In this document: positions 1 to 64,000 of the stretch, in pieces | Numbering within the stretch: the first letter of the stretch is position 1 | Layout of the letters: each line of letters starts with the position of its first letter | Source of the DNA: a virus | Direction: 5' to 3' (one strand) | IMG/VR virus record: IMGVR_UViG_3300050343_000110 | Length of the DNA: 64,000 bases | Notes under the pieces: model-generated | Told to the model about the DNA's origin: nothing | Seen by the model: only the letters and a program-made list of their open reading frames with translations | The model's database searches: none | Made by a program: the position numbers and the translations under genes

Positions 1-105
1 TCGTCCTGTACTTATGTTGGAGCAAGACGAATAAAAGACTTGACAAAATGCACAACTTTTGTTAAAGTATATAATACTCATAACACAATCTTTGGAGATA
101 AATGA
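1..105 (+). CDS. guaC: GMP reductase, C-terminal fragment
   Basis: Frame 1 reads SSCTYVGARRIKDLTKCTTFVKV..., matching the GuaC C-terminal motif (S.CTYVGA..L..L...TTF..V). Confidence 0.75.
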   Translation, partial: SSCTYVGARRIKDLTKCTTFVKVYNTHNTIFGDK

Positions 106-509
106 TGGATAAAGACTTTCTACTTGACTACACTCGTTTTGTAGATGAGGTGACTAGTGACGCATCTTCTGATGCACAGTCGTTCTCAGATGCACTTGAC
201 GTAATTGATGGGTTTGGTGTTTCGCCAGAACGCATTCTTACTGCCGCAATTGGTATCAGTGCCGAGGGGGGTGAGTTTGCAGAGATTGTTAAGAAGAGTA
301 TTTTCCAAGGTAAACCGATGGATGATGATGCACAGTATCATATGAAACGAGAACTTGGTGATATCATGTGGTACATTACACAGGCTTGTATTGCATTGGG
401 TATATCTTTGGAAGATGTACTAAGTACTAATATACAGAAACTTGAGGCACGATATCCTGATGGGTTTGAGGCGTTTCGTTCTGAAAACAGAAAAGAAGGA
501 GATATTTAA
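102..509 (+). CDS. mazG: MazG-like NTP pyrophosphohydrolase
   Basis: EGGEFAEIVKK and ELGDIMWY motifs, N..KL..RYP tail. Confidence 0.9.
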   Translation: MMDKDFLLDYTRFVDEVTSDASSDAQSFSDALDVIDGFGVSPERILTAAIGISAEGGEFAEIVKKSIFQGKPMDDDAQYHMKRELGDIMWYITQACIALGISLEDVLSTNIQKLEARYPDGFEAFRSENRKEGDI

Positions 510-512
510 AAT

Positions 513-1568
513 ATGGATTTTCTAAAAGATATTGCAAAGACAGCAGGCAACGAATATGCTGCTTTGGTGAGTGAAGGTGTAGAGGCTGGTGATGTTGATA
601 ACTTTATCGACACTGGTTCTTATATTTTCAATGCGTTGTTGAGTGGGTCAATCTATGGTGGATTGCCTGCGAACAAAATTACAGCAGTGGCGGGCGAGTC
701 GGCCACTGGAAAAACATTCTTTGTGATGGGTATGGTTAAGTCATTCCTTGATGCAAACCCAGATGCTGGTGTGTTGTATTTTGAGTCTGAATCTGCAATC
801 ACAAAACAGATGGTAGTTGATAGAGGTATTGACCCAGAACGTATGGTTATCTTACCTGTAACAACTGTACAAGAATTTCGTACACAAGCAATTAAGATTT
901 TAGATAAATACATGGAGACACCAGAAGATAAACGTGTGCCTATGATGTTGTGTCTTGATTCACTTGGTATGTTGTCTACTACAAAAGAAGTAGATGATAC
1001 AAGTGAGGGTAAAGAGACACGAGATATGACACGGGCTCAAGTTCTAAAGGCTGCGTTTCGTGTATTGACACTAAAACTTGGTAAAGCAAAAGTTCCTATG
1101 GTTGTTACAAACCATACCTATGACGTTGTGGGTTCTATGTTCCCAACAAAAGAAATGGGTGGTGGTTCTGGATTGAAGTATGCGGCCTCATCTATTGTCT
1201 ATCTTTCAAAGAAGAAAGAAAAGGACGGTACAGAAGTTGTTGGTAACATCATCCATTGTAAGAATGCAAAGTCACGTTTGACTATCGAAAACAAGATGGT
1301 GGACGTAAGACTTATGTATGAACGTGGACTTGATAGATACTATGGACTACTTGAACTTGCACTGAAGTATGATATCTTCAAATCTGTTTCTACTCGTATT
1401 GAGTTACCTGATGGTACAAAGACATTTGGTAAGACTATCAACAATCAACCAGAAAAGTTCTTTACCCCAGAGATTATGGAACAGTTGGATGCAGTTGCTA
1501 GTAAAGAATTCAAGTATGGACAACGTGTAGAGGAAATTGAAGTTGAAGAAGAAACTGAACAAGATTGA
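513..1568 (+). CDS. uvsX: RecA-like recombinase UvsX
   Basis: Walker [27 protein letters not shown]. Confidence 0.95.
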
Positions 1569-1872
1569 TATATCAAGAGCATATGTGTATTGTAACGATC
1601 AGTCTAAGGAGTGGACAGCCCTTAGACTTACTGCACTTACAGATTATGAAGATGTAATTTTTAAGTATGGAAAGATTTCAATAGACGAAAATGAAAAAGA
1701 TGATAATGCTTCTTTACAATTCGACTATGATGTGTTAGTATCACCTAACGTACCAAAAGAAGAATTAGAGAAAGATATAGAATTTAAGAATGTCATGGGT
1801 GATATTCTTATTCATATCTTAGAAGAACAATTACAAAAGGACTCAATGAAGTATGTCAATACAGACGATTGA
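1537..1872 (+). CDS. Conserved protein between uvsX and 41 (gp40-like position)
   Basis: Synteny; acidic small protein. Confidence 0.45.
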
Positions 1873-3262
1873 AAGAACTACACTAAGTAACTTAGTATAC
1901 AATGAACCATATGCGAGAAAGGTGCTACCTTTCATCAAACCAGAGTATTTTTCAGATCGTCACGAAAGAGTTGTATTTGAAGAAATCAATAAGTTCATGG
2001 ATAGGTATGGTAATCAACCTACGAAAGAAGCCCTATCTATTGAACTTGATAATAGAAAAGATTTGAATGAAGATGAGTTCAAGTCAGTTCTAACAGTTGT
2101 AGAAACACTATCTGATGCACAGATTGATATGCAATGGCTAGTAGATACAACAGAAAAGTTTTGTAAGGATAAAGCAGTCTACAATGCTATCCTAAACGGT
2201 ATTCAGATTATTGAAGGGAAGGATAAAGAACATACTTCAGAGGCAATACCATCTATCTTATCTGAGGCACTTGCAGTTGCATTTGACCAGAATGTAGGAC
2301 ACGACTATGTAGAACAAGGTGAAGAACGATTTGAGTTCTATCACAAAATAGAAGAAAAAGTAGAGTTCGACTTGGATTACTTTAACAGGATTACCAAGGG
2401 TGGACTCCCACAGAAAACTTTGAACATTGCCCTTGCTGGTACTGGTGTTGGTAAATCGTTATTCATGTGTCACATGGCTGCGTCAACCCTCATGCAAGGA
2501 AAGAATGTTCTTTATATAACTTTGGAGATGGCAGAAGAAAGGATTGCAGAACGTATTGATGCAAACCTGATGAATATCACAATGGATGACTTACATGAGT
2601 TACCCAAAAAGATGTTTACTGACCGTCTATCCAAAATACAAACAAAGACCAACGGAAAGTTAATTATCAAAGAATATCCTACTGCATCTGCACATACAGG
2701 ACATTTCAGAAGTTTACTAAAAGAACTGGCACTGAAGAAATCATTTAGACCTGATATTATTTTTATCGACTACTTGAACATCTGTGCCTCTTCACGATTC
2801 AAGGGGAATGCAAATGTCGGATCATATTTCTATATCAAGGCGATTGCCGAAGAACTTAGAGGGCTTGCAGTTGAGAATAATGTACCAATTATGTCGGCGA
2901 CACAAACTACTAGAGGTGGATATGCGAACAGCGACATTGGATTGGAAGATACGTCAGAATCTTTTGGTTTGCCTGCTACGGCTGACCTCATGTTTGCGCT
3001 TATATCAACAGAAGATTTGGAAAGTCTAAATCAGTTGATGGTAAAACAATTGAAGAATAGATACAATGATCCAGGCACTAATAAAAGGTTTGTGGTTGGT
3101 ATCGACAGAGCTAGAATGAAACTATATGATTGCGAACAGGAAGCACAAGATGACATTATTGACAGTGGACAAGATGAAGGAGCAGCATTTGATAAAACAA
3201 CTTTCGGAGTGGGTCTTGGAAAGAGCAAGACTTATGAGAAATTTACGGACATCAAAGTATAA
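1853..3262 (+). CDS. 41: Replicative DnaB-like helicase gp41
   Basis: LAGTGVGKSL, ITLEMAEE, IDYLNIC, SESFGLPATAD, KQLKNRY. Confidence 0.96.
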   Translation: MSIQTIERTTLSNLVYNEPYARKVLPFIKPEYFSDRHERVVFEEINKFMDRYGNQPTKEALSIELDNRKDLNEDEFKSVLTVVETLSDAQIDMQWLVDTTEKFCKDKAVYNAILNGIQIIEGKDKEHTSEAIPSILSEALAVAFDQNVGHDYVEQGEERFEFYHKIEEKVEFDLDYFNRITKGGLPQKTLNIALAGTGVGKSLFMCHMAASTLMQGKNVLYITLEMAEERIAERIDANLMNITMDDLHELPKKMFTDRLSKIQTKTNGKLIIKEYPTASAHTGHFRSLLKELALKKSFRPDIIFIDYLNICASSRFKGNANVGSYFYIKAIAEELRGLAVENNVPIMSATQTTRGGYANSDIGLEDTSESFGLPATADLMFALISTEDLESLNQLMVKQLKNRYNDPGTNKRFVVGIDRARMKLYDCEQEAQDDIIDSGQDEGAAFDKTTFGVGLGKSKTYEKFTDIKV

Positions 3263-3464
3263 GAAGCCAAAGTACTTTGTACACAAGAACGGTATATGGT
3301 GGGAAGTTGTTGAATTTCCTACTAACGATATTGTGCGTTCTTTTTCTAGAAAGATTGACGCTGAAATGTTTTCAGAACAACTTACTAAGAATCCACCTTT
3401 TGGTGAACGTGGAATACCGAAATTTTTGAAGGGAAATCCTTTACAGGTTGACATTTCTGAATAA
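3234..3464 (+). CDS. Hypothetical protein
   Basis: ORF with ATG at 3234. Confidence 0.5.
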   Translation: MRNLRTSKYKKPKYFVHKNGIWWEVVEFPTNDIVRSFSRKIDAEMFSEQLTKNPPFGERGIPKFLKGNPLQVDISE

Positions 3465-3472
3465 TCTGTTAT

Positions 3473-3480
3473 TATAAATA
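3473..3480 (+). promoter_or_regulatory. T4-type late promoter TATAAATA
   Basis: Exact gp55 consensus upstream of the late block. Confidence 0.8.
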
Positions 3481-3517
3481 GTATTGAAATTATTTGTATG
3501 AATGGAAACGGTGTAAA

Positions 3518-4903
3518 ATGTCAATCAGAAAGTTTTATCGTCAACTGAATTCAGTTGATACATCTAAAGTATCGCACGTTGTAAGAGTTCAGAGTTTATA
3601 CTCTGAATTGACTGAAGCGAATCTGAAGAAAGCTGATATTGCAAAACGTGACAACAAAGCCGTTCTTCAAGGTATTATTGATAGCAACACAAAAATATCT
3701 ACAGATGAAGGACAAGTATCAATCAAGTGGATTGACAATGCATTAAAGGTTGCGTTTGATAACGATGACTTTGATACTGCATTTCCATCAGGCAAAGCAT
3801 CATTCACTGCATCTAACGGCAAAACTCTCAGAATTACACAAATAGAAAAGACTGCCGAGTTTGGTGGTGGTAAAGGTTCTGGTGGGGGTTCTTCTGGAAC
3901 TCGTGCTGCTGAATCTGCACAGTGTGTATATTGTCAAGCAATCTGGAACAACCCCAAAACAGACTTCAATATGTTAGAACTTCAGGCTGCATACGCACAA
4001 GTAAAGGTGGATGCAAGTTGGGAAGAGATTCAAAACCTATCAGATGATTGGGTTGTATCTTCTATTTCTGTTGCAAAAGGATTGTATAAAGCGCTTGGTA
4101 GAAACACATATAGTTTTCACAGAGGTTCAGAGTTTGTAGATATGATTGAAGGTTTGTTCAAGAATTCTGGACAGACTTACTTTACAAATGTAAACAAATG
4201 GACACCAGCAGATATTTGGATGGTACAGGATACCAAACTTAGTAACTATGATTTTGGTGGAAATAGTGGAAGCCCTGCACTTCCTTACATCAATCAAGAA
4301 TTGTTGAAGGCATATGCCGCAAGAGATATCATGGGCGTATCTTTGAAGAAAACAACTAAAGTAAAATTCAAACAGATTAATTATAAGAAACCATTTAAGG
4401 CTCCAAGATACACTAATAAGTCTTTGGGTAAGAGAAACTTCTTTGCATCAAAGGACGGTTATCTTTTCGGTGCGAGTGGTTTGGAGATGCAGTTTAGAAC
4501 CTTCCCAGCATTTCAGGCAGAGATTATTGGTGGTAAAGCGAAACACGGTAAACTTAGTGGAGACAGTGGAATTTCTAGTCCTATCGGTAAAGTTTTACAG
4601 GGCGCTGGTGTAAGAGAGTTTCCGGCCAGAAGCGATATTACTAACATGATTAGTAGAGAAAACGATAAGTTTTTTGAAATGTTTTATGCAGAGTATTTGA
4701 ATGCTGGTGAAGATAGTAAAGTAACACTTGACGATTTCAAAAAACAACTATCAAAGAAAGATAGTGGTTGGTTAGAGTCAAAATATCTTGTCACATTTTT
4801 ATTTAATAGAATAAAAGGTGCAGAACAGAAGTTCTTAGAACTTGCATATAGATATGCAAAATCCGAATCAGAAGATTCGTGTGTACACTTAAAGGCGATG
4901 TAA
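3518..4903 (+). CDS. PD-(D/E)xK nuclease-like protein
   Basis: NKWTPADIW ... GVSLKK motif pair; N-terminal ..LTE possible prohead protease site. Confidence 0.5.
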   Translation: MSIRKFYRQLNSVDTSKVSHVVRVQSLYSELTEANLKKADIAKRDNKAVLQGIIDSNTKISTDEGQVSIKWIDNALKVAFDNDDFDTAFPSGKASFTASNGKTLRITQIEKTAEFGGGKGSGGGSSGTRAAESAQCVYCQAIWNNPKTDFNMLELQAAYAQVKVDASWEEIQNLSDDWVVSSISVAKGLYKALGRNTYSFHRGSEFVDMIEGLFKNSGQTYFTNVNKWTPADIWMVQDTKLSNYDFGGNSGSPALPYINQELLKAYAARDIMGVSLKKTTKVKFKQINYKKPFKAPRYTNKSLGKRNFFASKDGYLFGASGLEMQFRTFPAFQAEIIGGKAKHGKLSGDSGISSPIGKVLQGAGVREFPARSDITNMISRENDKFFEMFYAEYLNAGEDSKVTLDDFKKQLSKKDSGWLESKYLVTFLFNRIKGAEQKFLELAYRYAKSESEDSCVHLKAM

Positions 4904-6149
4904 TGATAAATTTTAGTTCATTTCTTACAGAGGACAAGGGTGGAAAGAACCTACACCTAGAACATATTGAGGATGAAATCCTTAACTATGGTATTTCTGG
5001 TGGACGGGCTTCAATTAACTTTGTTCGCTCTCTACGAGATATGCTTGCTGGTGCATCACGTTCATCAATAGACATGACTGTAAAGTGGGATGGAGCTCCT
5101 GCAATATTTGCTGGTATTGACCCTGCCGATGGTAAGTTTTTTGTTGCAAAGAAATCAGTATTCAATATAGAACCAAAACTCTATAAGTCAAATGCAGAGA
5201 TTGATGCAGATGGATTATCTGGTGCATTGAATAGCAAATTCAAAGTTGCACTTGCAGAGTTTTCTAAGTTGGGTATTACAGATGTTCTTCAAGGTGACTT
5301 GATGTTTACTGATGATGTATCTACAGAAACTATTGATGGTAAGAGTTTTCTTACATTCCAACCCAACACTATTGTATACGCAGTAGATGTAAATTCGGAT
5401 TTGGGTAAGAAAATTGAAAATGCAAAGATTGGTGTCGTATGGCACACAACATACAAGGGTGCAGAACTACAGGATATGAAAGCATCATTCGGTGCAAACA
5501 TTAGTGGACTGCAATCTCCATCAACAGTATGGATGGATGATGCGACATACAAAGATGTATCTGGTAAAGCCACAATGACTGAAAAGGAAACATCTGCTGT
5601 GACAGCATCTTTATCATCTGCTGGTACAACATTCAGAAAGATTAATTCCACCCTGTTAACATCCTTTATGAATATACAAAATACATTCACTGGAAACTTA
5701 TCTGGAGCCTCTCTCAAGACTTACAATAATAGTAAGGTAAGAAAGGGGGAGACTATTAAGAATCCATCTGCTCATGCAAAGGGGTACTTAAAATGGGTAG
5801 AAGATGCATTTCAAAAGAATATAGACAAACTCAAGACCCCCTGCTCGTAAACAGGACTTGGAAAAAAAGAAAAAAGAAACTGTTCGTGAACTTGCAAAAC
5901 ACACGAAGAATTTGACTAGTATTATTGAGTTTCAGAACCACATTGTAGATGCAAAGATGGGGGGTCGTAAAGAAACTAAATACTGTTAAGAGCATTGGAA
6001 CTTTCATCAAAACCGCCAATGGGTTCAAAGTTGTAAACCCAGAAGGATATGTTGCAATTGATAGAGTTACAGGTGGTGCAGTTAAACTGGTGGATAGAAT
6101 GGAATTTAGTTTCAATAACTTTACTGCAATAAAGGCATGGGATAAATGA
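4903..6149 (+). CDS. DUF6267-like protein with a ligase/nucleotidyltransferase KxDG motif (frameshifted near 5840 and 5960)
   Basis: NLHLEHIED, TVKWDGAPA, QGDLMF, PEGYVA, VKLVDRMEFS; joins ORFs 4879..5850 and 5949..6149. Confidence 0.75.
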
Positions 6150-8096
6150 TAAAGTTTTCAGAAATAAGAGAAGCTCGTGGTGACACTTGTGTATTTACCT
6201 TTGGTAGATTCAACCCACCAACGACAGGACACGAAAAACTATTAGATGCTGTTGCGGCACAGGTAAAGAAAAATCCTGGCGCACCCTATTATGTATTTGC
6301 GTCACACTCTGAAAACCCAAAGAAAGACCCTCTTCCATATGTAAAGAAGGTTGCATATATGAAGAAGATGTTCCCAAAACACGCAAGGAACATTGTTGTA
6401 GATAAGGCAAGAAATGTATTTGAGATTGCAGTCTCATTACACAACAAAGGACACAAGGCAATCGTAATGGTTGTTGGTTCAGACAGAGTTGCAGAGTTTG
6501 ATAAACTACTGAACACCTATAATGGTGTAGAAGCAAAACATGGTTTCTATGGTTTTGACAACATCGAAGTTGTATCTGCTGGAGAAAGAGACCCAGACGC
6601 AGAAGGTGTTGCTGGAATGTCTGCATCTAAGATGAGAGCCGCAGCATCTGCTGATGACTTTGACCAGTTCAAACTTGGTTTACCTAATGGTTTCAAACAG
6701 GGTATGTCTCTATTCAAAGATGTTCGTAAGTACATGGGTATTCGTGAATCATTTATTACGCACCAAGTACAACAGACAGAAGAAGATGTGATTCGTGACT
6801 TGTATGTTGAAGGTAAAATCTTTACTATTGGTGAAGAAGTAACAGATACTTACAGTGGAGTAACAGGAAAGATTATTCGCAGAGGAACAAACTACGTTAC
6901 TTTTGTAACAGAGGATGGCACATCATTCAAGAAGTGGTTGTATGAACTAGAACTAGCAGAAGATTGCTGGCCAGGATTTAAACAAGTTGGTATGAAAAAG
7001 AAGAACGGTAAAGACGTACCGAATTGCGTACCAGTTGGTGAAAAACAAGACAAGGACATTGATGATAAGAAGGGAACACAGCCTGCCAAGTATTTTGCAA
7101 AAGATGCTGAGGGTGATGAAATGGCAAAGTCTACAAAGGACAAGAGAGATGCTCATTTCAAAAAACAAGCGAAAAAGGATGACGATACTAAATCTGCATA
7201 CAAACCAGCGCCAGGCGATGCATCTGCAAAAACTAAACCATCAAAGTATACAAACAAGATGAAGAAGATGTTCCCAGACTTGTACAAAGAGATGGTAGAT
7301 GAGAGTGCAACAAAGTCACTACAGAAGAAGGCAGATGCCTCTGGTATTTCTCTTGGTATTCTGAAGAAGGTATTCGATAGAGGTATGGCTGCATGGAAGG
7401 GTGGACATCGCCCAGGCACAACTGCTGTTCAGTGGGGCCATGCAAGAGTAAACTCTTTTATCTCAGGCGGCAAGACAAGAACTACTGGTGATGCAGATTT
7501 GTGGAAACAACACAAGGGTAAGAAAGAGACTTATGAGATTGGTAAAGACTATGCAGACCCATACTCGTAAGATTACACCGTTTCAAGAACACAGTTCATG
7601 TTGCGATGACTGTGCAGAAGAATCTAATCTAATTGAATCTAATGTATATCGTGTAGGTTCAGAAAAGTATTATGAGTTCTTCCAAGAGAAAAGAGATGAA
7701 TATAATATTGGAGTTTACACCCCAACAGGTTTTGATAAAGAACTGATGGAAGGTGATATTGGAAAGTATGATATGTATCAAGGAAACCATGTTCCACTTG
7801 ATTGTCCTATGATTGAAGAAAAAGATGTGGAACTAAACAAACCTAAAGTCGGTGGGCCTAAGAAGTACTATGTGTATGTCAAAGACCCAAAGACAGGTAA
7901 TGTTAAGAAGGTTACATTCGGAGATACGAGTGGACTGAAGGTTAAGTTGGATGATAAAGAGGCAAGAAAAAGTTTTGCCGCTCGTCATAACTGTGACCAA
8001 CAAACAGACAGAACCAAGGCTGGATATTGGAGTTGTAATCTTCCAAAATATGCCAAACAACTTGGTTTGAGTGGGGGAGGCAATTTCTTTTGGTAA
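6146..8096 (+). CDS. Cytidylyltransferase-like (HIGH) multidomain protein (frameshift near 7560)
   Basis: TFGRFNPPTTGH, VVGSDRV, MSASKMR; further small domains CW.G......K....VPNCV, RGMAAWKGGHRPG..QWG.ARVNSF, RKSF.ARH.C..AGYWSC. Confidence 0.8.
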
Positions 8097-8365
8097 AACC
8101 TTATACTGAATCTTATGACAACGGTTTGATTATCAGAGAGTTTAAAGAGGATGTTGACAGTGAAGAACTGGTATGGCATAGAGACAAAAGAACAAGAGAG
8201 ATAACAATTTTAGAGGGTAGGGGTTGGCAATTACAACTAGACAATCAATTACCTAAAGAATTACAACAAGGACTTTTATACACCATCCCAAAGATGGAGT
8301 ATCACAGATTAATAAAAGGTACAGGGAAACTTGTCGTAAAAATATGGGAAGAAACACATGACTAG
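8090..8365 (+). CDS. Small cupin-like protein
   Basis: ELVWHRD, GWQLQLD..LP, YHRLIKG. Confidence 0.55.
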   Translation: MVKPYTESYDNGLIIREFKEDVDSEELVWHRDKRTREITILEGRGWQLQLDNQLPKELQQGLLYTIPKMEYHRLIKGTGKLVVKIWEETHD

Positions 8366-9836
8366 ATATACAAAAACTATGACAGAGGCCCTGCAAGAGA
8401 TTCGTGAGGGGTTCTCATCAAAACAAATTAAAATGGCAATCGGTGTTGCATCAGATAAAAGATATGCTGGTGGAAACATGACAGGTGCAGTGGACGCTAT
8501 TGAGAAAATCAAAAAAGGATTGTCTGACCATCCTCAAGTCGCCGCAGTTCTGAAAAGACAGAATGAAGATCTGGAAGAAGAACTAGAACTTACTGAAGCA
8601 AAAATATCTAAAGAACTTGCAATTAAAATTTTGTCAATGAGGAAGGATAAAAAGTTTGTAAAGGTTTCTGGTGATTTTGTTCCAAAAATTTATTTGAGTG
8701 GCAACGATAAAGATGCATTAAAAAAAGAATTTGGAAAACTGCCTAGAGGACTACCTAGCGCAACATCTGGTATGTCAGTTGTATCAATGATTAACTATGC
8801 ACTTGGTAGTAAAGATGGTCGTGACCCAATTGACACAGAGGACGGCGACAGTCAATCACCAAAATTAATTAGTTGGAATAAAGGTGGTAAAGTTATTGGT
8901 AAACCAAGAACTGTAGGTGACGCAGTTAAAATTGCTGGTGTTAGAATGGAAAGTGTTGAAAGTGCTGAACTTGATGAAGGTAAGATGAAAGACCGTCTAA
9001 TGAAGGCACAAGACCTCATGGGCCCATCTAAAAATAGAGAACAGGGTATCGAATTTGTGATGAAAGGTTTAAAGGTTTCAGAGAAGGAAGCAACTAAACT
9101 TGTTGATGCAGTTCTAGATATGGTTATGAATAATGAAGTTGAAATTGATGAAATGAAAATGAATGACCCTAAGTTGAATAAAATATTCGACAAACTCAAA
9201 AAGGGTGATACTGTCAAACTCAAGACAAGTTCTACTATCAATCAAGGTAAAGACTTTGTAGAGTATATTGTGAAATCAAAGAACACAGTAAACAAAGGCA
9301 GAGTTGAAAAGATTACTCTTGTTACTAAAGGTAATGAGAAGGCAGTCAAGAAGTTTCTATACAAGAGAGATGGCCAAGTAACATTTGCTATCGGTGATAT
9401 GGGTGCATCTATTGATGATATCAAAGAAGAAAATCTTGATGAAGGTAAGGCTTATAAGTTTGCCGCTGTAGATAAAAAAGGATTGGTTATTGGATTTGCG
9501 TCTGACGAAAAAGATGCAAAGGATATGGCAAGAAGAAACAAGGGTAGAGTTGTTACTCTAACAAAACCTCTTCCAGATAACAAGAAGAGTGACATGATGG
9601 TTAATCGACCATTGCCAGACAAGATGGACAAGTTCCCAACCAATACGAGTGCAACTCAAGGTAAACGTATGGGTGAAGAAGATGAAAAGAAAATGGACAA
9701 ACCAGATTCTGCTAAAGAGGTAGAACAGGGGCGTGATGATAAGAAGAAAACTCGTATCGCTCAGTTGCAGTTGCAAATTGCAAAGGCAACAGAAACAATT
9801 AATAAACTAAACACACAGGAGAAACCAAATGCCTAA
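8358..9836 (+). CDS. Probable internal head (core) polyprotein
   Basis: Lys/Glu rich with repeated (I/L)xE sites (IRE, LTE, LDE, IDE, LDE) between domains. Confidence 0.45.
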   Translation: MTRYTKTMTEALQEIREGFSSKQIKMAIGVASDKRYAGGNMTGAVDAIEKIKKGLSDHPQVAAVLKRQNEDLEEELELTEAKISKELAIKILSMRKDKKFVKVSGDFVPKIYLSGNDKDALKKEFGKLPRGLPSATSGMSVVSMINYALGSKDGRDPIDTEDGDSQSPKLISWNKGGKVIGKPRTVGDAVKIAGVRMESVESAELDEGKMKDRLMKAQDLMGPSKNREQGIEFVMKGLKVSEKEATKLVDAVLDMVMNNEVEIDEMKMNDPKLNKIFDKLKKGDTVKLKTSSTINQGKDFVEYIVKSKNTVNKGRVEKITLVTKGNEKAVKKFLYKRDGQVTFAIGDMGASIDDIKEENLDEGKAYKFAAVDKKGLVIGFASDEKDAKDMARRNKGRVVTLTKPLPDNKKSDMMVNRPLPDKMDKFPTNTSATQGKRMGEEDEKKMDKPDSAKEVEQGRDDKKKTRIAQLQLQIAKATETINKLNTQEKPNA

Positions 9837-10326
9837 GTATTTGAAAACCAAAGAAGGTAGTCTTGAAAGTGCAGTGGAAGCGGTTTCTACTGCACAACAG
9901 GCTGCAATCGCAATATCAAAAAAAGAAAAAGCAGGGAAACCTGGCTATGATAAAGAAGGCAAATCATTGAAAGATGATATGACTACAGAGGACAAAGAAG
10001 CATATGAGAAGTTCTTCAAGTCTGCACTGAAGAAGTTTGGTGTTGACAGTCCTGCTGACTTCAAATCTGATGAAGAGAAAAAGAAGTTCTTTGATTACGT
10101 TGACAAGAACTACAAGGGTGAAAACGAAAAGGCTGAAGAAGTCAAAGAAGAAACTCTTGCAATGAAAACAGCAAAACACATTTCTGATATGTGGGCTGAA
10201 GCTTCATCAAAGAAAGATGTTAAGTCTGAAGAAGATGAAGATGAAGATGAGAAAAAAGAAGATGGTAAAACTATGACAGGTAAACCCATGTCAAAGGTTG
10301 ATACTAAGGTTGTAGAGAAGGACTAA
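9829..10326 (+). CDS. Highly charged hypothetical protein (prohead core-like)
   Basis: ORF with RBS; YEKFF..ALKKFGV.SP motif. Confidence 0.5.
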   Translation: MPKYLKTKEGSLESAVEAVSTAQQAAIAISKKEKAGKPGYDKEGKSLKDDMTTEDKEAYEKFFKSALKKFGVDSPADFKSDEEKKKFFDYVDKNYKGENEKAEEVKEETLAMKTAKHISDMWAEASSKKDVKSEEDEDEDEKKEDGKTMTGKPMSKVDTKVVEKD

Positions 10327-10328
10327 TC

Positions 10329-10843
10329 ATGCGTAATCTTGTGGAACTCACAAAGATAAATGAAGCAGAGCTTCCACAAATATATTGTGACATGGATATC
10401 AAGTTCTTTGTGACTTCATTGGTGGTTATGAACAACTTACTGGTTTACAGTTTGCGAAAACCGATAAAGATGAGCGGTGGAATGCAATCACAGGGAAGAA
10501 AGATTTCTGGGCAACTCTTAATTGGATGCCTGGCGCTAAAGTAATGTGGAAGTTGATTAATAAATATAATGCAAATATTTTGTCTGCATATTCTAATAGA
10601 GATGGAAACAGTAGAAGGGGTAAGACACAATGGTTGTCTAAGAATGCCAAACCTACTGGTAAAACACATCTTGTTCTGAGAGCAGATAAACAAAAGTATG
10701 CCATGACTGACGGTAAACCTAATATCTTGATTGATGATTATATCAAAAATATCAAGGAGTGGGAAGCCGCTGGTGGTATTGGGATTCATCATCTGAGTCC
10801 AACACAAACTATATCTCAATTGAAGAGATATGGATTTAGATAA
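10329..10843 (+). CDS. HAD-family 5'(3')-nucleotidase (frameshifted near 10400)
   Basis: IYCDMD motif I, FW..L.WMPG, GK..W, ILIDDY..NI..W...GGIGI. Confidence 0.8.
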
Positions 10844-10877
10844 ATAGAAGAGAAATCTTTAATTAAGGAGAAAGACT

Positions 10878-11910
10878 ATGGCCCTATGGGGAAATACAGA
10901 TGCAGATGAAGCAAAACCAAAGTGGCTCACTGCTGACCCAAAAGACTAACGTGTTTGCAACCAATAAAGGTTGGACACAATTAAATGGCAAAGGACTTGA
11001 AGAAGTTATTTGTGCAATCGGTGGATTGTCAGGCGCATTAAATGCTTCTGATATTACATCAGTAAAATTTGTTCAGACATCTCTTGCTGCTGGTTCAAGA
11101 ACAATCTCAGTTGATGTATCATTCAACGAGAAAGTTGCTGTAACTGGTACTCCACAGTTGGTTGTGGATAATGCCAACAACTCAAGTGCTGGTAACGGAG
11201 ACTACACACTAGACTACGCAAGTGGTACAGGAACTAACAAGTTGAGATTCACTAAAGCATCTCAAACTGTTGCTGCAACAGACGTACTTGCAATCGGTGG
11301 TGGTTCACCATCTGCTACAGCAGTAACACTTAACGGTGGTACTATTACTGGTGTTGATGGTGATAAACTTGGTACAATCACAATCGCTACTGCGACTGCT
11401 GGTTCTACTACATTCCCAACTGCTTCAGTTGATACGAATACCGATTCGATTTCTGCTGGTACAGTAAACACTCTAGTTGCTAAAGTACACTCTGCAACAG
11501 TTGCTGCTGGTGGCTCTAACTATGCAGTGGGTAACGAGATTACTATTGCAAATGGTTTCGGTACAGGAACTAACGCAGTACTAGTAGTTGCAACAGTTAA
11601 TTCTGGTGCAGTATTAACTGCAACAGTAAAACCTGCTGCTCCTGGCGTGTACTCTGCAATCGCTGGTGGTGTTACAGGAATTGCACAACAATCAGTAAAT
11701 ACTGGTAGTGGTTCTGGTGCAACATTTGACTTGACACTTGCTGTCGCTTCACTTGCAGTGAACTCTGCTGGTGCTGGTTATTCTGCCGCTCCAGATATTC
11801 TACTTGCTGGTACAGGACTTGAACAACAAGCAACTGTATCTCTAGTAGGTACTGCTGCTGCACTTGCAACAACTGGTGCTGCTCAAGAGACACTAACTGT
11901 AGTCGCATAA
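10878..11910 (+). CDS. Virion structural protein, Ala/Gly/Thr-rich fibre or decoration type (frameshift near 10940)
   Basis: MALWG.TDADE.KPKWL start after AGGAG; Ig-like FNEKV.VTGTP.L..YASGTGT..L.F and GGSNY motifs. Confidence 0.65.
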
Positions 11911-11937
11911 GTAGTAATATAATAAACGGAGTATATA

Positions 11938-12198
11938 ATGGCAAAGAATGATAAGGCACAACTTAGTGTCGATGATATTGAAAAACGTAAAACAAATTTG
12001 AATACTGAGCTTGAACAGGTTCATGCTCAGATTCAAAAAATAGATAATATGAGAGTTCAGTTGACAGCACAAGGTAACGCCATCAATGGTGCAATCCAAC
12101 AATGTGATGCTTTTCTGCAACAATTAGGTGAGTCGAGTCCCGACAGTAGCATTCCCTCTCAAGAGGCAAATCCAGCAATAAATGCTGTGATGTCTTGA
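11938..12198 (+). CDS. Coiled-coil hypothetical protein
   Basis: Heptad pattern. Confidence 0.55.
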   Translation: MAKNDKAQLSVDDIEKRKTNLNTELEQVHAQIQKIDNMRVQLTAQGNAINGAIQQCDAFLQQLGESSPDSSIPSQEANPAINAVMS

Positions 12199-12228
12199 GG
12201 GTTCAAATTAAACTAAGGAGAAAGAAAA

Positions 12229-12705
12229 ATGGCAGATAAGAAAATTACTGCACTATCAGATCTTGGAGCAGGTATTGCTGGCGAAGATCTACTTCATGTG
12301 ATTGATGACCCATCAGGCAACCCTGTTAATAAACGTGTGTCTGTAACTGATGTTTTTGGTAATATTCCATCTATTGTTGCACTTGGTGGAACACCACAGG
12401 CAATTACTGCAGCTACCACTGCACCAAATATTACTACAACAATCACCACTATTGACTCAACATCTGGAGCGCATACAGGAACTATTTCTGAGACTTCAGT
12501 TAAACAGGGTCAAATTAAGCATATCGTAAAGATTGCTGGATCAAACTCAAATACTTCTACACTTACAGTAACAACTGGTGTAGGTATTGCAACAATTGTT
12601 CTAACAAGAATTGGTGACTCTGTAACACTTATGTGGACAGGCGCTCAAGGATGGGCAGTTGTAGGAACTGGTGGCATTAGTGCCGGCGGCCCAACAATTA
12701 CTTAA
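12229..12705 (+). CDS. Virion structural protein
   Basis: MADKKITAL start typical of T4-like structural proteins; Thr/Gly-rich. Confidence 0.6.
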
Positions 12706-12724
12706 TTAGAAAAAGGATAGAAAA

Positions 12725-13135
12725 ATGAAAACCTTTAAGAATCATTTAAACGAAAAGGCTGTAGATGGTGGTTATCCAGTAGATACAGATTCATTTTCTA
12801 ACGACCTTGCAAAACCAGAAAATATCGAAAGAATTAATTCGTTTCTTGGTGCAATGAGTAAGATAGAATATCTTGTTCCAGAACACGCAATTAACAAAAT
12901 TAAAGAAAGACTAGGTAGACTAGCAATTTCTTTCGGTGATGTTGACTTGAATGAGGCAGGGGGTAAAATCTCCCTGCCACTTACTCAATTTGGTGGTCGT
13001 TCAGGAATGGATGATAATGCTGAAAAGATTGATGACGATGGTATCTCTCACAAAGTTGAGGGCGGTTTGTCAATTGAAATCATGCATGAAAAAACTGGAG
13101 CAGGAACACATTTTATTAAAGCCAGAATCGTTTAA
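12725..13135 (+). CDS. Hypothetical protein with capsid-targeting-like N-terminus
   Basis: MKTFKNHLNE resembles the T4 internal-protein leader. Confidence 0.55.
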   Translation: MKTFKNHLNEKAVDGGYPVDTDSFSNDLAKPENIERINSFLGAMSKIEYLVPEHAINKIKERLGRLAISFGDVDLNEAGGKISLPLTQFGGRSGMDDNAEKIDDDGISHKVEGGLSIEIMHEKTGAGTHFIKARIV

Positions 13136-13150
13136 TAGACGAAGGCAAAT

Positions 13151-13513
13151 ATGTTTGAAAAATTAACTAATGATAACATCACAATGTTTGCAATTAAACA
13201 TTATGATAATCCACAGTGTGAAGGTGAAGCCGAATTCCATGATGACATGAAACGCTTTAAGTATGTAAAGCGTTTGTTGAGAAAATATCAAGACTCGGGC
13301 GAATTAAAAGAACGACTGATATTAAATCACTTAATTGTTATCTTTAACGTGTTCGGTGCAGATGCTGGTTCTACATTGCTTCTGTTTAAGATTGAACCTG
13401 AGCATTGGAGTATTCTAAAAACATTTATGGTGTTTTTAAATATGCTACCAGATGGTGAAATTGCAGAAGTAGAATTAAACACTGAAGTCGAGAAAGTATT
13501 AGAGAAACTATAA
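13151..13513 (+). CDS. Conserved T4-like hypothetical protein
   Basis: YDNPQC...EF..D..RFKY.KRL, ERLILNH motifs. Confidence 0.7.
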   Translation: MFEKLTNDNITMFAIKHYDNPQCEGEAEFHDDMKRFKYVKRLLRKYQDSGELKERLILNHLIVIFNVFGADAGSTLLLFKIEPEHWSILKTFMVFLNMLPDGEIAEVELNTEVEKVLEKL

Positions 13514-14125
13514 TGGGAAGAGCGATTGATTTATTTGTAACGTACCGTTTCATCAGACTGCTGACTACGCCGTTTGAAAAAACAGATGCGTTTAAGATGG
13601 GTATTATTGATAAGAACGGCAATAGGTTGCCGAAGAAACTGTATAAGATTGATGAACGCAATGCATATACTGTATTGCATAAACTTGTATTCAATATCAA
13701 GAAACTATTTCAAAAAGTGCCTGGCCTTAGAACTAAGGTTGGTACATACGCTGCTGCCCTATTCTTACTGAAAGATACTTTCAAAGAACACGTTGAAGAC
13801 CCCAAAGATGTTTGAGAAAGAGTTTCTTAAATATCTAGAGGAGAACAATATAGAACTTGATGATACTATTGCAGAGGAAGTAACTCTGGACAACGGTAAA
13901 CTATCAAAGGGTATCTATACTCTCACACAGGATGTTGTTGCAACAGAAGATGAGGAAGAAATTGAGGCATTGGAAGGTGATGAGGTTGAGGTATTTGAAG
14001 ATACACCAGCCGCAGATACTATTTTGGGCGTTGATGTTTTTCCAGTAATTCATATAAAAACAAAGCAGAAGATATTTGTTTCTGCTGAAGATATTAAGGA
14101 AGTAGATATAGGGGATCTATTATGA
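13513..14125 (+). CDS. Conserved T4-like protein (YRFIRLL..PF...AF..GIID..G family; frameshift near 13803)
   Basis: Motif; joins ORFs 13513..13815 and 13793..14125. Confidence 0.6.
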
Positions 14126-14622
14126 GTCTAAAATTCGATGACATTATGAAAAAATTCTATGATGACCCATCACTAGGTATCAAGACTGAAGATGCTCCTA
14201 CCAACAATGCTGGTAGTGGTGCAGTCTCTATGCCACCTGATGCGGCAATGAAGAAGAAAAAGAAAAATCCATATGATGGTAGAACTAAAGAAGCAAGGCA
14301 GTTCTATAAGAGAATGGAAACGCTTCGTGCAAGAAGAGAATCTAGGCTTGCAAAGAAAGTTCAAGAGAATACTATTGAACAGGCAAGTTATTTTGCAGAG
14401 AGTAATCTTGATGTGTTGAAAAAGATTGTAAAAGACAAACAACACCAAAATGTCAAATTTAAAGATGGGAATATGAAAGTGGACTTGTTCACTGCCTCAG
14501 CAGTAACACAAGTATATGACAAAGTTAATCGTTCCAACCAACAGAAGATGGATAAAATGTTGAATGGTAAGAAGGCAGAGTTTATGAAGATTGCCAACTT
14601 TGCACTTTCAAAGGTTAAATGA
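14122..14622 (+). CDS. Hypothetical late protein
   Basis: EDAPTNN and YDGRTKE motifs seen in T4-like head proteins. Confidence 0.55.
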   Translation: MSLKFDDIMKKFYDDPSLGIKTEDAPTNNAGSGAVSMPPDAAMKKKKKNPYDGRTKEARQFYKRMETLRARRESRLAKKVQENTIEQASYFAESNLDVLKKIVKDKQHQNVKFKDGNMKVDLFTASAVTQVYDKVNRSNQQKMDKMLNGKKAEFMKIANFALSKVK

Positions 14623-15584
14623 AGAACTTTGCAAACTATATTACAGAACAAACTCTGTCTAAATCTGACTTAGATGGAGTCGAAAAGTATGCAGATAGAT
14701 TGTATGCGGCCGCTGGTATTGACGTTGAGTTTACCAGACATTTTCTTGACAGAGTAAATGACAGTCGTAACAAGAAACAGATTACTGTGGCAGAACTTAT
14801 TCGTATGTTTAAACAGTCTTATAAAAAGTTTGGTAAGAAGATTGCGAAACTTGGCCCTGATGCAGAGGCGGTATTAAATGATATGCAAACAGATATCAAT
14901 ATGCCCTTTGTTCTCAAATGGGATGGTAAAGAGTTAGACTTAATTGCAAAGACAGTAATGAGAAAGAGAAACTTTGGAACAACGAATCCAAAGTTAAGTT
15001 TTGAAGAATTTGAATTCTTTCCTGAAAACTTACATGAAAGAATTGTGCTTCCTGAACCCCCTACAGATTTACAAAAAGAAGCAGACAAAGTAAAACAGAT
15101 TATTGCGAATAGGACTCCAGAAGATGAACAGTCTATTCGTATTCACGATGAGAATTCATTTTACGCTATTGACAAATATTGTGAAGAACATGGGTTATTA
15201 TTTCACGATAGTGAGATGAAAGATATCGTGATGCAAGCAAAACCCACAATCAAATATTTTAAAGAACATTTCAATATTGATAGACCTCACGAAGTTGATC
15301 CGTCTATCAAACCAATGTCTAGTACTACAAACAAGACTAGAGCCTATCCAAGTGGACACGCAACTCAATCAATGTTAGTTGGGTTGTACGTTTCTGCAAA
15401 GTTTCCAGAACATGAGGATGGTATAATCAGGGCCGCAAAAGAATGTGGACTTGGTAGAGTGAAAGCAGGATTTCATTATCTTGCAGATTATGTCGCTGGC
15501 AATTTACTTGCAGAAAAAATGTTCCTAGTTATGAACAAAGATAACTATGGTAAATATATAAAGGAAGAAATTGATGGCGCCTAG
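14619..15584 (+). CDS. Fusion: RelE/BECR-like domain plus PAP2-type acid phosphatase
   Basis: N-term FTRHFLDRVND...KTVMRK; C-term K....RP, AYPSGHA, GRV.AGFHY.AD. Confidence 0.7.
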   Translation: MKNFANYITEQTLSKSDLDGVEKYADRLYAAAGIDVEFTRHFLDRVNDSRNKKQITVAELIRMFKQSYKKFGKKIAKLGPDAEAVLNDMQTDINMPFVLKWDGKELDLIAKTVMRKRNFGTTNPKLSFEEFEFFPENLHERIVLPEPPTDLQKEADKVKQIIANRTPEDEQSIRIHDENSFYAIDKYCEEHGLLFHDSEMKDIVMQAKPTIKYFKEHFNIDRPHEVDPSIKPMSSTTNKTRAYPSGHATQSMLVGLYVSAKFPEHEDGIIRAAKECGLGRVKAGFHYLADYVAGNLLAEKMFLVMNKDNYGKYIKEEIDGA

Positions 15585-16641
15585 AAATCACAAACAGTGG
15601 AAATCAGTTCCAAACGTAGAATACATTTCAAGTGAATGTTATAATAACAACAGCATATTCCAACAAGAACAAGAACTAATCTTCAGTAAAGTTTGGATTC
15701 CTATGTGTCACATCAGTGAGATGTATGAAAAGGGAAACTATAGAACAACGCAAATAGCAGGACAAAATGTTATTGCATATAATACAGGGGAACTTGGTGC
15801 AAGAGCATTTATCAATAATGGGCCTCAGATGCCTTCTGGTAAACTGTGGAATGATGATACCTTTGGTAGAGAACTGCATTGTGAAATAAAACATGGTGGT
15901 ATGGTTTGGGTTACACTAGACCCTAATCCAACACAGAGTGTGGATGAATGGACTGCTGGTGCATTTGATTGTATTGCAGAAGCAATTGACACAGAAGAGA
16001 TGGAAGTATTCCACTACCACAAAGCCATTATAAATACAAACTACAAGTTATGGCACGATACTAACTCTGAGTTCTACCACGACTTTATGCACTACTTTAA
16101 TCGTGTGTCTGGATTCAATGATGAGTATTTTGCTAGAAAAAATATCCCTTTCGACAATGGCCACGTTAATGTTAGTTCATTTACAGTCAACTACGAAGAG
16201 TACGATGGGTTTGAGGATAGAGGCGAACTTAGTTTCCCTAACCTCCCCCCTAATCAATGGTACATGGTTGACTTATTTCCTGGCTTTAACTTTAATCTTA
16301 GAGGGAGTGCTTATAGAAGCGATAGTGTTACGCCTCTGGGCCCGAATGAAGTTCTTATAGAATTTCGTGGATATGGATTAAGAAAAGACACAAAAGAAGA
16401 AAGACAGACTAGAATTAAACATCATAATTCTATCTGGGGCCCGTTTGGTAGAAATCTCCATGAAGATTTGATTGGAGTTGCTGGACAGGGAACGACTATG
16501 CGTGAAGGAACAGAAGCACGAAATATCCTACACGGTAGACATGAGAATGGAACTATCCACGATGAAGTGGGTATGAGACATTACTATGGTGCATGGGGTG
16601 ATATGCTGGGTGTAAATCCAGAACAACCTCTCGCCGCATAA
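15571..16641 (+). CDS. Ring-hydroxylating (Rieske) oxygenase alpha-subunit homolog lacking the Rieske cluster ligands
   Basis: E.ELIFSKVW, NYKLW...EFYH.FMH, LFP, EDL; no CxH...CxxH. Confidence 0.8.
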   Translation: MMAPRNHKQWKSVPNVEYISSECYNNNSIFQQEQELIFSKVWIPMCHISEMYEKGNYRTTQIAGQNVIAYNTGELGARAFINNGPQMPSGKLWNDDTFGRELHCEIKHGGMVWVTLDPNPTQSVDEWTAGAFDCIAEAIDTEEMEVFHYHKAIINTNYKLWHDTNSEFYHDFMHYFNRVSGFNDEYFARKNIPFDNGHVNVSSFTVNYEEYDGFEDRGELSFPNLPPNQWYMVDLFPGFNFNLRGSAYRSDSVTPLGPNEVLIEFRGYGLRKDTKEERQTRIKHHNSIWGPFGRNLHEDLIGVAGQGTTMREGTEARNILHGRHENGTIHDEVGMRHYYGAWGDMLGVNPEQPLAA

Positions 16642-16652
16642 AGGAGACTAAA

Positions 16653-16814
16653 ATGAAAAATTGGATTAAATCACGAATCGCAGAAAGAACATCTTGGGAT
16701 GGTGCAGTATGTATCGGACTAGGAGTTATGATTCTATTCATGGCACCTCTTGCCAAGATTGCAGCAGGACTTGCAATTGCATGGGGAGTTTGGACAATTT
16801 GGAAATCAGAATGA
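16653..16814 (+). CDS. 53-aa two-TM membrane protein (holin-like candidate)
   Basis: AGGAG RBS; MKNWIKSRIAERTSWDGAVCIGLGVMILFMAPLAKIAAGLAIAWGVWTIWKSE; upstream of spanins. Confidence 0.55.
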   Translation: MKNWIKSRIAERTSWDGAVCIGLGVMILFMAPLAKIAAGLAIAWGVWTIWKSE

Positions 16815-16933
16815 TTGGGCCAGAAAGATATTGTGAATCTTGTAAATGCAGATGTCACTGTTATTCACAAGAATGTCCTAATTGTACAAACGATATCTGC
16901 ACAGAATGTAAATGTGAGGAATCAAAAAAGTGA
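16811..16933 (+). CDS. 40-aa Cys-rich metallothionein-like peptide
   Basis: MIGPERYCESCKCRCHCYSQECPNCTNDICTECKCEESKK; 4-nt start/stop overlaps on both sides. Confidence 0.6.
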   Translation: MIGPERYCESCKCRCHCYSQECPNCTNDICTECKCEESKK

Positions 16934-17433
16934 TTAAACTATATGGGGCAATCGCTCTCATAGCAATCTTGGGTGGTGTAGGTTATGGTGCAAAATACTA
17001 TTACGACACCACCCAAAATACTATTGCACAATTGCGTGACAATAATGCAAAGCTAGAAGTTGCAGTTGACACTGCACAGAATAGTGTAGAAACGCTACAG
17101 GGTGATATGGTAAAACTTGCAACCTTGAATAAAGGATTGCAACAAGACTTACAGAAGGCAGAAGCATATGGGGATGAACTTAGATCGAAACTAAGTAAAC
17201 TTGACCTTGTTGTGGAAGCATTAAAGAATTCAAAAAGTTTAGAAGGAAAGATGAATGGTGCTACAGCGAATTTGTGGCGTGACTTCATGGGTGACACCGG
17301 CGGTAATTCTGAGCGTCCTCTTCCTAACTGGTTGCAGCAATCTCCGACAGGAGCCGGAGATCAAAGTAGTAACCAAGGTGGAGAAAGTTCAGATACCAGT
17401 GGTAGCACAACCGAAGCCACTCCAACTGAATGA
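16930..17433 (+). CDS. Inner-membrane spanin (Rz-like)
   Basis: N-terminal TM plus long coiled coil; overlaps a lipoprotein gene. Confidence 0.7.
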   Translation: MIKLYGAIALIAILGGVGYGAKYYYDTTQNTIAQLRDNNAKLEVAVDTAQNSVETLQGDMVKLATLNKGLQQDLQKAEAYGDELRSKLSKLDLVVEALKNSKSLEGKMNGATANLWRDFMGDTGGNSERPLPNWLQQSPTGAGDQSSNQGGESSDTSGSTTEATPTE

Positions 17434-17656
17434 TACTAGAGTATTTGTAGTAAACAAAGATAACTATGAAGAGTTTGTCAAAGAGTTCACAGAGACTTAT
17501 GGCGAACTTGCGTTTGTTGCTTTGTCAATGAAGGACTATCAAAATCTTGCATTGAACATTGCAGATATCAAACGGTACTTAGAACAACAAAAAGAAATAA
17601 TCATATATTATGAGAAAGCGGTGACAGAAGAACCAAAGGAGAAAGAAGATGATTGA
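17255..17656 (+). CDS. Outer-membrane spanin (Rz1-like lipoprotein)
   Basis: Lipobox LTGC, Pro-rich P..QPKPL, overlaps the i-spanin in another frame. Confidence 0.7.
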   Translation: MVLQRICGVTSWVTPAVILSVLFLTGCSNLRQEPEIKVVTKVEKVQIPVVAQPKPLQLNDTRVFVVNKDNYEEFVKEFTETYGELAFVALSMKDYQNLALNIADIKRYLEQQKEIIIYYEKAVTEEPKEKEDD

Positions 17657-18230
17657 TATGATTATCGACTTGGCAATGACATGGTGGCAGTTTACTGTAG
17701 TAGGTATTCTCATCATTATAGGTTTTATCATCAATATGTTTGGTGTAGATAACAAAGACAAAAGACTTGGATTTGAATACAAGGAAATGCCACATATGCA
17801 ACCAATAGCAATCCCAACAGCCGGAAAAGGTTTTTGGAGTGCAATCTGGATGTGGTTGATGGGTTCAAGACATTGGGTAGTGTCAAAAGACTTTCACTAC
17901 ACAATTGATGAAGTTGACTATGTAATTCCAAAAGGATTTATGTTTGACGGAGCATCCATACCTAAGTTCCTACATACCTGGCTATCCCCCACAGGAGTAC
18001 TGCTGATGGGTGGTCTTGTTCACGACTATGCATACAAGTATGCAACACTCAGAGGAAAAGATGGCGGCACATGGGGTAAGATGAATCAGAAAGAGGCAGA
18101 CCAAATCTTTCGTGACATAAATATAGAACAGAATGGTTTTCACTTTCTAAACTATCTTGCATATTGGGCGTTAAGAATTGGTGGCTTCGTTGCATGGAAC
18201 GGCCATAGAAAAAACGACAAGAAAAAGTAG
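17649..18230 (+). CDS. DUF1353 family protein
   Basis: IPKGF.FDGASIP, VHDYAY, EADQIF, Y.ALR.GG. Confidence 0.8.
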   Translation: MIDMIIDLAMTWWQFTVVGILIIIGFIINMFGVDNKDKRLGFEYKEMPHMQPIAIPTAGKGFWSAIWMWLMGSRHWVVSKDFHYTIDEVDYVIPKGFMFDGASIPKFLHTWLSPTGVLLMGGLVHDYAYKYATLRGKDGGTWGKMNQKEADQIFRDINIEQNGFHFLNYLAYWALRIGGFVAWNGHRKNDKKK

Positions 18231-18248
18231 AATGGAATAGATATTGCA

Positions 18249-18704
18249 ATGGCTACAGTAAAGACGATTGAAACGGAAGTTGAACTTCTAAAAAGAGAAG
18301 TTGCTGACATGAAGCAAATTCATGTGAGGTTGGATTCTGCTATCGAAAAGATTGCAGACGTTTCAACGTCTTTACATACTATCATGGCAGTGCATGAAGA
18401 GAAATTAATTAGACAGGAAGAAGCATTGGAAGGACAGGAAAAGGAGTTCAGAGATAGCGTTCAAGAACTGCATAGTAGAATTACGACCAATGCAAAAGAA
18501 ACATCAACGCAGATGGGGGAAATGGAACGCCGTCTACATGATGCAATGAATGAACACAATCGTAAAGAAACAGAACAGTTCATACGGTTGCGTGAAGAAT
18601 TATCAACCAGAGTAGGCATACTGGAAAAATGGAGATACCTAATCATAGGCGGCTCTATCGTCATAGGATTTGCACTTACAGAGATACTACCAATCTTTAT
18701 GTAA
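18249..18704 (+). CDS. Coiled-coil protein with C-terminal TM
   Basis: LEKWRYLIIGG tail. Confidence 0.6.
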   Translation: MATVKTIETEVELLKREVADMKQIHVRLDSAIEKIADVSTSLHTIMAVHEEKLIRQEEALEGQEKEFRDSVQELHSRITTNAKETSTQMGEMERRLHDAMNEHNRKETEQFIRLREELSTRVGILEKWRYLIIGGSIVIGFALTEILPIFM

Positions 18705-18710
18705 AATCTA

Positions 18711-18739
18711 TTGACAAGTGAGATGAAAACGTGTATATT
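18711..18739 (+). promoter_or_regulatory. sigma70-type promoter for the primase gene
   Basis: TTGACA-17-TATATT. Confidence 0.6.
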
Positions 18740-18746
18740 ATGACTT

Positions 18747-19765
18747 ATGAATTACATTGACACAAAATATATTTCACTGATATCACACAGACTAAGAAAC
18801 TTCACAAAGAAGGGTGACTTCTTGTGGAACTTTTCTTGTCCATTCTGTGGTGATTCTCAGAGGAATAAGAAGAAGGCCAGGGGTTTTGTTTATAGAACAA
18901 AGAGTGACTTGTTCTATAAATGTCACAACTGTGCTCATGGTACTAACCTATCTAAACTCATTGAGTATGTAGATCCAAATACACATAAAGAATATGTGAT
19001 GGAGAGATACAAAGAGGGTAGTAACGGTACACCATACAAGGGTGCATATAAAACACCAGAACCAGATTTCATTTTTGAAAGTCCTGTGTTCAAAACCTTT
19101 GACGGACTAAGTAGTTTTGCAGAATTGGATGATACACATCCGGCTGTCAAATTTTTATTGGATAGAATGCTTCCTAGAGATTCTTGGAACGATATATATT
19201 TCTGTCCAAAGTTTTTTGAGTTTACTAATCGTTATGTTCCAAATAAGTTTCCTTCACTGAATGGCGATCATCCTCGTATGATTATTCCTTTTAGAAAAGA
19301 AGATGGAACTATATTTGCTTATCAAGGAAGAGCGTTTGGTAAAGAAAAACAAAAGTATATTACTATCATTTTGGACAAAGAATGTCCTAAAGATATTTGG
19401 GCTTGATAGGGTGGACACTTCTAGGAGATATTTTTGTCGTGGAAGGCCCTTTTGATAGTCTTTTTATTACCAAACTGTATTGCGGTCGCTCAAAGTGATT
19501 TGCGTGTACCTCAATACAAAGATAAGGCAGTTCTTGTTCCAGATAACGAACCAAGAAACAAACAAGTAATGTAAACAAATAGAACAGTGTAGTTGAAGAT
19601 GGATATAGTGTTGTTGTCTGGCCACATGGGGTAAAAGAAAAAGATATAAACGATATGATTATTATCTGGAATGGACGCTCAGCAGAGATTCAAGAAATTA
19701 TACATAATAACACCCATAAAGGATTACAAGCACAAACCGTTTTCAGTTCGTGGAAAAAAATATAG
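18747..19765 (+). CDS. 61: DNA primase gp61 (frameshifted 3' part)
   Basis: CPFCGDS..KARG..CHNC Zn finger, YQGR, then VEGPFDS, DNEPRN, KDINDM in shifted frames. Confidence 0.92.
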
Positions 19766-19786
19766 GAAACATTAGGAGATACAAAC

Positions 19787-21637
19787 ATGGCCCTTGAGAA
19801 CGTAGTAACATTCCCAAGTGCTGAGGAAAGTGGTCTTTCACACCTTGGCATTACAATTGACAAAAGATAGAGACAAAGATTTATCAGAACAAGCATACAA
19901 ACTACTCAAGGACTATTATTGTAACGAAAATGAAAATTCACCACAACAGGCATATGCACGAGCAGCAGTTGCATATTGTGATGGACGATTTAGAACTTGC
20001 ACAAAGAATTTATGATGCAGTATCCAAAGGTTGGTTCATGTTTGCATCACCAGTATTATCGAATGCACCAATGCCTGGGCAGAAAGCAAGAGCATTACCT
20101 ATTTCGTGTTTTTTAACTTATGTACCAGATTCACTTGGAAGGACTTATTGACCACTCAGCAGAGTTGCGTTGGTTGTCAGTCAAGGGTGGTGGTGTCGGT
20201 GGACACTGGAGTGATATTCGTGCAATCTCTGACAAAGCACCAGGCCCGATGCCATTTCTTGCATACCGTAGATGCAGACATGACTGCATACAGACAGGGT
20301 AAGACAAGGAAAGGTTCTTACGCCGCATACATGGATGTATCACATCCAGACATCATTGAATTCTTAAACATGAGAGTACCAACTGGTGATGTGAACCGTA
20401 AGAACCTTAACTTGCACCATGCGATTAACATTACTGATTCGTTTATGCGAGCAGTAGAACGAAATGAGATGGTGGGATTTGAAAGACCCTAATGATGACA
20501 CAGTTCGTGAATCAATGCCTGCAAGGACGTTATGGCAACAAATTCTAGAAGTAAGATATCGTACAGGTGAACCATATCTAAACTTTATCGACACTGCTAA
20601 TCGTGCAGCTTGCCACATACAATGAAAGCGAAAGGATTAAAGATTCATGGTTCTAATCTATGTAACGAAATTCATCTACCAACATCTGAAGACAGAACTG
20701 CTGTATGCTGTCTTTCTTCAGTCAATTTGGAAAATATGACGATTGGAAAGACACACAAATGATTCGTGACCTTGTTCGTTTCTTGGACAATGTACTACAG
20801 TTCTTTATTGACAATGCACCAGATGATATTAGTCGTGCAAGATATTCTGCTGACCACAAGAGCGTAGTCTATTGGTCTTGGTGCGATGGGTTGGCATTCG
20901 TCTCTTAAACAAGAAGAGAATTCCATTTGATGGTGGTCAAGCAAGACGTATGGAATGCAGTCAAGTGTTTCAACATATTCAAAAACAAGCAGTTGCAGAA
21001 GAGTCTTAGATGATGGGTATGATAAAAGGGGTGAGGCACCAGACATGGAAGGTACTGGTAGACGTAATGCACATCTACTTGCAATCGCTCCGAATGCAAA
21101 CAGTTCTATTATCTGTGGTACTTCACCATCAATTGAACCATTGAAAGCAAATGCATATACACATAGAACCAGAGCAGGGTCACACTTAGTAAAGAACAAG
21201 TATCTTGCAGAAGAACTTGATAAGATTGATAAGAATACAGATAGAGGTATGGAACGACATTATTACTAATGGTGGTTCTGTACAACACTTAAAGTTTTTA
21301 TCTGATGAGGTCAAAGAAGTTTTCAAAACTGCTATTGAAGTTGACCAGAATAAACTAGTAGAACAGGGTGGTGACAGACAAAGAATTCTTATGTCAAGGT
21401 CAATCCCTAAATCTATTCTTCCCTGCTGGTGCAGAGAAAAAGTATCTACATCAAGTACACTACAACGCATGGAAGTCTGGTTGTAAAGGTCTTTACTATT
21501 TAAGAACTGAAACTAGTCAACGTGCAGAGAATGTATCTGAAAAGGTAGAAAGGAATGCATTGAAAGACTATGAGTCACAAGCTGTTTGCGACATCACTGC
21601 ACAATCGCAAGATGAGTGTGTAGCGTGTCAAGGGTAG
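19787..21637 (+). CDS. nrdA: Class I ribonucleotide reductase alpha subunit, no ATP cone (multiple indels)
   Basis: FASPVLSN, PISCF, GGGVG, SNLCNEI, AIAPNANSSI, C-terminal C..CQG spread over several frames. Confidence 0.92.
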
Positions 21638-21915
21638 TTCAGTTAACAGACAGTGCAAGAGAATATTTAAAACAAGTAGGTAAACCAAACGTATCACTAT
21701 CTGTAAAGGGTGGTGGTTGTTCTGGATTCCAATATGAGTGGGGGGTGACAGACAAATCTCCCACAATAGAAAATTTATGGTTAGACCCCATGGCAGAGAT
21801 GTTTGTGTTTGGTTGTACAGTAGACTATGTAGAAGAACTAGGTGGTTCTTATTTAAAAGTAATTAACCCAAACGCAACTGCATCGTGTGGTTGTGGTGAA
21901 AGTTTCGCAGTTTAG
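21616..21915 (+). CDS. iscA: HesB/IscA/ErpA A-type Fe-S carrier
   Basis: GGGCSGFQY and NPNA..SCGCGESF. Confidence 0.9.
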   Translation: MCSVSRVVQLTDSAREYLKQVGKPNVSLSVKGGGCSGFQYEWGVTDKSPTIENLWLDPMAEMFVFGCTVDYVEELGGSYLKVINPNATASCGCGESFAV

Positions 21916-21927
21916 GAGAAAGAAAAA

Positions 21928-23178
21928 ATGGAAATAAGAGTAGTAAGTAAGTCAGATTGTCCTTTTTGCAAAATGGCAAAAACATGGTTTGAAGATCATG
22001 GATTCCCATATGAAGAAAATTTGATGGATAATGAAGAAGAAAGACTTGCATTCTATCAATCATTGACAAATGGAGTCAATGAAATTGTAGGAAAGTCAGA
22101 TAGAGTTCGTAGAGTAAATTCAGTACCACAGATTTTTATTGATGGTAAACGTATCGGTGGATATGATGAGTTGATGAAAATGGCTCCTGAGCTCTTGAAG
22201 AAGAGAAGTTCTGGTGGACTGATGAAGTTCTCAGAAACCTACAAACCATTTCATTATCCTTGGGCTGTTGAGATTACAACAAGACACGAGAAGGTACATT
22301 GGATTGAAGATGAATTAGATTTATCAGAGGACGTTGCAGATTGGAAGTCTGGTAAGGTTAGTGAAGTTGAGAAAGAATATATCACCAACATTCTAAGACT
22401 GTTTACACAGTCAGATGTTGCAGTAGGACAGAACTATTATGACCAACTTATTCCTAAATTCAAGAACAACGAAGTACGCAATATGCTTGGTTCGTTTGCG
22501 AATAGAGAAGCTATTCACCAACGTGCATATGCACTTCTTAATGAGACACTTGGGTTATCTGATGCCGAGTATCACGCCTTTCTAGAATACCAAGAGATGG
22601 CAGACAAGATTGAGTTTATGATGGATAGTGATCCTAACACTGTTCGTGGACTTGGACTTGCAATGGCAAAGTCAGTGATGAATGAGGGTGTCGCTCTCTT
22701 TGCATCATTCGTGATGTTGTTGAACTTCCAGCGTTACGGTAAGATGAAGGGTATGGGTAAGGTTGTTGAATGGTCAATCAGAGATGAATCAATTCACGTT
22801 GAGGGTATTGCAAGATTGTTCAAAGCATATTGTGCAGAACATCCTCGTATTGTTGACGATGAATTCAAGGGTATGATTTATGAGATGGCCAGACAGGCAG
22901 TCAAATTAGAAGATGCCTTTGTTGACCTTGCATATAAACTTGGTGACATTGAAGGACTAGAACAGGCAGAAGTAAAAGAGTATTGTCGGTATATTACAGA
23001 CAGACGTTTGCTTCAACTAGGATTGAAACCAAACTTCAAGGTAAAAGAGAATCCTTTGACTTGGTTAGAGTGGGTACTCAATGGTGCAGATCATACCAAC
23101 TTCTTTGAGAACAGAGTGACAGAATACGAAGTCGCTGGACTTAATGGTAAGTGGGATGACGTTTATGAGGCCGCCTAA
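21928..23178 (+). CDS. nrdB: Glutaredoxin fused to ribonucleotide reductase beta subunit
   Basis: CPFC..VPQIF..IGGY Grx domain; EAIH..Y, EG..LF.SF, RDE..H, NFFE. Confidence 0.93.
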   Translation: MEIRVVSKSDCPFCKMAKTWFEDHGFPYEENLMDNEEERLAFYQSLTNGVNEIVGKSDRVRRVNSVPQIFIDGKRIGGYDELMKMAPELLKKRSSGGLMKFSETYKPFHYPWAVEITTRHEKVHWIEDELDLSEDVADWKSGKVSEVEKEYITNILRLFTQSDVAVGQNYYDQLIPKFKNNEVRNMLGSFANREAIHQRAYALLNETLGLSDAEYHAFLEYQEMADKIEFMMDSDPNTVRGLGLAMAKSVMNEGVALFASFVMLLNFQRYGKMKGMGKVVEWSIRDESIHVEGIARLFKAYCAEHPRIVDDEFKGMIYEMARQAVKLEDAFVDLAYKLGDIEGLEQAEVKEYCRYITDRRLLQLGLKPNFKVKENPLTWLEWVLNGADHTNFFENRVTEYEVAGLNGKWDDVYEAA

Positions 23179-23186
23179 ATAAAACT

Positions 23187-23354
23187 ATGAGAAAAAAAGA
23201 AATACTATGCGAATCCTGTGAGGCAGTTTTCCGAATCCAGCATGACATGGAAGAACATTACTATTCTATTAGTCATTGCCCGTTCTGTGGTGATGAACTA
23301 AATAGTAGTGAAGATAATGAGGATGACTTATATGATGAAGAAGATTTTTCGTAA
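23187..23354 (+). CDS. Small Zn-ribbon protein with acidic tail (indel in A-run)
   Basis: CESC...CPFCG. Confidence 0.55.
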   Translation: MRKKEILCESCEAVFRIQHDMEEHYYSISHCPFCGDELNSSEDNEDDLYDEEDFS

Positions 23355-23541
23355 AATCCCAGCAGGATTACAGGTAGTTGGACTAGGTATAATTGCAGCA
23401 ATATTCCATTGGAAAACAATTGCATTCTATATTTTTGTAACGGCCTGTTTCTTTTTGATGTTGGCAGAACAAGGTATACTCGCCGCCCTGGCAGTTATAC
23501 CTATTGCTTATGTGTTAGATAAATTAGGTAAGTTGTTTTGA
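23333..23541 (+). CDS. Small membrane protein
   Basis: Hydrophobic segments. Confidence 0.5.
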
Positions 23542-23873
23542 AAACACACTCTGCAAAAGCAAAGGGTAGACGACTCCAACAGTGGGTTCGTGACCAACTC
23601 ATAGAAAAACTAGAAGTACATCCAGAGGATATTGAATCTAGAAGCATGGGTGCTGGCGGTGAAGATTTAATCATGGCTCGTGCCGCTCGTGCAAAGTTCC
23701 CCTATTCAATTGAATGTAAGAATGTAGAGAAACTAAATGTTTGGGATGCATACTCTCAGGCAATAGAAAACAGTGGTGACTATGAACCACTTGTTGTTAT
23801 GAAAAAGAATGGAAAGAAACCTCTGGTGGTTGTTGATGCTGAGTACTTTGTAAAATTACATGATACAGAATAG
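23538..23873 (+). CDS. Holliday junction resolvase-like PD-(D/E)xK nuclease
   Basis: SAKAKGR, GED, IECKN. Confidence 0.75.
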   Translation: MKTHSAKAKGRRLQQWVRDQLIEKLEVHPEDIESRSMGAGGEDLIMARAARAKFPYSIECKNVEKLNVWDAYSQAIENSGDYEPLVVMKKNGKKPLVVVDAEYFVKLHDTE

Positions 23874-23944
23874 GTGTGCGATTTTGTCACATCACCTATT
23901 CCAAAATAACTTCAATAAAAATGTCAACAAGACTGTCCTAGTCT

Positions 23945-23952
23945 TATAAATA
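23945..23952 (+). promoter_or_regulatory. T4-type late promoter
   Basis: TATAAATA. Confidence 0.65.
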
Positions 23953-23982
23953 TCTGCGAAACCCCCCAAAGGAGTTGTAACT

Positions 23983-24045
23983 ATGTGGCCTTACACAGAT
24001 GAGGAAGCGGAATACCTGAGCGTGCCGCCGACTAAACCCAACTAA
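23983..24045 (+). CDS. 20-aa peptide MWPYTDEEAEYLSVPPTKPN
   Basis: AAGGAG RBS; followed directly by a hairpin. Confidence 0.5.
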   Translation: MWPYTDEEAEYLSVPPTKPN

Positions 24046-24047
24046 CT

Positions 24048-24071
24048 AGGGATGCTTTTTGCATCCCTTTT
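24048..24071 (+). terminator. Intrinsic terminator/attenuator hairpin
   Basis: AGGGATGC-TTTTT-GCATCCCT then T-run. Confidence 0.6.
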
Positions 24072-24095
24072 GTACTTTTAAGAGGAAGAAATATT

Positions 24096-24254
24096 ATGTC
24101 AAAATGGATTGCAAAATTGTTTGAACCAAAACATAATTCTAATGATATTGTACGTTTTGTTCGTACTGAATATCGAAAGGATACAGAACACCTACACGAT
24201 GTAGATGTTATCGCCTACTACAATAACTTAATGACAAAGAAAAGGAGAGCCTAA
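24096..24254 (+). CDS. 52-aa hypothetical protein
   Basis: GAGG RBS; MSKWIAKLFEPK...FVRTEY. Confidence 0.55.
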   Translation: MSKWIAKLFEPKHNSNDIVRFVRTEYRKDTEHLHDVDVIAYYNNLMTKKRRA

Positions 24255-24457
24255 TGTCCATTGGACTAGTAATAAGATATACATATGAAGAAACTTGTGA
24301 AATTTGTGAACAAGTTGCCAAGTTTACAAAAGTTGTTTTCAGAGAATTTGATAGATTCTTTACACGAGTTGGATATGCAAGAGCAGCATCTGAACTTGCA
24401 AGACAAGGATATGTTAATGAAGCAAAAGCACTGATGTTAGAAAAGGATAAGATGTAA
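24254..24457 (+). CDS. Small hypothetical protein
   Basis: GYARAASELARQGY motif; translational coupling. Confidence 0.6.
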   Translation: MSIGLVIRYTYEETCEICEQVAKFTKVVFREFDRFFTRVGYARAASELARQGYVNEAKALMLEKDKM

Positions 24458-24588
24458 TGTTGAACTCTTTTATAAAATGGTGGAGTACAAGAGATGTTCG
24501 CAGAATCGAAAGTTACCTTGCATCTTCAACCGACCTAGTTGAACTAGAACGCAGACAACAGATGTTGGCACGAAAAGGCATATATTAA
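24457..24588 (+). CDS. DUF3563-like small protein
   Basis: ESYLASSTDLVELERRQ. Confidence 0.55.
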   Translation: MLNSFIKWWSTRDVRRIESYLASSTDLVELERRQQMLARKGIY

Positions 24589-24592
24589 AGTC

Positions 24593-24620
24593 CGATTCGG
24601 CCACGATTCGGCACGATTCG
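24593..24620 (+). repeat. Three CGATTCG motifs at 10-11 bp spacing
   Basis: At 24593, 24604, 24614. Confidence 0.85.
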
Positions 24621-24667
24621 GCAAACTATGTAACTAAATTCTATAAATCCCAAAAAATATGTCTTAG

Positions 24668-24695
24668 AAGCCCTTGATTTACAAGGGCTTTTTTT
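24668..24695 (+). terminator. Terminator hairpin containing an IHF-like site
   Basis: AAGCCCTTG-ATTTA-CAAGGGCTT plus T-run. Confidence 0.75.
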
Positions 24696-24710
24696 ATGCC
24701 AAAAAAGGCC

Positions 24711-24739
24711 TTGACTTGTTATGAAAACATTGGTATAGT
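24711..24739 (+). promoter_or_regulatory. Early sigma70 promoter with TGTTATGAAAACA spacer element
   Basis: TTGACT-17-TATAGT. Confidence 0.8.
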
Positions 24740-24770
24740 ATATGTATAGTCAAGAGAAAGAGAGAAACAA

Positions 24771-25851
24771 ATGACAGAGACAATTTTTATCGGTGCGAAC
24801 AACGGTGGCCTTGAGATTTACAAAGGTGCTGGAAACTTGATTGCTGGAAACGTCCAGACTGCAAAGACTTTCAAATATGTGATGGATACTCATGGTATTG
24901 ATGTTGACGATGACACCTTCTGGTACACAAGCAGCATGGACTTTGCAGATGAAGAAGGGTTCGCCCACTATGACGATGCAAAGATACTTGCAGAAGAAGG
25001 TTTTAAATTAATGGAAATGACAAAGGCGTATTAAAATGAATATTGAGAAAGTTACAAATATGATGTGTGAGTTCGTTACCTATGTTGACGATTTCTATAA
25101 TGAGAAGTCTGGTATCTATCCTATCAAGGGTATGACAGACATGATGGTTATCAAGGCTGTCCAGAAACACGTTGCAAATGTTGGAATGGATTTCTGTGCC
25201 GACAGTGTTGATAGAGAATGGGTAAGGGATATCATCCTTGCTGATAACGATTTGAAATGGGGAGTGTAATTATGGGTTATTTTTACCAAGATTGGAAAGA
25301 GAAAAAGATGTTTGTTGAGAATACAGACGGGTCAGTTCGTGATGAACTTTGGTGAGGCAGAGAAGTCAATGATTCAGAATCTTGAAGATGCTGTCATCAA
25401 TCTCACAGAGGGTGCTTCTGATGAGAAGAGAATGGCGATTGGATACATGGAGTATCTTGCCGACTGCCTGAAAAAAGGTAAACTTGAAGTTAAGTGGAAC
25501 ATTAGTTAGGAGAATATTATGGGATTGTTAGTAAACGTATATAAGACTGAAGGTCGTGATTGTACAAATGGTGGTGTTTCCTCTAAGTGGAACATCAAAG
25601 GACTTTGTTTGATAAATGTGCCTGGGCCCTTTAACCCAAGTGAGGATTATCCTGCCGCACAGTTGGTAAAACAGAGTTTTTATTTTGGTGATAGTGTGAA
25701 GATTATCCCAGAAGAGTGTGAAGGTAAACAGACAATGATGGGTGGTAACTATGCCGCAACATCTGATAGTCGGTTCAGTGACGCCATTGCGGCACGACTT
25801 GGACACAACTTCTACGGTGCTGTTCCTATTCACGATAGGGTTGAATTTTAA
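24771..25851 (+). other. Four small early genes (24771..25034, 25036..25269, ~25272..25509 frameshifted, 25519..25851)
   Basis: Tandem ORFs with RBSs behind an early promoter. Confidence 0.65.
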
Positions 25852-25863
25852 TTCAAAAAGCTA

Positions 25864-25892
25864 TTGACTTGTTATGAAAACAATGGTATTAT
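25864..25892 (+). promoter_or_regulatory. Early sigma70 promoter with the same spacer element
   Basis: TTGACT-TGTTATGAAAACAATGG-TATTAT. Confidence 0.8.
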
Positions 25893-26091
25893 GTAATAGA
25901 AAGATGAGGAGAGATTTGGATGTGACAATATTCTAAGGACAAAAACAGTGCAAGTAGGTTCGCCCATATGAATTGAAAGCTATGTCCACACAGGGTGATA
26001 TGGGGCGCACTAGCTAAAAGACCTGACTAGTGTGACTGACAGTGATGCGACCACATTAAAAGCCAGGCATTCTTTTTTGAGGAGATTTGTT

Positions 26092-26678
26092 ATGAATGAC
26101 GTTTTAAATGATATTGAGGTTCTTGAGAATCTTGTGATTGCAATGAATGAAGGTGCATCTGATGAGAAGTTCATGGCACTTCATGCAGTAGAAAAACTTC
26201 TTATTGAGAAGAAGGATTTGGTTCAGAAGTTTGAAGAGGAGTTTGCAGATGATACGCAACAAGCAGCCTAAGGATGAAATCGTAATTGATTTGACTGGCC
26301 CAGATGGGAATGCATTTTCTTTGATGGCCAATGCACAGAATCTTGCCAAACAGTTGGGGTTCAATGGTAAGGAAATCGTTGATGAAATGACTACTGGCGA
26401 CTATGAAAACCTTATTTCAGTGTTCGATAAATATTTCGGAGACTACGTTATATTGGAGCGTTAAATGACAGGACTTGAATTTTCATTGGTGGCAACACCT
26501 ATACTTGCTGGTTTTTTCTACTTTGGAAAACATCAGGGCAAGAAAGAAAAGATTGAACATATCATCGACCCATACTTTGAATCAGTTAGAAAAGAACAAT
26601 ATGATTAAAGTATCGGTTGATAAAAAAACTGGCGAAAAAGAGATTTTGCCACTTGACAAATACCAAAAAGTTTGGTAA
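26092..26678 (+). other. Three small early genes (26092..26271, ~26249..26464, ~26465..26678)
   Basis: ORFs; the second has the IDLTGPDGNAF motif common in large phages. Confidence 0.6.
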
Positions 26679-26703
26679 TATATAAAGTAATGTGAGTGAT
26701 TCG
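26653..26703 (+). promoter_or_regulatory. sigma70 promoter followed by TGATTCG
   Basis: TTGACA-17-TAATAT; motif at 26697. Confidence 0.65.
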
Positions 26704-26862
26704 GAGAAAGGTTAAAGATGTGATTTATGAAACTCTAGATGAAGCGGTTGAGGCCGCTCTAGTAATGTGTGATGCCCTAGAAACTGTTGTAAAGATTACA
26801 GAGTGCAAGGGTGGATATGAATTGTTTGGAACTGGAAAGTTTGTAAAGGAAATAACAGGATA

Positions 26863-27267
26863 ATGAAAAAGACTTTAATGACACTAGCACTTATTGGTGC
26901 ATCTAGTACTGCATATGCAGAGACAGTACAGGATTATAACAAACAGGTTATTAATCGTGTACCTTACAATGTAGAGGTTTGTACTAACCAATCAGTGGGT
27001 GGCGATAAATCTGGTGATATGCTAAGAGGTGCTATCATTGGTGGTATTATCGGTAACAACGTAACTAAGAATGTAGAGAACGGCGGTGCTGTTGGTGCAT
27101 TACTTGGTGGTATGTTTGGACATAGTAATTCCACGGCCACTGGTGGTACACAACGAGTGTGTAATGTACAAACTCGTTATAATGAGGAATCTGTAACAGT
27201 CTACTCTCATAGTGTAGTAACATTCTACCATGAAGGTAAACAGTATAAACTAAGATTTCAAAAGTAA
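26863..27267 (+). CDS. Glycine-zipper 2TM exported protein
   Basis: Signal peptide; GAIIGGIIG...GAVGALLGG. Confidence 0.75.
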   Translation: MKKTLMTLALIGASSTAYAETVQDYNKQVINRVPYNVEVCTNQSVGGDKSGDMLRGAIIGGIIGNNVTKNVENGGAVGALLGGMFGHSNSTATGGTQRVCNVQTRYNEESVTVYSHSVVTFYHEGKQYKLRFQK

Positions 27268-27281
27268 CTAGTTGAGCGAAT

Positions 27282-27359
27282 CTGTCCGTAGCTCAGCTGG
27301 ATCAGAGCAACAGCCTTCTAAGCTGTGGGTCGCAGGTTCGAGTCCTGCCGGACAGGCCA
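27282..27359 (+). tRNA. tRNA-Arg (UCU)
   Basis: Acceptor CTGTCCG/CGGACAG, anticodon arm ACAGC-CTTCTAA-GCTGT, GGTTCGAGT, encoded CCA. Confidence 0.95.
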
Positions 27360-27375
27360 ACTAACTGAGGAAAGT

Positions 27376-27627
27376 ATGTATAATAAAAGGAACAAAAGAA
27401 AACAAGAAAAACCACTTGGTGGCATGACAGTTATAGTTCGTAACGATGATGTCAATGGTGCATTGCGAGTCTTGAAAAAGAAACTTCTAAAGGAAGGTCT
27501 TTTCCAAGAAATGCGAGAGCGTTCATTCTATGAGAGTAGAGGAACAAAGAAAAGAAAAGCAAAAGCTGCTGCAACTAGACGATACAAACGTAAGATGCAG
27601 AAGCGTATGGAAGAACTTGGTTATTAA
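27376..27627 (+). CDS. rpsU: Ribosomal protein bS21
   Basis: V.VRNDDVNGALRVLKKK...G.F.E.R.R.FYE. Confidence 0.85.
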   Translation: MYNKRNKRKQEKPLGGMTVIVRNDDVNGALRVLKKKLLKEGLFQEMRERSFYESRGTKKRKAKAAATRRYKRKMQKRMEELGY

Positions 27628-27637
27628 GAGGTGAATC

Positions 27638-28147
27638 ATGGCACGGCGTGCTAAAGTGGAGACTGACTCAACACTACCTAAAACTCGTAAAAGACGTAAA
27701 CCGATGACTGTCGAACAGAAGGCAGCCGCCGCAGAACGTCTTGCGATTGCACGAGAGAAACGTGCCAAAGCAAACCCACCAAAATATACAAACATCCATC
27801 ATACTGTGGTTGCTCTTGATGAAGAACACATCATGTCTATGAAGAATGTTCAACGATGGATTAAGACACAGAAAGAACTGTTGTCAATTGCAAAGAGTGA
27901 TGTTAGACGTAAGGTAAAGGGTGCAGAGGCTCGTGTTGCTTCTCACGAAGGATACATTCGTAATCTTCATAGGTATCTTAGGGATGGTGATTACTGTGAT
28001 AGTTTCTACGGCGAACATCAACAACACAAATGCAAATTAGTTTGTAGAGTTATGGCGTACAATCCTGATGGTACACCAAAGAGAAGTGTGGGTGTCTGGT
28101 ATCCAGACATTGGCTGCACTTGGACAAGGGAAATGGAAAATGAGTGA
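27638..28147 (+). CDS. Basic hypothetical protein
   Basis: AAAERLA.AREKR motif. Confidence 0.65.
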   Translation: MARRAKVETDSTLPKTRKRRKPMTVEQKAAAAERLAIAREKRAKANPPKYTNIHHTVVALDEEHIMSMKNVQRWIKTQKELLSIAKSDVRRKVKGAEARVASHEGYIRNLHRYLRDGDYCDSFYGEHQQHKCKLVCRVMAYNPDGTPKRSVGVWYPDIGCTWTREMENE

Positions 28148-28532
28148 GAACGACAATGGAAAGATTATTCAGTTTCCAACGAAACTAAAATCTCATGGAG
28201 ATGTAAAGATAAGTGATAAGGCAATCAGATTGCATACTGATTTGAAATTTGCAGAACATCTTTGTGAAGGCCTCGTTGTAAACATGATTGCAAATATGAA
28301 CGAGAATGGAATGGATACAGAAAATCCAGAATTCATTAAAGATATAGGTTTTATGATCGAGGTTGTAAAGGCGACTATCTATAGAGACATGGGTGTAAAA
28401 CATCCTATGCAAGAACTTGTTGACATTTTTGTACTTTCGGAGTATGATGAGACTCAAGGAATTTACACTGAGTTTGATTTGGATTTGGTGAAAGAAGTTA
28501 TTAATGAAATAGCAGGAGATGAAAAAGATTAG
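28140..28532 (+). CDS. Hypothetical protein
   Basis: KIIQFP motif; upstream of rnh. Confidence 0.6.
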   Translation: MSENDNGKIIQFPTKLKSHGDVKISDKAIRLHTDLKFAEHLCEGLVVNMIANMNENGMDTENPEFIKDIGFMIEVVKATIYRDMGVKHPMQELVDIFVLSEYDETQGIYTEFDLDLVKEVINEIAGDEKD

Positions 28533-28534
28533 TT

Positions 28535-29397
28535 ATGATATTAATTGATATGAACCAAGTATGCATCAGTAATCTAATGATGCAGATAGGTTCTAAAAGA
28601 CAAAATGATGTAGATGAAAGCCTGGTTCGTCATATGGTTCTCAACTCACTTAGAATGTATCGTTCTAGGTTTGGTGAAAAGTATGGCGAACTTGTTCTTT
28701 GTTATGATAGCAAAAAGTATTGGAGAAGAGAATACTTCCCTAACTATAAGTCTAATCGTAAGAAGGACAGAGAGGCATCTGGACTAGATTGGAATCTAAT
28801 CTTTGAAACACTGAATAACATTCGTGATGAGATTCGTGACAACTTTCCATATAAAGTAATAGAGGTAGAAGGTGCAGAGGCTGATGATTGTATTGCTACA
28901 ATAGTTGATTATGTTTCTAAAACACCTACTGCATATGAAAAGGTTCTTATCCTATCTGGTGATAAAGATTTTATTCAGTTGCAAAAACACAACTTTGTAA
29001 AGCAATTTTCACCTGTTTTAAAGAAGTTTGTAGACGGACAAGACCCTCACCTATATATTAGAGAACATATATTGAAGGGGGATAGGAGTGACGGTGTACC
29101 TAACTTCTTATCTGCTGACGATACATTTGTAAACGAGTTGCGACAGAAACCACTGGCCAAGAAGAAAATCTCTACATGGGTTGAACTTGAACCAGAGGAT
29201 TTTTGTACAGAAGAAATGATGAGGAATTATCAACGCAACAAAACATTAATTGATTTGGAATGTATTCCTAGTGTTTTGAAAGAGAAGATACTAATAGATT
29301 ATCTGAAATCACCAATTGGTGATAGATCTCAAAACTACTGAGTTATTTCATATCAAAAAGATTGAAGAATCTTATGAACGATATTGGAGACTTTTAA
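28535..29397 (+). CDS. rnh: T4 RNase H / 5'-3' exonuclease (indel near 3' end)
   Basis: YWRR..FP.YK, EADD, SGDKDF.QL, GDRSDGVPN. Confidence 0.93.
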
Positions 29398-29398
29398 T

Positions 29399-29852
29399 AT
29401 GAGTAGAACGCATACACCTCTACTTTCTGAGGTACTAAAGAAAGTGCATAACGCAAAAACTAAGGATAAGAAGATTTCTATCCTAAGAGAGAACGACAGT
29501 GACCCTCTTAGAATGGTTATTAAATCTTCTTTCGACCCCTAACATCGAATGGGTATTCCCAGAAGGTGAAGTTCCTTACAAAAAGAACGATGTTCCAGAG
29601 GGAACAGAACATACTGTTCTGAGAAAAGAATGCAGAAAACTGTTTAGATTCATCAAAGGGGGTGACAATACCATACCACAGTTTCGCAAAGAAAATCTTT
29701 TCATTCAAATGTTGGAAGGGTTACACGAATCTGAGGCTCAACTTATTATTGATGCCAAGGATAAAAAACTGCATCAGGTTTACAAAGGACTATCTGATAA
29801 TGTAGTTAAAGAAGCATTTGGTTGGAATGACCAATATATCAAGGAAACCTAA
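29399..29852 (+). CDS. Conserved T4-like hypothetical protein (frameshifted)
   Basis: PEG.VPY, FIQMLEGLH..EA motifs. Confidence 0.65.
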
Positions 29853-29853
29853 T

Positions 29854-30364
29854 ATGAAAGAAAATTATCAAAATTGTTTGGAGATTATTCTCCATCACGA
29901 AGGCGGTTATGTAAATCATCCAAAAGACCCCTGGCGGCGAAACTAACCTTGGTGTAACCAAAAGGGTTTATGAAGAATGGGGTGGAACTAAAGAGATGAA
30001 AGATTTAGAAGTCTCTGATGTTGCTCCTATCTATGAGAAAAACTATTGGGGGCGACTAAAATGTGACGATATCCCATCTGGGCTTGACCTCTGCGTATTC
30101 GATTTCGGAGTAAACGCTGGTACAGGACGTAGTGCAAAGTATTTGCAGACAATGATTGGAACAGTTGCAGATGGTGGCATCGGCCCAAATACACTAAGAA
30201 CACTTGGTGAGTATATTGATGAACATGGTCTTGAAACAACTATTAAGAACTTTCAAGAAGCCCGTCAGTCATACTATGAGAAACTATCTACCTTTGAGAC
30301 ATTCGGTAGAGGGTGGACTCGTAGGGTTCTAGAAACTACATCTTCTGCTCTAAAAATGTCTTGA
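29854..30364 (+). CDS. Glycoside hydrolase family 108 lysozyme (frameshift near 29930)
   Basis: HEGGYVNHPKDP-GGETNLGVT, FDFGVNAG, DGGIGP.T, FGRGW..R. Confidence 0.88.
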
Positions 30365-30389
30365 CAAAACGCCCAGTTTTTAGTATTAT
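30361..30389 (+). promoter_or_regulatory. sigma70 promoter of candidate sRNA
   Basis: TTGACA-17-TATTAT. Confidence 0.7.
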
Positions 30390-30394
30390 ATAAC

Positions 30395-30480
30395 AGTTGG
30401 GGGTTGTTGAACTCTTCTCTCTCAAACTCTCTCACTCCCCCCAACATAGAAATCCCCTGAGAAATCAGGGGATTTTTTTT
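30395..30480 (+). ncRNA. Candidate ~85-nt sRNA with CU-rich loop
   Basis: Own promoter, stem GTTGGGGG/CCCCCAAC, pyrimidine loop, 11-bp GAAA-capped terminator with T-run, no ORF. Confidence 0.65.
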
Positions 30481-30490
30481 GATTTTTCTC

Positions 30491-30519
30491 TTGACATTTG
30501 TTATTAAAGCAAGTATAAT
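30491..30519 (+). promoter_or_regulatory. Early promoter with operator variant
   Basis: TTGACA-17-TATAAT, spacer contains TGTTATTAAAGCA. Confidence 0.8.
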
Positions 30520-30552
30520 AGCTATATAAGATAAAGAAAGGAATTTATTATT

Positions 30553-30816
30553 ATGATTAAAAATTTGAATATACCAGAAACTTGTGGATGGCTGGGAATG
30601 ATTCTCATCCACGGAGCAACTGCTCCAACATCAATCTCTGTTCTAATGGGATGGTCAACTAACTTGCCACCATTGAACTTCATACTATTAGTATGGTTAG
30701 GATTGTTCTTGTTTCTGGTTAGAGCGATATACGCTAAAGATACTTTGTACATTGTATCTAATGCGATTGGATTTGCCTTGAATACCTTGTTGTTAAGTTT
30801 GATTGCATTTAATTAA
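30553..30816 (+). CDS. 3-TM membrane protein, SemiSWEET/PQ-loop-like
   Basis: GWLG..L...A..P helix 1; D.LYIVSN helix 3. Confidence 0.5.
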   Translation: MIKNLNIPETCGWLGMILIHGATAPTSISVLMGWSTNLPPLNFILLVWLGLFLFLVRAIYAKDTLYIVSNAIGFALNTLLLSLIAFN

Positions 30817-30822
30817 AAAGAC

Positions 30823-30877
30823 TTGACTTGTTATGAAAACAATGGTATGATCTATATAGAAAGTGAGAAGTGATTCG
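30823..30877 (+). promoter_or_regulatory. Early promoter with operator and TGATTCG
   Basis: TTGACT-TGTTATGAAAACAATGG-TATGAT; motif at 30871. Confidence 0.8.
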
Positions 30878-30878
30878 T

Positions 30879-31292
30879 ATGAATTATATTGAAGTTATCG
30901 GTGGAAACAAGTTTCAGAAACATACTGCTGAAGTAGTTGTTGGACAGATGATTCAAGCTCTTATGCCTAGAATGAGAACATTAGAGATTACAGTCAACAT
31001 CAAAAAACTGACAGGTGATGCTGTTGGTTGGTGTATGATGGAAGATACTAATCGTGAATTTACGATTGACGTTCATAACAAACTGACACTGAAAGATTTT
31101 GTGACTACTATCTGTCACGAGATGGTTCATGTTAAACAGTACGCCCGTAAAGAGACTTGTGGTTATGGTAAGAAGTGGAAGGGTAAGAAGATTGCCCCTA
31201 AGACTGCTTACTATGATTTACCTTGGGAAAAGGAAGCGTACAAACTGCAAGACAATCTTGCACAACTAGTATGGGATGCAGATGTACTCTAA
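30879..31292 (+). CDS. Zincin-like metallopeptidase
   Basis: HEMVHVKQY and PWE.EA. Confidence 0.75.
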   Translation: MNYIEVIGGNKFQKHTAEVVVGQMIQALMPRMRTLEITVNIKKLTGDAVGWCMMEDTNREFTIDVHNKLTLKDFVTTICHEMVHVKQYARKETCGYGKKWKGKKIAPKTAYYDLPWEKEAYKLQDNLAQLVWDADVL

Positions 31293-31542
31293 AGAAATAA
31301 GAAATAGGATTAAGTTATCAATAGCCGCATATGCATATGAGTTTGAAGATGATGCCATCATGTCAGACCATCAGTTTGATGAATTGAGTTTGAAGATAAA
31401 CCCAGAAGAAAAAACTGGAAATGATTTGATGGATAGGTTCTTTAAGAATCATTTTGAAGCACATACAGGAATGTGGATTAGAAAACATCCAGAGATAGGT
31501 AAATTAGCAACAATCTACAAAAAATACTATAAAACTACTTGA
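31276..31542 (+). CDS. Stand-alone NAD-dependent DNA ligase domain Ia-like protein
   Basis: AYAYE..DDAIMSDHQFDEL. Confidence 0.6.
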   Translation: MQMYSKEIRNRIKLSIAAYAYEFEDDAIMSDHQFDELSLKINPEEKTGNDLMDRFFKNHFEAHTGMWIRKHPEIGKLATIYKKYYKTT

Positions 31543-31599
31543 CAGTGTGTTGACTGTCTGTTATAGTAGCTATGTAAGATGAAAAGAGAGGAATAAATT

Positions 31600-32116
31600 A
31601 TGGGTAAATTAAAAGGTTACATTATGGACATTGAAGAGGATGTCTATGCAATTGAAGGTTTGGAAGAGAAGATTTCTGAATCAGAAGATATTTCAGAGGT
31701 GCAGACTTTTGTAGTTGATGCACTTCAATTGAAAACCTCATTTGACATTGAGATTGCCAAGGATGCAGTCTCTAGTATGTGGAATGAAGGTTGGGCATAT
31801 TATCAGTAAGAGAGAGGATTATATTATGACACAAGTTGCAGTTATTCATACAGCATTTGAAGATACCCCACGAACAGTTGCGTTTGTTGAAGTGGGTGAA
31901 CGAGTTGGTACAGAGGCTCTTGAGTATGCGTACCGTTGGACACAGAATATCTTTGACAGTTGGTCATTGAAGATGCCAGAAGATGGTAATAAGGATGTCA
32001 CTGTTATGGGTGAGATTGTCGATGGAATGGGAATTCGTTCTACATCAGTCGGCGATCAGATATTGTTTGGAACTACAAAGTATAAAGTTGCTCCCTGTGG
32101 TTTTGAAAAGGTTTAG
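31600..32116 (+). other. Two small early genes (31600..31809, 31826..32116)
   Basis: Behind a TTGACA-17-TATAGT-type promoter near 31539; the second has RSTSVGD. Confidence 0.6.
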
Positions 32117-32238
32117 TTCATTATTGATTATATTTGCACTATCTGGTTGTGTATCTACGCCCGAGTTGGTGATTGAAATTTACCAGAAGTGTAAATATAG
32201 GAATGATTGTATTGGTGATAGAATAGGAGAAATGTTTA

Positions 32239-32883
32239 ATGTTGGGTAAAACTACAACAGCTCTTCTTATCGCATCTCTTAGTGGTTGCCATCCAGCGTT
32301 TGCAGAAGCACCTTGTGAGTACGATAAGACAGTAGAGACTAATTGGACACAACAAATCGAAAAGACTTCTAATATAGACAAGAAGGTTTTTCCATATGTT
32401 GACGATACCAGAAAATGCGTTATGACTATGGATGTAACGATTGAAGGTACTACATATCCCACTGGAGGTAACTATGTTTTCGGGCCTGACATGACAGAAA
32501 ATGACGCCTGTGAACAAGCGACTATCAAGGCAAAGAAAAAGGTAATCGGTGAGGTTTCACCAGAAGTTTTGACAGCAAGAACAGAGATGAACTGTTCTAC
32601 TAAAGAAGAGTTGCCTGTCCATGCTGCAGCCCCACAACCAGAGGTGACTATTACTGAGAGTTCGCCTGTAGTTACAGAACGTATCATTACTGAACCAGTG
32701 GTTACTGAAAGAATTATTTCTAGAAAAGTTATTGACGTAACGCCATCTAATGTGGTACAGTATATACCAAATAGTAATCAAGGCTTTACTATTGGAGGCA
32801 TAACACTCTCTTTCGACCCACACAGAAATAAGCGTGGTAAGTGTTATGCGAACTGGCAAACAGGTGGAACGGACTGTTACTAA
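32239..32883 (+). CDS. Exported hypothetical protein
   Basis: Signal peptide, paired Cys. Confidence 0.6.
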   Translation: MLGKTTTALLIASLSGCHPAFAEAPCEYDKTVETNWTQQIEKTSNIDKKVFPYVDDTRKCVMTMDVTIEGTTYPTGGNYVFGPDMTENDACEQATIKAKKKVIGEVSPEVLTARTEMNCSTKEELPVHAAAPQPEVTITESSPVVTERIITEPVVTERIISRKVIDVTPSNVVQYIPNSNQGFTIGGITLSFDPHRNKRGKCYANWQTGGTDCY

Positions 32884-33021
32884 TGTTAAAGTTGATTGTA
32901 GGAATTATATTGGGTATTGTTCTAATAACATACTACCCACAAATCGGTTCAGTATTAGGTGACTTGTTCACTGAATCTGGAATGCGTGATGATCTAGTGA
33001 AACTTTTAGAAGGGATATAAC

Positions 33022-33684
33022 ATGAATAAGATCATATTAGTTGGATGCACAGCACTACTTGGGGCTTGTAGTTCAACAAAAACTGTGGAGACATTGACAA
33101 ATGTACCACCACAAAGTATCGTTGCCAAAGAGGTATACGAATACAAGGCACAGGCCGTAGTCGATCAGATTGAGGTTATGCCTAAGTGGTTCTTGAAACC
33201 ACCAACTAGTGAGACTGCAATCTATTCTGTAGGAACTGCTGTCACACCAGACTTGCAATTGACTGTAGATATTGCAGTGTTGAATGCAAAGACAACTCTT
33301 GCAGACAGGATTAATGGTAGGGTTCGTTCTCAAACCAAAAGTTTTGTTGCAAAGATTGGTTCAGAAGAAACAGATACTTCTATTCTATCAGAAGTAGAGA
33401 AGGCAACTAAAAACATCATTGCAGATGTAGATGTTGCTGGTTACAAAGTTTCTGAGAGTTCAGTGGTTGCTAATGGTACACAGTATCGTGCATATGTTTT
33501 ATTGGAGTATTCAGACAAAGAGGCGAATAAGATTATTATGAACCGTCTGCGTAAGGATAGGATACTCTTATCAAAGATACGTTCAACCAAGGCTTGGAAA
33601 GAACTTGATGAGTCTGTGAACAATCAACATGAAATGGATTCGGAAGAATCGCTAACTAATATGGAGATACTTACAAGTGATTAA
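33022..33684 (+). CDS. LPP20-like lipoprotein
   Basis: Lipobox LGAC; P.W, G.A, A...A...LA. Confidence 0.7.
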   Translation: MNKIILVGCTALLGACSSTKTVETLTNVPPQSIVAKEVYEYKAQAVVDQIEVMPKWFLKPPTSETAIYSVGTAVTPDLQLTVDIAVLNAKTTLADRINGRVRSQTKSFVAKIGSEETDTSILSEVEKATKNIIADVDVAGYKVSESSVVANGTQYRAYVLLEYSDKEANKIIMNRLRKDRILLSKIRSTKAWKELDESVNNQHEMDSEESLTNMEILTSD

Positions 33685-34210
33685 AGAATTGATGCTGTCT
33701 TTCCTATCTATCGCCGCAGAACCATCCTTTGCAGATGATGTGACGATACCACAAATGGAAAATTTCGCTGTCGAAGAGGCGATTTGTCTCGCCGACAACG
33801 TGTACCATGAAGCACGAAACCAACCAACTGCTGGACAGATGGCGGTTATATCAGTAACGATAAATCGTGTAAATGACCCTCGTTTTCCAAACACTATTTG
33901 TGGTGTAGTAAAGGAAGGGCCGCATCGTCCAACTTGGAAGGGTACTGGCGAAATGATACCTGTAAGGCATCGTTGTCAGTTCTCTTGGTATTGTGATGGT
34001 AAATCTGATAAGATATATGATACAGAAACTTGGAATCACATATATCTGTTGACAAAGGGTATTGTTTCTGATACACTACAAATACTGGATATTACAGAGG
34101 GTGCAACACACTATCATGCAGACTATGTATCACCAGCGTGGGCAAAGACAAAGACTAAAACAATAGAGATTGAAGACCATATCTTTTATCGGTGGGAGCG
34201 AGTGGAATGA
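33677..34210 (+). CDS. SleB-like cell wall hydrolase
   Basis: CLA.NVYHEAR, NRV..RFP.TIC.VV, CQFSWYCDG, GATHYHA. Confidence 0.92.
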   Translation: MIKELMLSFLSIAAEPSFADDVTIPQMENFAVEEAICLADNVYHEARNQPTAGQMAVISVTINRVNDPRFPNTICGVVKEGPHRPTWKGTGEMIPVRHRCQFSWYCDGKSDKIYDTETWNHIYLLTKGIVSDTLQILDITEGATHYHADYVSPAWAKTKTKTIEIEDHIFYRWERVE

Positions 34211-34777
34211 ATTTATTTTGGTTAGATGAAGACCCCTTTCAAGTCTATTGAATACCATTGTGACAAACATATTGTAAAGATGCCAACAGAGTACAAACAA
34301 ATGCTCTGTACGGCACATCGTGTTTTGGACGGCACAGAGTATATTGATAGAACTAAAAATGGTGCAAGAATCAAACGATGGAAACACCCAGACAGAAAGA
34401 TGGAGAAAATCTTATTCAAGGCTTCTCATGTCAATCATCCTACTAACAAGTGGGTTCGTCTGTGTCGTGAGAACTATTCTATGATGTTTACTTACTACAT
34501 ATTATGTTGTAATGAGTACGAACATCGCTACAATAAAATACATGGTGCAAAAGATTATTGGGATATGTTGCGTGAGCCACCAAAGAATATGCCATCTAGT
34601 ATTATGGGGCATACACCTGTACCACAGGCAATGAAACAGTTTCCTGAGTGTATGGTAAAGGATGATAGTGTTCAAGCATATCGTAACTTTTACAATGTTG
34701 CCAAGAAGCGTTTTGCTACTTGGAAAGAAAGAGAAAGGCCTTATTGGTATGACAGTACAAAATTACGAGTTGCCTGA
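34207..34777 (+). CDS. Pyrimidine dimer DNA glycosylase family protein (5' indel)
   Basis: MNLF.LDEDP, HCDKHIVKM..E..QML.TAH, H.NHP, PQAM. Confidence 0.78.
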
Positions 34778-34905
34778 TTTGAGGGCAAAGATTGGTGCAT
34801 TACAAACTGAAAACAATCTTCTAAGAGAAGATTTAAAGGATATGACAGCCTCTTACTATGGACTCCTAAATAGGATCAAAGAACTAAGTGAAGAGAAAAT
34901 AGATA

Positions 34906-35214
34906 ATGCCGACATATAGATTTAAAAATGATGAGACAGGTGAGGAGTTTGATGATTTTATCAGCAACTCTCGTAGAGAAGAACTCTTAAAAAAGAATCC
35001 TCATATATCTCAACTACCAACACCATTTGGAATTGTTTCAACAACAGGTTCAATTGATAGTAAAACTGACGGTGGTTGGAAAGAGGTTCTTAATAAAGTT
35101 ACAGATGCCCACCCAGATAGTCCACTTGCAGATAGGTATGCAAAAAAGTCTATTAAGGATGTTAAGACTAAACAGGTGGTAGACAAACATCGACATAAGT
35201 GGAGAAGCAATTAA
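34906..35214 (+). CDS. FmdB-like small regulator without Cys ligands
   Basis: MPTY.F....TGE.F; position before phoH. Confidence 0.55.
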   Translation: MPTYRFKNDETGEEFDDFISNSRREELLKKNPHISQLPTPFGIVSTTGSIDSKTDGGWKEVLNKVTDAHPDSPLADRYAKKSIKDVKTKQVVDKHRHKWRSN

Positions 35215-35915
35215 TGGCAAAAGCAAAAGACATTCGTATTGATGATATGGTAACAGTTAGTTCTGTTACTGATAATCAAAAACGTGCCTTTCAAGAATAT
35301 AAGAACGATAAGAATCTTTTCTTGTACGGTGCGGCTGGTACAGGTAAAACATTTATTACGTTATATCTTGCATTGCAAGAAGTGTTGAGAAACGAAACAA
35401 AGTTTGATTGTGTTTATATTGTTCGTAGTGCAGTTCCAACTCGTGAGATTGGGTTCTTGCCAGGCGATGAAGAAGATAAGACAGCGTTGTTCCAAGTTCC
35501 TTACCAGAATATGGTAAAGTTCATGTTTGAACAACCGAATGAACAGGCCTTCAGTATGTTGTATGACAGACTAAAGAATCAAGGTTCGTTAATGTTCTTG
35601 ACAACTTCCTTCTTGCGTGGTATAACATTAGATAATGCAATCATCATTGTGGATGAGGCACAGAACTTGACGTTCCATGAACTGGATACAATCATTACTC
35701 GTGTGGGTATGGATTCAAAAATTATGTTCTGTGGTGATTTCTTTCAAAGTGATTTGCAGAAGAATATTGATAAGGCCGGAATGCAACACTTTATGAAAAT
35801 TCTAAGAGGTATGGACTCTTTTGCAAATATCGAATTTACACTTGGTGATATTGTTCGTTCTGGTATGGTTAAAGAATACCTTATCAGTAAGATTAAAACA
35901 GAAGGTGATGAATAA
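35214..35915 (+). CDS. phoH: PhoH-like ATPase
   Basis: GAAGTGKT, IGFLPG, SFLRG.T, DEAQN, GD..QSD. Confidence 0.95.
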   Translation: MAKAKDIRIDDMVTVSSVTDNQKRAFQEYKNDKNLFLYGAAGTGKTFITLYLALQEVLRNETKFDCVYIVRSAVPTREIGFLPGDEEDKTALFQVPYQNMVKFMFEQPNEQAFSMLYDRLKNQGSLMFLTTSFLRGITLDNAIIIVDEAQNLTFHELDTIITRVGMDSKIMFCGDFFQSDLQKNIDKAGMQHFMKILRGMDSFANIEFTLGDIVRSGMVKEYLISKIKTEGDE

Positions 35916-36163
35916 TGGGTAAGAAGAAGTCAAGAAGCACACAAACTTCTAAAGGTGAACGTAGATGTGTTGCACGAGATATTGTCAAAGCAACTCGCAG
36001 AGACTATATGCAGAGCAGTGAGAGGATTACAAATCAACTCTCTGCATTTCTAAGGGGCAAGAATGTCATGTTGACTATTCCTAATCCAAACAAGAACGAA
36101 ACGAACAAGAGAATGATTCGTGTTCCAGCCACTGACCAGTGGCGCCGTGGTGGTAAAAAGTAA
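35915..36163 (+). CDS. Basic hypothetical protein
   Basis: LTIPNPN.NETNK motif. Confidence 0.6.
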   Translation: MGKKKSRSTQTSKGERRCVARDIVKATRRDYMQSSERITNQLSAFLRGKNVMLTIPNPNKNETNKRMIRVPATDQWRRGGKK

Positions 36164-36423
36164 ATACTAAAGGAGTATAGATTATGGAAATACTAGCAAT
36201 TATTGCTGCATTGGGTGTAGGCGCACATTATCTTAATAAAGAAGATGTGCCAGATAATGTAGTTCACAGTTCGCAGAATACACAGGAAATTGCAAATTTT
36301 GGAACTAACGATGTCAGTCTTGCACAGATTGATTGGAGCAAAGCAGGCAACTTTCGTGTAGGTGATTCGAGTGAGAATGGCGTACAGTGGGTTTTTATTA
36401 CTAACTAATACAAGGACTATATT

Positions 36424-37137
36424 ATGTTTAATCATGTACCAGTAGATATCCCAGAGGTATCAACTAAAACTATCAAGCGTAAGCGTTTCTATGATACGCC
36501 TACAGGGTTCTATCCCTCTATTACAACCGTATTAGGTGTTCGTAAAGAGAAACAACAAGGACTTGCAAAGTGGCGTGAACGTGTAGGTAACGATGTTGCC
36601 AATCACATCATGCGAACTGCCGCAGGCCGTGGAACTGCTGTTCACCATATGTGTGAAGATTTCCTTAACAACAAAGAGGTTATTCAAGAAGAACAGAAGT
36701 TCTTGCCTTGGTGTTTGTTCTCTCAACTAAAACCCACTCTGACAAAAAGTATAAATAATATTTTCGCACAAGAATGTGGACTATGGAGTGAGAAGTATAG
36801 ACTCGCTGGTAGAGTCGATTGCATTGCTGAATGGAACGGTGTTCCTTCTATTATTGACTTTAAGACTTCACGTTCTGAAAGAAAAGATGACTATAATTTT
36901 GAATATTATATGCAGGCATCAGCCTATGCAGAAATGTTTGAAGAACGAACAGGAATTGAAATCAATCAGATTGTAATTCTTGTTGTAACAGAAGATGGAC
37001 TAGTTCAAGAGTTTGTTAAAGAGAAGCACGAATATCTGCAACCTCTTATTGAAACCATTGATATGTTCACTGAACAATGGGAAAAAGAAAATGAAGAGTT
37101 GGAAGAAGGCCCTGACGTTATCGGCGCTCCTGTTTAG
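36424..37137 (+). CDS. PD-(D/E)xK exonuclease (Cas4/lambda-exo-like)
   Basis: YPSITTVL, RGT.VH, AGRVDC, IIDFKTS, Q..AYA. Confidence 0.88.
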   Translation: MFNHVPVDIPEVSTKTIKRKRFYDTPTGFYPSITTVLGVRKEKQQGLAKWRERVGNDVANHIMRTAAGRGTAVHHMCEDFLNNKEVIQEEQKFLPWCLFSQLKPTLTKSINNIFAQECGLWSEKYRLAGRVDCIAEWNGVPSIIDFKTSRSERKDDYNFEYYMQASAYAEMFEERTGIEINQIVILVVTEDGLVQEFVKEKHEYLQPLIETIDMFTEQWEKENEELEEGPDVIGAPV

Positions 37138-37495
37138 TGGGAGTGCTTTGGCTGCGCCAGAGGACTATAATACACCAGAACCAGAAACACCACCTCAAGT
37201 GTTTCGTTCAGACAAACCAGTAACTTGTACTACTGATTCATATGATGAAGTAAAGCAAAACTTTCTAGAATCACATGGTGAAGTTGGTTTTATGAGATAC
37301 ATAAGTGATAGTAAAACTGCTATTGAAATAATTGGTAATGTAGACACAGGAACTATTACTATCTTAGAATTTATACCATCAAATAAATATACTTGTTTTA
37401 TTTCTGTTGGTAGAGGATTAGAGGTAAACAGTAATATTTTTGATAAGGCAAAACAAGGTATTGAAACTAACTTACTTAAATCTATTGACTTGTAA
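37091..37495 (+). CDS. Exported hypothetical protein
   Basis: Signal peptide; KPV.C ... TC....G. Confidence 0.6.
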   Translation: MKSWKKALTLSALLFSGSALAAPEDYNTPEPETPPQVFRSDKPVTCTTDSYDEVKQNFLESHGEVGFMRYISDSKTAIEIIGNVDTGTITILEFIPSNKYTCFISVGRGLEVNSNIFDKAKQGIETNLLKSIDL

Positions 37496-37515
37496 ACACC
37501 ACTATGGTATAAATA
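37485..37515 (+). promoter_or_regulatory. Overlapping sigma70 and T4 late promoters for tmRNA
   Basis: TTGACT-17-TATAAA with TATAAATA at 37508. Confidence 0.7.
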
Positions 37516-37519
37516 TAGT

Positions 37520-37877
37520 ACAGTTTGTTGATACAATCTGAAAGCTAGACAGGACTTGGGGGCAGTACCCAACGCCTCCACCATAATTACTTGAGGACAA
37601 TATGTTTGATAGACTAACAGAGTTTTTTATAAAACTGTTTAAGATACAAGAAAAGACACCAGTAAGATATCTATCTGGTGTTGGTAAATCAAGTAATTAT
37701 GATGGGGGCGAACTAGGATCGACTGATGGTAATAGGAAAGAGTAGAGCTGTGGGATGGATGCCTAATAATCCAAAAAAACTAAACGCAAACGATAACTTT
37801 GCACCTCAAGATTTTGCTCTAGCAGCATAATCGGATAGGGTTTCGGTAGGTTTCCTAGTAACAGAATAACCTACCAC
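37520..37877 (+). ncRNA. ssrA: Circularly permuted two-piece tmRNA (alphaproteobacterial type)
   Basis: Acceptor piece with T-arm TTGGG-GGCAGTA-CCCAA and CGCCTCCACCA (ends 37583); coding piece GGGGGCG..GGATCGAC from 37704 with G3-U70; tag ANDNFAPQDFALAA* at 37786..37830. Confidence 0.93.
37602..37745 (+). CDS. 47-aa ORF starting inside the tmRNA intervening segment
   Basis: GAGGA RBS; MFDRLTEFFIKLFKIQEKTPVRYLSGVGKSSNYDGGELGSTDGNRKE. Confidence 0.45.
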   Translation: MFDRLTEFFIKLFKIQEKTPVRYLSGVGKSSNYDGGELGSTDGNRKE

Positions 37878-37894
37878 TTAATTATGAAAGCAGG

Positions 37895-38662
37895 ATGATG
37901 AAAGAATTTATATTTGTAATTACAATGTGGGGAATCGATGGTTCTGGTACAGAGAATTATATAGGACAGATTGCAATGCAACAGCCGTTCTCAGAAACAC
38001 AGTGCGAAAGACTTATGGATGATGGTATGTGGAAATCTGATTACGAGAACGAACATTACTTTATGAAGGGCCATTGCTTCCCGGCAGAATGTTCTGGTAA
38101 AGAGCAATGTACAGAGTAACAGGATATTTTAAGGAACAGAAGGTAGTTCAGTATTTTACTGATGTATATGACGCTATTGATTTCAAAGATGTTGTTGATG
38201 CACACTACCCTTTAAAGGTAACATTTGAAAAAGGAGTTTATCCAGTGAGAAGTTTTATTGTAGATAGTTGGAATGGTGTAATGAATATGGATAGAAATCC
38301 ATTGAGACATATTCCAGATTTGAATGTGAGACACATGGTACTACAAGTGCTTGCATGGATGTGGTGTATTGTGTTTAGTATGTGGATTGGTAGTTTTTGG
38401 ATTATGGGTATCAGTATGATTGCTCATGCACTATTACTCGCCGCAATAGTTATTACAGTCGCAACCTTTGAAACTGCAAAACGAGCCCCACAGTATTTTG
38501 GTGGTTACGGCAGAGGCGCTGGTGGTGAGCATGAATAAGATTAAACAGTTTTGGTATGAGACTGATAGCATTGAAATGGTTCTCTTTGCAACTATATGGA
38601 GTCTGTTTGGTTACGGTGCATATGTAGTAATACTTGAACTAGTAGATAGGGTGATGCCTTAA
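37895..38662 (+). other. Small exported/membrane hypothetical genes
   Basis: ORFs 37895..38119, 38107..38538, ~38531..38662. Confidence 0.55.
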
Positions 38663-38785
38663 TACATCCGTTCAGACCAACGGTAAGTCTGTTTTGCACC
38701 CAGCATTTATACACTGGCTCTGCTTTATTAGATGGGGGGAAGAATATTCCTTTCGCTTCCCCCCATCGCTTAACAGGAGTAGATT

Positions 38786-39025
38786 ATGAATCTAGAAGAA
38801 TTAGCAGTGATGACACCCAAGAAGTTTGCAATCAAGATTGAAGAGATTGTAAAAGAAGGACTTGGACAAACTACATATATGGATGCTATTTTGGACTATT
38901 GTGAAAGACATTCAATGGAGCCAGATACAGTTGCTCCACTTATCTCAAAACCCCTCAAGGAAAAAATAGAGGCAGATGCAAGAGAACTAAACTTCCTTCC
39001 AAGAGTCGCAACACTACCAATCTAA
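38786..39025 (+). CDS. 33: Late transcription coactivator gp33
   Basis: F...IE, Y.DAI..YC, ISKPLKEKI..A..LNFL. Confidence 0.88.
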   Translation: MNLEELAVMTPKKFAIKIEEIVKEGLGQTTYMDAILDYCERHSMEPDTVAPLISKPLKEKIEADARELNFLPRVATLPI

Positions 39026-39034
39026 GGAGTTGTT

Positions 39035-39616
39035 ATGGAAGCATGGGAAGCCTATCAGATGTATCTTGGTCTAAAATTGCATTTCACAACAGATTATGAT
39101 TACACTAGGTATGGGGGTAAAACCTCAGCCACTAAGGCATCTTTCCTCAAAAGAAAGGATAGATACTTTTTCGCCAGAGTTGCAAAAAAGTATGATGATA
39201 AAACCTTAGAGTATTATGTCTCAAATTTTATTAAATCACCAAAGGGGTGGTTAGGAGATTTCAAAGAAGAAAACTATCTGGATTGGTCTAAGAACAAACA
39301 ATCATTGACATATAACTTTCTTACAGATATGTCACTTTTATTTTCGATTGTAGACGATTTTAATTCAATTTTCTCTTGCCAAAACGGCCAACATCCAGTA
39401 TTATTAAAGAACTTCCTCGCCAAGAGGATATCAGTTGAAACGATGGTAATCCTACAGGGGTTACTGAATTATGTCAGAAAATGGGATAAGGAATTAGAAG
39501 ATGATTTAGTATGGCCTGATAGTAGACGTTTAATCGTCAAGTATGGTGCATTTCTTGATTACGATAAAGAGAAATGTAAAACGAAACTTCTTAAACTGAC
39601 TAAGGAGACTTTCTGA
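39035..39616 (+). CDS. 59: Helicase loader gp59
   Basis: YL.LKLHF...YDY..Y.GK, F.KRKD.YFF, HP, IS.ET. Confidence 0.88.
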   Translation: MEAWEAYQMYLGLKLHFTTDYDYTRYGGKTSATKASFLKRKDRYFFARVAKKYDDKTLEYYVSNFIKSPKGWLGDFKEENYLDWSKNKQSLTYNFLTDMSLLFSIVDDFNSIFSCQNGQHPVLLKNFLAKRISVETMVILQGLLNYVRKWDKELEDDLVWPDSRRLIVKYGAFLDYDKEKCKTKLLKLTKETF

Positions 39617-39868
39617 TGACACAGGAAGAACTAGTAAGGGAAAGAGATTTTTACAGAGCAAAACTCAAAGAAGAGAAGTCTCTTGTAAAAGCACTAAGGT
39701 TTGAGTGTGCAGAACTGCAAAAGCGTGATGCCGAAGTAACCAAAAGATTGTCGGAAACGGCAAATCGCCCAGTGATGAGGCCCCGTAACAAGCGTCCTCA
39801 CTAAATAACATTTCCTGAGTATGAATCAAAACTGCTCATTGACATTTAACAGGAAGGTGAAGATTGGT

Positions 39869-40588
39869 ATGAAGAATAAGGAAAACTATATGCTTACAAC
39901 TGCTAAACTGGTATCGTATTCGATGCCAACTGAAGCCTTTGAACAGGAAGGGTTAAAGAACGTACAGGACTTAATCTCTTACTGTGCTCGTGTATCAAAT
40001 CCGGCAAACCAATTTAATAATAAAACCTCGACTAAACTTATACAATACTTGATAAAACACAAACACTGGTCGCCGTTGGAAATGGCGAGTGCTTGTTTGG
40101 AAATTGAAACAACTCGTGATATTGCACATCAACTAGTGCGTCATAGAAGTTTCAGTTTTCAAGAATTTAGTCAGCGATATGCTGACCCACAAACAATGGG
40201 GGATGCATTTACCTTGCGTGAATGCAGACTCCAAGACCCTGAGAATAGACAGAACTCTATTGAGATAGAGAATGATCCATCTTTACAATTAGACTTGCAC
40301 AGACAAGAGTTGATTACAGAATGGCAACGTAGACAGCATGGTATTATTAATCAGTCTAAAGAATTGTACAACTGGGCAATAGAACACGGTATTGCAAAAG
40401 AACAGGCTCGTGCAGTCTTACCAGAAGGGTTGACTAAAACTCGTGTGATGATGAATGGCACGTTGCGTTCATGGGTTCACTATATAGAATTAAGGGGTGC
40501 GAATGGAACTCAAAAGGAGCATATGGAAATCGCACAGGCAGCCGCAAAAGAGATTGCCCAAATTTTCCCACTCATGGAGAAACTATAA
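39869..40588 (+). CDS. thyX: Flavin-dependent thymidylate synthase
   Basis: HWSPLE, RHRSFSFQEFSQRY, KEQARAVLP, TQKEH. Confidence 0.95.
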   Translation: MKNKENYMLTTAKLVSYSMPTEAFEQEGLKNVQDLISYCARVSNPANQFNNKTSTKLIQYLIKHKHWSPLEMASACLEIETTRDIAHQLVRHRSFSFQEFSQRYADPQTMGDAFTLRECRLQDPENRQNSIEIENDPSLQLDLHRQELITEWQRRQHGIINQSKELYNWAIEHGIAKEQARAVLPEGLTKTRVMMNGTLRSWVHYIELRGANGTQKEHMEIAQAAAKEIAQIFPLMEKL

Positions 40589-40884
40589 TGGAAAAATATA
40601 TCAGAACCAGAATAGAGCAACTCAGTGACGATAGAGATAAAGCACACGATGAACACGACAAACAATGGTACACTCGTTGTATCCAAGAATTAGATTGGGT
40701 ACTGATGATGGGTGAAAAGAAACCAAAACGAAATTGCAGTCAGGAGTATTTGAAAGAGAAACAAGCAAATATTCAATCTGATGCAACATCCTGGCCATTT
40801 AACATGAGTACACAATGGACTCAAGATATGACTGGCACAGGAAGTTATCTTACACTAGGTGATTATAAGGTAACTTACAAATAA
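40588..40884 (+). CDS. Hypothetical protein
   Basis: WY.R.IQEL.W motif. Confidence 0.55.
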   Translation: MEKYIRTRIEQLSDDRDKAHDEHDKQWYTRCIQELDWVLMMGEKKPKRNCSQEYLKEKQANIQSDATSWPFNMSTQWTQDMTGTGSYLTLGDYKVTYK

Positions 40885-40912
40885 TTTATTTGCCCTAATA
40901 TCCAAAAATGTA

Positions 40913-41010
40913 TTGACAAATACAGGGTATTAGGGTATTATAAATACTATCATATAATGAATAATGTGAAATACTTAAACATACGCTAACATACATTAAC
41001 ATAAGGAGAA
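40913..41010 (+). promoter_or_regulatory. gp32 promoters and A/U-rich leader
   Basis: TTGACA near 40913, TATAAATA at 40939, AACATA repeats at 10-nt period. Confidence 0.65.
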
Positions 41011-41015
41011 AATAT

Positions 41016-41909
41016 ATGTCTATTTCAGCGCTAAGAAACCAGAACTCTCTGGACAAACTTCTACAACAAGTCCAAAAGGACGAATCCCCATCAACTGAGA
41101 AAAAGTCATACGTTGACGAAAGACTTTGGAAGCCTCAGGTTGACAAGGCAGGTAACGGTTACGCAGTAATTAGGTTCTTGCCTGCACCAAAAGGTGAAGA
41201 GTTGCCATGGGTTCGTGTTTGGAATCATGCATTCCAAGGCCCAACTGGACAGTGGTTCATTGAGAACTCACTAACTACGTTGAACCAGAAAGACCCAGTG
41301 TCAGAGTACAACTCTGCATTGTGGAACTCTGGTGTTGAGAGTGATAAAGAAATCGCTCGTAAACAGAAGAGAAAGTTGCAGTATTACTCTAACGTCTATA
41401 TTGTACAAGATTCTACTAACCCAGAAAACGAAGGCAAAGTAATGCTTTATCGTTATGGTAAGAAGATTTTTGACAAGTTGATGGAGACTATGCAGCCTGC
41501 ATTTGAGGATGAAAAAGCAATCAACCCATTTGATTTATGGGAAGGTGCAAACTTCAAACTCAAGATTCGTAAGGTTGATGGTTACTGGAACTACGATAAG
41601 TCTGAGTTCGACTCTGTGACGCCTTTGAAGTCAACTGATGAGGAACTAGAATCAATCTGGAATGCAGAACATTCCCTTGCAGATTTTGTTGCTCCTTCTA
41701 ACTTCAAATCATATGATGAGCTGAAAACTCGTTTGGATGCTGTTCTATCTGGTACGGTTGTTGCAGCTAAAACTGCAGCTGCAATGATTGAAGAGGATGA
41801 AACGCCCTTCACTCCTACGTTCAAGTCAGAACCAGCTCCAACACCAACTTCAGTTGATAATGAAGATGATGACGCAATGTCATATTTTGAAAAGTTGGCA
41901 AACGAATAG
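41016..41909 (+). CDS. 32: Single-stranded DNA-binding protein gp32
   Basis: D.R.WK..DKAGNGYAVIRFLP, GKKIFDK, NYDKSEF, acidic tail. Confidence 0.96.
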   Translation: MSISALRNQNSLDKLLQQVQKDESPSTEKKSYVDERLWKPQVDKAGNGYAVIRFLPAPKGEELPWVRVWNHAFQGPTGQWFIENSLTTLNQKDPVSEYNSALWNSGVESDKEIARKQKRKLQYYSNVYIVQDSTNPENEGKVMLYRYGKKIFDKLMETMQPAFEDEKAINPFDLWEGANFKLKIRKVDGYWNYDKSEFDSVTPLKSTDEELESIWNAEHSLADFVAPSNFKSYDELKTRLDAVLSGTVVAAKTAAAMIEEDETPFTPTFKSEPAPTPTSVDNEDDDAMSYFEKLANE

Positions 41910-41984
41910 GTATAGTGGTAAAGTCCTTTGTGCAGTAAGTCTCTCTGAGTCGTAACACCACATAAAAAGACTACTAAATAGTAA

Positions 41985-42029
41985 AACGAGATGGAGGGCA
42001 GAGTGTCAAAACTCTGTCCTCTTTTCGTG
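41985..42029 (+). terminator. Hairpin terminator after gp32
   Basis: GAGGGCAGAGT / ACTCTGTCCTC followed by TTTT. Confidence 0.6.
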
Positions 42030-42074
42030 TCATATTATGTTACTGTTCAAATTATTGACAAAGACTAAATGTCT

Positions 42075-42082
42075 TATAAATA
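42075..42082 (+). promoter_or_regulatory. T4-type late promoter
   Basis: TATAAATA. Confidence 0.75.
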
Positions 42083-42111
42083 TTGTCGTAAGTATATTAG
42101 GGAGTGATACT

Positions 42112-42657
42112 TTGAAAAAATTCATAATGGCGCTGGGTATTTTACTATTATCTACTACTGGCGCCTTTGCACAAACCGTTGTCGAAACAACAACTGATAG
42201 TAAATCAGATGTTACGACATCTGGAAAAACTATAGTCATATCACCGCCACCTTCTGCAATCTCGCCGAGTGTAGGTTCATCGACTTCTGATCTTTGTATG
42301 TCAGGAGTATCAGGTGCAGTACAAACACAAATTCTTGGTGTGTCAACTGGTGAGATGGTAAGAGATGAGAATTGTGAACGTCTAAAGATTTCAAAGACGC
42401 TATATGATATGGGTATGAAAGTAGCAGCCGTATCAGTGCTTTGTCAAGACGAAGAGTATATGATGCCATGGAGATGGCAGGAACACCTTGTCCATTCCTT
42501 GGTAAAATTGGGGAACAAGCAACAGATGAGTGGAAGAACAATCCTGGCCGTATTCCACCATCAGAAGTAGTGAGGACACAAGGAAGATGTTCAAGAACGT
42601 AATGCAAAAATTGGCGCTGGCATTGGCGGCCTTGCTTTGCTTTTGCTCCTACTCTAA
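42112..42657 (+). CDS. Exported Cys-containing protein with C-terminal membrane anchor (frameshifted)
   Basis: Signal peptide; PPPSAISP..DLC..GVSGAVQTQ..NCERLK..LCQD..AGTPCP; tail GAGIGGLALLLLLL. Confidence 0.65.
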
Positions 42658-44358
42658 CGCACAGGTATCTACAGGGCCCGCCTCTGGACAAACTGGTAAC
42701 ATTCTAATAATAGGGAATGGGTGGACAGGCAACTTTAGTACTTGTACTCATAATGTAAACTGTTGGGCAGGAAGTACTGATACTGGTGATATTCACAATG
42801 CTCCAGCCGGAACTACTGGTAATGGTTCTACTTTCTACTGGAGCGGCACACAAGAAACCCTTACAAATACAATCGCAATAAACTCTGCACTTGCTGCCGC
42901 TGGTATACAAGTTGATGGTTTTGATTATGAGTGGGTATATAAGAATGGTAATGCAAACCATTTTTCTGGACAGCCAGGCGGTGGTGGAATAGACCCCCTT
43001 TGAGATTGTTGTCAATGTCTATGATGCCAACGGTAACTTGTTTAAGACTTACAGGTATGACTACGGCACTAATTTTGCAAACTGGACATATGATACAGGT
43101 ACAGAAGTATTCGGTACAAATTTCCTTGACCCCTCATTCTTTGGAAATGTAGAAGTACTTGTTACTGGACAGGACATCGCTGCACAGGCTGGTTATTGGG
43201 GGCCAGAGTTTAGAGCAGATGAATCTGGATTATATGTAAACTATTCTGCAAACCTTTGTTACAACAATCCTCTACATGACCCTTCATGTCCTGGCTATGC
43301 GAATGCTTTGTTTCAACAACAATGTACTGCAAATCCATTATTTGATTCCGCCTGTCCAGGCTATGCCGCCGCATATCTTATACAACAATGCACTGCAAAT
43401 CCCTTGCATGACCCTGCCTGTCCTGGCTATGCAACTGCATATTACAATCAACAGTGTTCACTAGACCCTCTATATGATAAAGGTTGTACTGGACATTTGA
43501 CTGCACAGTGTAATAAAAACCCTCTTTATGACCCTCAATGTCCTGGCTATGCGGCTGCTTATCTTGCAGACAGGTGTTTCTATGACCCTCTATATGATGT
43601 ACAGTGTACAGGATACCAACAGGCATACTTTGATCAGCAGTGTGAGTTGGATAGTCAATACGACCAACTCTGCCCTGCATATCTCGACCCCTGACCTTGT
43701 AGATTTAGGTGATGTTGACCCAGTTGAAGAAGTTCTATCTGAACCAGATATTCCAGTAGTTGCAGAACTAGACTTTACAAGTACAGTTAATGATTTTGAT
43801 GGTGAGATAGTTGTAGAAGATCAACAGATAGTAGAAACTGTAGAAGTTGAAGATGGAGATGGTTTTCAACAAGTCGATGATAATATCGAAGGTGAAAAAT
43901 TGCAGATGGAAGATGATATCGAAAAAGAGATTGCCGCACTAGAGAATGAGGCCGTTGAAGATGATACTGCACCTGATTTTGTAAAGGGTGATGCTAATCA
44001 AGAGGACGATATTGAGAAGGAACTTGCAGAATTAAAGAATAGTGAAAATTCAGATAACAAGAAAGATGCACCAAAACCAAAGACAAAGAACGAAAAGATA
44101 AAACTACTACTTGCTATGAAAGCAATAGAACTAACAAAAAAACTTGAGAAAGAAGTAAGTCTGGAACAGAATATGATAATGCAAAGACAACTACTTGCGT
44201 TGATTTCATATGTGCCAGGCTTTGATTATAATGAGAAGAAATTACCACAGACTAATTTCTATCCACCAAAACCAACAGTTGACCATGCCTATGCAAGGTG
44301 GTTCTTAAATGACCCTAATTTTGGTTTGATGGAAGATTCACAATATAATTTTAAATAG
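42587..44358 (+). CDS. Large exported protein with Cys-pair repeats and acidic stalk (indels near 43000 and 43690)
   Basis: Joins ORFs 42530..43003, 43038..43694, 43528..44358. Confidence 0.65.
43257..43683 (+). repeat. Seven coding repeats CxxNPLxDxxCPGY (~22 aa)
   Basis: Visible in translation. Confidence 0.85.
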
Positions 44359-44367
44359 GAGAGAGAA

Positions 44368-44913
44368 ATGGCAGAAATAGAATACGGTGGAATTAAAGTA
44401 GGGGGTTCTAAACTTCTACTTGTTTTGCCACTAGTGGGAACAATTGGTGGTGGACTATGGGCTGGATTTGAGTTCTACAAAGACTACATGGATATGAAAG
44501 AACAAATCCAAAACTATGTTGCACCAGACTTGTCAGAGTTTGACAAACAACTTGCAGTTATCACAGAAGAGATGACACTTACCAGAGAAGAGGTAAAAAT
44601 CATCAGAGATTCTATCGGTGAACAAGTAGACTTTATGCGTGATACCAAACACGACTTGCGTGGTGACTTGGTTCGTATGGAGAAGATACTGGACAAGGTT
44701 GAGAACGACATTGATGCAGTAGAAGATGAGGCACAGGCACTTATGGACAGAACCAAGACTGATGCTCGTAATATGATTAATGATGCAAACAATCGTTTCA
44801 ATGATAAGGTATCTGGTTTGGAAGGTTATGTCAAACGAGAACTGACTTCACTTGAAGATGACCTTGATAGAAAATTGCAGAAGAGTTTGGATAACCCACT
44901 AGCGAATAGATAA
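44368..44913 (+). CDS. Membrane-anchored coiled-coil protein
   Basis: N-terminal TM LGGGLW.GFE.Y-type, long heptads, LDNPLA tail. Confidence 0.65.
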   Translation: MAEIEYGGIKVGGSKLLLVLPLVGTIGGGLWAGFEFYKDYMDMKEQIQNYVAPDLSEFDKQLAVITEEMTLTREEVKIIRDSIGEQVDFMRDTKHDLRGDLVRMEKILDKVENDIDAVEDEAQALMDRTKTDARNMINDANNRFNDKVSGLEGYVKRELTSLEDDLDRKLQKSLDNPLANR

Positions 44914-44982
44914 ATACTAGTGTGAGTTGAGAAGTCAAAAACATTATTCTTCATCATTTGTAACTAACTAAGGAAAATACAA

Positions 44983-45465
44983 ATGATAGACCCAGTTACC
45001 GCTCTTGCTACAGCCTCGAGCGCATTTAATCTTATCAAAAAAGGTTTTTCTGTCGGCAGAGATGTTGAATCTATGGGAAAAGACCTTGGACGCTGGATGG
45101 GAGCAATGTCTGACCTGAAGAAGGCAGATGAATATGCTAAGAAACCGCCTTTGTTTAAAAAGATATTTGCAGCGGGTTCAGTAGAAGAAGAGGCCATGGC
45201 TGCCTTCATGGCGAAGAAGAAGGCAGAAGATATGCGTGACGAATTGCGACAAATGATTTCGATGACAAGAGGGCCGTCTGCATGGCAGGAGCTCATCAAT
45301 ATGGAAGCACAAATTCGTAAAGACAGACAGAGGGCAATCTATGATCAGAAAGAACGACAGAGAAAGTTCTTTGAATACAGTATTGCGGCACTATTAGTAA
45401 TTATAACTTCTTGTTTTGTTGTATGGTTCGCTTGGTTCATTATGCAACATAAAGGTATGATTTAA
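44983..45465 (+). CDS. Conserved phage membrane protein
   Basis: MIDP.TA.A.A..AF start, C-terminal TM. Confidence 0.6.
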   Translation: MIDPVTALATASSAFNLIKKGFSVGRDVESMGKDLGRWMGAMSDLKKADEYAKKPPLFKKIFAAGSVEEEAMAAFMAKKKAEDMRDELRQMISMTRGPSAWQELINMEAQIRKDRQRAIYDQKERQRKFFEYSIAALLVIITSCFVVWFAWFIMQHKGMI

Positions 45466-45879
45466 TGTTGTTGGTGTTTGTCTCTATATTTGTAATGATA
45501 TTGATTGGCCTGTTGGGGTATCTGGTATGGATGGATGACCAGATATATAATCCACCATATATGCCTGAGACAGAAGCAGAAAGACACGTTAAAGAAATGA
45601 AATTAAGAATTCATAATGCAGAGTGGAAGTTTAAGAGAGAAATCGGTGAGGTATGATTCACGCATTCATGTTAATAGTTGTTATGGGAACAAATGAATTT
45701 AGAAAAGTAGAACCAAACTCTATGTACTTTAGAAGTATAACAACTTGTCTATGGTATGCAGAAAAAATTCCTAAGAGATATGGAAACTATGCTTGGGATT
45801 CATATGTTGACCCTAGAGATAGGGTTACTGCATATTGTAAACCTGTCAAGATAAAAGATGGTGAACACATCTACGATCA

Positions 45880-48036
45880 CTAACCAGCAACTGCAGCTAA
45901 TTGTGATGCAGAACTGTTATCTCTTGTCGCAACAGGTATAGGTGCAGATGCTCCTCCACTACTTCCACCACCAACATTATTCTGGTTGACAACAACTGTT
46001 GTAGCTGCATCGGCAGTAGCATCTTGCGCTCCAGCAGTTCCTTGTGCAACTGCCTGTCCAGTAGAACTGCCAACTGGTGCAAGATTAGGATTGCCATACA
46101 TTTGTTTGTATTTGGCATCAGCAAACTTCAATTGTTTGCGTGGTTTTAAATTACTATATCCGGCATATATATCTTCATATTCTTCAGTTCCACGATATGC
46201 ATATTGTCCTTGTCTATCTCCGTCTGATACCAGATATTCTTTCTGTCCAGAACCAGAGAATTCACCAGCACCATTTCTTTTGCTAATCTCTGCTCTAAGG
46301 ACTCCTGCTGTATCTTCATCAATATCTTTATCATCTAAGATTGCTTGTAACTGTTTAGTAGTAGCCTTACCAATGAGATTAGCATTTACTTCAGAGTTGC
46401 CAATTAAGTCTTTGTCGTAAAGTCCTGTTGCCTTTGCTTGGTCTAAACCACTCATTCCTTTGAATTCATCAGAACTTTGATCTACCTCTTTACCAAACAG
46501 GAAGTCAACTACTGTCTCTGGTAGTATTCCACTTGCAAGTCCTCGTACATCAATATTTAATAAACTTTTGAAGAACTCACCAATCTTACCAAATGTTTCG
46601 ATAACAAAATCAGAAAGACGGAATGGTTCGTTTGGATCACCAAATCCAAATATATCTTTGATTGCATTGACTGCCAAATTGATTGGTGCATATATTAAAT
46701 CTGCAATACTACCAAATAAGTTAAGGAAGGCCTCGGCGCTAAAGTCACCAGAGAAAATTGCTTTAACAGAAGAAATTACATCACCCACAGTTTGTTTAAT
46801 AAATTGGAACATTGCAAAATCACCAAATAAATCTTCTCCTAGTGCAAATATTTCTTTGATTTTGGTAATTACAGTGTCAACCATTCCAGTGATAAATGTT
46901 CTAAGACTGAAATCAGTTCCATCCTCAGTTGACCAACCAAAGATACCCATAATCCAATTTACTGCTGAATCAATGGGTGCAAAGATAATATCAAGAAGTC
47001 CACCTTCACCCACAATTCCATTCCACATAGATGTAAGTGTTCCTACAGGGTCAGTGAATAATCCAACAACACCATCGTATATTCCAACAAAGAAATCTTT
47101 AATACTGGCCAATGTATCAGTAACAAACTTACCTATAGAACCAAAGACTGAATCTGTTTCTTCTAAACCAAACAGTTTTGCAAACAAATTATAAACACCA
47201 GTGATTAGATTATCTATTGTATCAATAAAGAATGTTCCTAGACTTCCAATTAGAGTTGTAATACCACCAAGGATATCACCCTCTTGAAACTTTGTGATTG
47301 CGTCACCAACACCAGAAAACAGTTCTTTGATATTTTCAAACTGTCTGATAAACACATCTTTAACAATCTCAAATATAGGTTTCAGAACATTTTCATACAA
47401 ACTTTGAATTGCTGGTACTATGTCATCCATGATGACTTTCTTAGTCTTTTCCCAATACTCACTATTCATAAATGCAATAAAGGCTGCAAGAGCGCCACCG
47501 ATAAGAAGTTTACCTAATATACTTTTCAGTCCACCACCAAATGCAGATGCCTTATCTTTTATCGCTTTACCAAAAGAAGATGCAACACCCACAACTCCCC
47601 TTTCTACAGACTGAATACCATCTAATAGTGCAGTTTGTAATCTGAAATTTTTACGTTTATCTTCAACTGCTGCGGCTGCATTTTTTACACCAGCTTTTGC
47701 ACCATCTGCCAATAGTTTTAAGGGAGCAAGAATTGTTAGAGCAGGATTATTTTTAAGAATTGTTTCTTTTTGTTCTTGAAGTAATCTTTTAGTTTCCTCA
47801 CGACCTTGATAGTTTGCCGCAGACGCCTCTGTTCCTTGTGAAATCAGTTCTCGTGTGAGCTCTCTTCCATCTGCAAATGCCTTTTTAGTGACTTCAGTAT
47901 TTTTTGCCATTGAGAGAGCATCTTCTGCCGCCCTCTTTTTGGATGCGGCAACAAGGGCAGAAAACCCTTCTGTCATGGTTTTAGTCAAACCTTTAAATTC
48001 TTTTTCGGTGTTACCCTTGTTGTCATCTTTTGCCAT
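45880..48036 (-). CDS. Tape measure / baseplate hub (gp29-like) protein
   Basis: 718 aa, helical with hydrophobic periodic repeats, downstream of gp26/gp51. Confidence 0.6.
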   Translation of the reverse strand: MAKDDNKGNTEKEFKGLTKTMTEGFSALVAASKKRAAEDALSMAKNTEVTKKAFADGRELTRELISQGTEASAANYQGREETKRLLQEQKETILKNNPALTILAPLKLLADGAKAGVKNAAAAVEDKRKNFRLQTALLDGIQSVERGVVGVASSFGKAIKDKASAFGGGLKSILGKLLIGGALAAFIAFMNSEYWEKTKKVIMDDIVPAIQSLYENVLKPIFEIVKDVFIRQFENIKELFSGVGDAITKFQEGDILGGITTLIGSLGTFFIDTIDNLITGVYNLFAKLFGLEETDSVFGSIGKFVTDTLASIKDFFVGIYDGVVGLFTDPVGTLTSMWNGIVGEGGLLDIIFAPIDSAVNWIMGIFGWSTEDGTDFSLRTFITGMVDTVITKIKEIFALGEDLFGDFAMFQFIKQTVGDVISSVKAIFSGDFSAEAFLNLFGSIADLIYAPINLAVNAIKDIFGFGDPNEPFRLSDFVIETFGKIGEFFKSLLNIDVRGLASGILPETVVDFLFGKEVDQSSDEFKGMSGLDQAKATGLYDKDLIGNSEVNANLIGKATTKQLQAILDDKDIDEDTAGVLRAEISKRNGAGEFSGSGQKEYLVSDGDRQGQYAYRGTEEYEDIYAGYSNLKPRKQLKFADAKYKQMYGNPNLAPVGSSTGQAVAQGTAGAQDATADAATTVVVNQNNVGGGSSGGASAPIPVATRDNSSASQLAAVAG

Positions 48037-48042
48037 TTTATT

Positions 48043-48387
48043 TTACTTCTTTTTATCTACATATGCGTTTGCACCAAAATATGCGGCCACAAGAGCTGAG
48101 ATGGCAACAAAATATGTTGGAGCAATATCACCTATAATTTTTGCAGTGTTTTCGTATCCTAACACTGATGTAATTAAGATGCCTGCTGGATATAACAACA
48201 TACCCATCAATGCGAACCATGTCATCTTTCTCATAGCATCCCTACGAGCGTCTGCATCTTCTAGTTCTTTACGTTTAAATTCCAAATTCATCTCCATTTC
48301 TTCATGCGAAATGTGTCCATCACCATTACTATCAATTTTTTCTACGACCTCTGGATCGACTGTTACTGTTTTCTTCTCTGCCAACAT
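48043..48387 (-). CDS. EF-hand membrane protein
   Basis: DSNGDGHISHEE loop plus two TM helices. Confidence 0.65.
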   Translation of the reverse strand: MLAEKKTVTVDPEVVEKIDSNGDGHISHEEMEMNLEFKRKELEDADARRDAMRKMTWFALMGMLLYPAGILITSVLGYENTAKIIGDIAPTYFVAISALVAAYFGANAYVDKKK

Positions 48388-48405
48388 CTCTCTCCTTTAT
48401 AGTAT

Positions 48406-48609
48406 TTATCTTTTATTCTGGTTATTCATCGCCCGTTGACGTTGTTTTGTTCTTTCATCGTCTAGATGTTGTAACAGCAGAGAAACGTATATCTCCCTCT
48501 CCCAAGGCAACATCATTTCAAGTTCGGTTAATGAATATTGATGATGTTGCATTAACTGGAAATTTAACCGATAGTAATTTTCCAGAGAATTATGAGAGAG
48601 GGCTACTAA
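48406..48609 (-). CDS. 51: gp51-like baseplate hub assembly protein (probably a -1 frameshift extension of gp26)
   Basis: NYY..NF.LMQHH.YSLTELE.M.PWEREIY; conserved part starts upstream of the first ATG. Confidence 0.75.
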   Translation of the reverse strand, partial: LVALSHNSLENYYRLNFQLMQHHQYSLTELEMMLPWEREIYVSLLLQHLDDERTKQRQRAMNNQNKR

Positions 48610-49307
48610 AAAAAATCAGCCATTCCCTGTAGTACAACTTCACCGTCCACCCCTGTCTTGGGGTTCTTAACTTTAATCATGTGTTTGACTTTAGGCATAG
48701 TATTAAAGAATTCTTGAACCTTATCAAACTGGTCATGTGACATAGATTCAATAAAATCATTCAAATCCTCTTTGTCCATGTCTACCTTTTCATACACATT
48801 ATTGCTATCATAAACCTGTCTAACACAAGACTTAATAACCTCAAAAGTTGATTCCATTTCATTTTCCAAATCTAATTCTTGTACAGAATTAACTTTTGGA
48901 TAATCCATAATCAAACCAATTTCGTCAGTCAATCTAATATTGGTATCATGTCCAACTTCTTTATGACACTCAATCTTTGTCAAATCAACCTCTACTTGTA
49001 CTTGTGTAGTATTGTCATCTGGACAAGTTACCATTAGTTTTACTATCTCTCCAACAGACTTTGCTCTTAGATTAATAAAGATATATTCTAAGTCAAAGAT
49101 TGGTAATTTACTTGCATCGACTTTTTCAAACGTGCAAGATGTAATTACATCTTTAACTGCCCTCATAATATCATCTTGTTTTCCTGTTGATTGTGCTATC
49201 ATCAGGGCCTTTTCTTCTTTTACAAGAAAAGGACGATATTCAACTTTTTCACCAGTTGAAGGAAGTGTCAATTCAAATTTCGCCGAGGCGAGTTTTGGTA
49301 ATGCCAT
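48606..49307 (-). CDS. 26: Baseplate hub assembly protein gp26
   Basis: MALPK, YRPFLVKEEK, FDLEYIF..LR.KSVGE, FF.TMP, ends FF*. Confidence 0.88.
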   Translation of the reverse strand: MALPKLASAKFELTLPSTGEKVEYRPFLVKEEKALMIAQSTGKQDDIMRAVKDVITSCTFEKVDASKLPIFDLEYIFINLRAKSVGEIVKLMVTCPDDNTTQVQVEVDLTKIECHKEVGHDTNIRLTDEIGLIMDYPKVNSVQELDLENEMESTFEVIKSCVRQVYDSNNVYEKVDMDKEDLNDFIESMSHDQFDKVQEFFNTMPKVKHMIKVKNPKTGVDGEVVLQGMADFF

Positions 49308-49333
49308 TATATTTCTCCTATTGCATTATTAAA

Positions 49334-49987
49334 TTAAAAGGGGCCGGCAGTTGGATCAACTTCTAAACCACCATTTGCCGAAACATTTCTCCCTCTCTGC
49401 CTTAGTCTTGCACCAAGGTCTATTGATGGAGCGTATTTTTGATTTAGTACTTTACCACTCCCATCAATATGAGTATGCTCTTTGAAAACAAAATCAACAC
49501 TGATTTGTCCTACTTCACCACTTTCTTGTGAATACTCTACTGCACCTATTGTTTTGGGATAACAGTCTTGTAATCGTATCCCAGCAGTTCTATCATTGTT
49601 TTTGTCTAACTGATAAACATCTATGGTTCTTTTATATTCATCATAATATTCCAAGTTATATGAATCTGGCTTGACAATCATATCCATCCAATTCATAAAG
49701 AAGGTTCTTTCAAAGTGTGTTGCCCCTAGATAGAAATTCATTGAGACACTTTCTGCATATGTTAATCCTTGAGCCATTTCGTAAGTCGGCCCATAGACAT
49801 TTTCATTAGTTACAGTTCTTAGGTTCTTGCCGGGCATAGTCAAATTAACAACTTTGAATGATACAAATCTATCGTCTGCAATATTTGGATTTGCCTCATA
49901 CGGTGAGATAATCATTACCTCAAACCTGTTTAAGAATGCAGGGCCGCCCTTATCATAGAACTTTGAAATAAATTCTTGTAGTGCCAT
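49334..49987 (-). CDS. 54: Baseplate tail-tube initiator gp54-like
   Basis: NRF.V, PG, F..W, Y.DEY, YPK.I. Confidence 0.7.
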   Translation of the reverse strand: MALQEFISKFYDKGGPAFLNRFEVMIISPYEANPNIADDRFVSFKVVNLTMPGKNLRTVTNENVYGPTYEMAQGLTYAESVSMNFYLGATHFERTFFMNWMDMIVKPDSYNLEYYDEYKRTIDVYQLDKNNDRTAGIRLQDCYPKTIGAVEYSQESGEVGQISVDFVFKEHTHIDGSGKVLNQKYAPSIDLGARLRQRGRNVSANGGLEVDPTAGPF

Positions 49988-50580
49988 TATGGTCTCCTAG
50001 GCTGATTAACTATTCTTCTAGAATCAGCATATACTTTTGTTTCGCTTGCTCTAACAAATCTTTGTACTGGTAACAAAACTGCCACCATCATTTCTTCTGC
50101 ATCAATTCTACGAAATGTTCCTCTGACATGATTTGCAAGATATCTCTTCACTGTTGGTTTTACAATTGGATTTCTTTTAATACGATTCCATGTCAAACGA
50201 ATTCTTGTAGTTTCGTCCATTTTATCATTTGTTGCATATTCTTGTATTATGTTTAGTAACTTTAATCTCATAGGAATTGATAGGTAGTGAAAATTTAACC
50301 CAACAAATCCTTCATTTATGTTACCCCCACCAACAGGCTGTATAGGTAACACAAGAGGAAACCTATCATAATATGGTAATACGTTCACATCATTCTTGTA
50401 CTTTGGATCATACATAAAAAAGTTCATAGTACCCAAAGTTGGGCGCCCAGTTACAAAACCTTCACGCACCAATTGTGCAGAAGGAACGTCACCAAGTTCC
50501 TTTACCTTCTGTCGAAACCAACGAACACTACGTTCCTTGCCTCCTGTTTTTTCTAGTACGCTTTCAATTATCTCTGCCAT
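49987..50580 (-). CDS. 2: DNA end protector gp2
   Basis: YDPK...LPYYDRFPL, GLNFHYL, KRYL..HV. Confidence 0.88.
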   Translation of the reverse strand: MAEIIESVLEKTGGKERSVRWFRQKVKELGDVPSAQLVREGFVTGRPTLGTMNFFMYDPKYKNDVNVLPYYDRFPLVLPIQPVGGGNINEGFVGLNFHYLSIPMRLKLLNIIQEYATNDKMDETTRIRLTWNRIKRNPIVKPTVKRYLANHVRGTFRRIDAEEMMVAVLLPVQRFVRASETKVYADSRRIVNQPRRP

Positions 50581-50585
50581 ACTAG

Positions 50586-50593
50586 TATTTATA
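50586..50593 (-). promoter_or_regulatory. T4-type late promoter
   Basis: TATAAATA on the minus strand upstream of gp2. Confidence 0.7.
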
Positions 50594-50595
50594 CG

Positions 50596-51027
50596 TTATC
50601 CCAGATGATCTTCTGTAAGAATTTTGAATTCCATATTTCTATCATTGCAAAATTCTATTGCTGCTTCCCACTTTGCTTTGTTCACACCCCATGTACGGAC
50701 TTCTTGAACAAATCGTGGTGTCTTGCGTTGAGGTTGTTTTGGAGGGCCACATTGTGCTTTTGGTTTTACCTCAATTAGTAGTTTTTTAATCAATCCATCC
50801 TTCTGCTTAACTTTAACGTAGAAATCAGGGAAGTAGCGATGGCGTCTACCATCAAGGGGAGATACATAGGGTATAATAATCTCTTCACTACCCCATTCTA
50901 GGATAGCATCATTTCTGTCACAATAAACCATGAATTTACGTTCCCAGAGACTCCTATAAATAATATTAGAAGGGTCTCCTTTGTATTTTCGTGGTTTTGA
51001 TGGAATATATCTTCCTCTGTATGCCAT
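50596..51027 (-). CDS. 4: Head completion nuclease gp4
   Basis: YRSLWE, W.SEE..IPY, HRYFPDF, IEVKP, N.AKW.AA. Confidence 0.92.
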   Translation of the reverse strand: MAYRGRYIPSKPRKYKGDPSNIIYRSLWERKFMVYCDRNDAILEWGSEEIIIPYVSPLDGRRHRYFPDFYVKVKQKDGLIKKLLIEVKPKAQCGPPKQPQRKTPRFVQEVRTWGVNKAKWEAAIEFCNDRNMEFKILTEDHLG

Positions 51028-51032
51028 GGCGA

Positions 51033-51040
51033 TATAAATA
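51033..51040 (+). promoter_or_regulatory. T4-type late promoter
   Basis: TATAAATA upstream of gp48. Confidence 0.75.
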
Positions 51041-51069
51041 CTTTCACACAATGTATAGGACTATTTAGA

Positions 51070-51972
51070 ATGGCAGTTATACCTACAATCAAAAGAACAA
51101 ATAGCGGTGCTTCTGGTTCGCCTATGTTGACGTACCCAGAAACACTAGGAACTATGGATAGGCATAAACACTATGTCATGTTTTATATAAATCAAGCGGC
51201 CAAATCCAAAATTAATTTTGGGGAAGGTTCATATAATACTAGTCCAAACCCCCCTGGCTCTGTCCGTCCACAGGCAACAACGCTATCTATAAAAAGAGCT
51301 CCTACCAAAAGATTATCACAGGCGATTGCATTGTATATGCCTGCAAAACTAGCAGTCGCACATACAGCAAACTACGGCGAACAGGAAATGGGTGCAGTTG
51401 TTGCTGGAATTGCATCTACGATTGAAACTCTAAACAGTGGTATGAGTAACGCTGCCATAGCAAAAGAACTTGGTGCCAAGGTAGTAGAAAAGGGTGGAGC
51501 CCAACTTGAAAACATGGCACTTGTGGCATTAGACTCTACTATTGCTCCTGGCGCAAAGGCGGCACTTGAAATTAGTAGAGGTACAGTTATGAATAATAGA
51601 ACAGAGATGGCATTTGAGGGTATTGGTAGAAGAGAGTTTTCTTTTGAATTTAGACTGTTACCAAACAATGCAAAAGAAGCAGAAACAATAGAAAACATTG
51701 TAACTGCATTTAGATATCATGCCATGCCAGAAGTAGAAGGTAGTGATTTAAGTGGTAGAACAATGATTACACCTTCAACCTTTGATATCGAATATTTTCC
51801 AAACACACACCTTCACAAGATATCCACTTCTGTACTACAAACTGTATCAGTCAGTTATGGTGGAGATCGCCCACAGTTCTTTGACGATGATCACCCTGTA
51901 GAAACTCAACTTACACTAGGGTTTAAGGAATTAGAGATTATTACAAAAGAACGCATCGAGGCAGGATTTTAA
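51070..51972 (+). CDS. 48: Baseplate tail-tube cap gp48
   Basis: IALYMP, F.G...R.F.F.F...P.N..EA, L.F.E.E. Confidence 0.82.
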   Translation: MAVIPTIKRTNSGASGSPMLTYPETLGTMDRHKHYVMFYINQAAKSKINFGEGSYNTSPNPPGSVRPQATTLSIKRAPTKRLSQAIALYMPAKLAVAHTANYGEQEMGAVVAGIASTIETLNSGMSNAAIAKELGAKVVEKGGAQLENMALVALDSTIAPGAKAALEISRGTVMNNRTEMAFEGIGRREFSFEFRLLPNNAKEAETIENIVTAFRYHAMPEVEGSDLSGRTMITPSTFDIEYFPNTHLHKISTSVLQTVSVSYGGDRPQFFDDDHPVETQLTLGFKELEIITKERIEAGF

Positions 51973-51974
51973 TT

Positions 51975-52502
51975 ATGGCTTATTTTTCTTATTTTCCTAA
52001 AGTAGAATATGATGTTCGTGGCACTGGTAATATTACAGTGATGACTAACCTTACTAAAAGGGTTAGACTTAGAGATTATGTCAGATTGAACTCTGTGAAC
52101 TATGATTTTTACGATGTAAAGGCTGGTGAAACCCCAGAATATATTGCAAACGAATTTTATGGTGATCCAGAATTACATTGGGTTATTATTATTACAAATA
52201 ATATTGTAGACTACTATTCACAGTGGCCAATGACAGTTCCAGCATTTGAAGCATTCGTGAAAGAAAAGTATGATGATCCTAATGGTATACATCACTATGA
52301 ATACACACAAACATCAGGAGATACTACAGAAGTTATAGAACTTCCAAACGAATCTGCAACTACAATTCCTGCTGGTGCAGTCACAGTAACCAATTACGTT
52401 TACGAAGAAAGAATTCAAGAGAAAAATAGAAGAATTCGTTTGGTACAACCAAGGTTTATTGATGGCATCAAAAAAGAATTCAAGAACAAAATGAACGGAT
52501 AA
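51975..52502 (+). CDS. 53: Baseplate wedge subunit gp53
   Basis: YF..FP, P..IA..FYGD..LHWVI, WP, HHYE. Confidence 0.88.
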   Translation: MAYFSYFPKVEYDVRGTGNITVMTNLTKRVRLRDYVRLNSVNYDFYDVKAGETPEYIANEFYGDPELHWVIIITNNIVDYYSQWPMTVPAFEAFVKEKYDDPNGIHHYEYTQTSGDTTEVIELPNESATTIPAGAVTVTNYVYEERIQEKNRRIRLVQPRFIDGIKKEFKNKMNG

Positions 52503-52506
52503 TATA

Positions 52507-53940
52507 ATGGCGGATATAAAGTACGCTGGTGAATATATTGTTGAAGAATGTACCCTCTGTACAGTTGGCGGCCTAGAACTTAATCTTTTAGAACAACTTG
52601 CAACTGTATCAATCTTTGAAGATATCTTTTCAAACTCAATCACTGGTAACATCTCATTCGTAGATACAAATAACTTAACTGCCAACGCATCTATTGTTGG
52701 ACAGGAAAAGTTAAAACTTGTTCTTGTAACACCTAATGCAAAAGATAGTTCGGAAAGAACTATGGCCATTAATTTTACAGATACACCACTTCATGTGTAT
52801 AAGGTATCTTCAAGCATAAGTCTCAACGACAGAACCAAAACATTTAGTCTTAGTTTTACCACTATGGAAATGGTGAGAAATAACCGTATTCGTGTATCTC
52901 AGTCGTTTAAGGGTGAACCTGTAAAAGATATAATTAAAAAGGTTGTTCGTAGTGAAGAGTATCTAAACTCTAAGAAAGAATTCTACTATGAAGAAACTAC
53001 AAATAACTTTCAGATAATTGCACCAAACAACAGGCCTTTTGATTTTATCAATAACTTGTCAAAAAGATGTCTATCAAAAGAATATGACTTTTCGGCAGCA
53101 TTCTTGTTTTATGAAACTGTAAAGGGGTATTACTTCAGAACTATCGACAGTATGATGGATAGAAAGAATCCTCGTATGATTTTTCGTGAAGTCACTCCAA
53201 CCGATGATCCAGACAATGTTGCACTAAATCTTACAAACATTCTAGAATATCAAATAATGAATTCTACTGACACAATTTTACAAGCAAGGGCAGGAATGTA
53301 CTCTTCTGACCTTCTTGAAGTTGATATATATAATAAGAAGTATACTCATCACGAGTATGACTACTTAAAGGAATATGATAAGAGCATTCATGCTGACGAA
53401 TTCAATTCATATGGTTCAAAGAGGTCTCCACCTGTTTCAGAGGCAAAAGATGACTTTGGAAATAAAATCAGTGAATACCCCAAAACTACCCTATATGTTC
53501 AAACAACAGAAAGAAACGCCGTGGACGGATTACTTGATCCGGCGTTTGACACTGATGTCGATTACACTGGAACTGACATATGGTTACAGAAAAGACGTTC
53601 AAGGATAGTATCATTAGACACAAATATTACATTACGAATCAAAGTGCCAGGCAATACAACATTGCAGGCTGGAGACTTGATTGGTATAATTCTAAAGAAC
53701 CAAACAGATGCAGCCACGGCACAAGACCCATATCTAACTGGGCGATATCTGATTCGGAATCTTAGACATGAATTTGAAAAGGGCGCTGGTAAATTGACAC
53801 ACACATTACATATAGATTGTGTTCGTGATACAGTTCAAGTACCTTACCCATCTAACGGTGTTACTGCACTAGATGGTGGTAAAGCAACAGAAGAAATTAT
53901 CCCCAGAGGTTCAGCTGACGCTGGCGATATTGTATTTTAA
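52507..53940 (+). CDS. Baseplate hub / tail protein (gp27- or gpD-like)
   Basis: FEDIFS..ITG, F.FYET..GY.F, VPGN..L.AGD, G.YLI..LRH. Confidence 0.65.
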   Translation: MADIKYAGEYIVEECTLCTVGGLELNLLEQLATVSIFEDIFSNSITGNISFVDTNNLTANASIVGQEKLKLVLVTPNAKDSSERTMAINFTDTPLHVYKVSSSISLNDRTKTFSLSFTTMEMVRNNRIRVSQSFKGEPVKDIIKKVVRSEEYLNSKKEFYYEETTNNFQIIAPNNRPFDFINNLSKRCLSKEYDFSAAFLFYETVKGYYFRTIDSMMDRKNPRMIFREVTPTDDPDNVALNLTNILEYQIMNSTDTILQARAGMYSSDLLEVDIYNKKYTHHEYDYLKEYDKSIHADEFNSYGSKRSPPVSEAKDDFGNKISEYPKTTLYVQTTERNAVDGLLDPAFDTDVDYTGTDIWLQKRRSRIVSLDTNITLRIKVPGNTTLQAGDLIGIILKNQTDAATAQDPYLTGRYLIRNLRHEFEKGAGKLTHTLHIDCVRDTVQVPYPSNGVTALDGGKATEEIIPRGSADAGDIVF

Positions 53941-54158
53941 TAGGAGGGCCAAACGACAACTCAAATCTTTGTTATGTGTTATCAACTCAAACATGAAAGA
54001 GGCAATTATGAAAAATAGTGCAAAACTCAAAAACCGAATCAAGAAAATGAACTTCCAAAAGCAAATTAACAGAGGGGTGGTGAATGAGAAAAGAGAGGAT
54101 ACTAAATACTATGAAGAGATATATCGAAAACGAACTATGGAGTTGTTAGGACTAAACA

Positions 54159-54824
54159 ATGAGAACATTTACGGAACTGCAAGAGGGAGTTTATGACCCC
54201 AATATATTCAAAGCAATTTTCCTAGCAGGTGGGCCTGGCAGCGGTAAATCATACGTTGTCAGGCGTACCACTGGTGGACTTGGTATGAAGATTGTCAACA
54301 GTGATGACATATATGAAAAGATGTTGAAGGACGCTGGTATGGATACTACACCAGAAGATATCTACTCTGACAAAGGACAAGAGATTCGTGTTAAGGCCAA
54401 GGGTGTTACAAAGCGTATGCAAGGTAATTTCTTGGACGGTAGACTTGGACTAATCATTGACGGTACAGGTAAAGACTACGACAAGATTTCAAAACAAGTT
54501 TCTGGATTAAAATCTCTTGGATATGAGTGTTACATGATATTTGTAAATACCTCATTAGATACTGCACAGGCACAAAACAAAAAACGTAAACGCACTCTAC
54601 CAGAAACAGAAGTTTCTACTATGTGGAATGAAGTCCAACAGAATATTGGTAAGTTTCAAAGACTATTTGGTGGGTCAAGTTTTATTGTTGTAGACAATAA
54701 CATGGCTGGTGAGGATGTATTTGAAAAGGTATGGAAGCGAATCGCCATGCTGATTCGCAAAAAAGTGTCGAATCCTATCGCAAAAAGGTGGATTTCACAG
54801 GAATTGGCCAAGAAAAAACGATAA
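54159..54824 (+). CDS. P-loop kinase (zeta-toxin/AAA_33-like)
   Basis: FLAGGPGSGKS, VNSD, IIDGTG; leader MRTFTELQE. Confidence 0.8.
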   Translation: MRTFTELQEGVYDPNIFKAIFLAGGPGSGKSYVVRRTTGGLGMKIVNSDDIYEKMLKDAGMDTTPEDIYSDKGQEIRVKAKGVTKRMQGNFLDGRLGLIIDGTGKDYDKISKQVSGLKSLGYECYMIFVNTSLDTAQAQNKKRKRTLPETEVSTMWNEVQQNIGKFQRLFGGSSFIVVDNNMAGEDVFEKVWKRIAMLIRKKVSNPIAKRWISQELAKKKR

Positions 54825-54842
54825 TTAATTTCAAAAAAATGA

Positions 54843-54923
54843 TAAGCCCTTGATTTTTCAGGGGCTTTTTTTATGCTTTTTTTGCATTTAGGCCTTGACA
54901 TTGGTTATTTGTTATGATAGCAT
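54843..54923 (+). promoter_or_regulatory. Terminator/IHF-like site plus early promoter with operator
   Basis: TAAGCCCTTGATT hairpin; TTGACA-17-TAGCAT; TGTTATGATAGCA at 54910. Confidence 0.75.
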
Positions 54924-54957
54924 AGCTAAGTAAGATGAGTTGAAAGAGAGATTTGAT

Positions 54958-55430
54958 ATGACGAAATTTGAGAAAGAAATGTTTACTTGGGATGGTATGT
55001 ATCTCATGTACAAGGGTGACTTTGCTGGTGCCCAGATGATGATGGATGTATGTCCAGATGCCCATCCTAGTTGGGAAGGTAAGTTGAAGCCTGCGTTTGT
55101 CGCTCGGTTCAAGTATCGTAAACCCTACAAGACTTGGATTAACTTTCTATGTAAACACGCTACCGTTGAGGAATACATGGACTTGGCGTGGAAAACTAGT
55201 CCACTAGATGCAATGCGAACACTTGGTTATGAGGGAGCCTAATTATGGATTACATTACACAAATTCAAAAAGAGTATATTTACTTCACTGATATGTTGAA
55301 GTCTATTGAGAAGATTAAAAAGAAAACGCCAGGCAATGGTTTTGCAAAAATGAAATGCAAAGAACGTATTGCAGAACTGGAAAAGATTTTCGATGAGATT
55401 GACTATGCTGCACAGGTAACATACGACTAA
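54958..55430 (+). other. Two small early genes
   Basis: 54958..55242 (FVARFKY motif), 55245..55430. Confidence 0.6.
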
Positions 55431-56083
55431 TGGGAGTATTGATTATGACAAATGGTGATATAATTTCTAGTACTGATGCCTATCAAATGGCAGTTGGTAA
55501 GATGGGCCATGACCTTGCAATGAAGTATGCAAACTATTGGACAAAGAAACAGAAGGCAATCAAAACAGGACGCCTTCAGAACTCTTATGTGGACAGTGGA
55601 CGTAACAAAGTCTACAAGTCTGAGTTTGCGACTGAACGTAAGTTTCCACAAACACAGTTGTCAGAGAAAGAGATTACCAAGTTTTTCAAACGAGTTGTGA
55701 AGTCTAAGACTTATCAAACTCTATCAGAGAAGGGTAGTTCTAATCCCAGACTTGAGTTTATGAAAACTGTAAAGTACAATGCTCGGATTGCTGGACAGGC
55801 GACATATAGTATGGTTCGGTTACAACCTAGTTGTGGAATGACTAAGTGGGTTGTGTTACATGAACTTGCACACACTGCTGGACATATGCACCATGACGTA
55901 CCGTTCCGTCAGGCCCTAGTGAAACTGATATCACGTTTCTTGGGTACTGAGGTTGCGAAAGAATTAAAACGTCAGTTCCGTCAACGTAAGGTAAAAATGA
56001 ATGTTTCTCAGACTATCAAATCGCCTGAGAAATGGTTACAAGATTATAACAAAATGGCCGCACTGCGAGCCAAGAGAGGTTAA
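55430..56083 (+). CDS. SprT-like zinc metalloprotease
   Basis: VVLHELAH...HH..PF. Confidence 0.7.
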   Translation: MGVLIMTNGDIISSTDAYQMAVGKMGHDLAMKYANYWTKKQKAIKTGRLQNSYVDSGRNKVYKSEFATERKFPQTQLSEKEITKFFKRVVKSKTYQTLSEKGSSNPRLEFMKTVKYNARIAGQATYSMVRLQPSCGMTKWVVLHELAHTAGHMHHDVPFRQALVKLISRFLGTEVAKELKRQFRQRKVKMNVSQTIKSPEKWLQDYNKMAALRAKRG

Positions 56084-56593
56084 ATGAATATGACATTATA
56101 TTTGGATATGGATGGAGTGATTGCAGACTTCTTTGGTGGACTTGAAACAAAGTACAATACCAAACATTGGAAACAGATACCAAAACTAGAGAAAAGTATT
56201 ATTGCCCTACAAGGCACTGACTTCTTCAATACTCTAGAGTTGTATCCCTCATCAATGGAGTTGGTGAAGTTCGTACAGAATCTTGTTGGTGATGATTGGG
56301 GTATCTGTTCATCGCCTCTGAGGGGTGATAGAGACAACTCTGCATATTGGAAAAGGGTATGGTTGGAAAGACACTTCATCTTACCCACCATTAATAACCT
56401 CATATTTACTGGCCAGAAAGAAAGGTATGCAGTAAATAGGTTTGATGGTAAACCCAATATTCTGGTGGATGACAAACCAGACAACATTGCTAGATGGAAT
56501 GCAAAGGGTGGTATCGGTATTCGATATCAGGCGAATGAAAGTAGTCTTGTTGAACTCAAAACTAAATTGATAAAAGCCGTAGAAAGCTCTTGA
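56084..56593 (+). CDS. HAD-family 5'(3')-nucleotidase, second copy
   Basis: YLDMDGVIADF, SSP, K..W, ILVDD. Confidence 0.85.
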   Translation: MNMTLYLDMDGVIADFFGGLETKYNTKHWKQIPKLEKSIIALQGTDFFNTLELYPSSMELVKFVQNLVGDDWGICSSPLRGDRDNSAYWKRVWLERHFILPTINNLIFTGQKERYAVNRFDGKPNILVDDKPDNIARWNAKGGIGIRYQANESSLVELKTKLIKAVESS

Positions 56594-56645
56594 CATTTGT
56601 TATGAAAACAGGTATGATCATAGGGTAAGTGAGAGAGGTGATTCG
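56590..56645 (+). promoter_or_regulatory. Early promoter with operator and TGATTCG
   Basis: TTGACA-17-TATGAT; TGTTATGAAAACA at 56598; motif at 56639. Confidence 0.8.
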
Positions 56646-57454
56646 CTATGTTTAATAATGTTGGAAATCCAATTGAGGCCTTTGCAGTTGTGAAGGTTGA
56701 ACCAAATAAAACCCCAGAGGTAGTTTCAGAACACCAGTGCATAGGTAATGCCTGTGAGGAACAGATGGTTCTGAATGAGATGGCAGAGGGTACAGAAGTT
56801 ACCTTTGTTGTCAAAGAGACTCATGGTTGTATGATTGAAACTGTTTAAGGAGAGAGAAATGTTAAATATTATTGGAATGGTTATGATGATTGTCGGTGTG
56901 TTGATGATGGCTGGAAGTGCTGGAGACTGTGACGGCAAATGCATGGAGTATGCAAACACTATGGGTGAGATGGCAACAATGTTGATTTTGGGGTTGACAA
57001 TCGCAGCGATTGGTGGTATTATAGTATATAATGAGAATAAGATATAGGAGAGAGATGTGAGAAAATATATAAAGATTGGCACTAAGTGTGATACTAAGTT
57101 TGGACTGTCTAAAGTGACAGGGATTGAAATGTGTGAGACTGAGGGTGCAAAGGAAGGAATTCCTATGGAAAAGGTTTTCCTATCAGACAAAAACAGATGT
57201 GTCTTTGACTTTGAAAATGGACACTGGCAATATGGATATCAAGTGGAGGCTCAAAATGCTTGAGATTTTAGGTGCGTTGATTATTGTTAATATAGTTTTG
57301 GGTGTATTACTATGACACAAATACAACTATTAGAAAAAAGGATAGATGCAGTTGCAAAGACGCTGCAATATCCACATCTTTCAGACTGGGCTGTTCAGTA
57401 TTGGAACAACGTATTGGATAGTCTGGTTATGAAGTTACCGAAAGATAAACTAAA

Positions 57455-57991
57455 TTGAGATTCAAGCGTCTACAGTCTGGTATGAATATTTTACCGATGA
57501 TGCAAGAAGTCGGAGAGAACTTTGATGACTTCTACAAAGAAACTTATCGGCAAGACAATATTCAGTGTCAAAAAGAAACCATGTCCATTAATCTCGTGAA
57601 GGGGGTTAGATATGATGATGGTACACACTTTGATGATACACACACTACTGTAGAGACAGCTCAGTTTGAGAAGTATGCAAAAGTAAAAGAGTTTCTAAAT
57701 TGGTTTACTAATACCTATGGTGGACGGATGTACAGGGTTGCAATTGTTCATCTTGGTTCAGAAAAGAAGGTATATCCACATATTGACGGTGGAAAATATT
57801 ATGAAGATAAAGACAGATTTCACATGGTGTTGAGTGGTTACTATGACTACACTGTTGAGGATGAAACAGTAAGGTTCAATGCCGGTGATTTGTGGTGGTT
57901 CGATAATCAGAGAATGCACCACGCCGTGAATGCAACACCTATTTCTAGGATATGCATAATTTTTGATGTGAAAGGGAGTAATTTCAAATGA
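57455..57991 (+). CDS. AspH-like 2OG-Fe(II) hydroxylase
   Basis: PHID, RFH..L, G.LWWFDN...H...N...RI..IFD. Confidence 0.8.
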   Translation: MRFKRLQSGMNILPMMQEVGENFDDFYKETYRQDNIQCQKETMSINLVKGVRYDDGTHFDDTHTTVETAQFEKYAKVKEFLNWFTNTYGGRMYRVAIVHLGSEKKVYPHIDGGKYYEDKDRFHMVLSGYYDYTVEDETVRFNAGDLWWFDNQRMHHAVNATPISRICIIFDVKGSNFK

Positions 57992-58646
57992 GTAATCAAC
58001 GGGCTGGTAAATTCAAACCAGCAACACTACGAGAAGGTGGTGGTATGCAACAGGTGAACTTTTTCAAGTATGCAAAAGAAGTACTTGAATCAGAAGGACA
58101 CGATGATGCTGCATTCTACTTTGAACAAATGGAAACATGGTTGCGTGATGGTAAGGGATTACCACAAGATGCACGTTCAATTGCAAATGCACTAGGAGTT
58201 TAGAATGGCGTTTCAAGTACACAAACAACACAAGTTGGGAGACCAACTAGAAGCACAGGCATACGATTGGGCGATTACAGATGTTCAAGAGTATTATGGT
58301 GTTGAAGAAATAGAAGAATTGACGCCCAAGAACAGGTTGATGAAATCTTTGCATATTCTGAATCAGAGCAGTGTTACGAAAGTTATGTTGGTATGGCTCT
58401 TAGGACAATATGTGATCAATGGGAAATGGAACAAGAAGGAGAATAGTTATGGTTGCAAAAGATGGCCCACTAAAGTCGGCATTCGATGGTTTAGAATCTA
58501 AAGGTGTAGTCAGTCATGCTTTGATAACATATCGGTATGTAGATGGTGTTATGAGAAAAGAAACTGTTACTCGCAAATATCAGATGAACGGTGATTATAT
58601 TGATTCATCTACAACAGAACCTTTTGGACAAGCAAGTTCTGTATAG

Positions 58647-59455
58647 ATGATTATGAAACCTGTGGACTATCGTGTGGCCACCCTGTTTGTACAGGAACGT
58701 CACTATAGTCCTGTCATGCCCAAACTAACTAAACACTATCTAGGAGCCTATCAGGACGATGAACTGGTAGGTATTCTGACGTTGGGTTGGGGTACAAATC
58801 CTATGGGTACAATCAAGAAGATGTTCCCAGAACTAACCACAGCAGATTACTTTGAGATAGGTAAGATGTGCATGGATGAGTCTATGCCACGCAACTCTGA
58901 ATCACAGATGCAGAGTGCTACTATATCGCATGGATGAAACAGAACACACCAAACGTCAAGTTTCTGTATACATGGGCAGACGGTATTGTGGGTAAGCCAG
59001 GATATGTATATCAGGCTGCAAACTTCTTATATGGTGGATTTATATGGAGTGACGTATATGTTACAGAAAGTGGCGAAAAGGTACACTTTCGTACAATCCA
59101 GCGTAAGATGAAGAAAGAGATGAACAGACACGACTTGAAATATGGCCCACGACCTAATGATGCAAAGATGGGTGAGTTGGGATTTAGTCGTGTATGGGGT
59201 AAGCAGTTTAGGTATATTTTCCCTCTAAACAAGAAATCTAGAAAGTTATTAAAGCATTCTAACATGGAATGGACACTGGATTATCCAAAGGGTAAAGACT
59301 TAGAATGGAAGATTAAGCGGCCTGGAGAGGTGGCTTATACGTTGACCAGCACCATGCCATATGAGCATAGGGGTGATAGTGTACAACACAATTCGGGCAA
59401 CGTGAACAAGGTTGCTGACAAGTTTGGAACAGCAACGCTTGATAATTTCTTCTAA
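58647..59455 (+). CDS. Mom-like adenine modification enzyme, GNAT fold (frameshift near 58925)
   Basis: HYS, LVG....G, E..KMC....PRNSES, TWAD...G.PGYVYQAANF.Y.G. Confidence 0.75.
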
Positions 59456-59894
59456 ATAATGTTGACAAAACGGTAATTAATTGGTATTATATGCTATGAG
59501 TTATGATATAGACGAAATCACAAGAGAAGATGTTGCACTGATTATCGGTGTGATGTTGTTCTCATTTTTTATGGGGCTGATTATTGGTAAAGATTCATTA
59601 GGGATTACTCTCTTGATTGGCATGACAGCATATATTTTAATTTATGTGGGTAGGATATTGAGGATACTATGATGAGATATGATGACTACATGAGAACTAG
59701 AAGTAAAAGTGAGATGCTCAAAGATGAGGTTGATAAAACTATGTCTTTGATATGGAAACTGGTAGATGAACCAGACTATGAATCACATTACGCTGCACAT
59801 AGTGAAACAGGTGTAGTGTATGACAAGAGAATATTGGGTGATAAGATTGCAAGAATCAACCATGAGATTGAAGAACTTGAAGATAGAATAGAGA

Positions 59895-60536
59895 ATGACA
59901 AACAATAATATTATTAGTGATGAACGATATGGTAAACTATGGAATCAAACTCGTGACTTCATAGACGAACACTGCATAATCAGAGCAGAGCCAGGAACTT
60001 ACATGGATGGTAAGTTAGAAGGTTCTAGATATACATGGGTGTTCTATTTACGAAACGGATTGTATCGTACAGACTTTCTGAGTGCAATCACACAGATGTG
60101 GATGAAAAAAGTACATGATGAGATAGGACATTTTGACTTTCAGTTGAGTGGACTAGAAACCGCCGCAACACCAATGATTGTAGGTATGCCTATCTATGCA
60201 CAAGTATTCGGTGTAAATCTCAACGGTTTTTCTATTCGTAAAGAACAAAAGACATATGCGATGAAGAACTGGATTGAGGGCGGTACGACAGAACAGCCAG
60301 TGATGTTATTGGATGACTTATCCAACTCTGGTAATTCATTGAGAAAAGCATACGACATTCTAGAATGGCATCATATGAACACATTTGAGTGTGCGTTTAC
60401 AATCGTCAACAAAGTCAATGAAGGTGTACATGATGACAACATGACCACAGACTTCTTGTTACCAGAACATATCAAAATCATGTCTCTGTTCACACTAGAC
60501 GATTTTAATTTAGTAGGTAATGTGGAGTTGCACTAA
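59895..60536 (+). CDS. Type I phosphoribosyltransferase (OPRT-like)
   Basis: GLETAATP, IRKEQK.Y...NWIEG, MLLDDLSNSGNS. Confidence 0.75.
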   Translation: MTNNNIISDERYGKLWNQTRDFIDEHCIIRAEPGTYMDGKLEGSRYTWVFYLRNGLYRTDFLSAITQMWMKKVHDEIGHFDFQLSGLETAATPMIVGMPIYAQVFGVNLNGFSIRKEQKTYAMKNWIEGGTTEQPVMLLDDLSNSGNSLRKAYDILEWHHMNTFECAFTIVNKVNEGVHDDNMTTDFLLPEHIKIMSLFTLDDFNLVGNVELH

Positions 60537-60904
60537 TGGTGACGAATGAACGCAAGATTATTCTGATTACGGATATTATCGATCAGAAGGTTCGTAAGGA
60601 AAAAGAGATAGACTTCTATGAGAGGGAACTCAAGAAGATAGAGGAGAAATTATTCTTTCTAAGGAAAGAACGACAACTGACTCAATTTATTATTGACATC
60701 ATCGAAACAGAGAAGGTTGTTGATATCAGGGAGCAGATGTATGAGCGCTTGGAAATTTCAACAGGAATCAATACTGAAGGTGATAACTAAAGACGGGCCC
60801 ATCTGGAGAGAGATGATGAAACCCCCAGTTAAGTTTGTAAAACATAAGGATTATGGGGTAAGGAAACTTGCAGAAAGATTAGGAAAGAAAAGTAGGAGAG
60901 TGCG

Positions 60905-61069
60905 ATGAAGTGTTATGTGTGTGATGAGGAACTTATTTGGGGTGGTGATCACGATATAGAGGAAGATGAATTTTTCCATGAGGATAATCATACCATACAC
61001 ACAAACCTATCATGCAACAAGTGTGGAGCTTATGTAGAGGTGTATCATGGAAACAAACAAACAGATTAA
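60905..61069 (+). CDS. Small Zn-finger protein
   Basis: MKCYVC..ELIWGGDHD...NLSCNKCGA. Confidence 0.65.
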   Translation: MKCYVCDEELIWGGDHDIEEDEFFHEDNHTIHTNLSCNKCGAYVEVYHGNKQTD

Positions 61070-61698
61070 GTACGGTGTATATGTAGAAATAGACACAAAC
61101 GAATGGATGTGGGATTCTGGTACACATCAGATTTCCCCAGCCCAACCACCACTATTGTTTGACACAGAAGAAGAAGCACAAACGTATAGTAACAAGAAAT
61201 GGAAAACAGGACGGGCGTTAGAATACCCAGAACATCTTAAACAATATTGGAGAGAGTACGAACAGGAACGTGCAAAGAAGATTGCACAGAACGTACCACC
61301 AGAACTATGATATCAAAAATGTTGGTATGTCTGTTAGTATCATACAACATAGAAATATCAGAGACAGGAGTAAAGGATAGGGTATGTGTATACAAGTGTC
61401 AAAAAGGACTGAAAGAAACCGTATTCACACATCCTGTATATCAATGCCCCAGAAGGATGTATATAGATGACCCTGATAAGAAGGATTAATTTTGCACCAG
61501 TGGTACAACAGATGATACCACACCCAGCAGAAACAAAAGAAATAATAGTGAAAAAGGATACAGTAAGGAAAGTAAAAGCTATTGACAAAACCAGTACTTA
61601 TGTGTATAATAAGAATAATCGCAAGTCTCAGTGAGGTTTGTGATTTCAACCAAGGGTATCAGTAGATATCCTGTAACTCAACTAGTAAGGAAAGAAAA

Positions 61699-62752
61699 AT
61701 GAGTAACAAATTACATATTGACTTAGAACGGAGTTTGCAAGAAGCTCCACCAGAAATATATTACAATCAGTTAGGAGATGACGGAAATCCCCTATTCCCT
61801 GGCACCCATTTTGAGAAGCGTATTATTACTAAGCGTGATAACGTATCTTATAAGAGGTTCTGAGCAAATCAGAGAAGAGGACGCCGGAGAAGACCGAGTT
61901 ATGAAGCTGTTACCGAGCTTTCGCAATAGAGGTATCATCTATAGTAAGATGCCGCCTGCGATTAAAGTCGACCCAGAAGATAAGAAGCGTTTTAGTGGTT
62001 GCTCTGGATTTGGAAGAAATGAAACATTTGAAGTCCTAAATTATGAGACATACTTTTATGATGTATTACGCTTCGATAACAAACTCGCAGAAGAAGTCTT
62101 TAAGATTAACTCTAATGAGACAGATGAGTTTGTGCCTGCTACACCTAATACAAAGAATACCTATATTAAGAGTGTAGTCAACGCCGTGCATGATAATGTC
62201 ATTAAGAACAACGATAATGCTATTAAGAAATATCTGAAACTGGTTTGTCGTAACCGTCCAGATTGGCATACATCAATCCTAAACACTGTTCGTAAGGAAC
62301 ACATCTCACGTTTTGAAACAATGCAAGCATGGAATACATCATCTGCAAAGAAGTTTGCAGAGGAACATGACTTACCCTATGAAGGGGATTGTAATAACAA
62401 CGTAGATAGCCTTGGATATGTACGAAAGATTACATCAATCAAGAACGTATTTTGGGATGCAATGAATGTATCATTAAAGTACAGTATGAAGAAGGTAAAG
62501 GTTTGGAGTTGGATTGATAGTCCGAAACCATCTACACTTGATGACCAAAGAAAAGATGTAAGAAAGAAGTTTACAGACTTAGAAGCGAAGTTCCAACTGT
62601 GGATTGCTGATTACCTTGATATGGATATCCAAGAAGTAAGAGAGAGGGGAGAAGGTAGATTCCCTATTGAATTCTCTGGTTTCTTACCACAGCGTACTGA
62701 AAAGACTGCTGAAAACAACGGTAATCCTAAAGAAGAAGGTATTATCCAGTAA
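61699..62752 (+). CDS. Hypothetical protein, ParB/Srx-like N-terminal region (5' indels)
   Basis: SF..RG.....PP....SGFGR; own promoter TTGACA-17-TATAAT near 61582. Confidence 0.45.
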
Positions 62753-62764
62753 TAAACACTATAG

Positions 62765-62796
62765 AATCATGGGTAGCGGAAGTGTTACCCATGATT
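62765..62796. terminator. Hairpin, probably bidirectional terminator
   Basis: AATCATGGGTA / TACCCATGATT. Confidence 0.6.
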
Positions 62797-62893
62797 TCCC
62801 ACCAGAACCCATATTTCCCCATATATTTAAAAAAGGCTTGGAATAATATGATTCTCTTGTCATTAAAGGTTGTTATTGACCGACTGACCAGAA

Positions 62894-62922
62894 ATTATAC
62901 CACACTTTTTCATATTTGTCAA
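62894..62922 (-). promoter_or_regulatory. Consensus sigma70 promoter on the minus strand
   Basis: TTGACA-17-TATAAT with extended -10 TG. Confidence 0.75.
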
Positions 62923-63001
62923 TAGCCGAATCGGGCCGAATCACTAATTATTTTCATCTTTTTTGTCAAGAGTTTTCTGAAATTTCTCTGAGAACCCTCT
63001 G

Positions 63002-63073
63002 TAAGCCATTGATTTTACTAGCGAATTTAATGCCAAATTAGGCCTTGACTTGCTCTGAGAACAATGGTATAAT
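63002..63073 (+). promoter_or_regulatory. IHF-like site plus early promoter with operator variant
   Basis: TAAGCCATTGATT; TTGACT-TGCTCTGAGAACAATGG-TATAAT. Confidence 0.78.
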
Positions 63074-63105
63074 AGCTATATAATCAGAGAGTAAGGAGAG
63101 TTCAC

Positions 63106-63519
63106 ATGGCATACATTTCAACCCCAGAGGTAGCAGCGATTCGGAAACAACTGAAGGAGCAGCTTCCACAGTATAAGTTCTCTGTCAAGAAGGATCATCA
63201 TTCTTCTGTTACGGTAGCATTTATGAAAGGCCCTGCATGGAAAGAGTTCCAGACTCGTGATAGGTACACTGGTGAGTACAGTGAAGCTACTATGGATGGC
63301 CATGAACAGTTGAATCATCGCTGGGCGAATGACTTCTATGGTGAGGAGAATGGTGCTATCATTCAGAAGGTAGAGAAGATTATCAAGACTGCTCCCTTTA
63401 TGGAAGGTGTCGGAGATATGTGGTTTGACGAAAGTGATTCGCAAAGTGACTACTTTCACACTGCATATTACATGAGTATTCACATTGGTAAATGGGATAA
63501 GGATTATCAGGTAGTCTGA
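63106..63519 (+). CDS. Early protein, LPD29-like domain
   Basis: A.IRK.LK...P..KFSV, D..SDYF motifs. Confidence 0.6.
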   Translation: MAYISTPEVAAIRKQLKEQLPQYKFSVKKDHHSSVTVAFMKGPAWKEFQTRDRYTGEYSEATMDGHEQLNHRWANDFYGEENGAIIQKVEKIIKTAPFMEGVGDMWFDESDSQSDYFHTAYYMSIHIGKWDKDYQVV

Positions 63520-63907
63520 AGCCCTTGCTGGTCAACGGTTACAGGGCAGCCAAATTAATTTAAATTATTTTAGCGAAAGCCCTTGACAAGCTGTTGACAG
63601 CCTGGTAACATAGCTATGTTGATAATGAGAAAGGATAAGAGTTTATGAGTTATTCAAATTTAATTGCTGAGTTGTCTACGAGTGTTGATCAAGGTATCTT
63701 TACTTCTAAGAGATATCTAACATCAACCATGAAGAGATGCACTACGGCCCAGAGAACAAGAAGGACTGTCCATGTGATACCTGTCCTATGATGCAACAGT
63801 GTCTAGAGAATGTCACTGAGTGTTCTGCCATGAGGAATTGGTGTTCTAAGGGAGACTTCGCTGATAAGGACTCTGATGAGGTTAGTTAGGGGTGCTGCAT
63901 AAAGGTG

Positions 63908-63954
63908 TTGACAAACCGCTGTGATTATGGTAGTATAATAGGGTAAGTGATTCG
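63908..63954 (+). promoter_or_regulatory. sigma70 promoter followed by TGATTCG
   Basis: TTGACA-17-TAGTAT; motif at 63948. Confidence 0.65.
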
Positions 63955-64000
63955 GCTGTACCCCTAAAGCTGAGAAACAGTTTGTAATCTATAAATGCAA

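Follow-up and report, generated by a model that had tools for sequence, protein, structure and literature searches.

A conserved YGATTCG heptamer at early promoters of a Melnitz-like marine phage and its possible reading by host GcrA

To our knowledge, control by GcrA and CcrM is known for bacterial chromosomes only, and phage promoters with GcrA boxes did not come up in a literature search. The question of such boxes was raised by a 64,000-nucleotide stretch of viral DNA (the window), whose source is a Melnitz-like myophage (Kyanoviridae) that is T4-like, marine and uncultured. The heptamer YGATTCG recurs in its non-coding DNA, and the first-pass annotation proposed that the phage couples early transcription to the epigenetic cell-cycle circuit of its host. 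Does the heptamer have a function of its own, and which factor would read it? The best GcrA site is TGATTCG, or more broadly YGAKTCK/G, and GcrA boxes sit at -20, -30 or +5 to +30 (PMC4647560, PMC9976885).

All nine non-coding copies reported in the annotation were found at their coordinates: on the plus strand at 24593, 24604, 24614, 26697, 30871, 56639 and 63948, and on the minus strand at 62927 and 62937. Each of them is T/C-GATTCG and fits the extended GcrA consensus YGAKTCG/K around GANTC. Enrichment, which the annotation had left to be tested, was evident when sequence shuffles were used for the expected counts. The window contained 24 copies of YGATTCG versus 7.57±2.62 in shuffles (largest shuffle, 15), and the pattern TTG-N20-TANNNT followed 8-30 nt on by YGATTCG occurred 4 times versus 0.11±0.31 expected, a count that none of 100 shuffles reached. 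Fifteen copies lie in coding DNA, about twice the expectation. Since RGATTCG shows an equal excess (15 versus 7.5 expected, all but one in coding DNA), the coding copies of YGATTCG are probably due to codon bias, and the signal therefore resides in the non-coding copies. These nine occupy six independent places, while about 0.9 copies were predicted from a non-coding share of at most 12% of the window in a crude ORF map. Elsewhere in the same count, YGATTCH was depleted (46 versus 62 expected), YGAGTCK was not enriched (13 versus 20 expected), and GANTC as a whole was depleted (185 versus 228±15).

Four copies stand singly at early promoters of the host (sigma70) type. Start sites were inferred at 7 nt past the -10 box, and box positions were counted from them.

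26653..26703, plus strand: early promoter P26653, TTGACA-17-TAATAT, with TGATTCG at 26697-26703, centre about +13
30823..30877, plus strand: early promoter P30823, TTGACT-17-TATGAT, with TGATTCG at 30871-30877, centre about +17
56590..56645, plus strand: early promoter P56590, TTGACA-17-TATGAT, with TGATTCG at 56639-56645, centre about +18
63908..63954, plus strand: early promoter P63908, TTGACA-17-TAGTAT, with TGATTCG at 63948-63954, centre about +9

P26653 drives small ORFs, a tRNA-Arg and the S21 gene. The box of P30823 ends 1 nt ahead of the ATG of a SprT-like gene, and that of P56590 ends 2 nt ahead of the ATG of a 66-aa ORF. The single copies had been described as starting 12-21 bp after the -10 boxes; their downstream placement held, and the corrected distances between the -10 box and the heptamer are 15 (26697), 19 (30871), 20 (56639) and 11 nt (63948). 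Under the positional rule used here (box centre at -20±1, -30±2 or +5 to +30 from a sigma70 promoter start), all four boxes, centred at about +9 to +18, fall within the published GcrA zone of +5 to +30. Their promoters have a consensus -35 and a good, mostly TG-extended -10. In the window and its relatives, 15 of 15 promoter-linked boxes were sense-oriented and T-centred; GAGTC cores and reversed boxes were absent. This orientation and T-centre rule is stricter than the published YGAKTCK.

The promoters themselves are much alike. P24711, P25864, P30823, P56590 and P63045 have nearly the same spacer, early promoters have leader fragments such as gtgagTGATTCGgagaaag in common, and repeated modules of a hairpin and an early promoter with near-identical spacers flank variable small genes. 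Three different leader contexts carry the heptamer. A plain extension of the Shine-Dalgarno sequence was ruled out because the box-to-ATG distance varies from 1 to >50 nt. An association with late promoters (TATAAAT) was likewise dismissed, given the inconsistent spacing (6, 21 and 36 nt); a late-type TATAAATG lies 36 nt past the P63908 box.

In related IMG/VR phages, the flanking bases drift but the heptamer is retained at orthologous promoters and arrays. The P26653 box is retained in the orthologous promoters of L030, L037, L050 and L082 and is absent in Melnitz, and an orthologous box persists even where its flanks drift and a 5-nt insertion shifts its position. At P25864 orthologues, the box has been gained or lost. 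An orthologous match to P56590 and its box was found in L111, where the P63908 box is also retained with altered flanks. Extended conservation (AGTGATTCGGC) is confined to copies within the window phage; since the flanks differ in relatives, the heptamer appears to be the functional unit. Melnitz has 14 heptamer sites in 141.5 kb; every one lies in coding-type sequence, and the promoter pattern is absent. The relatives show a bimodal distribution of counts, with no heptamer at Melnitz-type IMG/VR loci, 9 in 39 kb (G001) and 0 in 126 kb (G413). No leader boxes were found in the SAR11 phage Mosig. The heptamer element is real, specific, oriented and conserved.

The remaining non-coding copies form tandem arrays, listed here with a neighbouring promoter and one further site.

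24593..24620, plus strand: tandem triplet CGATTCG-N4-CGATTCG-N3-CGATTCG, periods 11 and 10
62927..62943, minus strand: tandem doublet, TGATTCG-N3-CGATTCG as read on the minus strand, period 10
62894..62922, minus strand: sigma70-type promoter TTGACA-17-TATAAT, 12/12 matches, TG extension
54738..54757, no strand assigned: inverted pair CGAATCG-N6-TGATTCG within the 3' end of a coding gene, status uncertain

The doublet had been taken for an inverted pair and is actually a direct tandem repeat on the minus strand with a period of 10. It adjoins the -35 of the minus-strand promoter, with centres at about -53 and -43, and also lies at about -150/-140 from the plus-strand promoter P63045. Downstream of the triplet, which begins 5 nt past the stop of a small ORF, lie a TATAAAT resembling a late promoter (24642), a terminator hairpin and the early promoter P24711; from the inferred start of P24711, the box centres of the triplet lie at about -150, -139 and -129. 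The view of both arrays as promoter elements was not supported: these centres are beyond the known GcrA positions, and the positional rule fails for triplet and doublet with respect to P24711, the minus-strand promoter and P63045. The inverted pair lies about 150 bp upstream of the early promoter P54895. From the minus-strand promoter, a transcript of about 125 nt ending at a hairpin (62767-62796) is possible; its predicted fold is unremarkable (z -1.6), and an Rfam search of the 62.9-kb intergenic region gave no match.

At the triplet locus, relatives have two or three tandem heptamers with free spacers, with inverted pairs instead in L030, L046 and L060-L064 and one heptamer copy within a terminator loop in L079. 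Across the arrays of six lineages, the spacers vary in length and sequence and the heptamers do not. L097 has an identical doublet, and L111, which is more diverged, has retained it. A scan of IMG/VR for GATTCGGC-N2-3-GATTCGGC returned 40 contigs, of which three were examined: L108 matches the triplet locus, and both L097 and L111 correspond to the 62.9-kb locus.

The best explanation, to which we give about an even chance, is that selection maintains YGATTCG as a cis-element, which a GcrA-type reader recognises in double-stranded DNA, and that some early genes may be tied to a host epigenetic factor. The most likely reader would be host GcrA riding on RNA polymerase-sigma70. PmipZ has two downstream boxes, GcrA is also found on strong non-promoter sites (PMC4647560, PMC9976885), and it acts as a monomer, usually at one box (PMC9976885). 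At the four early promoters, a box 9-18 bp past the inferred start occupies the PmipZ-type 'downstream box' position, where the mobile DNA-binding domain of GcrA helps the polymerase to load before the open complex forms. These promoters would then fire depending on the GcrA level and on methylation of the GANTC adenines. The tandem arrays, close to two early promoters of the cassette type, would bind GcrA strongly as stand-alone sites. We infer an alphaproteobacterial host, methylation of the sites, binding by GcrA and activation rather than repression, and we speculate that the sites sense methylation state. Against this reading, a host methylase limited to part of the cell cycle might leave newly made phage DNA unmethylated.

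Of the coupling to GcrA that the annotation proposed, the exact consensus word, the four boxes in the zone and the alphaproteobacterial ties of the phage stood, while the arrays lie off the known positions (-43/-53 and -129 to -150). The specificity for the Y...G flanks and the T centre, with GANTC depleted overall, argues for the GcrA reading, as does Melnitz, which grows on the non-alphaproteobacterium OM43 and has no promoter-linked sites. Against it stand the OM43 host of this nearest cultured relative, the lack of leader boxes in the SAR11 phage Mosig, the array centres off the known positions, a box orientation and centre stricter than in the published motif, and the failure to find a methylase or GcrA homologue among window-specific ORFs and in related fragments. 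The box promoters are near consensus and so do not look activator-dependent.

The ties to Alphaproteobacteria are several. The phage carries an alphaproteobacterial-type tmRNA (alpha_tmRNA), the 80 nearest cellular relatives of its S21 are nearly all from Alphaproteobacteria, and the phage group includes a cultured relative growing on SAR11. GcrA was present in 261 of 401 alphaproteobacterial genomes sampled. For the candidate host SAR11, it was confirmed in a Pelagibacteraceae genome of 1.21 Mb; genomes of SAR116, the other candidate, encode it as well. CcrM and methylated GANTC have been described in SAR11, and GANTC methylation has been reported for marine Caudovirales. The annotation had called for a search for gcrA and ccrM homologues elsewhere in the genome. 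Neither an N6-adenine methylase nor a homologue of GcrA turned up among window-specific ORFs or in related fragments, PF07750 (GcrA) was absent from five related IMG/VR fragments, and a degenerate search of the window for the GcrA signature RNAVIGK gave matches at chance level only. PF01555 (N6/N4 methylase) was seen only in the distant relative G413, interrupted by internal stops.

The arrays could also be methylation-state sensors or GcrA sinks rather than promoter boxes, which we consider very doubtful. As sinks, they would soak up host GcrA-RNA polymerase and concentrate it on the phage early region, at the cost of host S-phase promoters. As part of a replication origin, the arrays and the conserved minus-strand promoter at 62.9 kb would form a methylation-gated primer promoter, with the GATC heptamers of P1 oriR as the analogue.

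A different reader of the same DNA is unlikely, though quite conceivable: the heptamer would be an operator for another sequence-specific DNA-binding protein, encoded by phage or host. Positions +9 to +18 are classic for repressors. Bound there, such a protein would keep the polymerase from clearing the promoter and silence some of the early promoters, and it would nucleate with high affinity on the arrays, where the heptamers follow one another at one helical turn. Promoters already near consensus, sites downstream of the start, strict site orientation, an array period of 9-11 bp that sets the sites on one helix face, and arrays beyond the reach of GcrA all suit this reading, and the lack of leader boxes in Melnitz and Mosig fits a factor carried by some phages only. 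The gene for the cognate protein would be expected in the phage, typically close by. However, no DNA-binding protein was recognised among window-specific ORFs: Pfam and PHROGs gave 0 matches to DNA-binding families for 30 window-specific ORFs plus w30870 and w63106 (both with Melnitz homologues), in a window that covers less than half of the genome. If the heptamer were an operator, its exact match to the GcrA optimum would be due to chance, in a phage group tied to Alphaproteobacteria, and the tolerated 5-nt box shift is unusual in a phased operator.

It is highly improbable that the element acts at the RNA level, with UGAUUCG in 5' leaders and 3' UTR arrays as the target through which an RNA-binding protein or a small RNA governs translation or stability. 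The leader boxes and the tandem arrays at the 24.6-kb locus are all sense-oriented, the two boxes that end 1-2 nt before an ATG overlap an extended Shine-Dalgarno-like AGGTGAT, and the L079 copy sits in a terminator loop. However, the 62.9-kb doublet is antisense to its flanking genes and upstream of a minus-strand promoter, and is therefore probably not transcribed in the heptamer sense; the inverted pairs at the array locus of relatives, the variable box-to-ATG distance and the failure to find a complementary RNA also argue against it. Least probable of all is a word without function, carried along in duplicated PeSL-like promoter-leader cassettes and at a recombination-prone intergenic spot, as the shared spacers and leader fragments and the RGATTCG excess matching that in coding DNA might suggest, since only the heptamers are invariant in the arrays, the box persists through flank drift, three leader contexts bear it, and the counts in relatives are bimodal.

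If the GcrA reading is true, a lytic marine phage reads the epigenetic cell-cycle state of its host or borrows its RNA-polymerase cofactor, and runs part of its early programme in this way. The reading would also explain the grading of early promoters in T4-like marine phages without MotA/AsiA. The box, present in many Melnitz-like contigs and not in Melnitz, could mark the host. A recent shift of Melnitz from SAR11 to OM43 has been proposed in print; the box distribution would fit such a move, which is testable by box counts.

The phage promoters resemble the GcrA/CcrM sigma70 promoters of Caulobacter crescentus (Haakonsen 2015, PMC4647560; Wu 2023, PMC9976885) in the heptamer TGATTCG/YGAKTCG and the sigma70-type promoter, and those of the PmipZ type in centres at +5 to +30, tolerated box shifts and occasional box pairs. 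Unlike them, they are near consensus and lie on a lytic genome, their boxes are T-centred and sense only, none in the window falls in the -35/-10 spacer, tandem arrays lie far from any start site, and methylation and GcrA dependence are putative. Phage P1 oriR has five GATC-containing 7-mers under Dam/SeqA control. The phage arrays share with it tandem 7-bp units with an adenine-methylation site in each, and differ in the methylase motif; their origin function is hypothetical, and neither DnaA boxes nor iterons were seen alongside. Arbiol et al. in 2010 reportedly described promoter-early stem-loop (PeSL) cassettes of T4-type phages, which are likewise repeated hairpin-plus-early-promoter modules beside small variable early genes. 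Such a cassette explains the spread of the promoters but not the invariance of the heptamer amid drifting surroundings; it describes the carriers of the heptamer, not the heptamer. Mascolo et al. in 2022 are said to have found CtrA-binding sites in promoters of alphaproteobacterial phages. The regulator and the motif (TTAA-N7-TTAA) are different and no methylation is involved, but in both cases the phage would borrow an alphaproteobacterial cell-cycle regulator through sites in its own promoters.

The heptamer YGATTCG occurs 24 times in the window, compared with 7.57 ± 2.62 times (maximum, 15) in dinucleotide-preserving shuffles. The first-pass annotation had listed nine intergenic copies and left their enrichment to a count of coding versus intergenic sites. 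All nine were present and non-coding. Since non-coding DNA makes up at most 12% of the window on a crude ORF map, about 0.9 non-coding copies are expected, and the nine observed occupy six independent places. The other 15 copies are coding, as the annotation had recognized, at about twice expectation; because RGATTCG is similarly overrepresented in the window (15 versus 7.5 expected, all but one coding), we take codon or dipeptide usage to be the cause of the coding excess. The YGATTCG signal is in non-coding DNA. The enrichment is specific to this word: YGATTCH (46 versus 62 expected) and GANTC overall (185 versus 228 ± 15 expected) are depleted in the window, and YGAGTCK is not enriched (13 versus 20 expected). 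The non-coding copies and the adjoining minus-strand promoter are as follows, with early promoters named P plus window position and start sites inferred to lie 7 nt past the -10 box.

24593, 24604 and 24614, plus strand: triplet, five bases past a stop codon, with TATAAAT, a terminator hairpin and P24711 downstream
26697, plus strand: single box at P26653, sense, centre at about +13; the promoter leads to tRNA-Arg and a phage S21 gene
30871, plus strand: single box at P30823, sense, centre at about +17, ahead of a SprT-like gene
56639, plus strand: single box at P56590, sense, centre at about +18
62922-62894, minus strand: TG-extended promoter, TTGACA-17-TATAAT, 12/12 consensus
62927 and 62937, minus strand: doublet abutting the -35 box of this promoter, box centres at about -53 and -43
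63948, plus strand: single box at P63908, sense, centre at about +9

The early promoters of the window are strong and sigma70-type, with TTGACA or TTGACT, a 17-nt spacer and a mostly TG-extended -10 box. They are cassette-like, several having a near-identical spacer downstream of a hairpin, and are similar in this to the PeSL modules of T4-type phages. The cassette promoters at 24711, 25864, 30823, 56590 and 63045 share the near-identical spacer (TTGACTtgttatgaaaacaatggTAT...), some after a hairpin and 'ggcc'. In the most direct test, TTG-N20-TANNNT followed 8 to 30 nt downstream by YGATTCG was found four times in the window and 0.11 ± 0.31 times in shuffles. The distances from -10 box to heptamer, earlier put at 12 to 21 bp, are 15, 19, 20 and 11 nt. 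No GANTC was found near the start of the other approximately 15 strong intergenic early promoters of the window.

Because the triplet precedes TATAAAT, the terminator hairpin and P24711, its boxes lie at about -150, -139 and -129 from the P24711 start. The copies at 62927 and 62937 had been described as an inverted pair; both are on the minus strand and so form a tandem doublet, which also lies about -150/-140 from the plus-strand P63045. An inverted pair, GCGAATCG-N6-TGATTCGC, does occur at 54738-54757, within a coding gene; the early promoter P54895 follows about 150 bp downstream, the same distance class as for both arrays. The minus-strand promoter (region 62760-62922) is oriented against the flanking genes and is kept in two related loci, L097 and the diverged L111. 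A transcript from it is predicted to run for about 125 nt, to a hairpin at 62767-62796. This RNA matches no Rfam family and contains no convincing ORF; it may be an sRNA, an RNA antisense to the 3' end of a 324-aa gene, or the product of an origin-type primer promoter.

We compared 80 related IMG/VR loci, fetched via the conserved gene that follows the triplet. Their combined 385 kb contains 162 heptamers (about 27 per 64 kb), with bimodal counts per locus: zero where the upstream gene is of the type in Melnitz, the nearest cultured relative, and several in many others. At the triplet spot, six lineages (the window and L108 included) have two to three tandem heptamers with 2- to 4-nt spacers of free sequence, and other lineages have the inverted pair CGAATCA-N8-CGATTCG; the invariant columns of the array alignment coincide exactly with the heptamers. 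TGATTCG is retained in the P26653 orthologues of L030, L037, L050 and L082, whose promoter spacers and downstream leaders vary, and in L082 the box is shifted by a 5-nt insertion and still intact. At P25864 the window reads AGATTTG, and the orthologous promoters of L037 and L061 have a box in its place. In L111, which has a diverged version of the 55-65 kb region, the doublet, the minus-strand promoter and the P63908 box are all retained amid changed neighbouring sequence. All 15 promoter-plus-box cases in the window and loci are in sense orientation, and none is reversed or has a GAGTC core. With heptamers invariant amid drifting flanks and an orientation this strict, we conclude that the element is real and maintained by selection. 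Simple hitch-hiking with duplicated cassettes fails to account for the conserved heptamers.

The window (38% GC, genes nearly all on one strand) shows synteny to the stretch at about 8.4-74 kb in Methylophilales phage Melnitz, a T4-like member of the Kyanoviridae that infects OM43 strain H5P1, with DNA about 78% identical where alignable and many proteins 60 to 92% identical. Two gene blocks, 42037-45883 (in place of the Melnitz curli operon) and 59481-62752, have no Melnitz counterpart, and most of their genes, including that of the 324-aa protein adjoining the doublet, have no Pfam or PHROG match. Melnitz has 14 YGATTCG copies in 141.5 kb, about the composition expectation, all in coding-type sequence, and no box at its orthologues of P26653 and the triplet spot. 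The cultured SAR11 myophage Mosig has 21 copies versus about 9.3 expected and no leader box; one copy closely follows a stop codon, with an early promoter about 100 bp further downstream. A Mosig tandem doublet, TGATTCG-N1-CGATTCG (L126, 40608-40622), lies about 180 bp upstream of another early promoter, which leads to a tRNA cluster; the doublet falls within a small ORF that is annotated on the other strand. The distant relative G413 (IMGVR_UViG_3300017909_001085, 125,860 bp; locus L074) has no YGATTCG in its whole approximately 126 kb and 21 TGATTC versus 52 for the reversed control word, and so seems to avoid GATTC-type GANTC sites. It also has a frame resembling an N6_N4 methylase, interrupted by two internal stops. 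These differences recall the published division of pelagiphages into clades with and without GANTC depletion.

The window encodes tRNA-Arg(TCT) and a permuted, two-piece tmRNA of alpha type (37481-37875; Rfam alpha_tmRNA, 103.5 bits), likewise present in Melnitz and Mosig. The 80 nearest cellular relatives of the phage S21 (27424-27627) are nearly all Alphaproteobacteria (Stellaceae, SAR116/Puniceispirillaceae and Rhizobiaceae; 42 to 54% identity), with no Methylophilaceae. These ties would make GcrA, the alphaproteobacterial sigma70 cofactor reading GANTC methylation, plausible in the host. GcrA is present in 261 of 401 sampled alphaproteobacterial genomes, a tally that takes in the unpublished genomes G050 and G250, on which none of our conclusions depends. 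One 1.21-Mb, 32% GC genome encodes full-length GcrA, which exact look-up gave as GcrA family cell cycle regulator [Pelagibacteraceae bacterium], with HIMB114 in the same cluster; two SAR116 genomes have GcrA, and SAR11 has a homologue of the GANTC methylase CcrM. GANTC methylation has been reported in SAR11, with a cell-cycle-like gradient, and in marine Caudovirales MAGs. The Melnitz authors proposed a recent SAR11-to-OM43 host shift, which the box present in relatives and absent in Melnitz would fit.

MEME analysis of GcrA-bound sites yielded "TGATTCG or, more broadly, YGAKTCK", with regulon boxes clustering at about -20 and +2 to +30 and strong sites away from promoters also occupied (Haakonsen 2015, PMC4647560). 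A later study gave YGAKTCG at -20 ± 1, -30 ± 2 and +5 to +30, with two downstream boxes at PmipZ, and described GcrA as a monomer tethered by a flexible linker to sigma70 domain 2, its promoter search possibly aided by two nearby boxes (Wu 2023, PMC9976885). In sequence, the phage heptamer is thus the optimum GcrA site. The GcrA-type promoter placement first suggested holds for the four single boxes, all within the downstream zone; the triplet and doublet lie outside it.

We consider a GcrA-type reader the likeliest explanation, at about even odds, and go no higher because the arrays lie beyond the reach attributed to the GcrA linker, the box-bearing promoters are already near consensus, the motif is narrow, Mosig lacks leader boxes, and the gcrA or ccrM homologues suggested as a check did not appear: none (GcrA or N6-adenine methylase) was found in the 30 window-specific ORFs plus w30870 and w63106, two ORFs with Melnitz homologues, in a window that is a minor part of the genome, or in related fragments. 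Near-consensus promoters would suit another DNA-binding protein, for example a repressor, and repressors also act at +9 to +18, where the single boxes lie; however, a flexible tether would accommodate the tolerated 5-nt shift more readily than a phased operator, and we regard this alternative as possible but rather unlikely. Some small probability goes to other readings, such as an origin-linked methylation cluster. An RNA-level element is improbable, and a heptamer without function, given its conservation, slightly more so.

A literature search on GcrA, GANTC and bacteriophage returned no account of GcrA boxes at phage promoters. By sequence and position, the element qualifies as a PmipZ-type GcrA box and would work like one. 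We do not claim membership in the GcrA/CcrM regulon class: the likeness is one of sequence and placement, and the arrays lie outside the published positions. The Caulobacter consensus is broader, whereas the phage boxes are strictly oriented and exclusively T-centred.

Follow-up and report, generated by a model that had tools for sequence, protein, structure and literature searches.

The question raised by this locus is whether positions 30361-30480 of a viral DNA, the 64,000-nucleotide IMG/VR record IMGVR_UViG_3300050343_000110 (this whole stretch is hereafter called the window), constitute a small RNA (sRNA) gene, and with what the CU-rich loop of such an RNA would interact. To our knowledge, regulatory RNAs of lytic phages are almost unexplored, and none has been described for the abundant marine phages of the streamlined bacteria OM43 and SAR11.

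Organization of the sRNA Locus

A sigma-70-type early promoter is located at 30361-30389 on the plus strand, where a -35 element (TTGACA, 30361-30366) and a -10 element (TATTAT, 30384-30389) are separated by a 17-nt spacer, and 11 of the 12 positions match the consensus. The hairpin begins six bases past the -10 element, and the sRNA transcript probably starts at 30396 or within 1-2 nt of this position. Folding with RNAfold, together with alignment to the family model R1 and covariation as described below, defined a closing stem of 8 bp between a 5′ arm at 30396-30403 and a 3′ arm at 30438-30445, both on the plus strand. This stable stem carries a single-stranded loop of 34 nt (30404-30437, plus strand), which was delineated by RNAfold and by the invariant columns of the alignments A1 and A4. 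The loop contains no G and is ~90% pyrimidine, and its CU-rich part (30412-30437) holds the invariant core of the family, here (CU)3C-AAA-CUC. After a gap of two bases, the 3′ arm is followed by an intrinsic terminator (30448-30480, plus strand) with a 13-pair stem (30448-30477), a 4-nt loop and eight T/U residues ending at 30480. The promoter, the 8-bp stem, the 34-nt loop and the strong terminator were thus all present where a sequence-only reading of the window had put them. The predicted fold of the 89-nt transcript had an energy of -35 kcal/mol (z = -4.6 against dinucleotide shuffles), which was equalled by none of 200 shuffles. The layout, in which a putative seed is followed by an A/U-rich spacer and a terminator with a U-tail, is compatible with that of an Hfq-type trans-acting sRNA.

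The sole ORF over the element is a 36-codon frame with a TTG start (30397-30507), which crosses the terminator and enters the next promoter, and this frame was not kept in relatives. Neither ARAGORN nor Rfam gave the element a tRNA or tmRNA identity; the only tRNA of the window, a tRNA-Arg(UCU), lies at 27282, and its only tmRNA, which is of the permuted alpha type, lies at 37481-37875. The sRNA adds an RNA to the translation-related genes of the window phage (bS21, tmRNA and tRNA). The downstream neighbour, a conserved gene for a membrane protein of 87 amino acids (aa) (30553-30816, plus strand), has its own promoter at 30491-30519 that matches the consensus at 12 of 12 positions, indicating that the sRNA element is a separate transcription unit. 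The locus had been described as an RNA gene without an ORF, and our analysis agrees that it is an independent RNA gene, neither a protein gene nor a cis leader of the next ORF. Its description as stand-alone held for this window, but many relatives have the hairpin as the 5′ portion of a tRNA-Gly transcript.

The upstream neighbour is a GH108-type lysozyme gene (29855-30364, plus strand), as recognized from the annotation of phage Melnitz and by alignment with Melnitz and contig L010. In the window, this lysozyme-like gene has a +1 frameshift caused by one extra T at 29932 relative to Melnitz and to L010, which is near-identical to the window; the extra T reflects an assembly error or else a genuine disruption.

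A Homologous Element in Phage Melnitz

The sRNA region of the window was 79% identical in its flanks to Methylophilales phage Melnitz, a T4-like marine myophage (Kyanoviridae) of the OM43 clade. In Melnitz (MZ577097), an element at 38546-38600 lies in the same slot, flanked by the GH108 gene and the gene for the 87-aa membrane protein, and has the same plan of promoter, CU-loop hairpin and terminator as the window element. On the other hand, it differs from the latter in having a 14-15-bp stem of unrelated sequence, a 25-nt loop and a different terminator. The Melnitz element is predicted to be a true homologue of the window element.

In the Melnitz annotation, the element is covered by a 59-codon coding sequence (CDS) for a hypothetical protein (MelnitzEXVC044M_66, gene 66; QZI94798.1; 38547-38726), which extends over the sRNA hairpin and its terminator as well as the promoter of the following gene. 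Gene 66 is very likely a mis-annotation of the RNA element as a protein, and the present analysis corrects this annotated "hypothetical protein". A small RNA is not mentioned in the Melnitz paper (PMC9004378).

An RNA Family with a Covarying Stem and a Nearly Invariant Loop

Relatives of the element were gathered in two ways, via the 87-aa gene and via the loop pattern. More than 20 different stems were found around a nearly invariant loop with the consensus CC(UC)4-AA-(CU)4C. In the alignments A1 and A4, the loop core (CU)3C-A(A)A-CUC was nearly invariant while the stems varied, and the invariant core columns of both alignments were present in the row of the window. A covariance model, R1, was built from eight members and detected single copies on each of ~38 Melnitz-like marine viral contigs. 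In Melnitz, one copy with 52 bits was obtained when the first 100 kb were scanned and the last 41.5 kb left out. In the window, R1 gave one copy (30396-30445), which aligned from end to end with a weak score of 18.9 bits (E = 0.1-0.26); this is the weakest and most divergent member, the others scoring 24-77 bits.

The pairs of the closing stem covary across 26 distinct sequences. In A4, a model-guided alignment of 27 sequences that was fitted to R1, which favours the structure (the stems are also readable from independent folds), 93.5% of the cells were paired, as compared with 37-61% in slid controls. Compensatory changes on both sides were found in 15 of 15 pairs of this alignment, and its 77 double-change cells, against 15.6 in shuffles, were reached by none of 500 shuffles. 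An equivalent promoter is found at the same distance in every member, with the hairpin starting ~6 nt past the -10 element, and the hairpin is followed by a terminator or by a tRNA plus a terminator, an arrangement that the window fits. The terminators of stand-alone relatives are non-homologous and occupy the same place. Judged by family conservation and covariation, the predicted hairpin is far beyond chance, and the window element is, as far as comparative sequence analysis can predict, a hitherto undescribed sRNA gene of Melnitz-type marine phages. Conservation of the loop while the stem covaries supports the loop as the presumed functional part of the RNA.

G-U pairs are common and U-G pairs rare in the family stem; since G-U is frequent on the plus strand only, the structure resides in the plus-strand RNA, not in DNA. 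This one-sidedness argues against a DNA-level signal, such as a cruciform or the H-DNA mirror repeat that the CT tract could provide. A small protein gene, as annotated over the Melnitz element, could be seen in the ATG that begins several stems; however, the annotated frame extends across both the terminator and the next promoter, relatives share neither its start codon nor its frame and length (an ATG is missing in the window and contig L026), and what the covariation preserves is pairing, not codons. We regard the protein and DNA readings, taken together, as scarcely credible.

Distribution of the Family

R1 matched none of the complete genomes of the pelagimyophages HTVC008M and Mosig, the marine virus AG-345-L05 and the cyanophages S-T4 and P-HM2. 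When 185,579 prokaryote species genomes were scanned for exact copies of the 18-nt loop core, 50 scattered matches were obtained, none of which carried a Methylophilaceae or Pelagibacterales label, indicating that these hosts have neither the sRNA nor a long perfect target. Rfam searches returned nothing at the gathering score for the whole window, and a permissive scan of the element to E = 10 gave no matching family. The lack of R1 matches in the tested phages, the scattered nature of the genome matches and the lack of an Rfam family together indicate that the family appears to be specific to Melnitz-like phages. A literature search found no description of this RNA.

As a separate observation, metagenome-assembled genomes (MAGs) of Planctomycetota contain sRNA-like units in which a hairpin bearing the same loop motif is followed by a terminator, and also long tandem CUCUCUCAA tracts followed by a terminator. 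These units and tracts are located at L207:2842-2906, L221:4465-4512, L235:3023-3069, L246:4346-4392, L214:560-830 and on the minus strand of L249 near 2276. The look-alikes matched no Rfam family and may be an independent class of CU-repeat RNA.

Association of the Hairpin with tRNA Genes

In at least 10 stem lineages, the hairpin is located 3-11 nt 5′ of a tRNA-Gly(UCC) or tRNA-like gene within one promoter-terminator unit, the single terminator of which lies 3′ of the tRNA or tRNA-like gene. Specifically, the hairpin is 5-11 nt 5′ of tRNA-Gly(UCC) in L002-L009, L013, L014, L130, L137, L162, L180 and L085, and 3-5 nt 5′ of a non-canonical tRNA-like gene in other lineages (L174:3985-4056 on the minus strand, L259:1563-1640, L198, L107 and L199). 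ARAGORN did not call the tRNA-like gene, for which the Rfam tRNA model gave 44 bits in L174. It seems to have an unusual anticodon loop (around UUCCCGA) and perhaps a 6-bp anticodon stem. At least five lineages have no tRNA and are stand-alone (the window with L010 and L173; Melnitz; L026 with L123; L164 with L196; and L146), and they retain the promoter, the hairpin, the loop core and a dedicated terminator. Retention of the hairpin with or without a tRNA argues for a function of its own.

These arrangements bear on two cis-acting readings. The first holds that the element is a 5′ leader that stabilises the tRNA-Gly(UCC) precursor or guides its processing, and that the window copy is a relic with little function after loss of the tRNA. 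The position of the hairpin in the tRNA-containing lineages and the state of the window copy, which at 18.9 bits is the most degenerate of the family, would agree with such a leader; however, the stand-alone lineages have kept all parts of the unit other than the tRNA, a processing signal needs no invariant loop sequence of 12-20 nt, and the complementary leader of contig G001 described below would be left unexplained. We therefore consider this reading improbable. The second supposes a Nus-factor site or another element acting on RNA polymerase, in which the loop, whose core shows a loose resemblance to BoxA (CUCUUUAACAA-like), would modify the elongation complex. A place directly 3′ of a promoter and 5′ of tRNA genes would suit this role, but the hairpin is immediately followed by a strong terminator, the next gene is served by a 12/12 promoter of its own and none of the Rfam models matches, all of which make it very improbable.

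Small RNAs derived from tRNA transcripts have precedents in the stable RNAs C and D of phage T4, which are encoded in its tRNA cluster, and in tRNA-spacer sRNAs such as 3′ETS-leuZ. The family resembles these in that a small non-tRNA RNA would come from a tRNA transcript, presumably released by tRNA processing enzymes. It differs from T4 RNAs C and D, the function and sequences of which are unrelated or unknown, in being located 5′ of the tRNA and in occurring also as a stand-alone unit.

Complementarity of the Loop to Leaders of the Window and Melnitz

The sequence-only reading had cited matches between the loop and GA-rich leaders of the window as targets, with the caution that low complexity makes chance matches plausible. 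We confirmed the complements in the window, which are 10 nt long at 56628 and 9 nt long at 56850 and 44359. Yet they were at chance level, because 29, 52 and 82 of 300 composition-matched shuffled loops had at least as many 8-, 9- and 10-nt complements, respectively, in the window. Duplex energies between the loop and 103 predicted leaders of the window were also no better than those of shuffled loops; the mean was worse than that of 94 of 100 shuffles, and the top-5 score was reached by 21 of 100. Over the whole window, the strongest duplex other than the self-match had -29.3 kcal/mol (at 261), an energy that 10 of 60 shuffles reached. Pairing in the window was thus no better than that of shuffled controls, so that the cited matches are not supported as targets, in line with the caution. 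In Melnitz with its own loop, complementary 8- to 10-mers were likewise not enriched.

For a conserved-pairing test, 43 orthologous leader pairs of the window and Melnitz were compared, each phage with its own loop. The best conserved pairings were obtained for the window genes at 54958, 63106 and 13513; among 100 shuffles, 2 attained the top-3 score and 8 the best score. This conserved-leader signal is weak and seems mostly to reflect GAGAG-type Shine-Dalgarno sequences in some early leaders.

A Candidate Target in Relatives

Besides the sRNAs, R1 matched the antisense of a leader in contig L170. Leaders of this type are ~25 nt long, consist of GA repeats around a central UU and end in GAGG, and they are located 4-5 nt before the AUG of a gene for a secreted, signal-peptide protein of 138-140 aa. 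The leader was identical in five diverged versions of the gene, in which the flanking coding and spacer sequences differ, although this invariance comes partly from the search design because the searches demanded an exact match. The target gene sits in an operon of secreted proteins 3′ of a gp32-like SSB gene, and in L255 this operon starts at a T4-late-type TATAAATA. Past the gp32-like gene, the late operon encodes signal-peptide proteins, five or six in number (L255:4927-8217; L170:1079-4017), and two of its ribosome-binding sites are GA repeats; in G001, a GA-repeat ribosome-binding site of 10-11 nt likewise precedes the operon's first gene. Pfam gave no match for the target protein or its operon neighbours. 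The leaders of more distant orthologues (52-62% identity) are ordinary, and R1 found no sRNA on the contigs that carry them.

Contig G001 (51.8 kb) is the single case of sRNA and target on the same contig. Its sRNA (16482-16539, 73 bits) is accompanied by a promoter, a tRNA-like gene and a terminator, and its leader is located at 29625-29654. The loop of this sRNA contains 20 consecutive bases that form a perfect complement to the leader, and the complementarity covers the Shine-Dalgarno sequence and ends 5 nt before the AUG. The energy of this loop-leader duplex was -43.6 kcal/mol, while the best duplexes of shuffled loops in 64 kb averaged -27.1 kcal/mol (sd 2.4). The earlier proposal of a trans-acting sRNA directed at the phage's own GA leaders thus finds its counterpart in the 20-nt perfect complement of G001, but not in the window or Melnitz, where the target gene is absent; in fact, tblastn of the G001 target protein gave no match in either of them. 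The sRNA is far more widespread than its one clear target. In addition, the antisense of the L170 leader matched the L164-type sRNA at 29 of 30 nt, covering the loop plus the first nine bases of the 3′ arm, which suggests a shared origin of leader and sRNA.

Proposed Action of the sRNA

Given these results, we hold with moderate confidence that the element encodes a trans-acting antisense sRNA, made early, whose loop would block GA-repeat ribosome-binding sites. In this scheme, 30361-30480 of the window would be transcribed early in infection from a host-type promoter into a small RNA of ~85-90 nt. The hairpin would lie at the 5′ end of the RNA, the only job of its stem being to display the long unpaired CU-repeat loop, and a short spacer plus the intrinsic terminator would complete the molecule. 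The loop would then pair in trans with GA-repeat leaders containing the Shine-Dalgarno sequence and block ribosome access, and the pairing might also trigger cleavage. Expression of the RNA, its pairing with ensuing translational repression, and the same action by the window copy are what we infer from the sequences. Several findings count against the antisense reading: a closed loop offers no room for a complete 20-bp duplex unless the structure rearranges, pairing with leaders of the window was no better than that of shuffled loops, complementary 8- to 10-mers were not enriched in Melnitz, neither phage has the target gene, and the window copy is the weakest match to the family model.

A wider version of the antisense reading, which we put forward as possible though unlikely, would make the RNA a timing switch of lytic T4-like phages, in which the early sRNA silences the GA-repeat sites of the late operon of secreted proteins. 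The sRNA gene may in this case stem from inverted duplication of the target leader, and in phages without the operon, such as the window phage and Melnitz, the loop would act on host OM43 mRNAs as a shut-off RNA. Inverted duplication of a target is a proposed route for the birth of plant microRNA genes.

The main rival to the antisense reading is a protein decoy, the other rivals being less likely. Rho binds YC dinucleotides, and ribosomal protein S1 binds pyrimidine-rich RNA; an unpaired, G-free, YC-rich loop might therefore titrate Rho (through its primary site), S1 or a cold-shock protein and so alter early termination or translation. The composition of the loop and its display on a stable stem would serve such a decoy, the window and Melnitz gave no convincing RNA target, and the CU tracts and same-loop hairpins with terminators in Planctomycetota suggest that the motif is a general ligand. 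However, the exact loop sequence is conserved, including the central AA and its register, which exceeds the needs of a composition-driven binder. Moreover, a decoy leaves the 20-nt perfect complement in G001 unexplained, and the loop is short for a Rho hexamer. We consider the decoy rather unlikely and continue to prefer antisense pairing.

Relation to Known Pyrimidine-Rich sRNAs

The alphaproteobacterial sRNAs AbcR1/2, cuckoo, CcsR and NfeR1 use pyrimidine-rich hairpin loops to pair with purine-rich ribosome-binding sites; sRNAs of the AbcR/cuckoo group are chromosomal and have two to four hairpins and a CCUCC-type motif. The window sRNA would resemble this group in its proposed anti-Shine-Dalgarno mode, while it is phage-encoded and has one hairpin with a (CU)n loop without CCUCC. 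Membership in the AbcR/cuckoo group (including CcsR and NfeR1) was rejected on the basis of no match to its Rfam models to E = 10, a single seed hairpin and no CCUCC; the comparison drawn earlier with AbcR and cuckoo does not extend to family membership. The absence of a model match, the single hairpin, the lack of CCUCC and the phage location together indicate a family that is new but mechanistically of a known kind. A further comparison is provided by Helicobacter RepG and by the C-rich loops of RsaE, RoxS and RNAIII, where C/U-rich loops recognize simple purine repeats of mRNA leaders. Such targeting parallels that of the GA-repeat leader of G001, whereas organisms, sequences and architectures differ, and homology is not expected.

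The analysis yields an RNA family with textbook covariation, a covariance model and, in a relative of the window phage, a testable sRNA-target pair. The Melnitz-OM43 system is cultivable, so that the prediction is directly testable.

Other Features of the Window

Early promoter cassettes of 60 nt were observed in the window at 24692-24752, 25845-25905, 30804-30864, 63026-63086 and 37478-37510. They consist of TTGACTTGTTATGAAAACAATGGTAT followed by a -10 element, and several of them drive short GA-rich leaders. In addition, a GUGAUUCG(C) motif recurs just 5′ of start codons or past stop codons, at 30870 and 56639 in the window and in L036, L050-L059 and L068. At least the GGUGAU part of this motif is complementary to AUCACC of the 3′ end of 16S rRNA, and the motif is therefore probably an upstream-shifted Shine-Dalgarno sequence.

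Follow-up and report, generated by a model that had tools for sequence, protein, structure and literature searches.

Organization of the tmRNA locus

The window, i.e., the whole 64,000-nt stretch of DNA that was analyzed (IMG/VR record IMGVR_UViG_3300050343_000110), derives from a T4-like marine phage with a G+C content of 38%. Positions 37481-37875 of its plus strand represent a permuted two-piece tmRNA gene, with a score of 103.5 bits for the Rfam family RF01849 (gathering score 50) and a match of 101.8 bits to the Rfam covariance model RF04321 (gathering score 47) at positions 37521-37830. These scores confirm the permuted phage tmRNA that a first-pass annotation had read from the letters of the sequence. 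ARAGORN, when run on the window, did not call the tmRNA gene, which is called by Rfam. Elsewhere in the window, a tRNA-Arg(TCT) gene was found by both ARAGORN and Rfam (27282-27359, plus strand); copies of tRNA-Arg(TCT) are present in phage Melnitz, too (PMC9004378). The features of the tmRNA locus and the neighboring genes are listed in Table 1.

Table 1. Position of the tmRNA gene, its promoters, the spacer ORF and neighboring genes in the window.
Feature	Position	Strand	Basis
PhoH-like protein (neighboring gene)	35199-35915		
PD-(D/E)XK (PDDEXK) nuclease (neighboring gene)	36424-37137		
Overlapping promoters: sigma-70-like TTGACT (37485-37490), 17-nt spacer, TATAAA; T4-type late motif TATAAATA (37508-37515)	37485-37515	+	Sequence reading
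tmRNA acceptor piece (T-arm, 3' acceptor strand, encoded CCA at 37581-37583)	37521-37583	+	RF04321 and RF01849 alignments
Closing stem, 5' arm, its top overlapping the ribosome-binding site	37582-37594	+	Complement of 37689-37701
Intervening segment (spacer), 120 nt	37584-37703	+	Sequence and Rfam
Shine-Dalgarno motif GAGGA, 4 nt 5' of the ATG	37593-37597	+	Sequence
Spacer ORF, 47 codons (ATG at 37602, stop at 37743-37745)	37602-37745	+	ORF list
Conserved ORF core, codons 1-26 (N-terminal helix and invariant Tyr-Leu)	37602-37679	+	Family alignments
Closing stem, 3' arm	37689-37701	+	Sequence
tmRNA coding piece, 5' acceptor strand from G37704	37704-37875	+	Rfam alignments and sequence
ORF tail read from mature tmRNA sequence, 42 nt into the coding piece	37704-37745	+	Sequence
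Tag reading frame, 14 codons, ending Ala-Leu-Ala-Ala, then TAA stop	37786-37830	+	Sequence and Rfam
3' terminal hairpin of the coding piece	around 37848-37876	+	Rfam alignments and sequence
Late-transcription coactivator gp33 (neighboring gene)	38786-39025		
Helicase loader gp59 (neighboring gene)	39035-39616		
ThyX (neighboring gene)	39821-40588		

The tRNA-like domain is split in the manner of permuted tmRNAs, with the T-arm, the 3' acceptor strand and the CCA located upstream of the spacer and the 5' acceptor strand located downstream of it. A G3-U pair is present in the acceptor stem, as judged from both the sequence and the fold, and the tag has the hydrophobic, Ala-rich tail, followed by a stop codon, of a permuted tmRNA tag. 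As read from its sequence, this locus most likely represents a two-piece tmRNA gene that is functional and belongs to a T4-type marine phage resembling Melnitz. Removal of the spacer is required to free the CCA end of the acceptor piece as well as the 5' terminus of the coding piece.

The 120-nt segment, the 13-bp stem that closes it, the GAGGA, the ATG and the 47-codon ORF that runs into the coding piece were all found exactly as first annotated. Complementarity of the two arms (37582-37594 with 37689-37701) is perfect over the 13 bp, and the closing stem, stacked on the 7-bp acceptor stem, yields a continuous helix of approximately 21 bp. The precursor (37573-37710) has a predicted folding energy of -46.2 kcal/mol (z = -7.5; none of 200 shuffled sequences was as stable), with the 5' arm of the closing stem paired in both the minimum-energy and the centroid folds. 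The arms co-vary among relatives, with 47 distinct arm sequences, and the closing stem is the sole helix conserved in the subfamily to which the window belongs; hairpins in the interior of the window's spacer lack such conservation. A TAA in the 3' arm, out of frame in the window, terminates the homologous ORF of other subfamilies.

The overlapping early and late promoters that had also been proposed for this locus were supported by comparison with 39 related loci; the late motif was found at the same place in 36 of these loci, and TTGACN precedes it by 16-18 nt in 28 of them. An identical early/late arrangement is found in Melnitz and in one further locus (L190). Because its -10 hexamer ends in A, the promoter pair is absent from a simple promoter scan and was read by eye. 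The tmRNA promoter sits in the last codons of the ORF located directly upstream (37085-37495, plus strand), which has a signal-peptide-like start and no Pfam match. The next ORF in the window starts at 37895, after the tmRNA.

Conservation of the spacer ORF

A set of 127 distinct phage spacers was assembled from three IMG/VR pattern scans, two on tmRNA sequence and one on the 3' end of the parent gene described below, and from look-ups of protein matches; one locus (L198), a chance pattern match in an unrelated GC-rich phage, was removed. Homologues of the window ORF were found in 41 of the 127 spacers, a count that does not represent a prevalence, as the second database scan was aimed at the family of the window peptide. 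The start codon of the homologues is always located 16-20 nt past the CCA (n = 41) and is ATG in 38 of the 41, while 34 of the 41 carry a Shine-Dalgarno motif of at least 4 nt located 3-7 nt 5' of the start. Only about 1% of shuffled sequences would contain, by chance, an ATG ORF preceded by a Shine-Dalgarno motif that fills at least 60% of such a spacer. The homologous ORFs range from 26 to 62 codons in length, with all insertions and deletions representing whole codons, and no internal stop was found in the core of any of the 41 homologues. The Tyr-Leu pair is invariant (Y23 and L24 in the 49 sequences of alignments A1 and A2), even though five different codons encode the invariant Leu.

Changes in the spacer-ORF alignments show three-base periodicity. 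For the core, which extends from the start codon to the Tyr-Leu motif, an in-frame pN/pS of 0.315 (binomial p = 1.2e-11) was obtained from nine roughly independent pairs, as compared to 0.66 and 1.26 in the +1 and +2 frames of the same alignment. Family-wide, the all-against-all pN/pS of 0.73 is saturated, and subfamilies and independent pairs were therefore used. Codon models fitted with IQ-TREE to three subfamilies gave omega values of 0.26 for the shortest type, 0.12 for the window's subfamily and 0.13 for the third, with log-likelihood gains over omega = 1 of 7, 19 and 22 units, respectively; these gains are approximate, as kappa was fixed at 1.6 times its estimate in the omega = 1 fit. 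Given the frame-specific pN/pS, the low omega, the conserved start codon and Shine-Dalgarno motif, and the closing stem as the sole conserved helix, the open frame is, as judged from these alignments, maintained by selection on the protein rather than by RNA structure or chance. The first-pass annotation had claimed that the intervening segment encodes a protein and had named conservation of the ribosome-binding site and ORF, together with dN/dS, as a way to check this claim; the outcome of this check was clearly positive.

A natural truncation that leaves only the core was observed in one Melnitz-type ORF (L163 2147-2254, plus strand), where a spacer length of 185 nt instead of 186 nt causes a frameshift, such that the ORF stops one codon past its Tyr-Leu-Ser-Gly motif.

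A parent family of small phage proteins

Searches of Pfam, PHROGs and the ESM Atlas yielded no match for the window peptide or for its parent family, which was exposed by a profile search of 5.8 billion proteins that returned 81 small marine ORFs. Members of this family of uncharacterized small phage proteins are 39-47 residues long and combine an N-terminal amphipathic helix and a Tyr-Leu with a highly conserved C-terminal module of approximately 20 residues, which contains two His and one Cys and ends in KYEDLCK; the pN/pS for this module was 0.12. A tblastn search with one family member found no match among isolated phages.

The window peptide shares with this family the N-terminal helix and, at a fixed distance from it, the invariant Tyr-Leu. 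In place of the C-terminal module, which is missing, the window peptide has a tail encoded by the stem arm and the tmRNA. AlphaFold2 predicted one helix for residues 3-16 and disorder for the remainder of the peptide (mean pLDDT 61). By sequence, the window peptide is a truncated derivative of the parent family rather than a full member, and, since the most conserved module of the family is missing, the activity of the window copy may differ from or fall below that of the full-length members. A second copy of the parent gene was not found in the window. Loss of the C-terminal module occurred several times independently, i.e., in the window type, in a type of 26-27 residues, in the Melnitz type, in P0047, and, through the frameshift, in L163; P0047 represents an intermediate form between the full-length parent and the truncated peptide.

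The parent gene was found in several arrangements relative to tmRNA genes. It is located inside the spacers of more divergent tmRNAs (L190, L202), immediately 5' of a tmRNA whose spacer is short and empty (L194, L195, L204), one gene downstream of a tmRNA (L208), or, as a free-standing gene, in densely packed arrays of small genes that have no tmRNA within 1.5 kb (L206, L210). In L194, the parent gene (5135-5261) is followed by a tmRNA (5279-5471) with a spacer of only about 33 nt; in this type of arrangement, the late promoter TATAAATA lies between the peptide gene and the tmRNA, and an early-type promoter precedes the peptide gene. This repeated linkage could reflect function or, equally, a variable region between the nuclease and gp33 genes that the parent gene and the tmRNA share.

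The spacer as a slot for small genes

In the first, unbiased scan, 16 of the 31 phage spacers with a length of at least 100 nt were found to hold an ORF with a Shine-Dalgarno motif and an ATG that covers at least 60% of the spacer, as compared to 0.37 expected from shuffled sequences; for all scans combined, such an ORF was present in 43 of 69 spacers versus 0.7 expected. Phage spacers ranged from 29 to 264 nt. Among 98 alphaproteobacterial tmRNA genes, the median spacer length was 34 nt, only one spacer reached 100 nt, and none contained a spacer-filling ORF with a Shine-Dalgarno motif and an ATG.

The slot ORFs of other phages are not related to each other, and all of them start just past the 5' arm. 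One of these families (family B) encodes a 34-residue membrane peptide and has a pN/pS of 0.30 in frame versus 0.75 and 1.47 out of frame; other slot ORFs encode membrane proteins of 39, 68 and 76 residues as well as cysteine-rich peptides. The ORF in one spacer (L115 13549-13692, minus strand) matches phrog_16066 (E = 6.9e-10), and another (L037 6570-6773, plus strand) is DUF2061-like over the full length of the Pfam profile, although this match (E = 1.2e-3) does not reach the cut-off. Two cysteine-rich ORFs (L083 1254-1394, minus strand; L122 5041-5286, plus strand) encode possible zinc-binding mini-proteins, and the latter extends 105 nt into the coding piece. In L208, the tmRNA (756-1062) holds an ORF for an unrelated membrane peptide in its spacer and a full-length parent gene (1337-1480) lies approximately 230 nt downstream of the tmRNA, which makes spacer content exchangeable among near-identical tmRNAs.

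The upper end of the 5' arm of the closing stem provides a ribosome-binding site, and the 3' arm of the stem, together with the first few bases of the coding piece, provides stop codons in two of the three reading frames; in the third frame, which is used by the window ORF, the stop is located 42 nt further. As far as can be judged from these sequences, the spacer in marine T4-like phages behaves as a general slot for small genes.

Proposed expression of the spacer ORF and alternative explanations

The locus probably combines a functional tmRNA with a genuine nested small-protein gene that was captured and then truncated, that uses the spacer as an opportunistic slot and is translated before the tmRNA matures, and whose peptide acts in trans. 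An ancestor of the window phage's tmRNA would have captured the parent gene in its spacer, and the window copy would later have lost the C-terminal module; it now crosses the 3' arm in a frame that lacks a stop until 42 nt into the coding piece. The early/late promoter pair would produce one transcript, on which the ribosome-binding site is transcribed approximately 95 nt ahead of its pairing partner, which would allow ribosomes to load co-transcriptionally and to translate the spacer and the 5' acceptor strand up to the stop codon. Once the ribosomes have passed, the acceptor-plus-closing helix of approximately 21 bp would form and half-bury the ribosome-binding site; RNase P would cut at 37703/37704 and the 3' trailer would be trimmed to the CCA, yielding the two tmRNA pieces and destroying the message. 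These two processing steps follow general knowledge of tmRNA maturation, as also summarized in the tmRNA database paper. Translation of the spacer ORF, its timing relative to processing, and what becomes of the spacer are inferred along these lines. The spacer would serve as a slot that is tolerated and strongly transcribed and that comes with its own ribosome-binding site and stop codons, and the peptide itself would not need the tmRNA; its action in trans is a default assumption rather than a finding, since the peptide matches no family. As translation and the tRNA-like fold are mutually exclusive on one molecule, the earlier suggestion that the precursor is either translated or matured appears reasonable for one molecule at a single moment.

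The first-pass annotation had pointed out that cleavage at 37703/37704 would leave a non-stop message, and the sequence agrees that this cut would part the ORF from its stop codon. It had further suggested a feedback loop. In such a loop, fast cleavage by RNase P would give rise to stalled ribosomes and to a peptide that is tagged and destroyed by active tmRNA, and the peptide could build up only under low trans-translation capacity. In the window and 22 of its 41 relatives, the ORF indeed reaches the RNase P site without a stop, the parent gene recurs in linkage with tmRNA genes (inside them, upstream or downstream), and ArfA and BrfA provide a precedent for non-stop mRNAs under tmRNA control. 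Such a loop nevertheless appears unlikely, since in 19 of the 41 relatives the ORF stops inside the spacer and the full-length parent genes also occur free-standing, with ordinary stop codons and no tmRNA nearby. The non-stop state consequently holds for the window and these 22 relatives but not as a general design and is, judging from this sequence comparison, a lineage-specific by-product of the ORF's frame across the 3' arm. This frame looks accidental, as all three frames over the 3' arm stop within 45 nt; in addition, the read-through tail is dictated by tmRNA sequence, and no similarity to ArfA or any rescue factor was found in Pfam, even at E-values up to 10.

The location of the parent gene beside or inside the tmRNA in at least three arrangements could instead mean that it is functionally tied to the tmRNA. 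It is rather unlikely that the peptide takes part in trans-translation, where it would modulate tmRNA-SmpB of the host or the phage, or ribosome rescue, with its dosage set by a race between translation, maturation and tagging. If this were true, the tmRNA gene of the phage would itself contain a circuit that follows an ArfA-like logic, and the linkage of the parent gene inside, upstream and downstream of tmRNAs would reflect function and not a shared neighborhood.

Translation of the spacer might also matter only in cis, with ribosomes that translate it, or that stall at the Tyr-Leu-Ser/Gly-Gly before the 3' arm, keeping the helices open and setting the rate of maturation, and with no function of the peptide in trans. 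Translation of the ORF must indeed melt the 3' arm, along with the 5' acceptor strand in the case of the window; the top of the stem includes part of the ribosome-binding site, and the core is most conserved in its C-terminal residues, 9 nt ahead of the 3' arm. However, the motif is equally conserved in free-standing copies without a tmRNA and so is not tied to a regulated downstream structure as in ribosome-arrest or leader peptides, selection covers the entire N-terminal helix and not just the end of the core, and the same slot holds unrelated ORFs in other phages, which together make regulation in cis a slim prospect. Repeated independent loss of the C-terminal module might suggest that the ORF is a decaying relic, i.e., a truncated and no longer useful remnant of the parent gene, which persists only because a spacer tolerates anything. 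Such a relic should have an omega near 1 and scattered stops and start losses; it is improbable given the omega values of the truncated subfamilies (0.12 for the window type and 0.26 for the shortest type), the retention of the start codon and Shine-Dalgarno motif in almost all 41 variants, and the absence of core-internal stops in all members. That the open frame is not coding and merely a by-product of conserved spacer RNA sequence or structure is highly improbable, as, even though the spacer folds well and pairing is possible between the Pro and Gly codons on either side of the motif, the alignments show three-base periodicity and a frame-specific excess of synonymous change, interior hairpins are unconserved, insertions and deletions keep ORFs of 26 to 62 codons in phase, and homologues occur as ordinary genes.

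The spacer of permuted tmRNAs has been treated as disposable, and here it holds a gene under clear purifying selection. For a small-protein gene nested in this way, one transcript must serve as both a messenger and the precursor of a stable RNA, and, since a given molecule can be message or folded stable RNA but not both at once, expression has to follow a temporal order. For marine T4-like phages, the spacer represents a slot in which the closing stem supplies a ready-made ribosome-binding site and stop codons. As for the evolution of small genes, the parent family documents how a free-standing gene was captured, was repeatedly truncated, and came to read through into a structural RNA. Spacer ORFs are also easily skipped in annotation, since they are located inside an RNA gene, as in the record of Melnitz, which, with its host, the OM43 strain H5P1 (Methylophilales), offers a culturable system.

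Comparison with known systems

The closest isolate is Melnitz, a Methylophilales phage of the Kyanoviridae, which carries its tmRNA at the same position, between the PDDEXK nuclease and gp33/gp59/ThyX, with approximately 70% identity to the window over the tmRNA; gene order and the early/late promoter pair are shared as well. Its spacer also carries a homologous ORF, although the spacer is 142 nt and the ORF 54 codons long, as compared to 120 nt and 47 codons in the window. The Melnitz record has no CDS annotated inside the tmRNA feature. In Melnitz, a glutamine riboswitch (RF01739, 52.8 bits) directly follows the tmRNA (L001 3402-3450), whereas none was found in the window at the gathering threshold; this riboswitch is therefore not a constant partner of window-type tmRNAs. 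A two-piece tmRNA with a downstream glutamine riboswitch has been described for Melnitz and related pelagimyophage-like genomes (PMC9004378), and the tmRNA and ssrA passages of that paper make no mention of a spacer ORF.

Bacterial permuted tmRNAs (RF01849, RF04321) share with the window the order of acceptor piece, spacer and coding piece, the encoded CCA, the G3-U pair and the Ala-Leu-Ala-Ala end of the tag. Unlike the window, they have short spacers (median 34 nt in the 98 alphaproteobacterial genes) with no ORF that fills the loop. The tmRNA database paper (2025, PMC11915505) describes spacers that contain a tRNA-Ala gene or a repeat element as well as homing-endonuclease genes in group I introns of tmRNAs; its passages on these insertions make no mention of a protein gene in a spacer, and the phrase "open reading" is absent from its text. 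Full-text literature searches for protein genes in tmRNA spacers, the coverage of which excludes older key papers, found no paper that describes one.

ArfA and BrfA are ribosome-rescue factors that are produced from non-stop mRNAs and held in check by tmRNA. Like these, the window ORF is small, its message would lose the stop codon through RNA processing at a hairpin, and its product would be exposed to tagging by tmRNA. The window peptide does not belong with these factors, as it has no sequence similarity to them (Pfam, E-values up to 10), and synthesis from a non-stop message is not conserved, with 19 of the 41 spacer ORFs and all free-standing homologues having their own stop.

Dual-function RNAs such as SgrS/SgrT and RNAIII/hld, and mRNAs that are released by RNase P cleavage of flanking tRNAs, represent a further parallel. 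As in these RNAs and in tRNA-punctuated transcripts, one transcript of the window would provide a stable RNA and, probably, a translated small ORF, with tRNA-processing enzymes setting the ends. The window differs from the dual-function RNAs in that the ORF is located between the two halves of a single tRNA-like domain, and the folded stable RNA and the translated message would therefore exclude each other.
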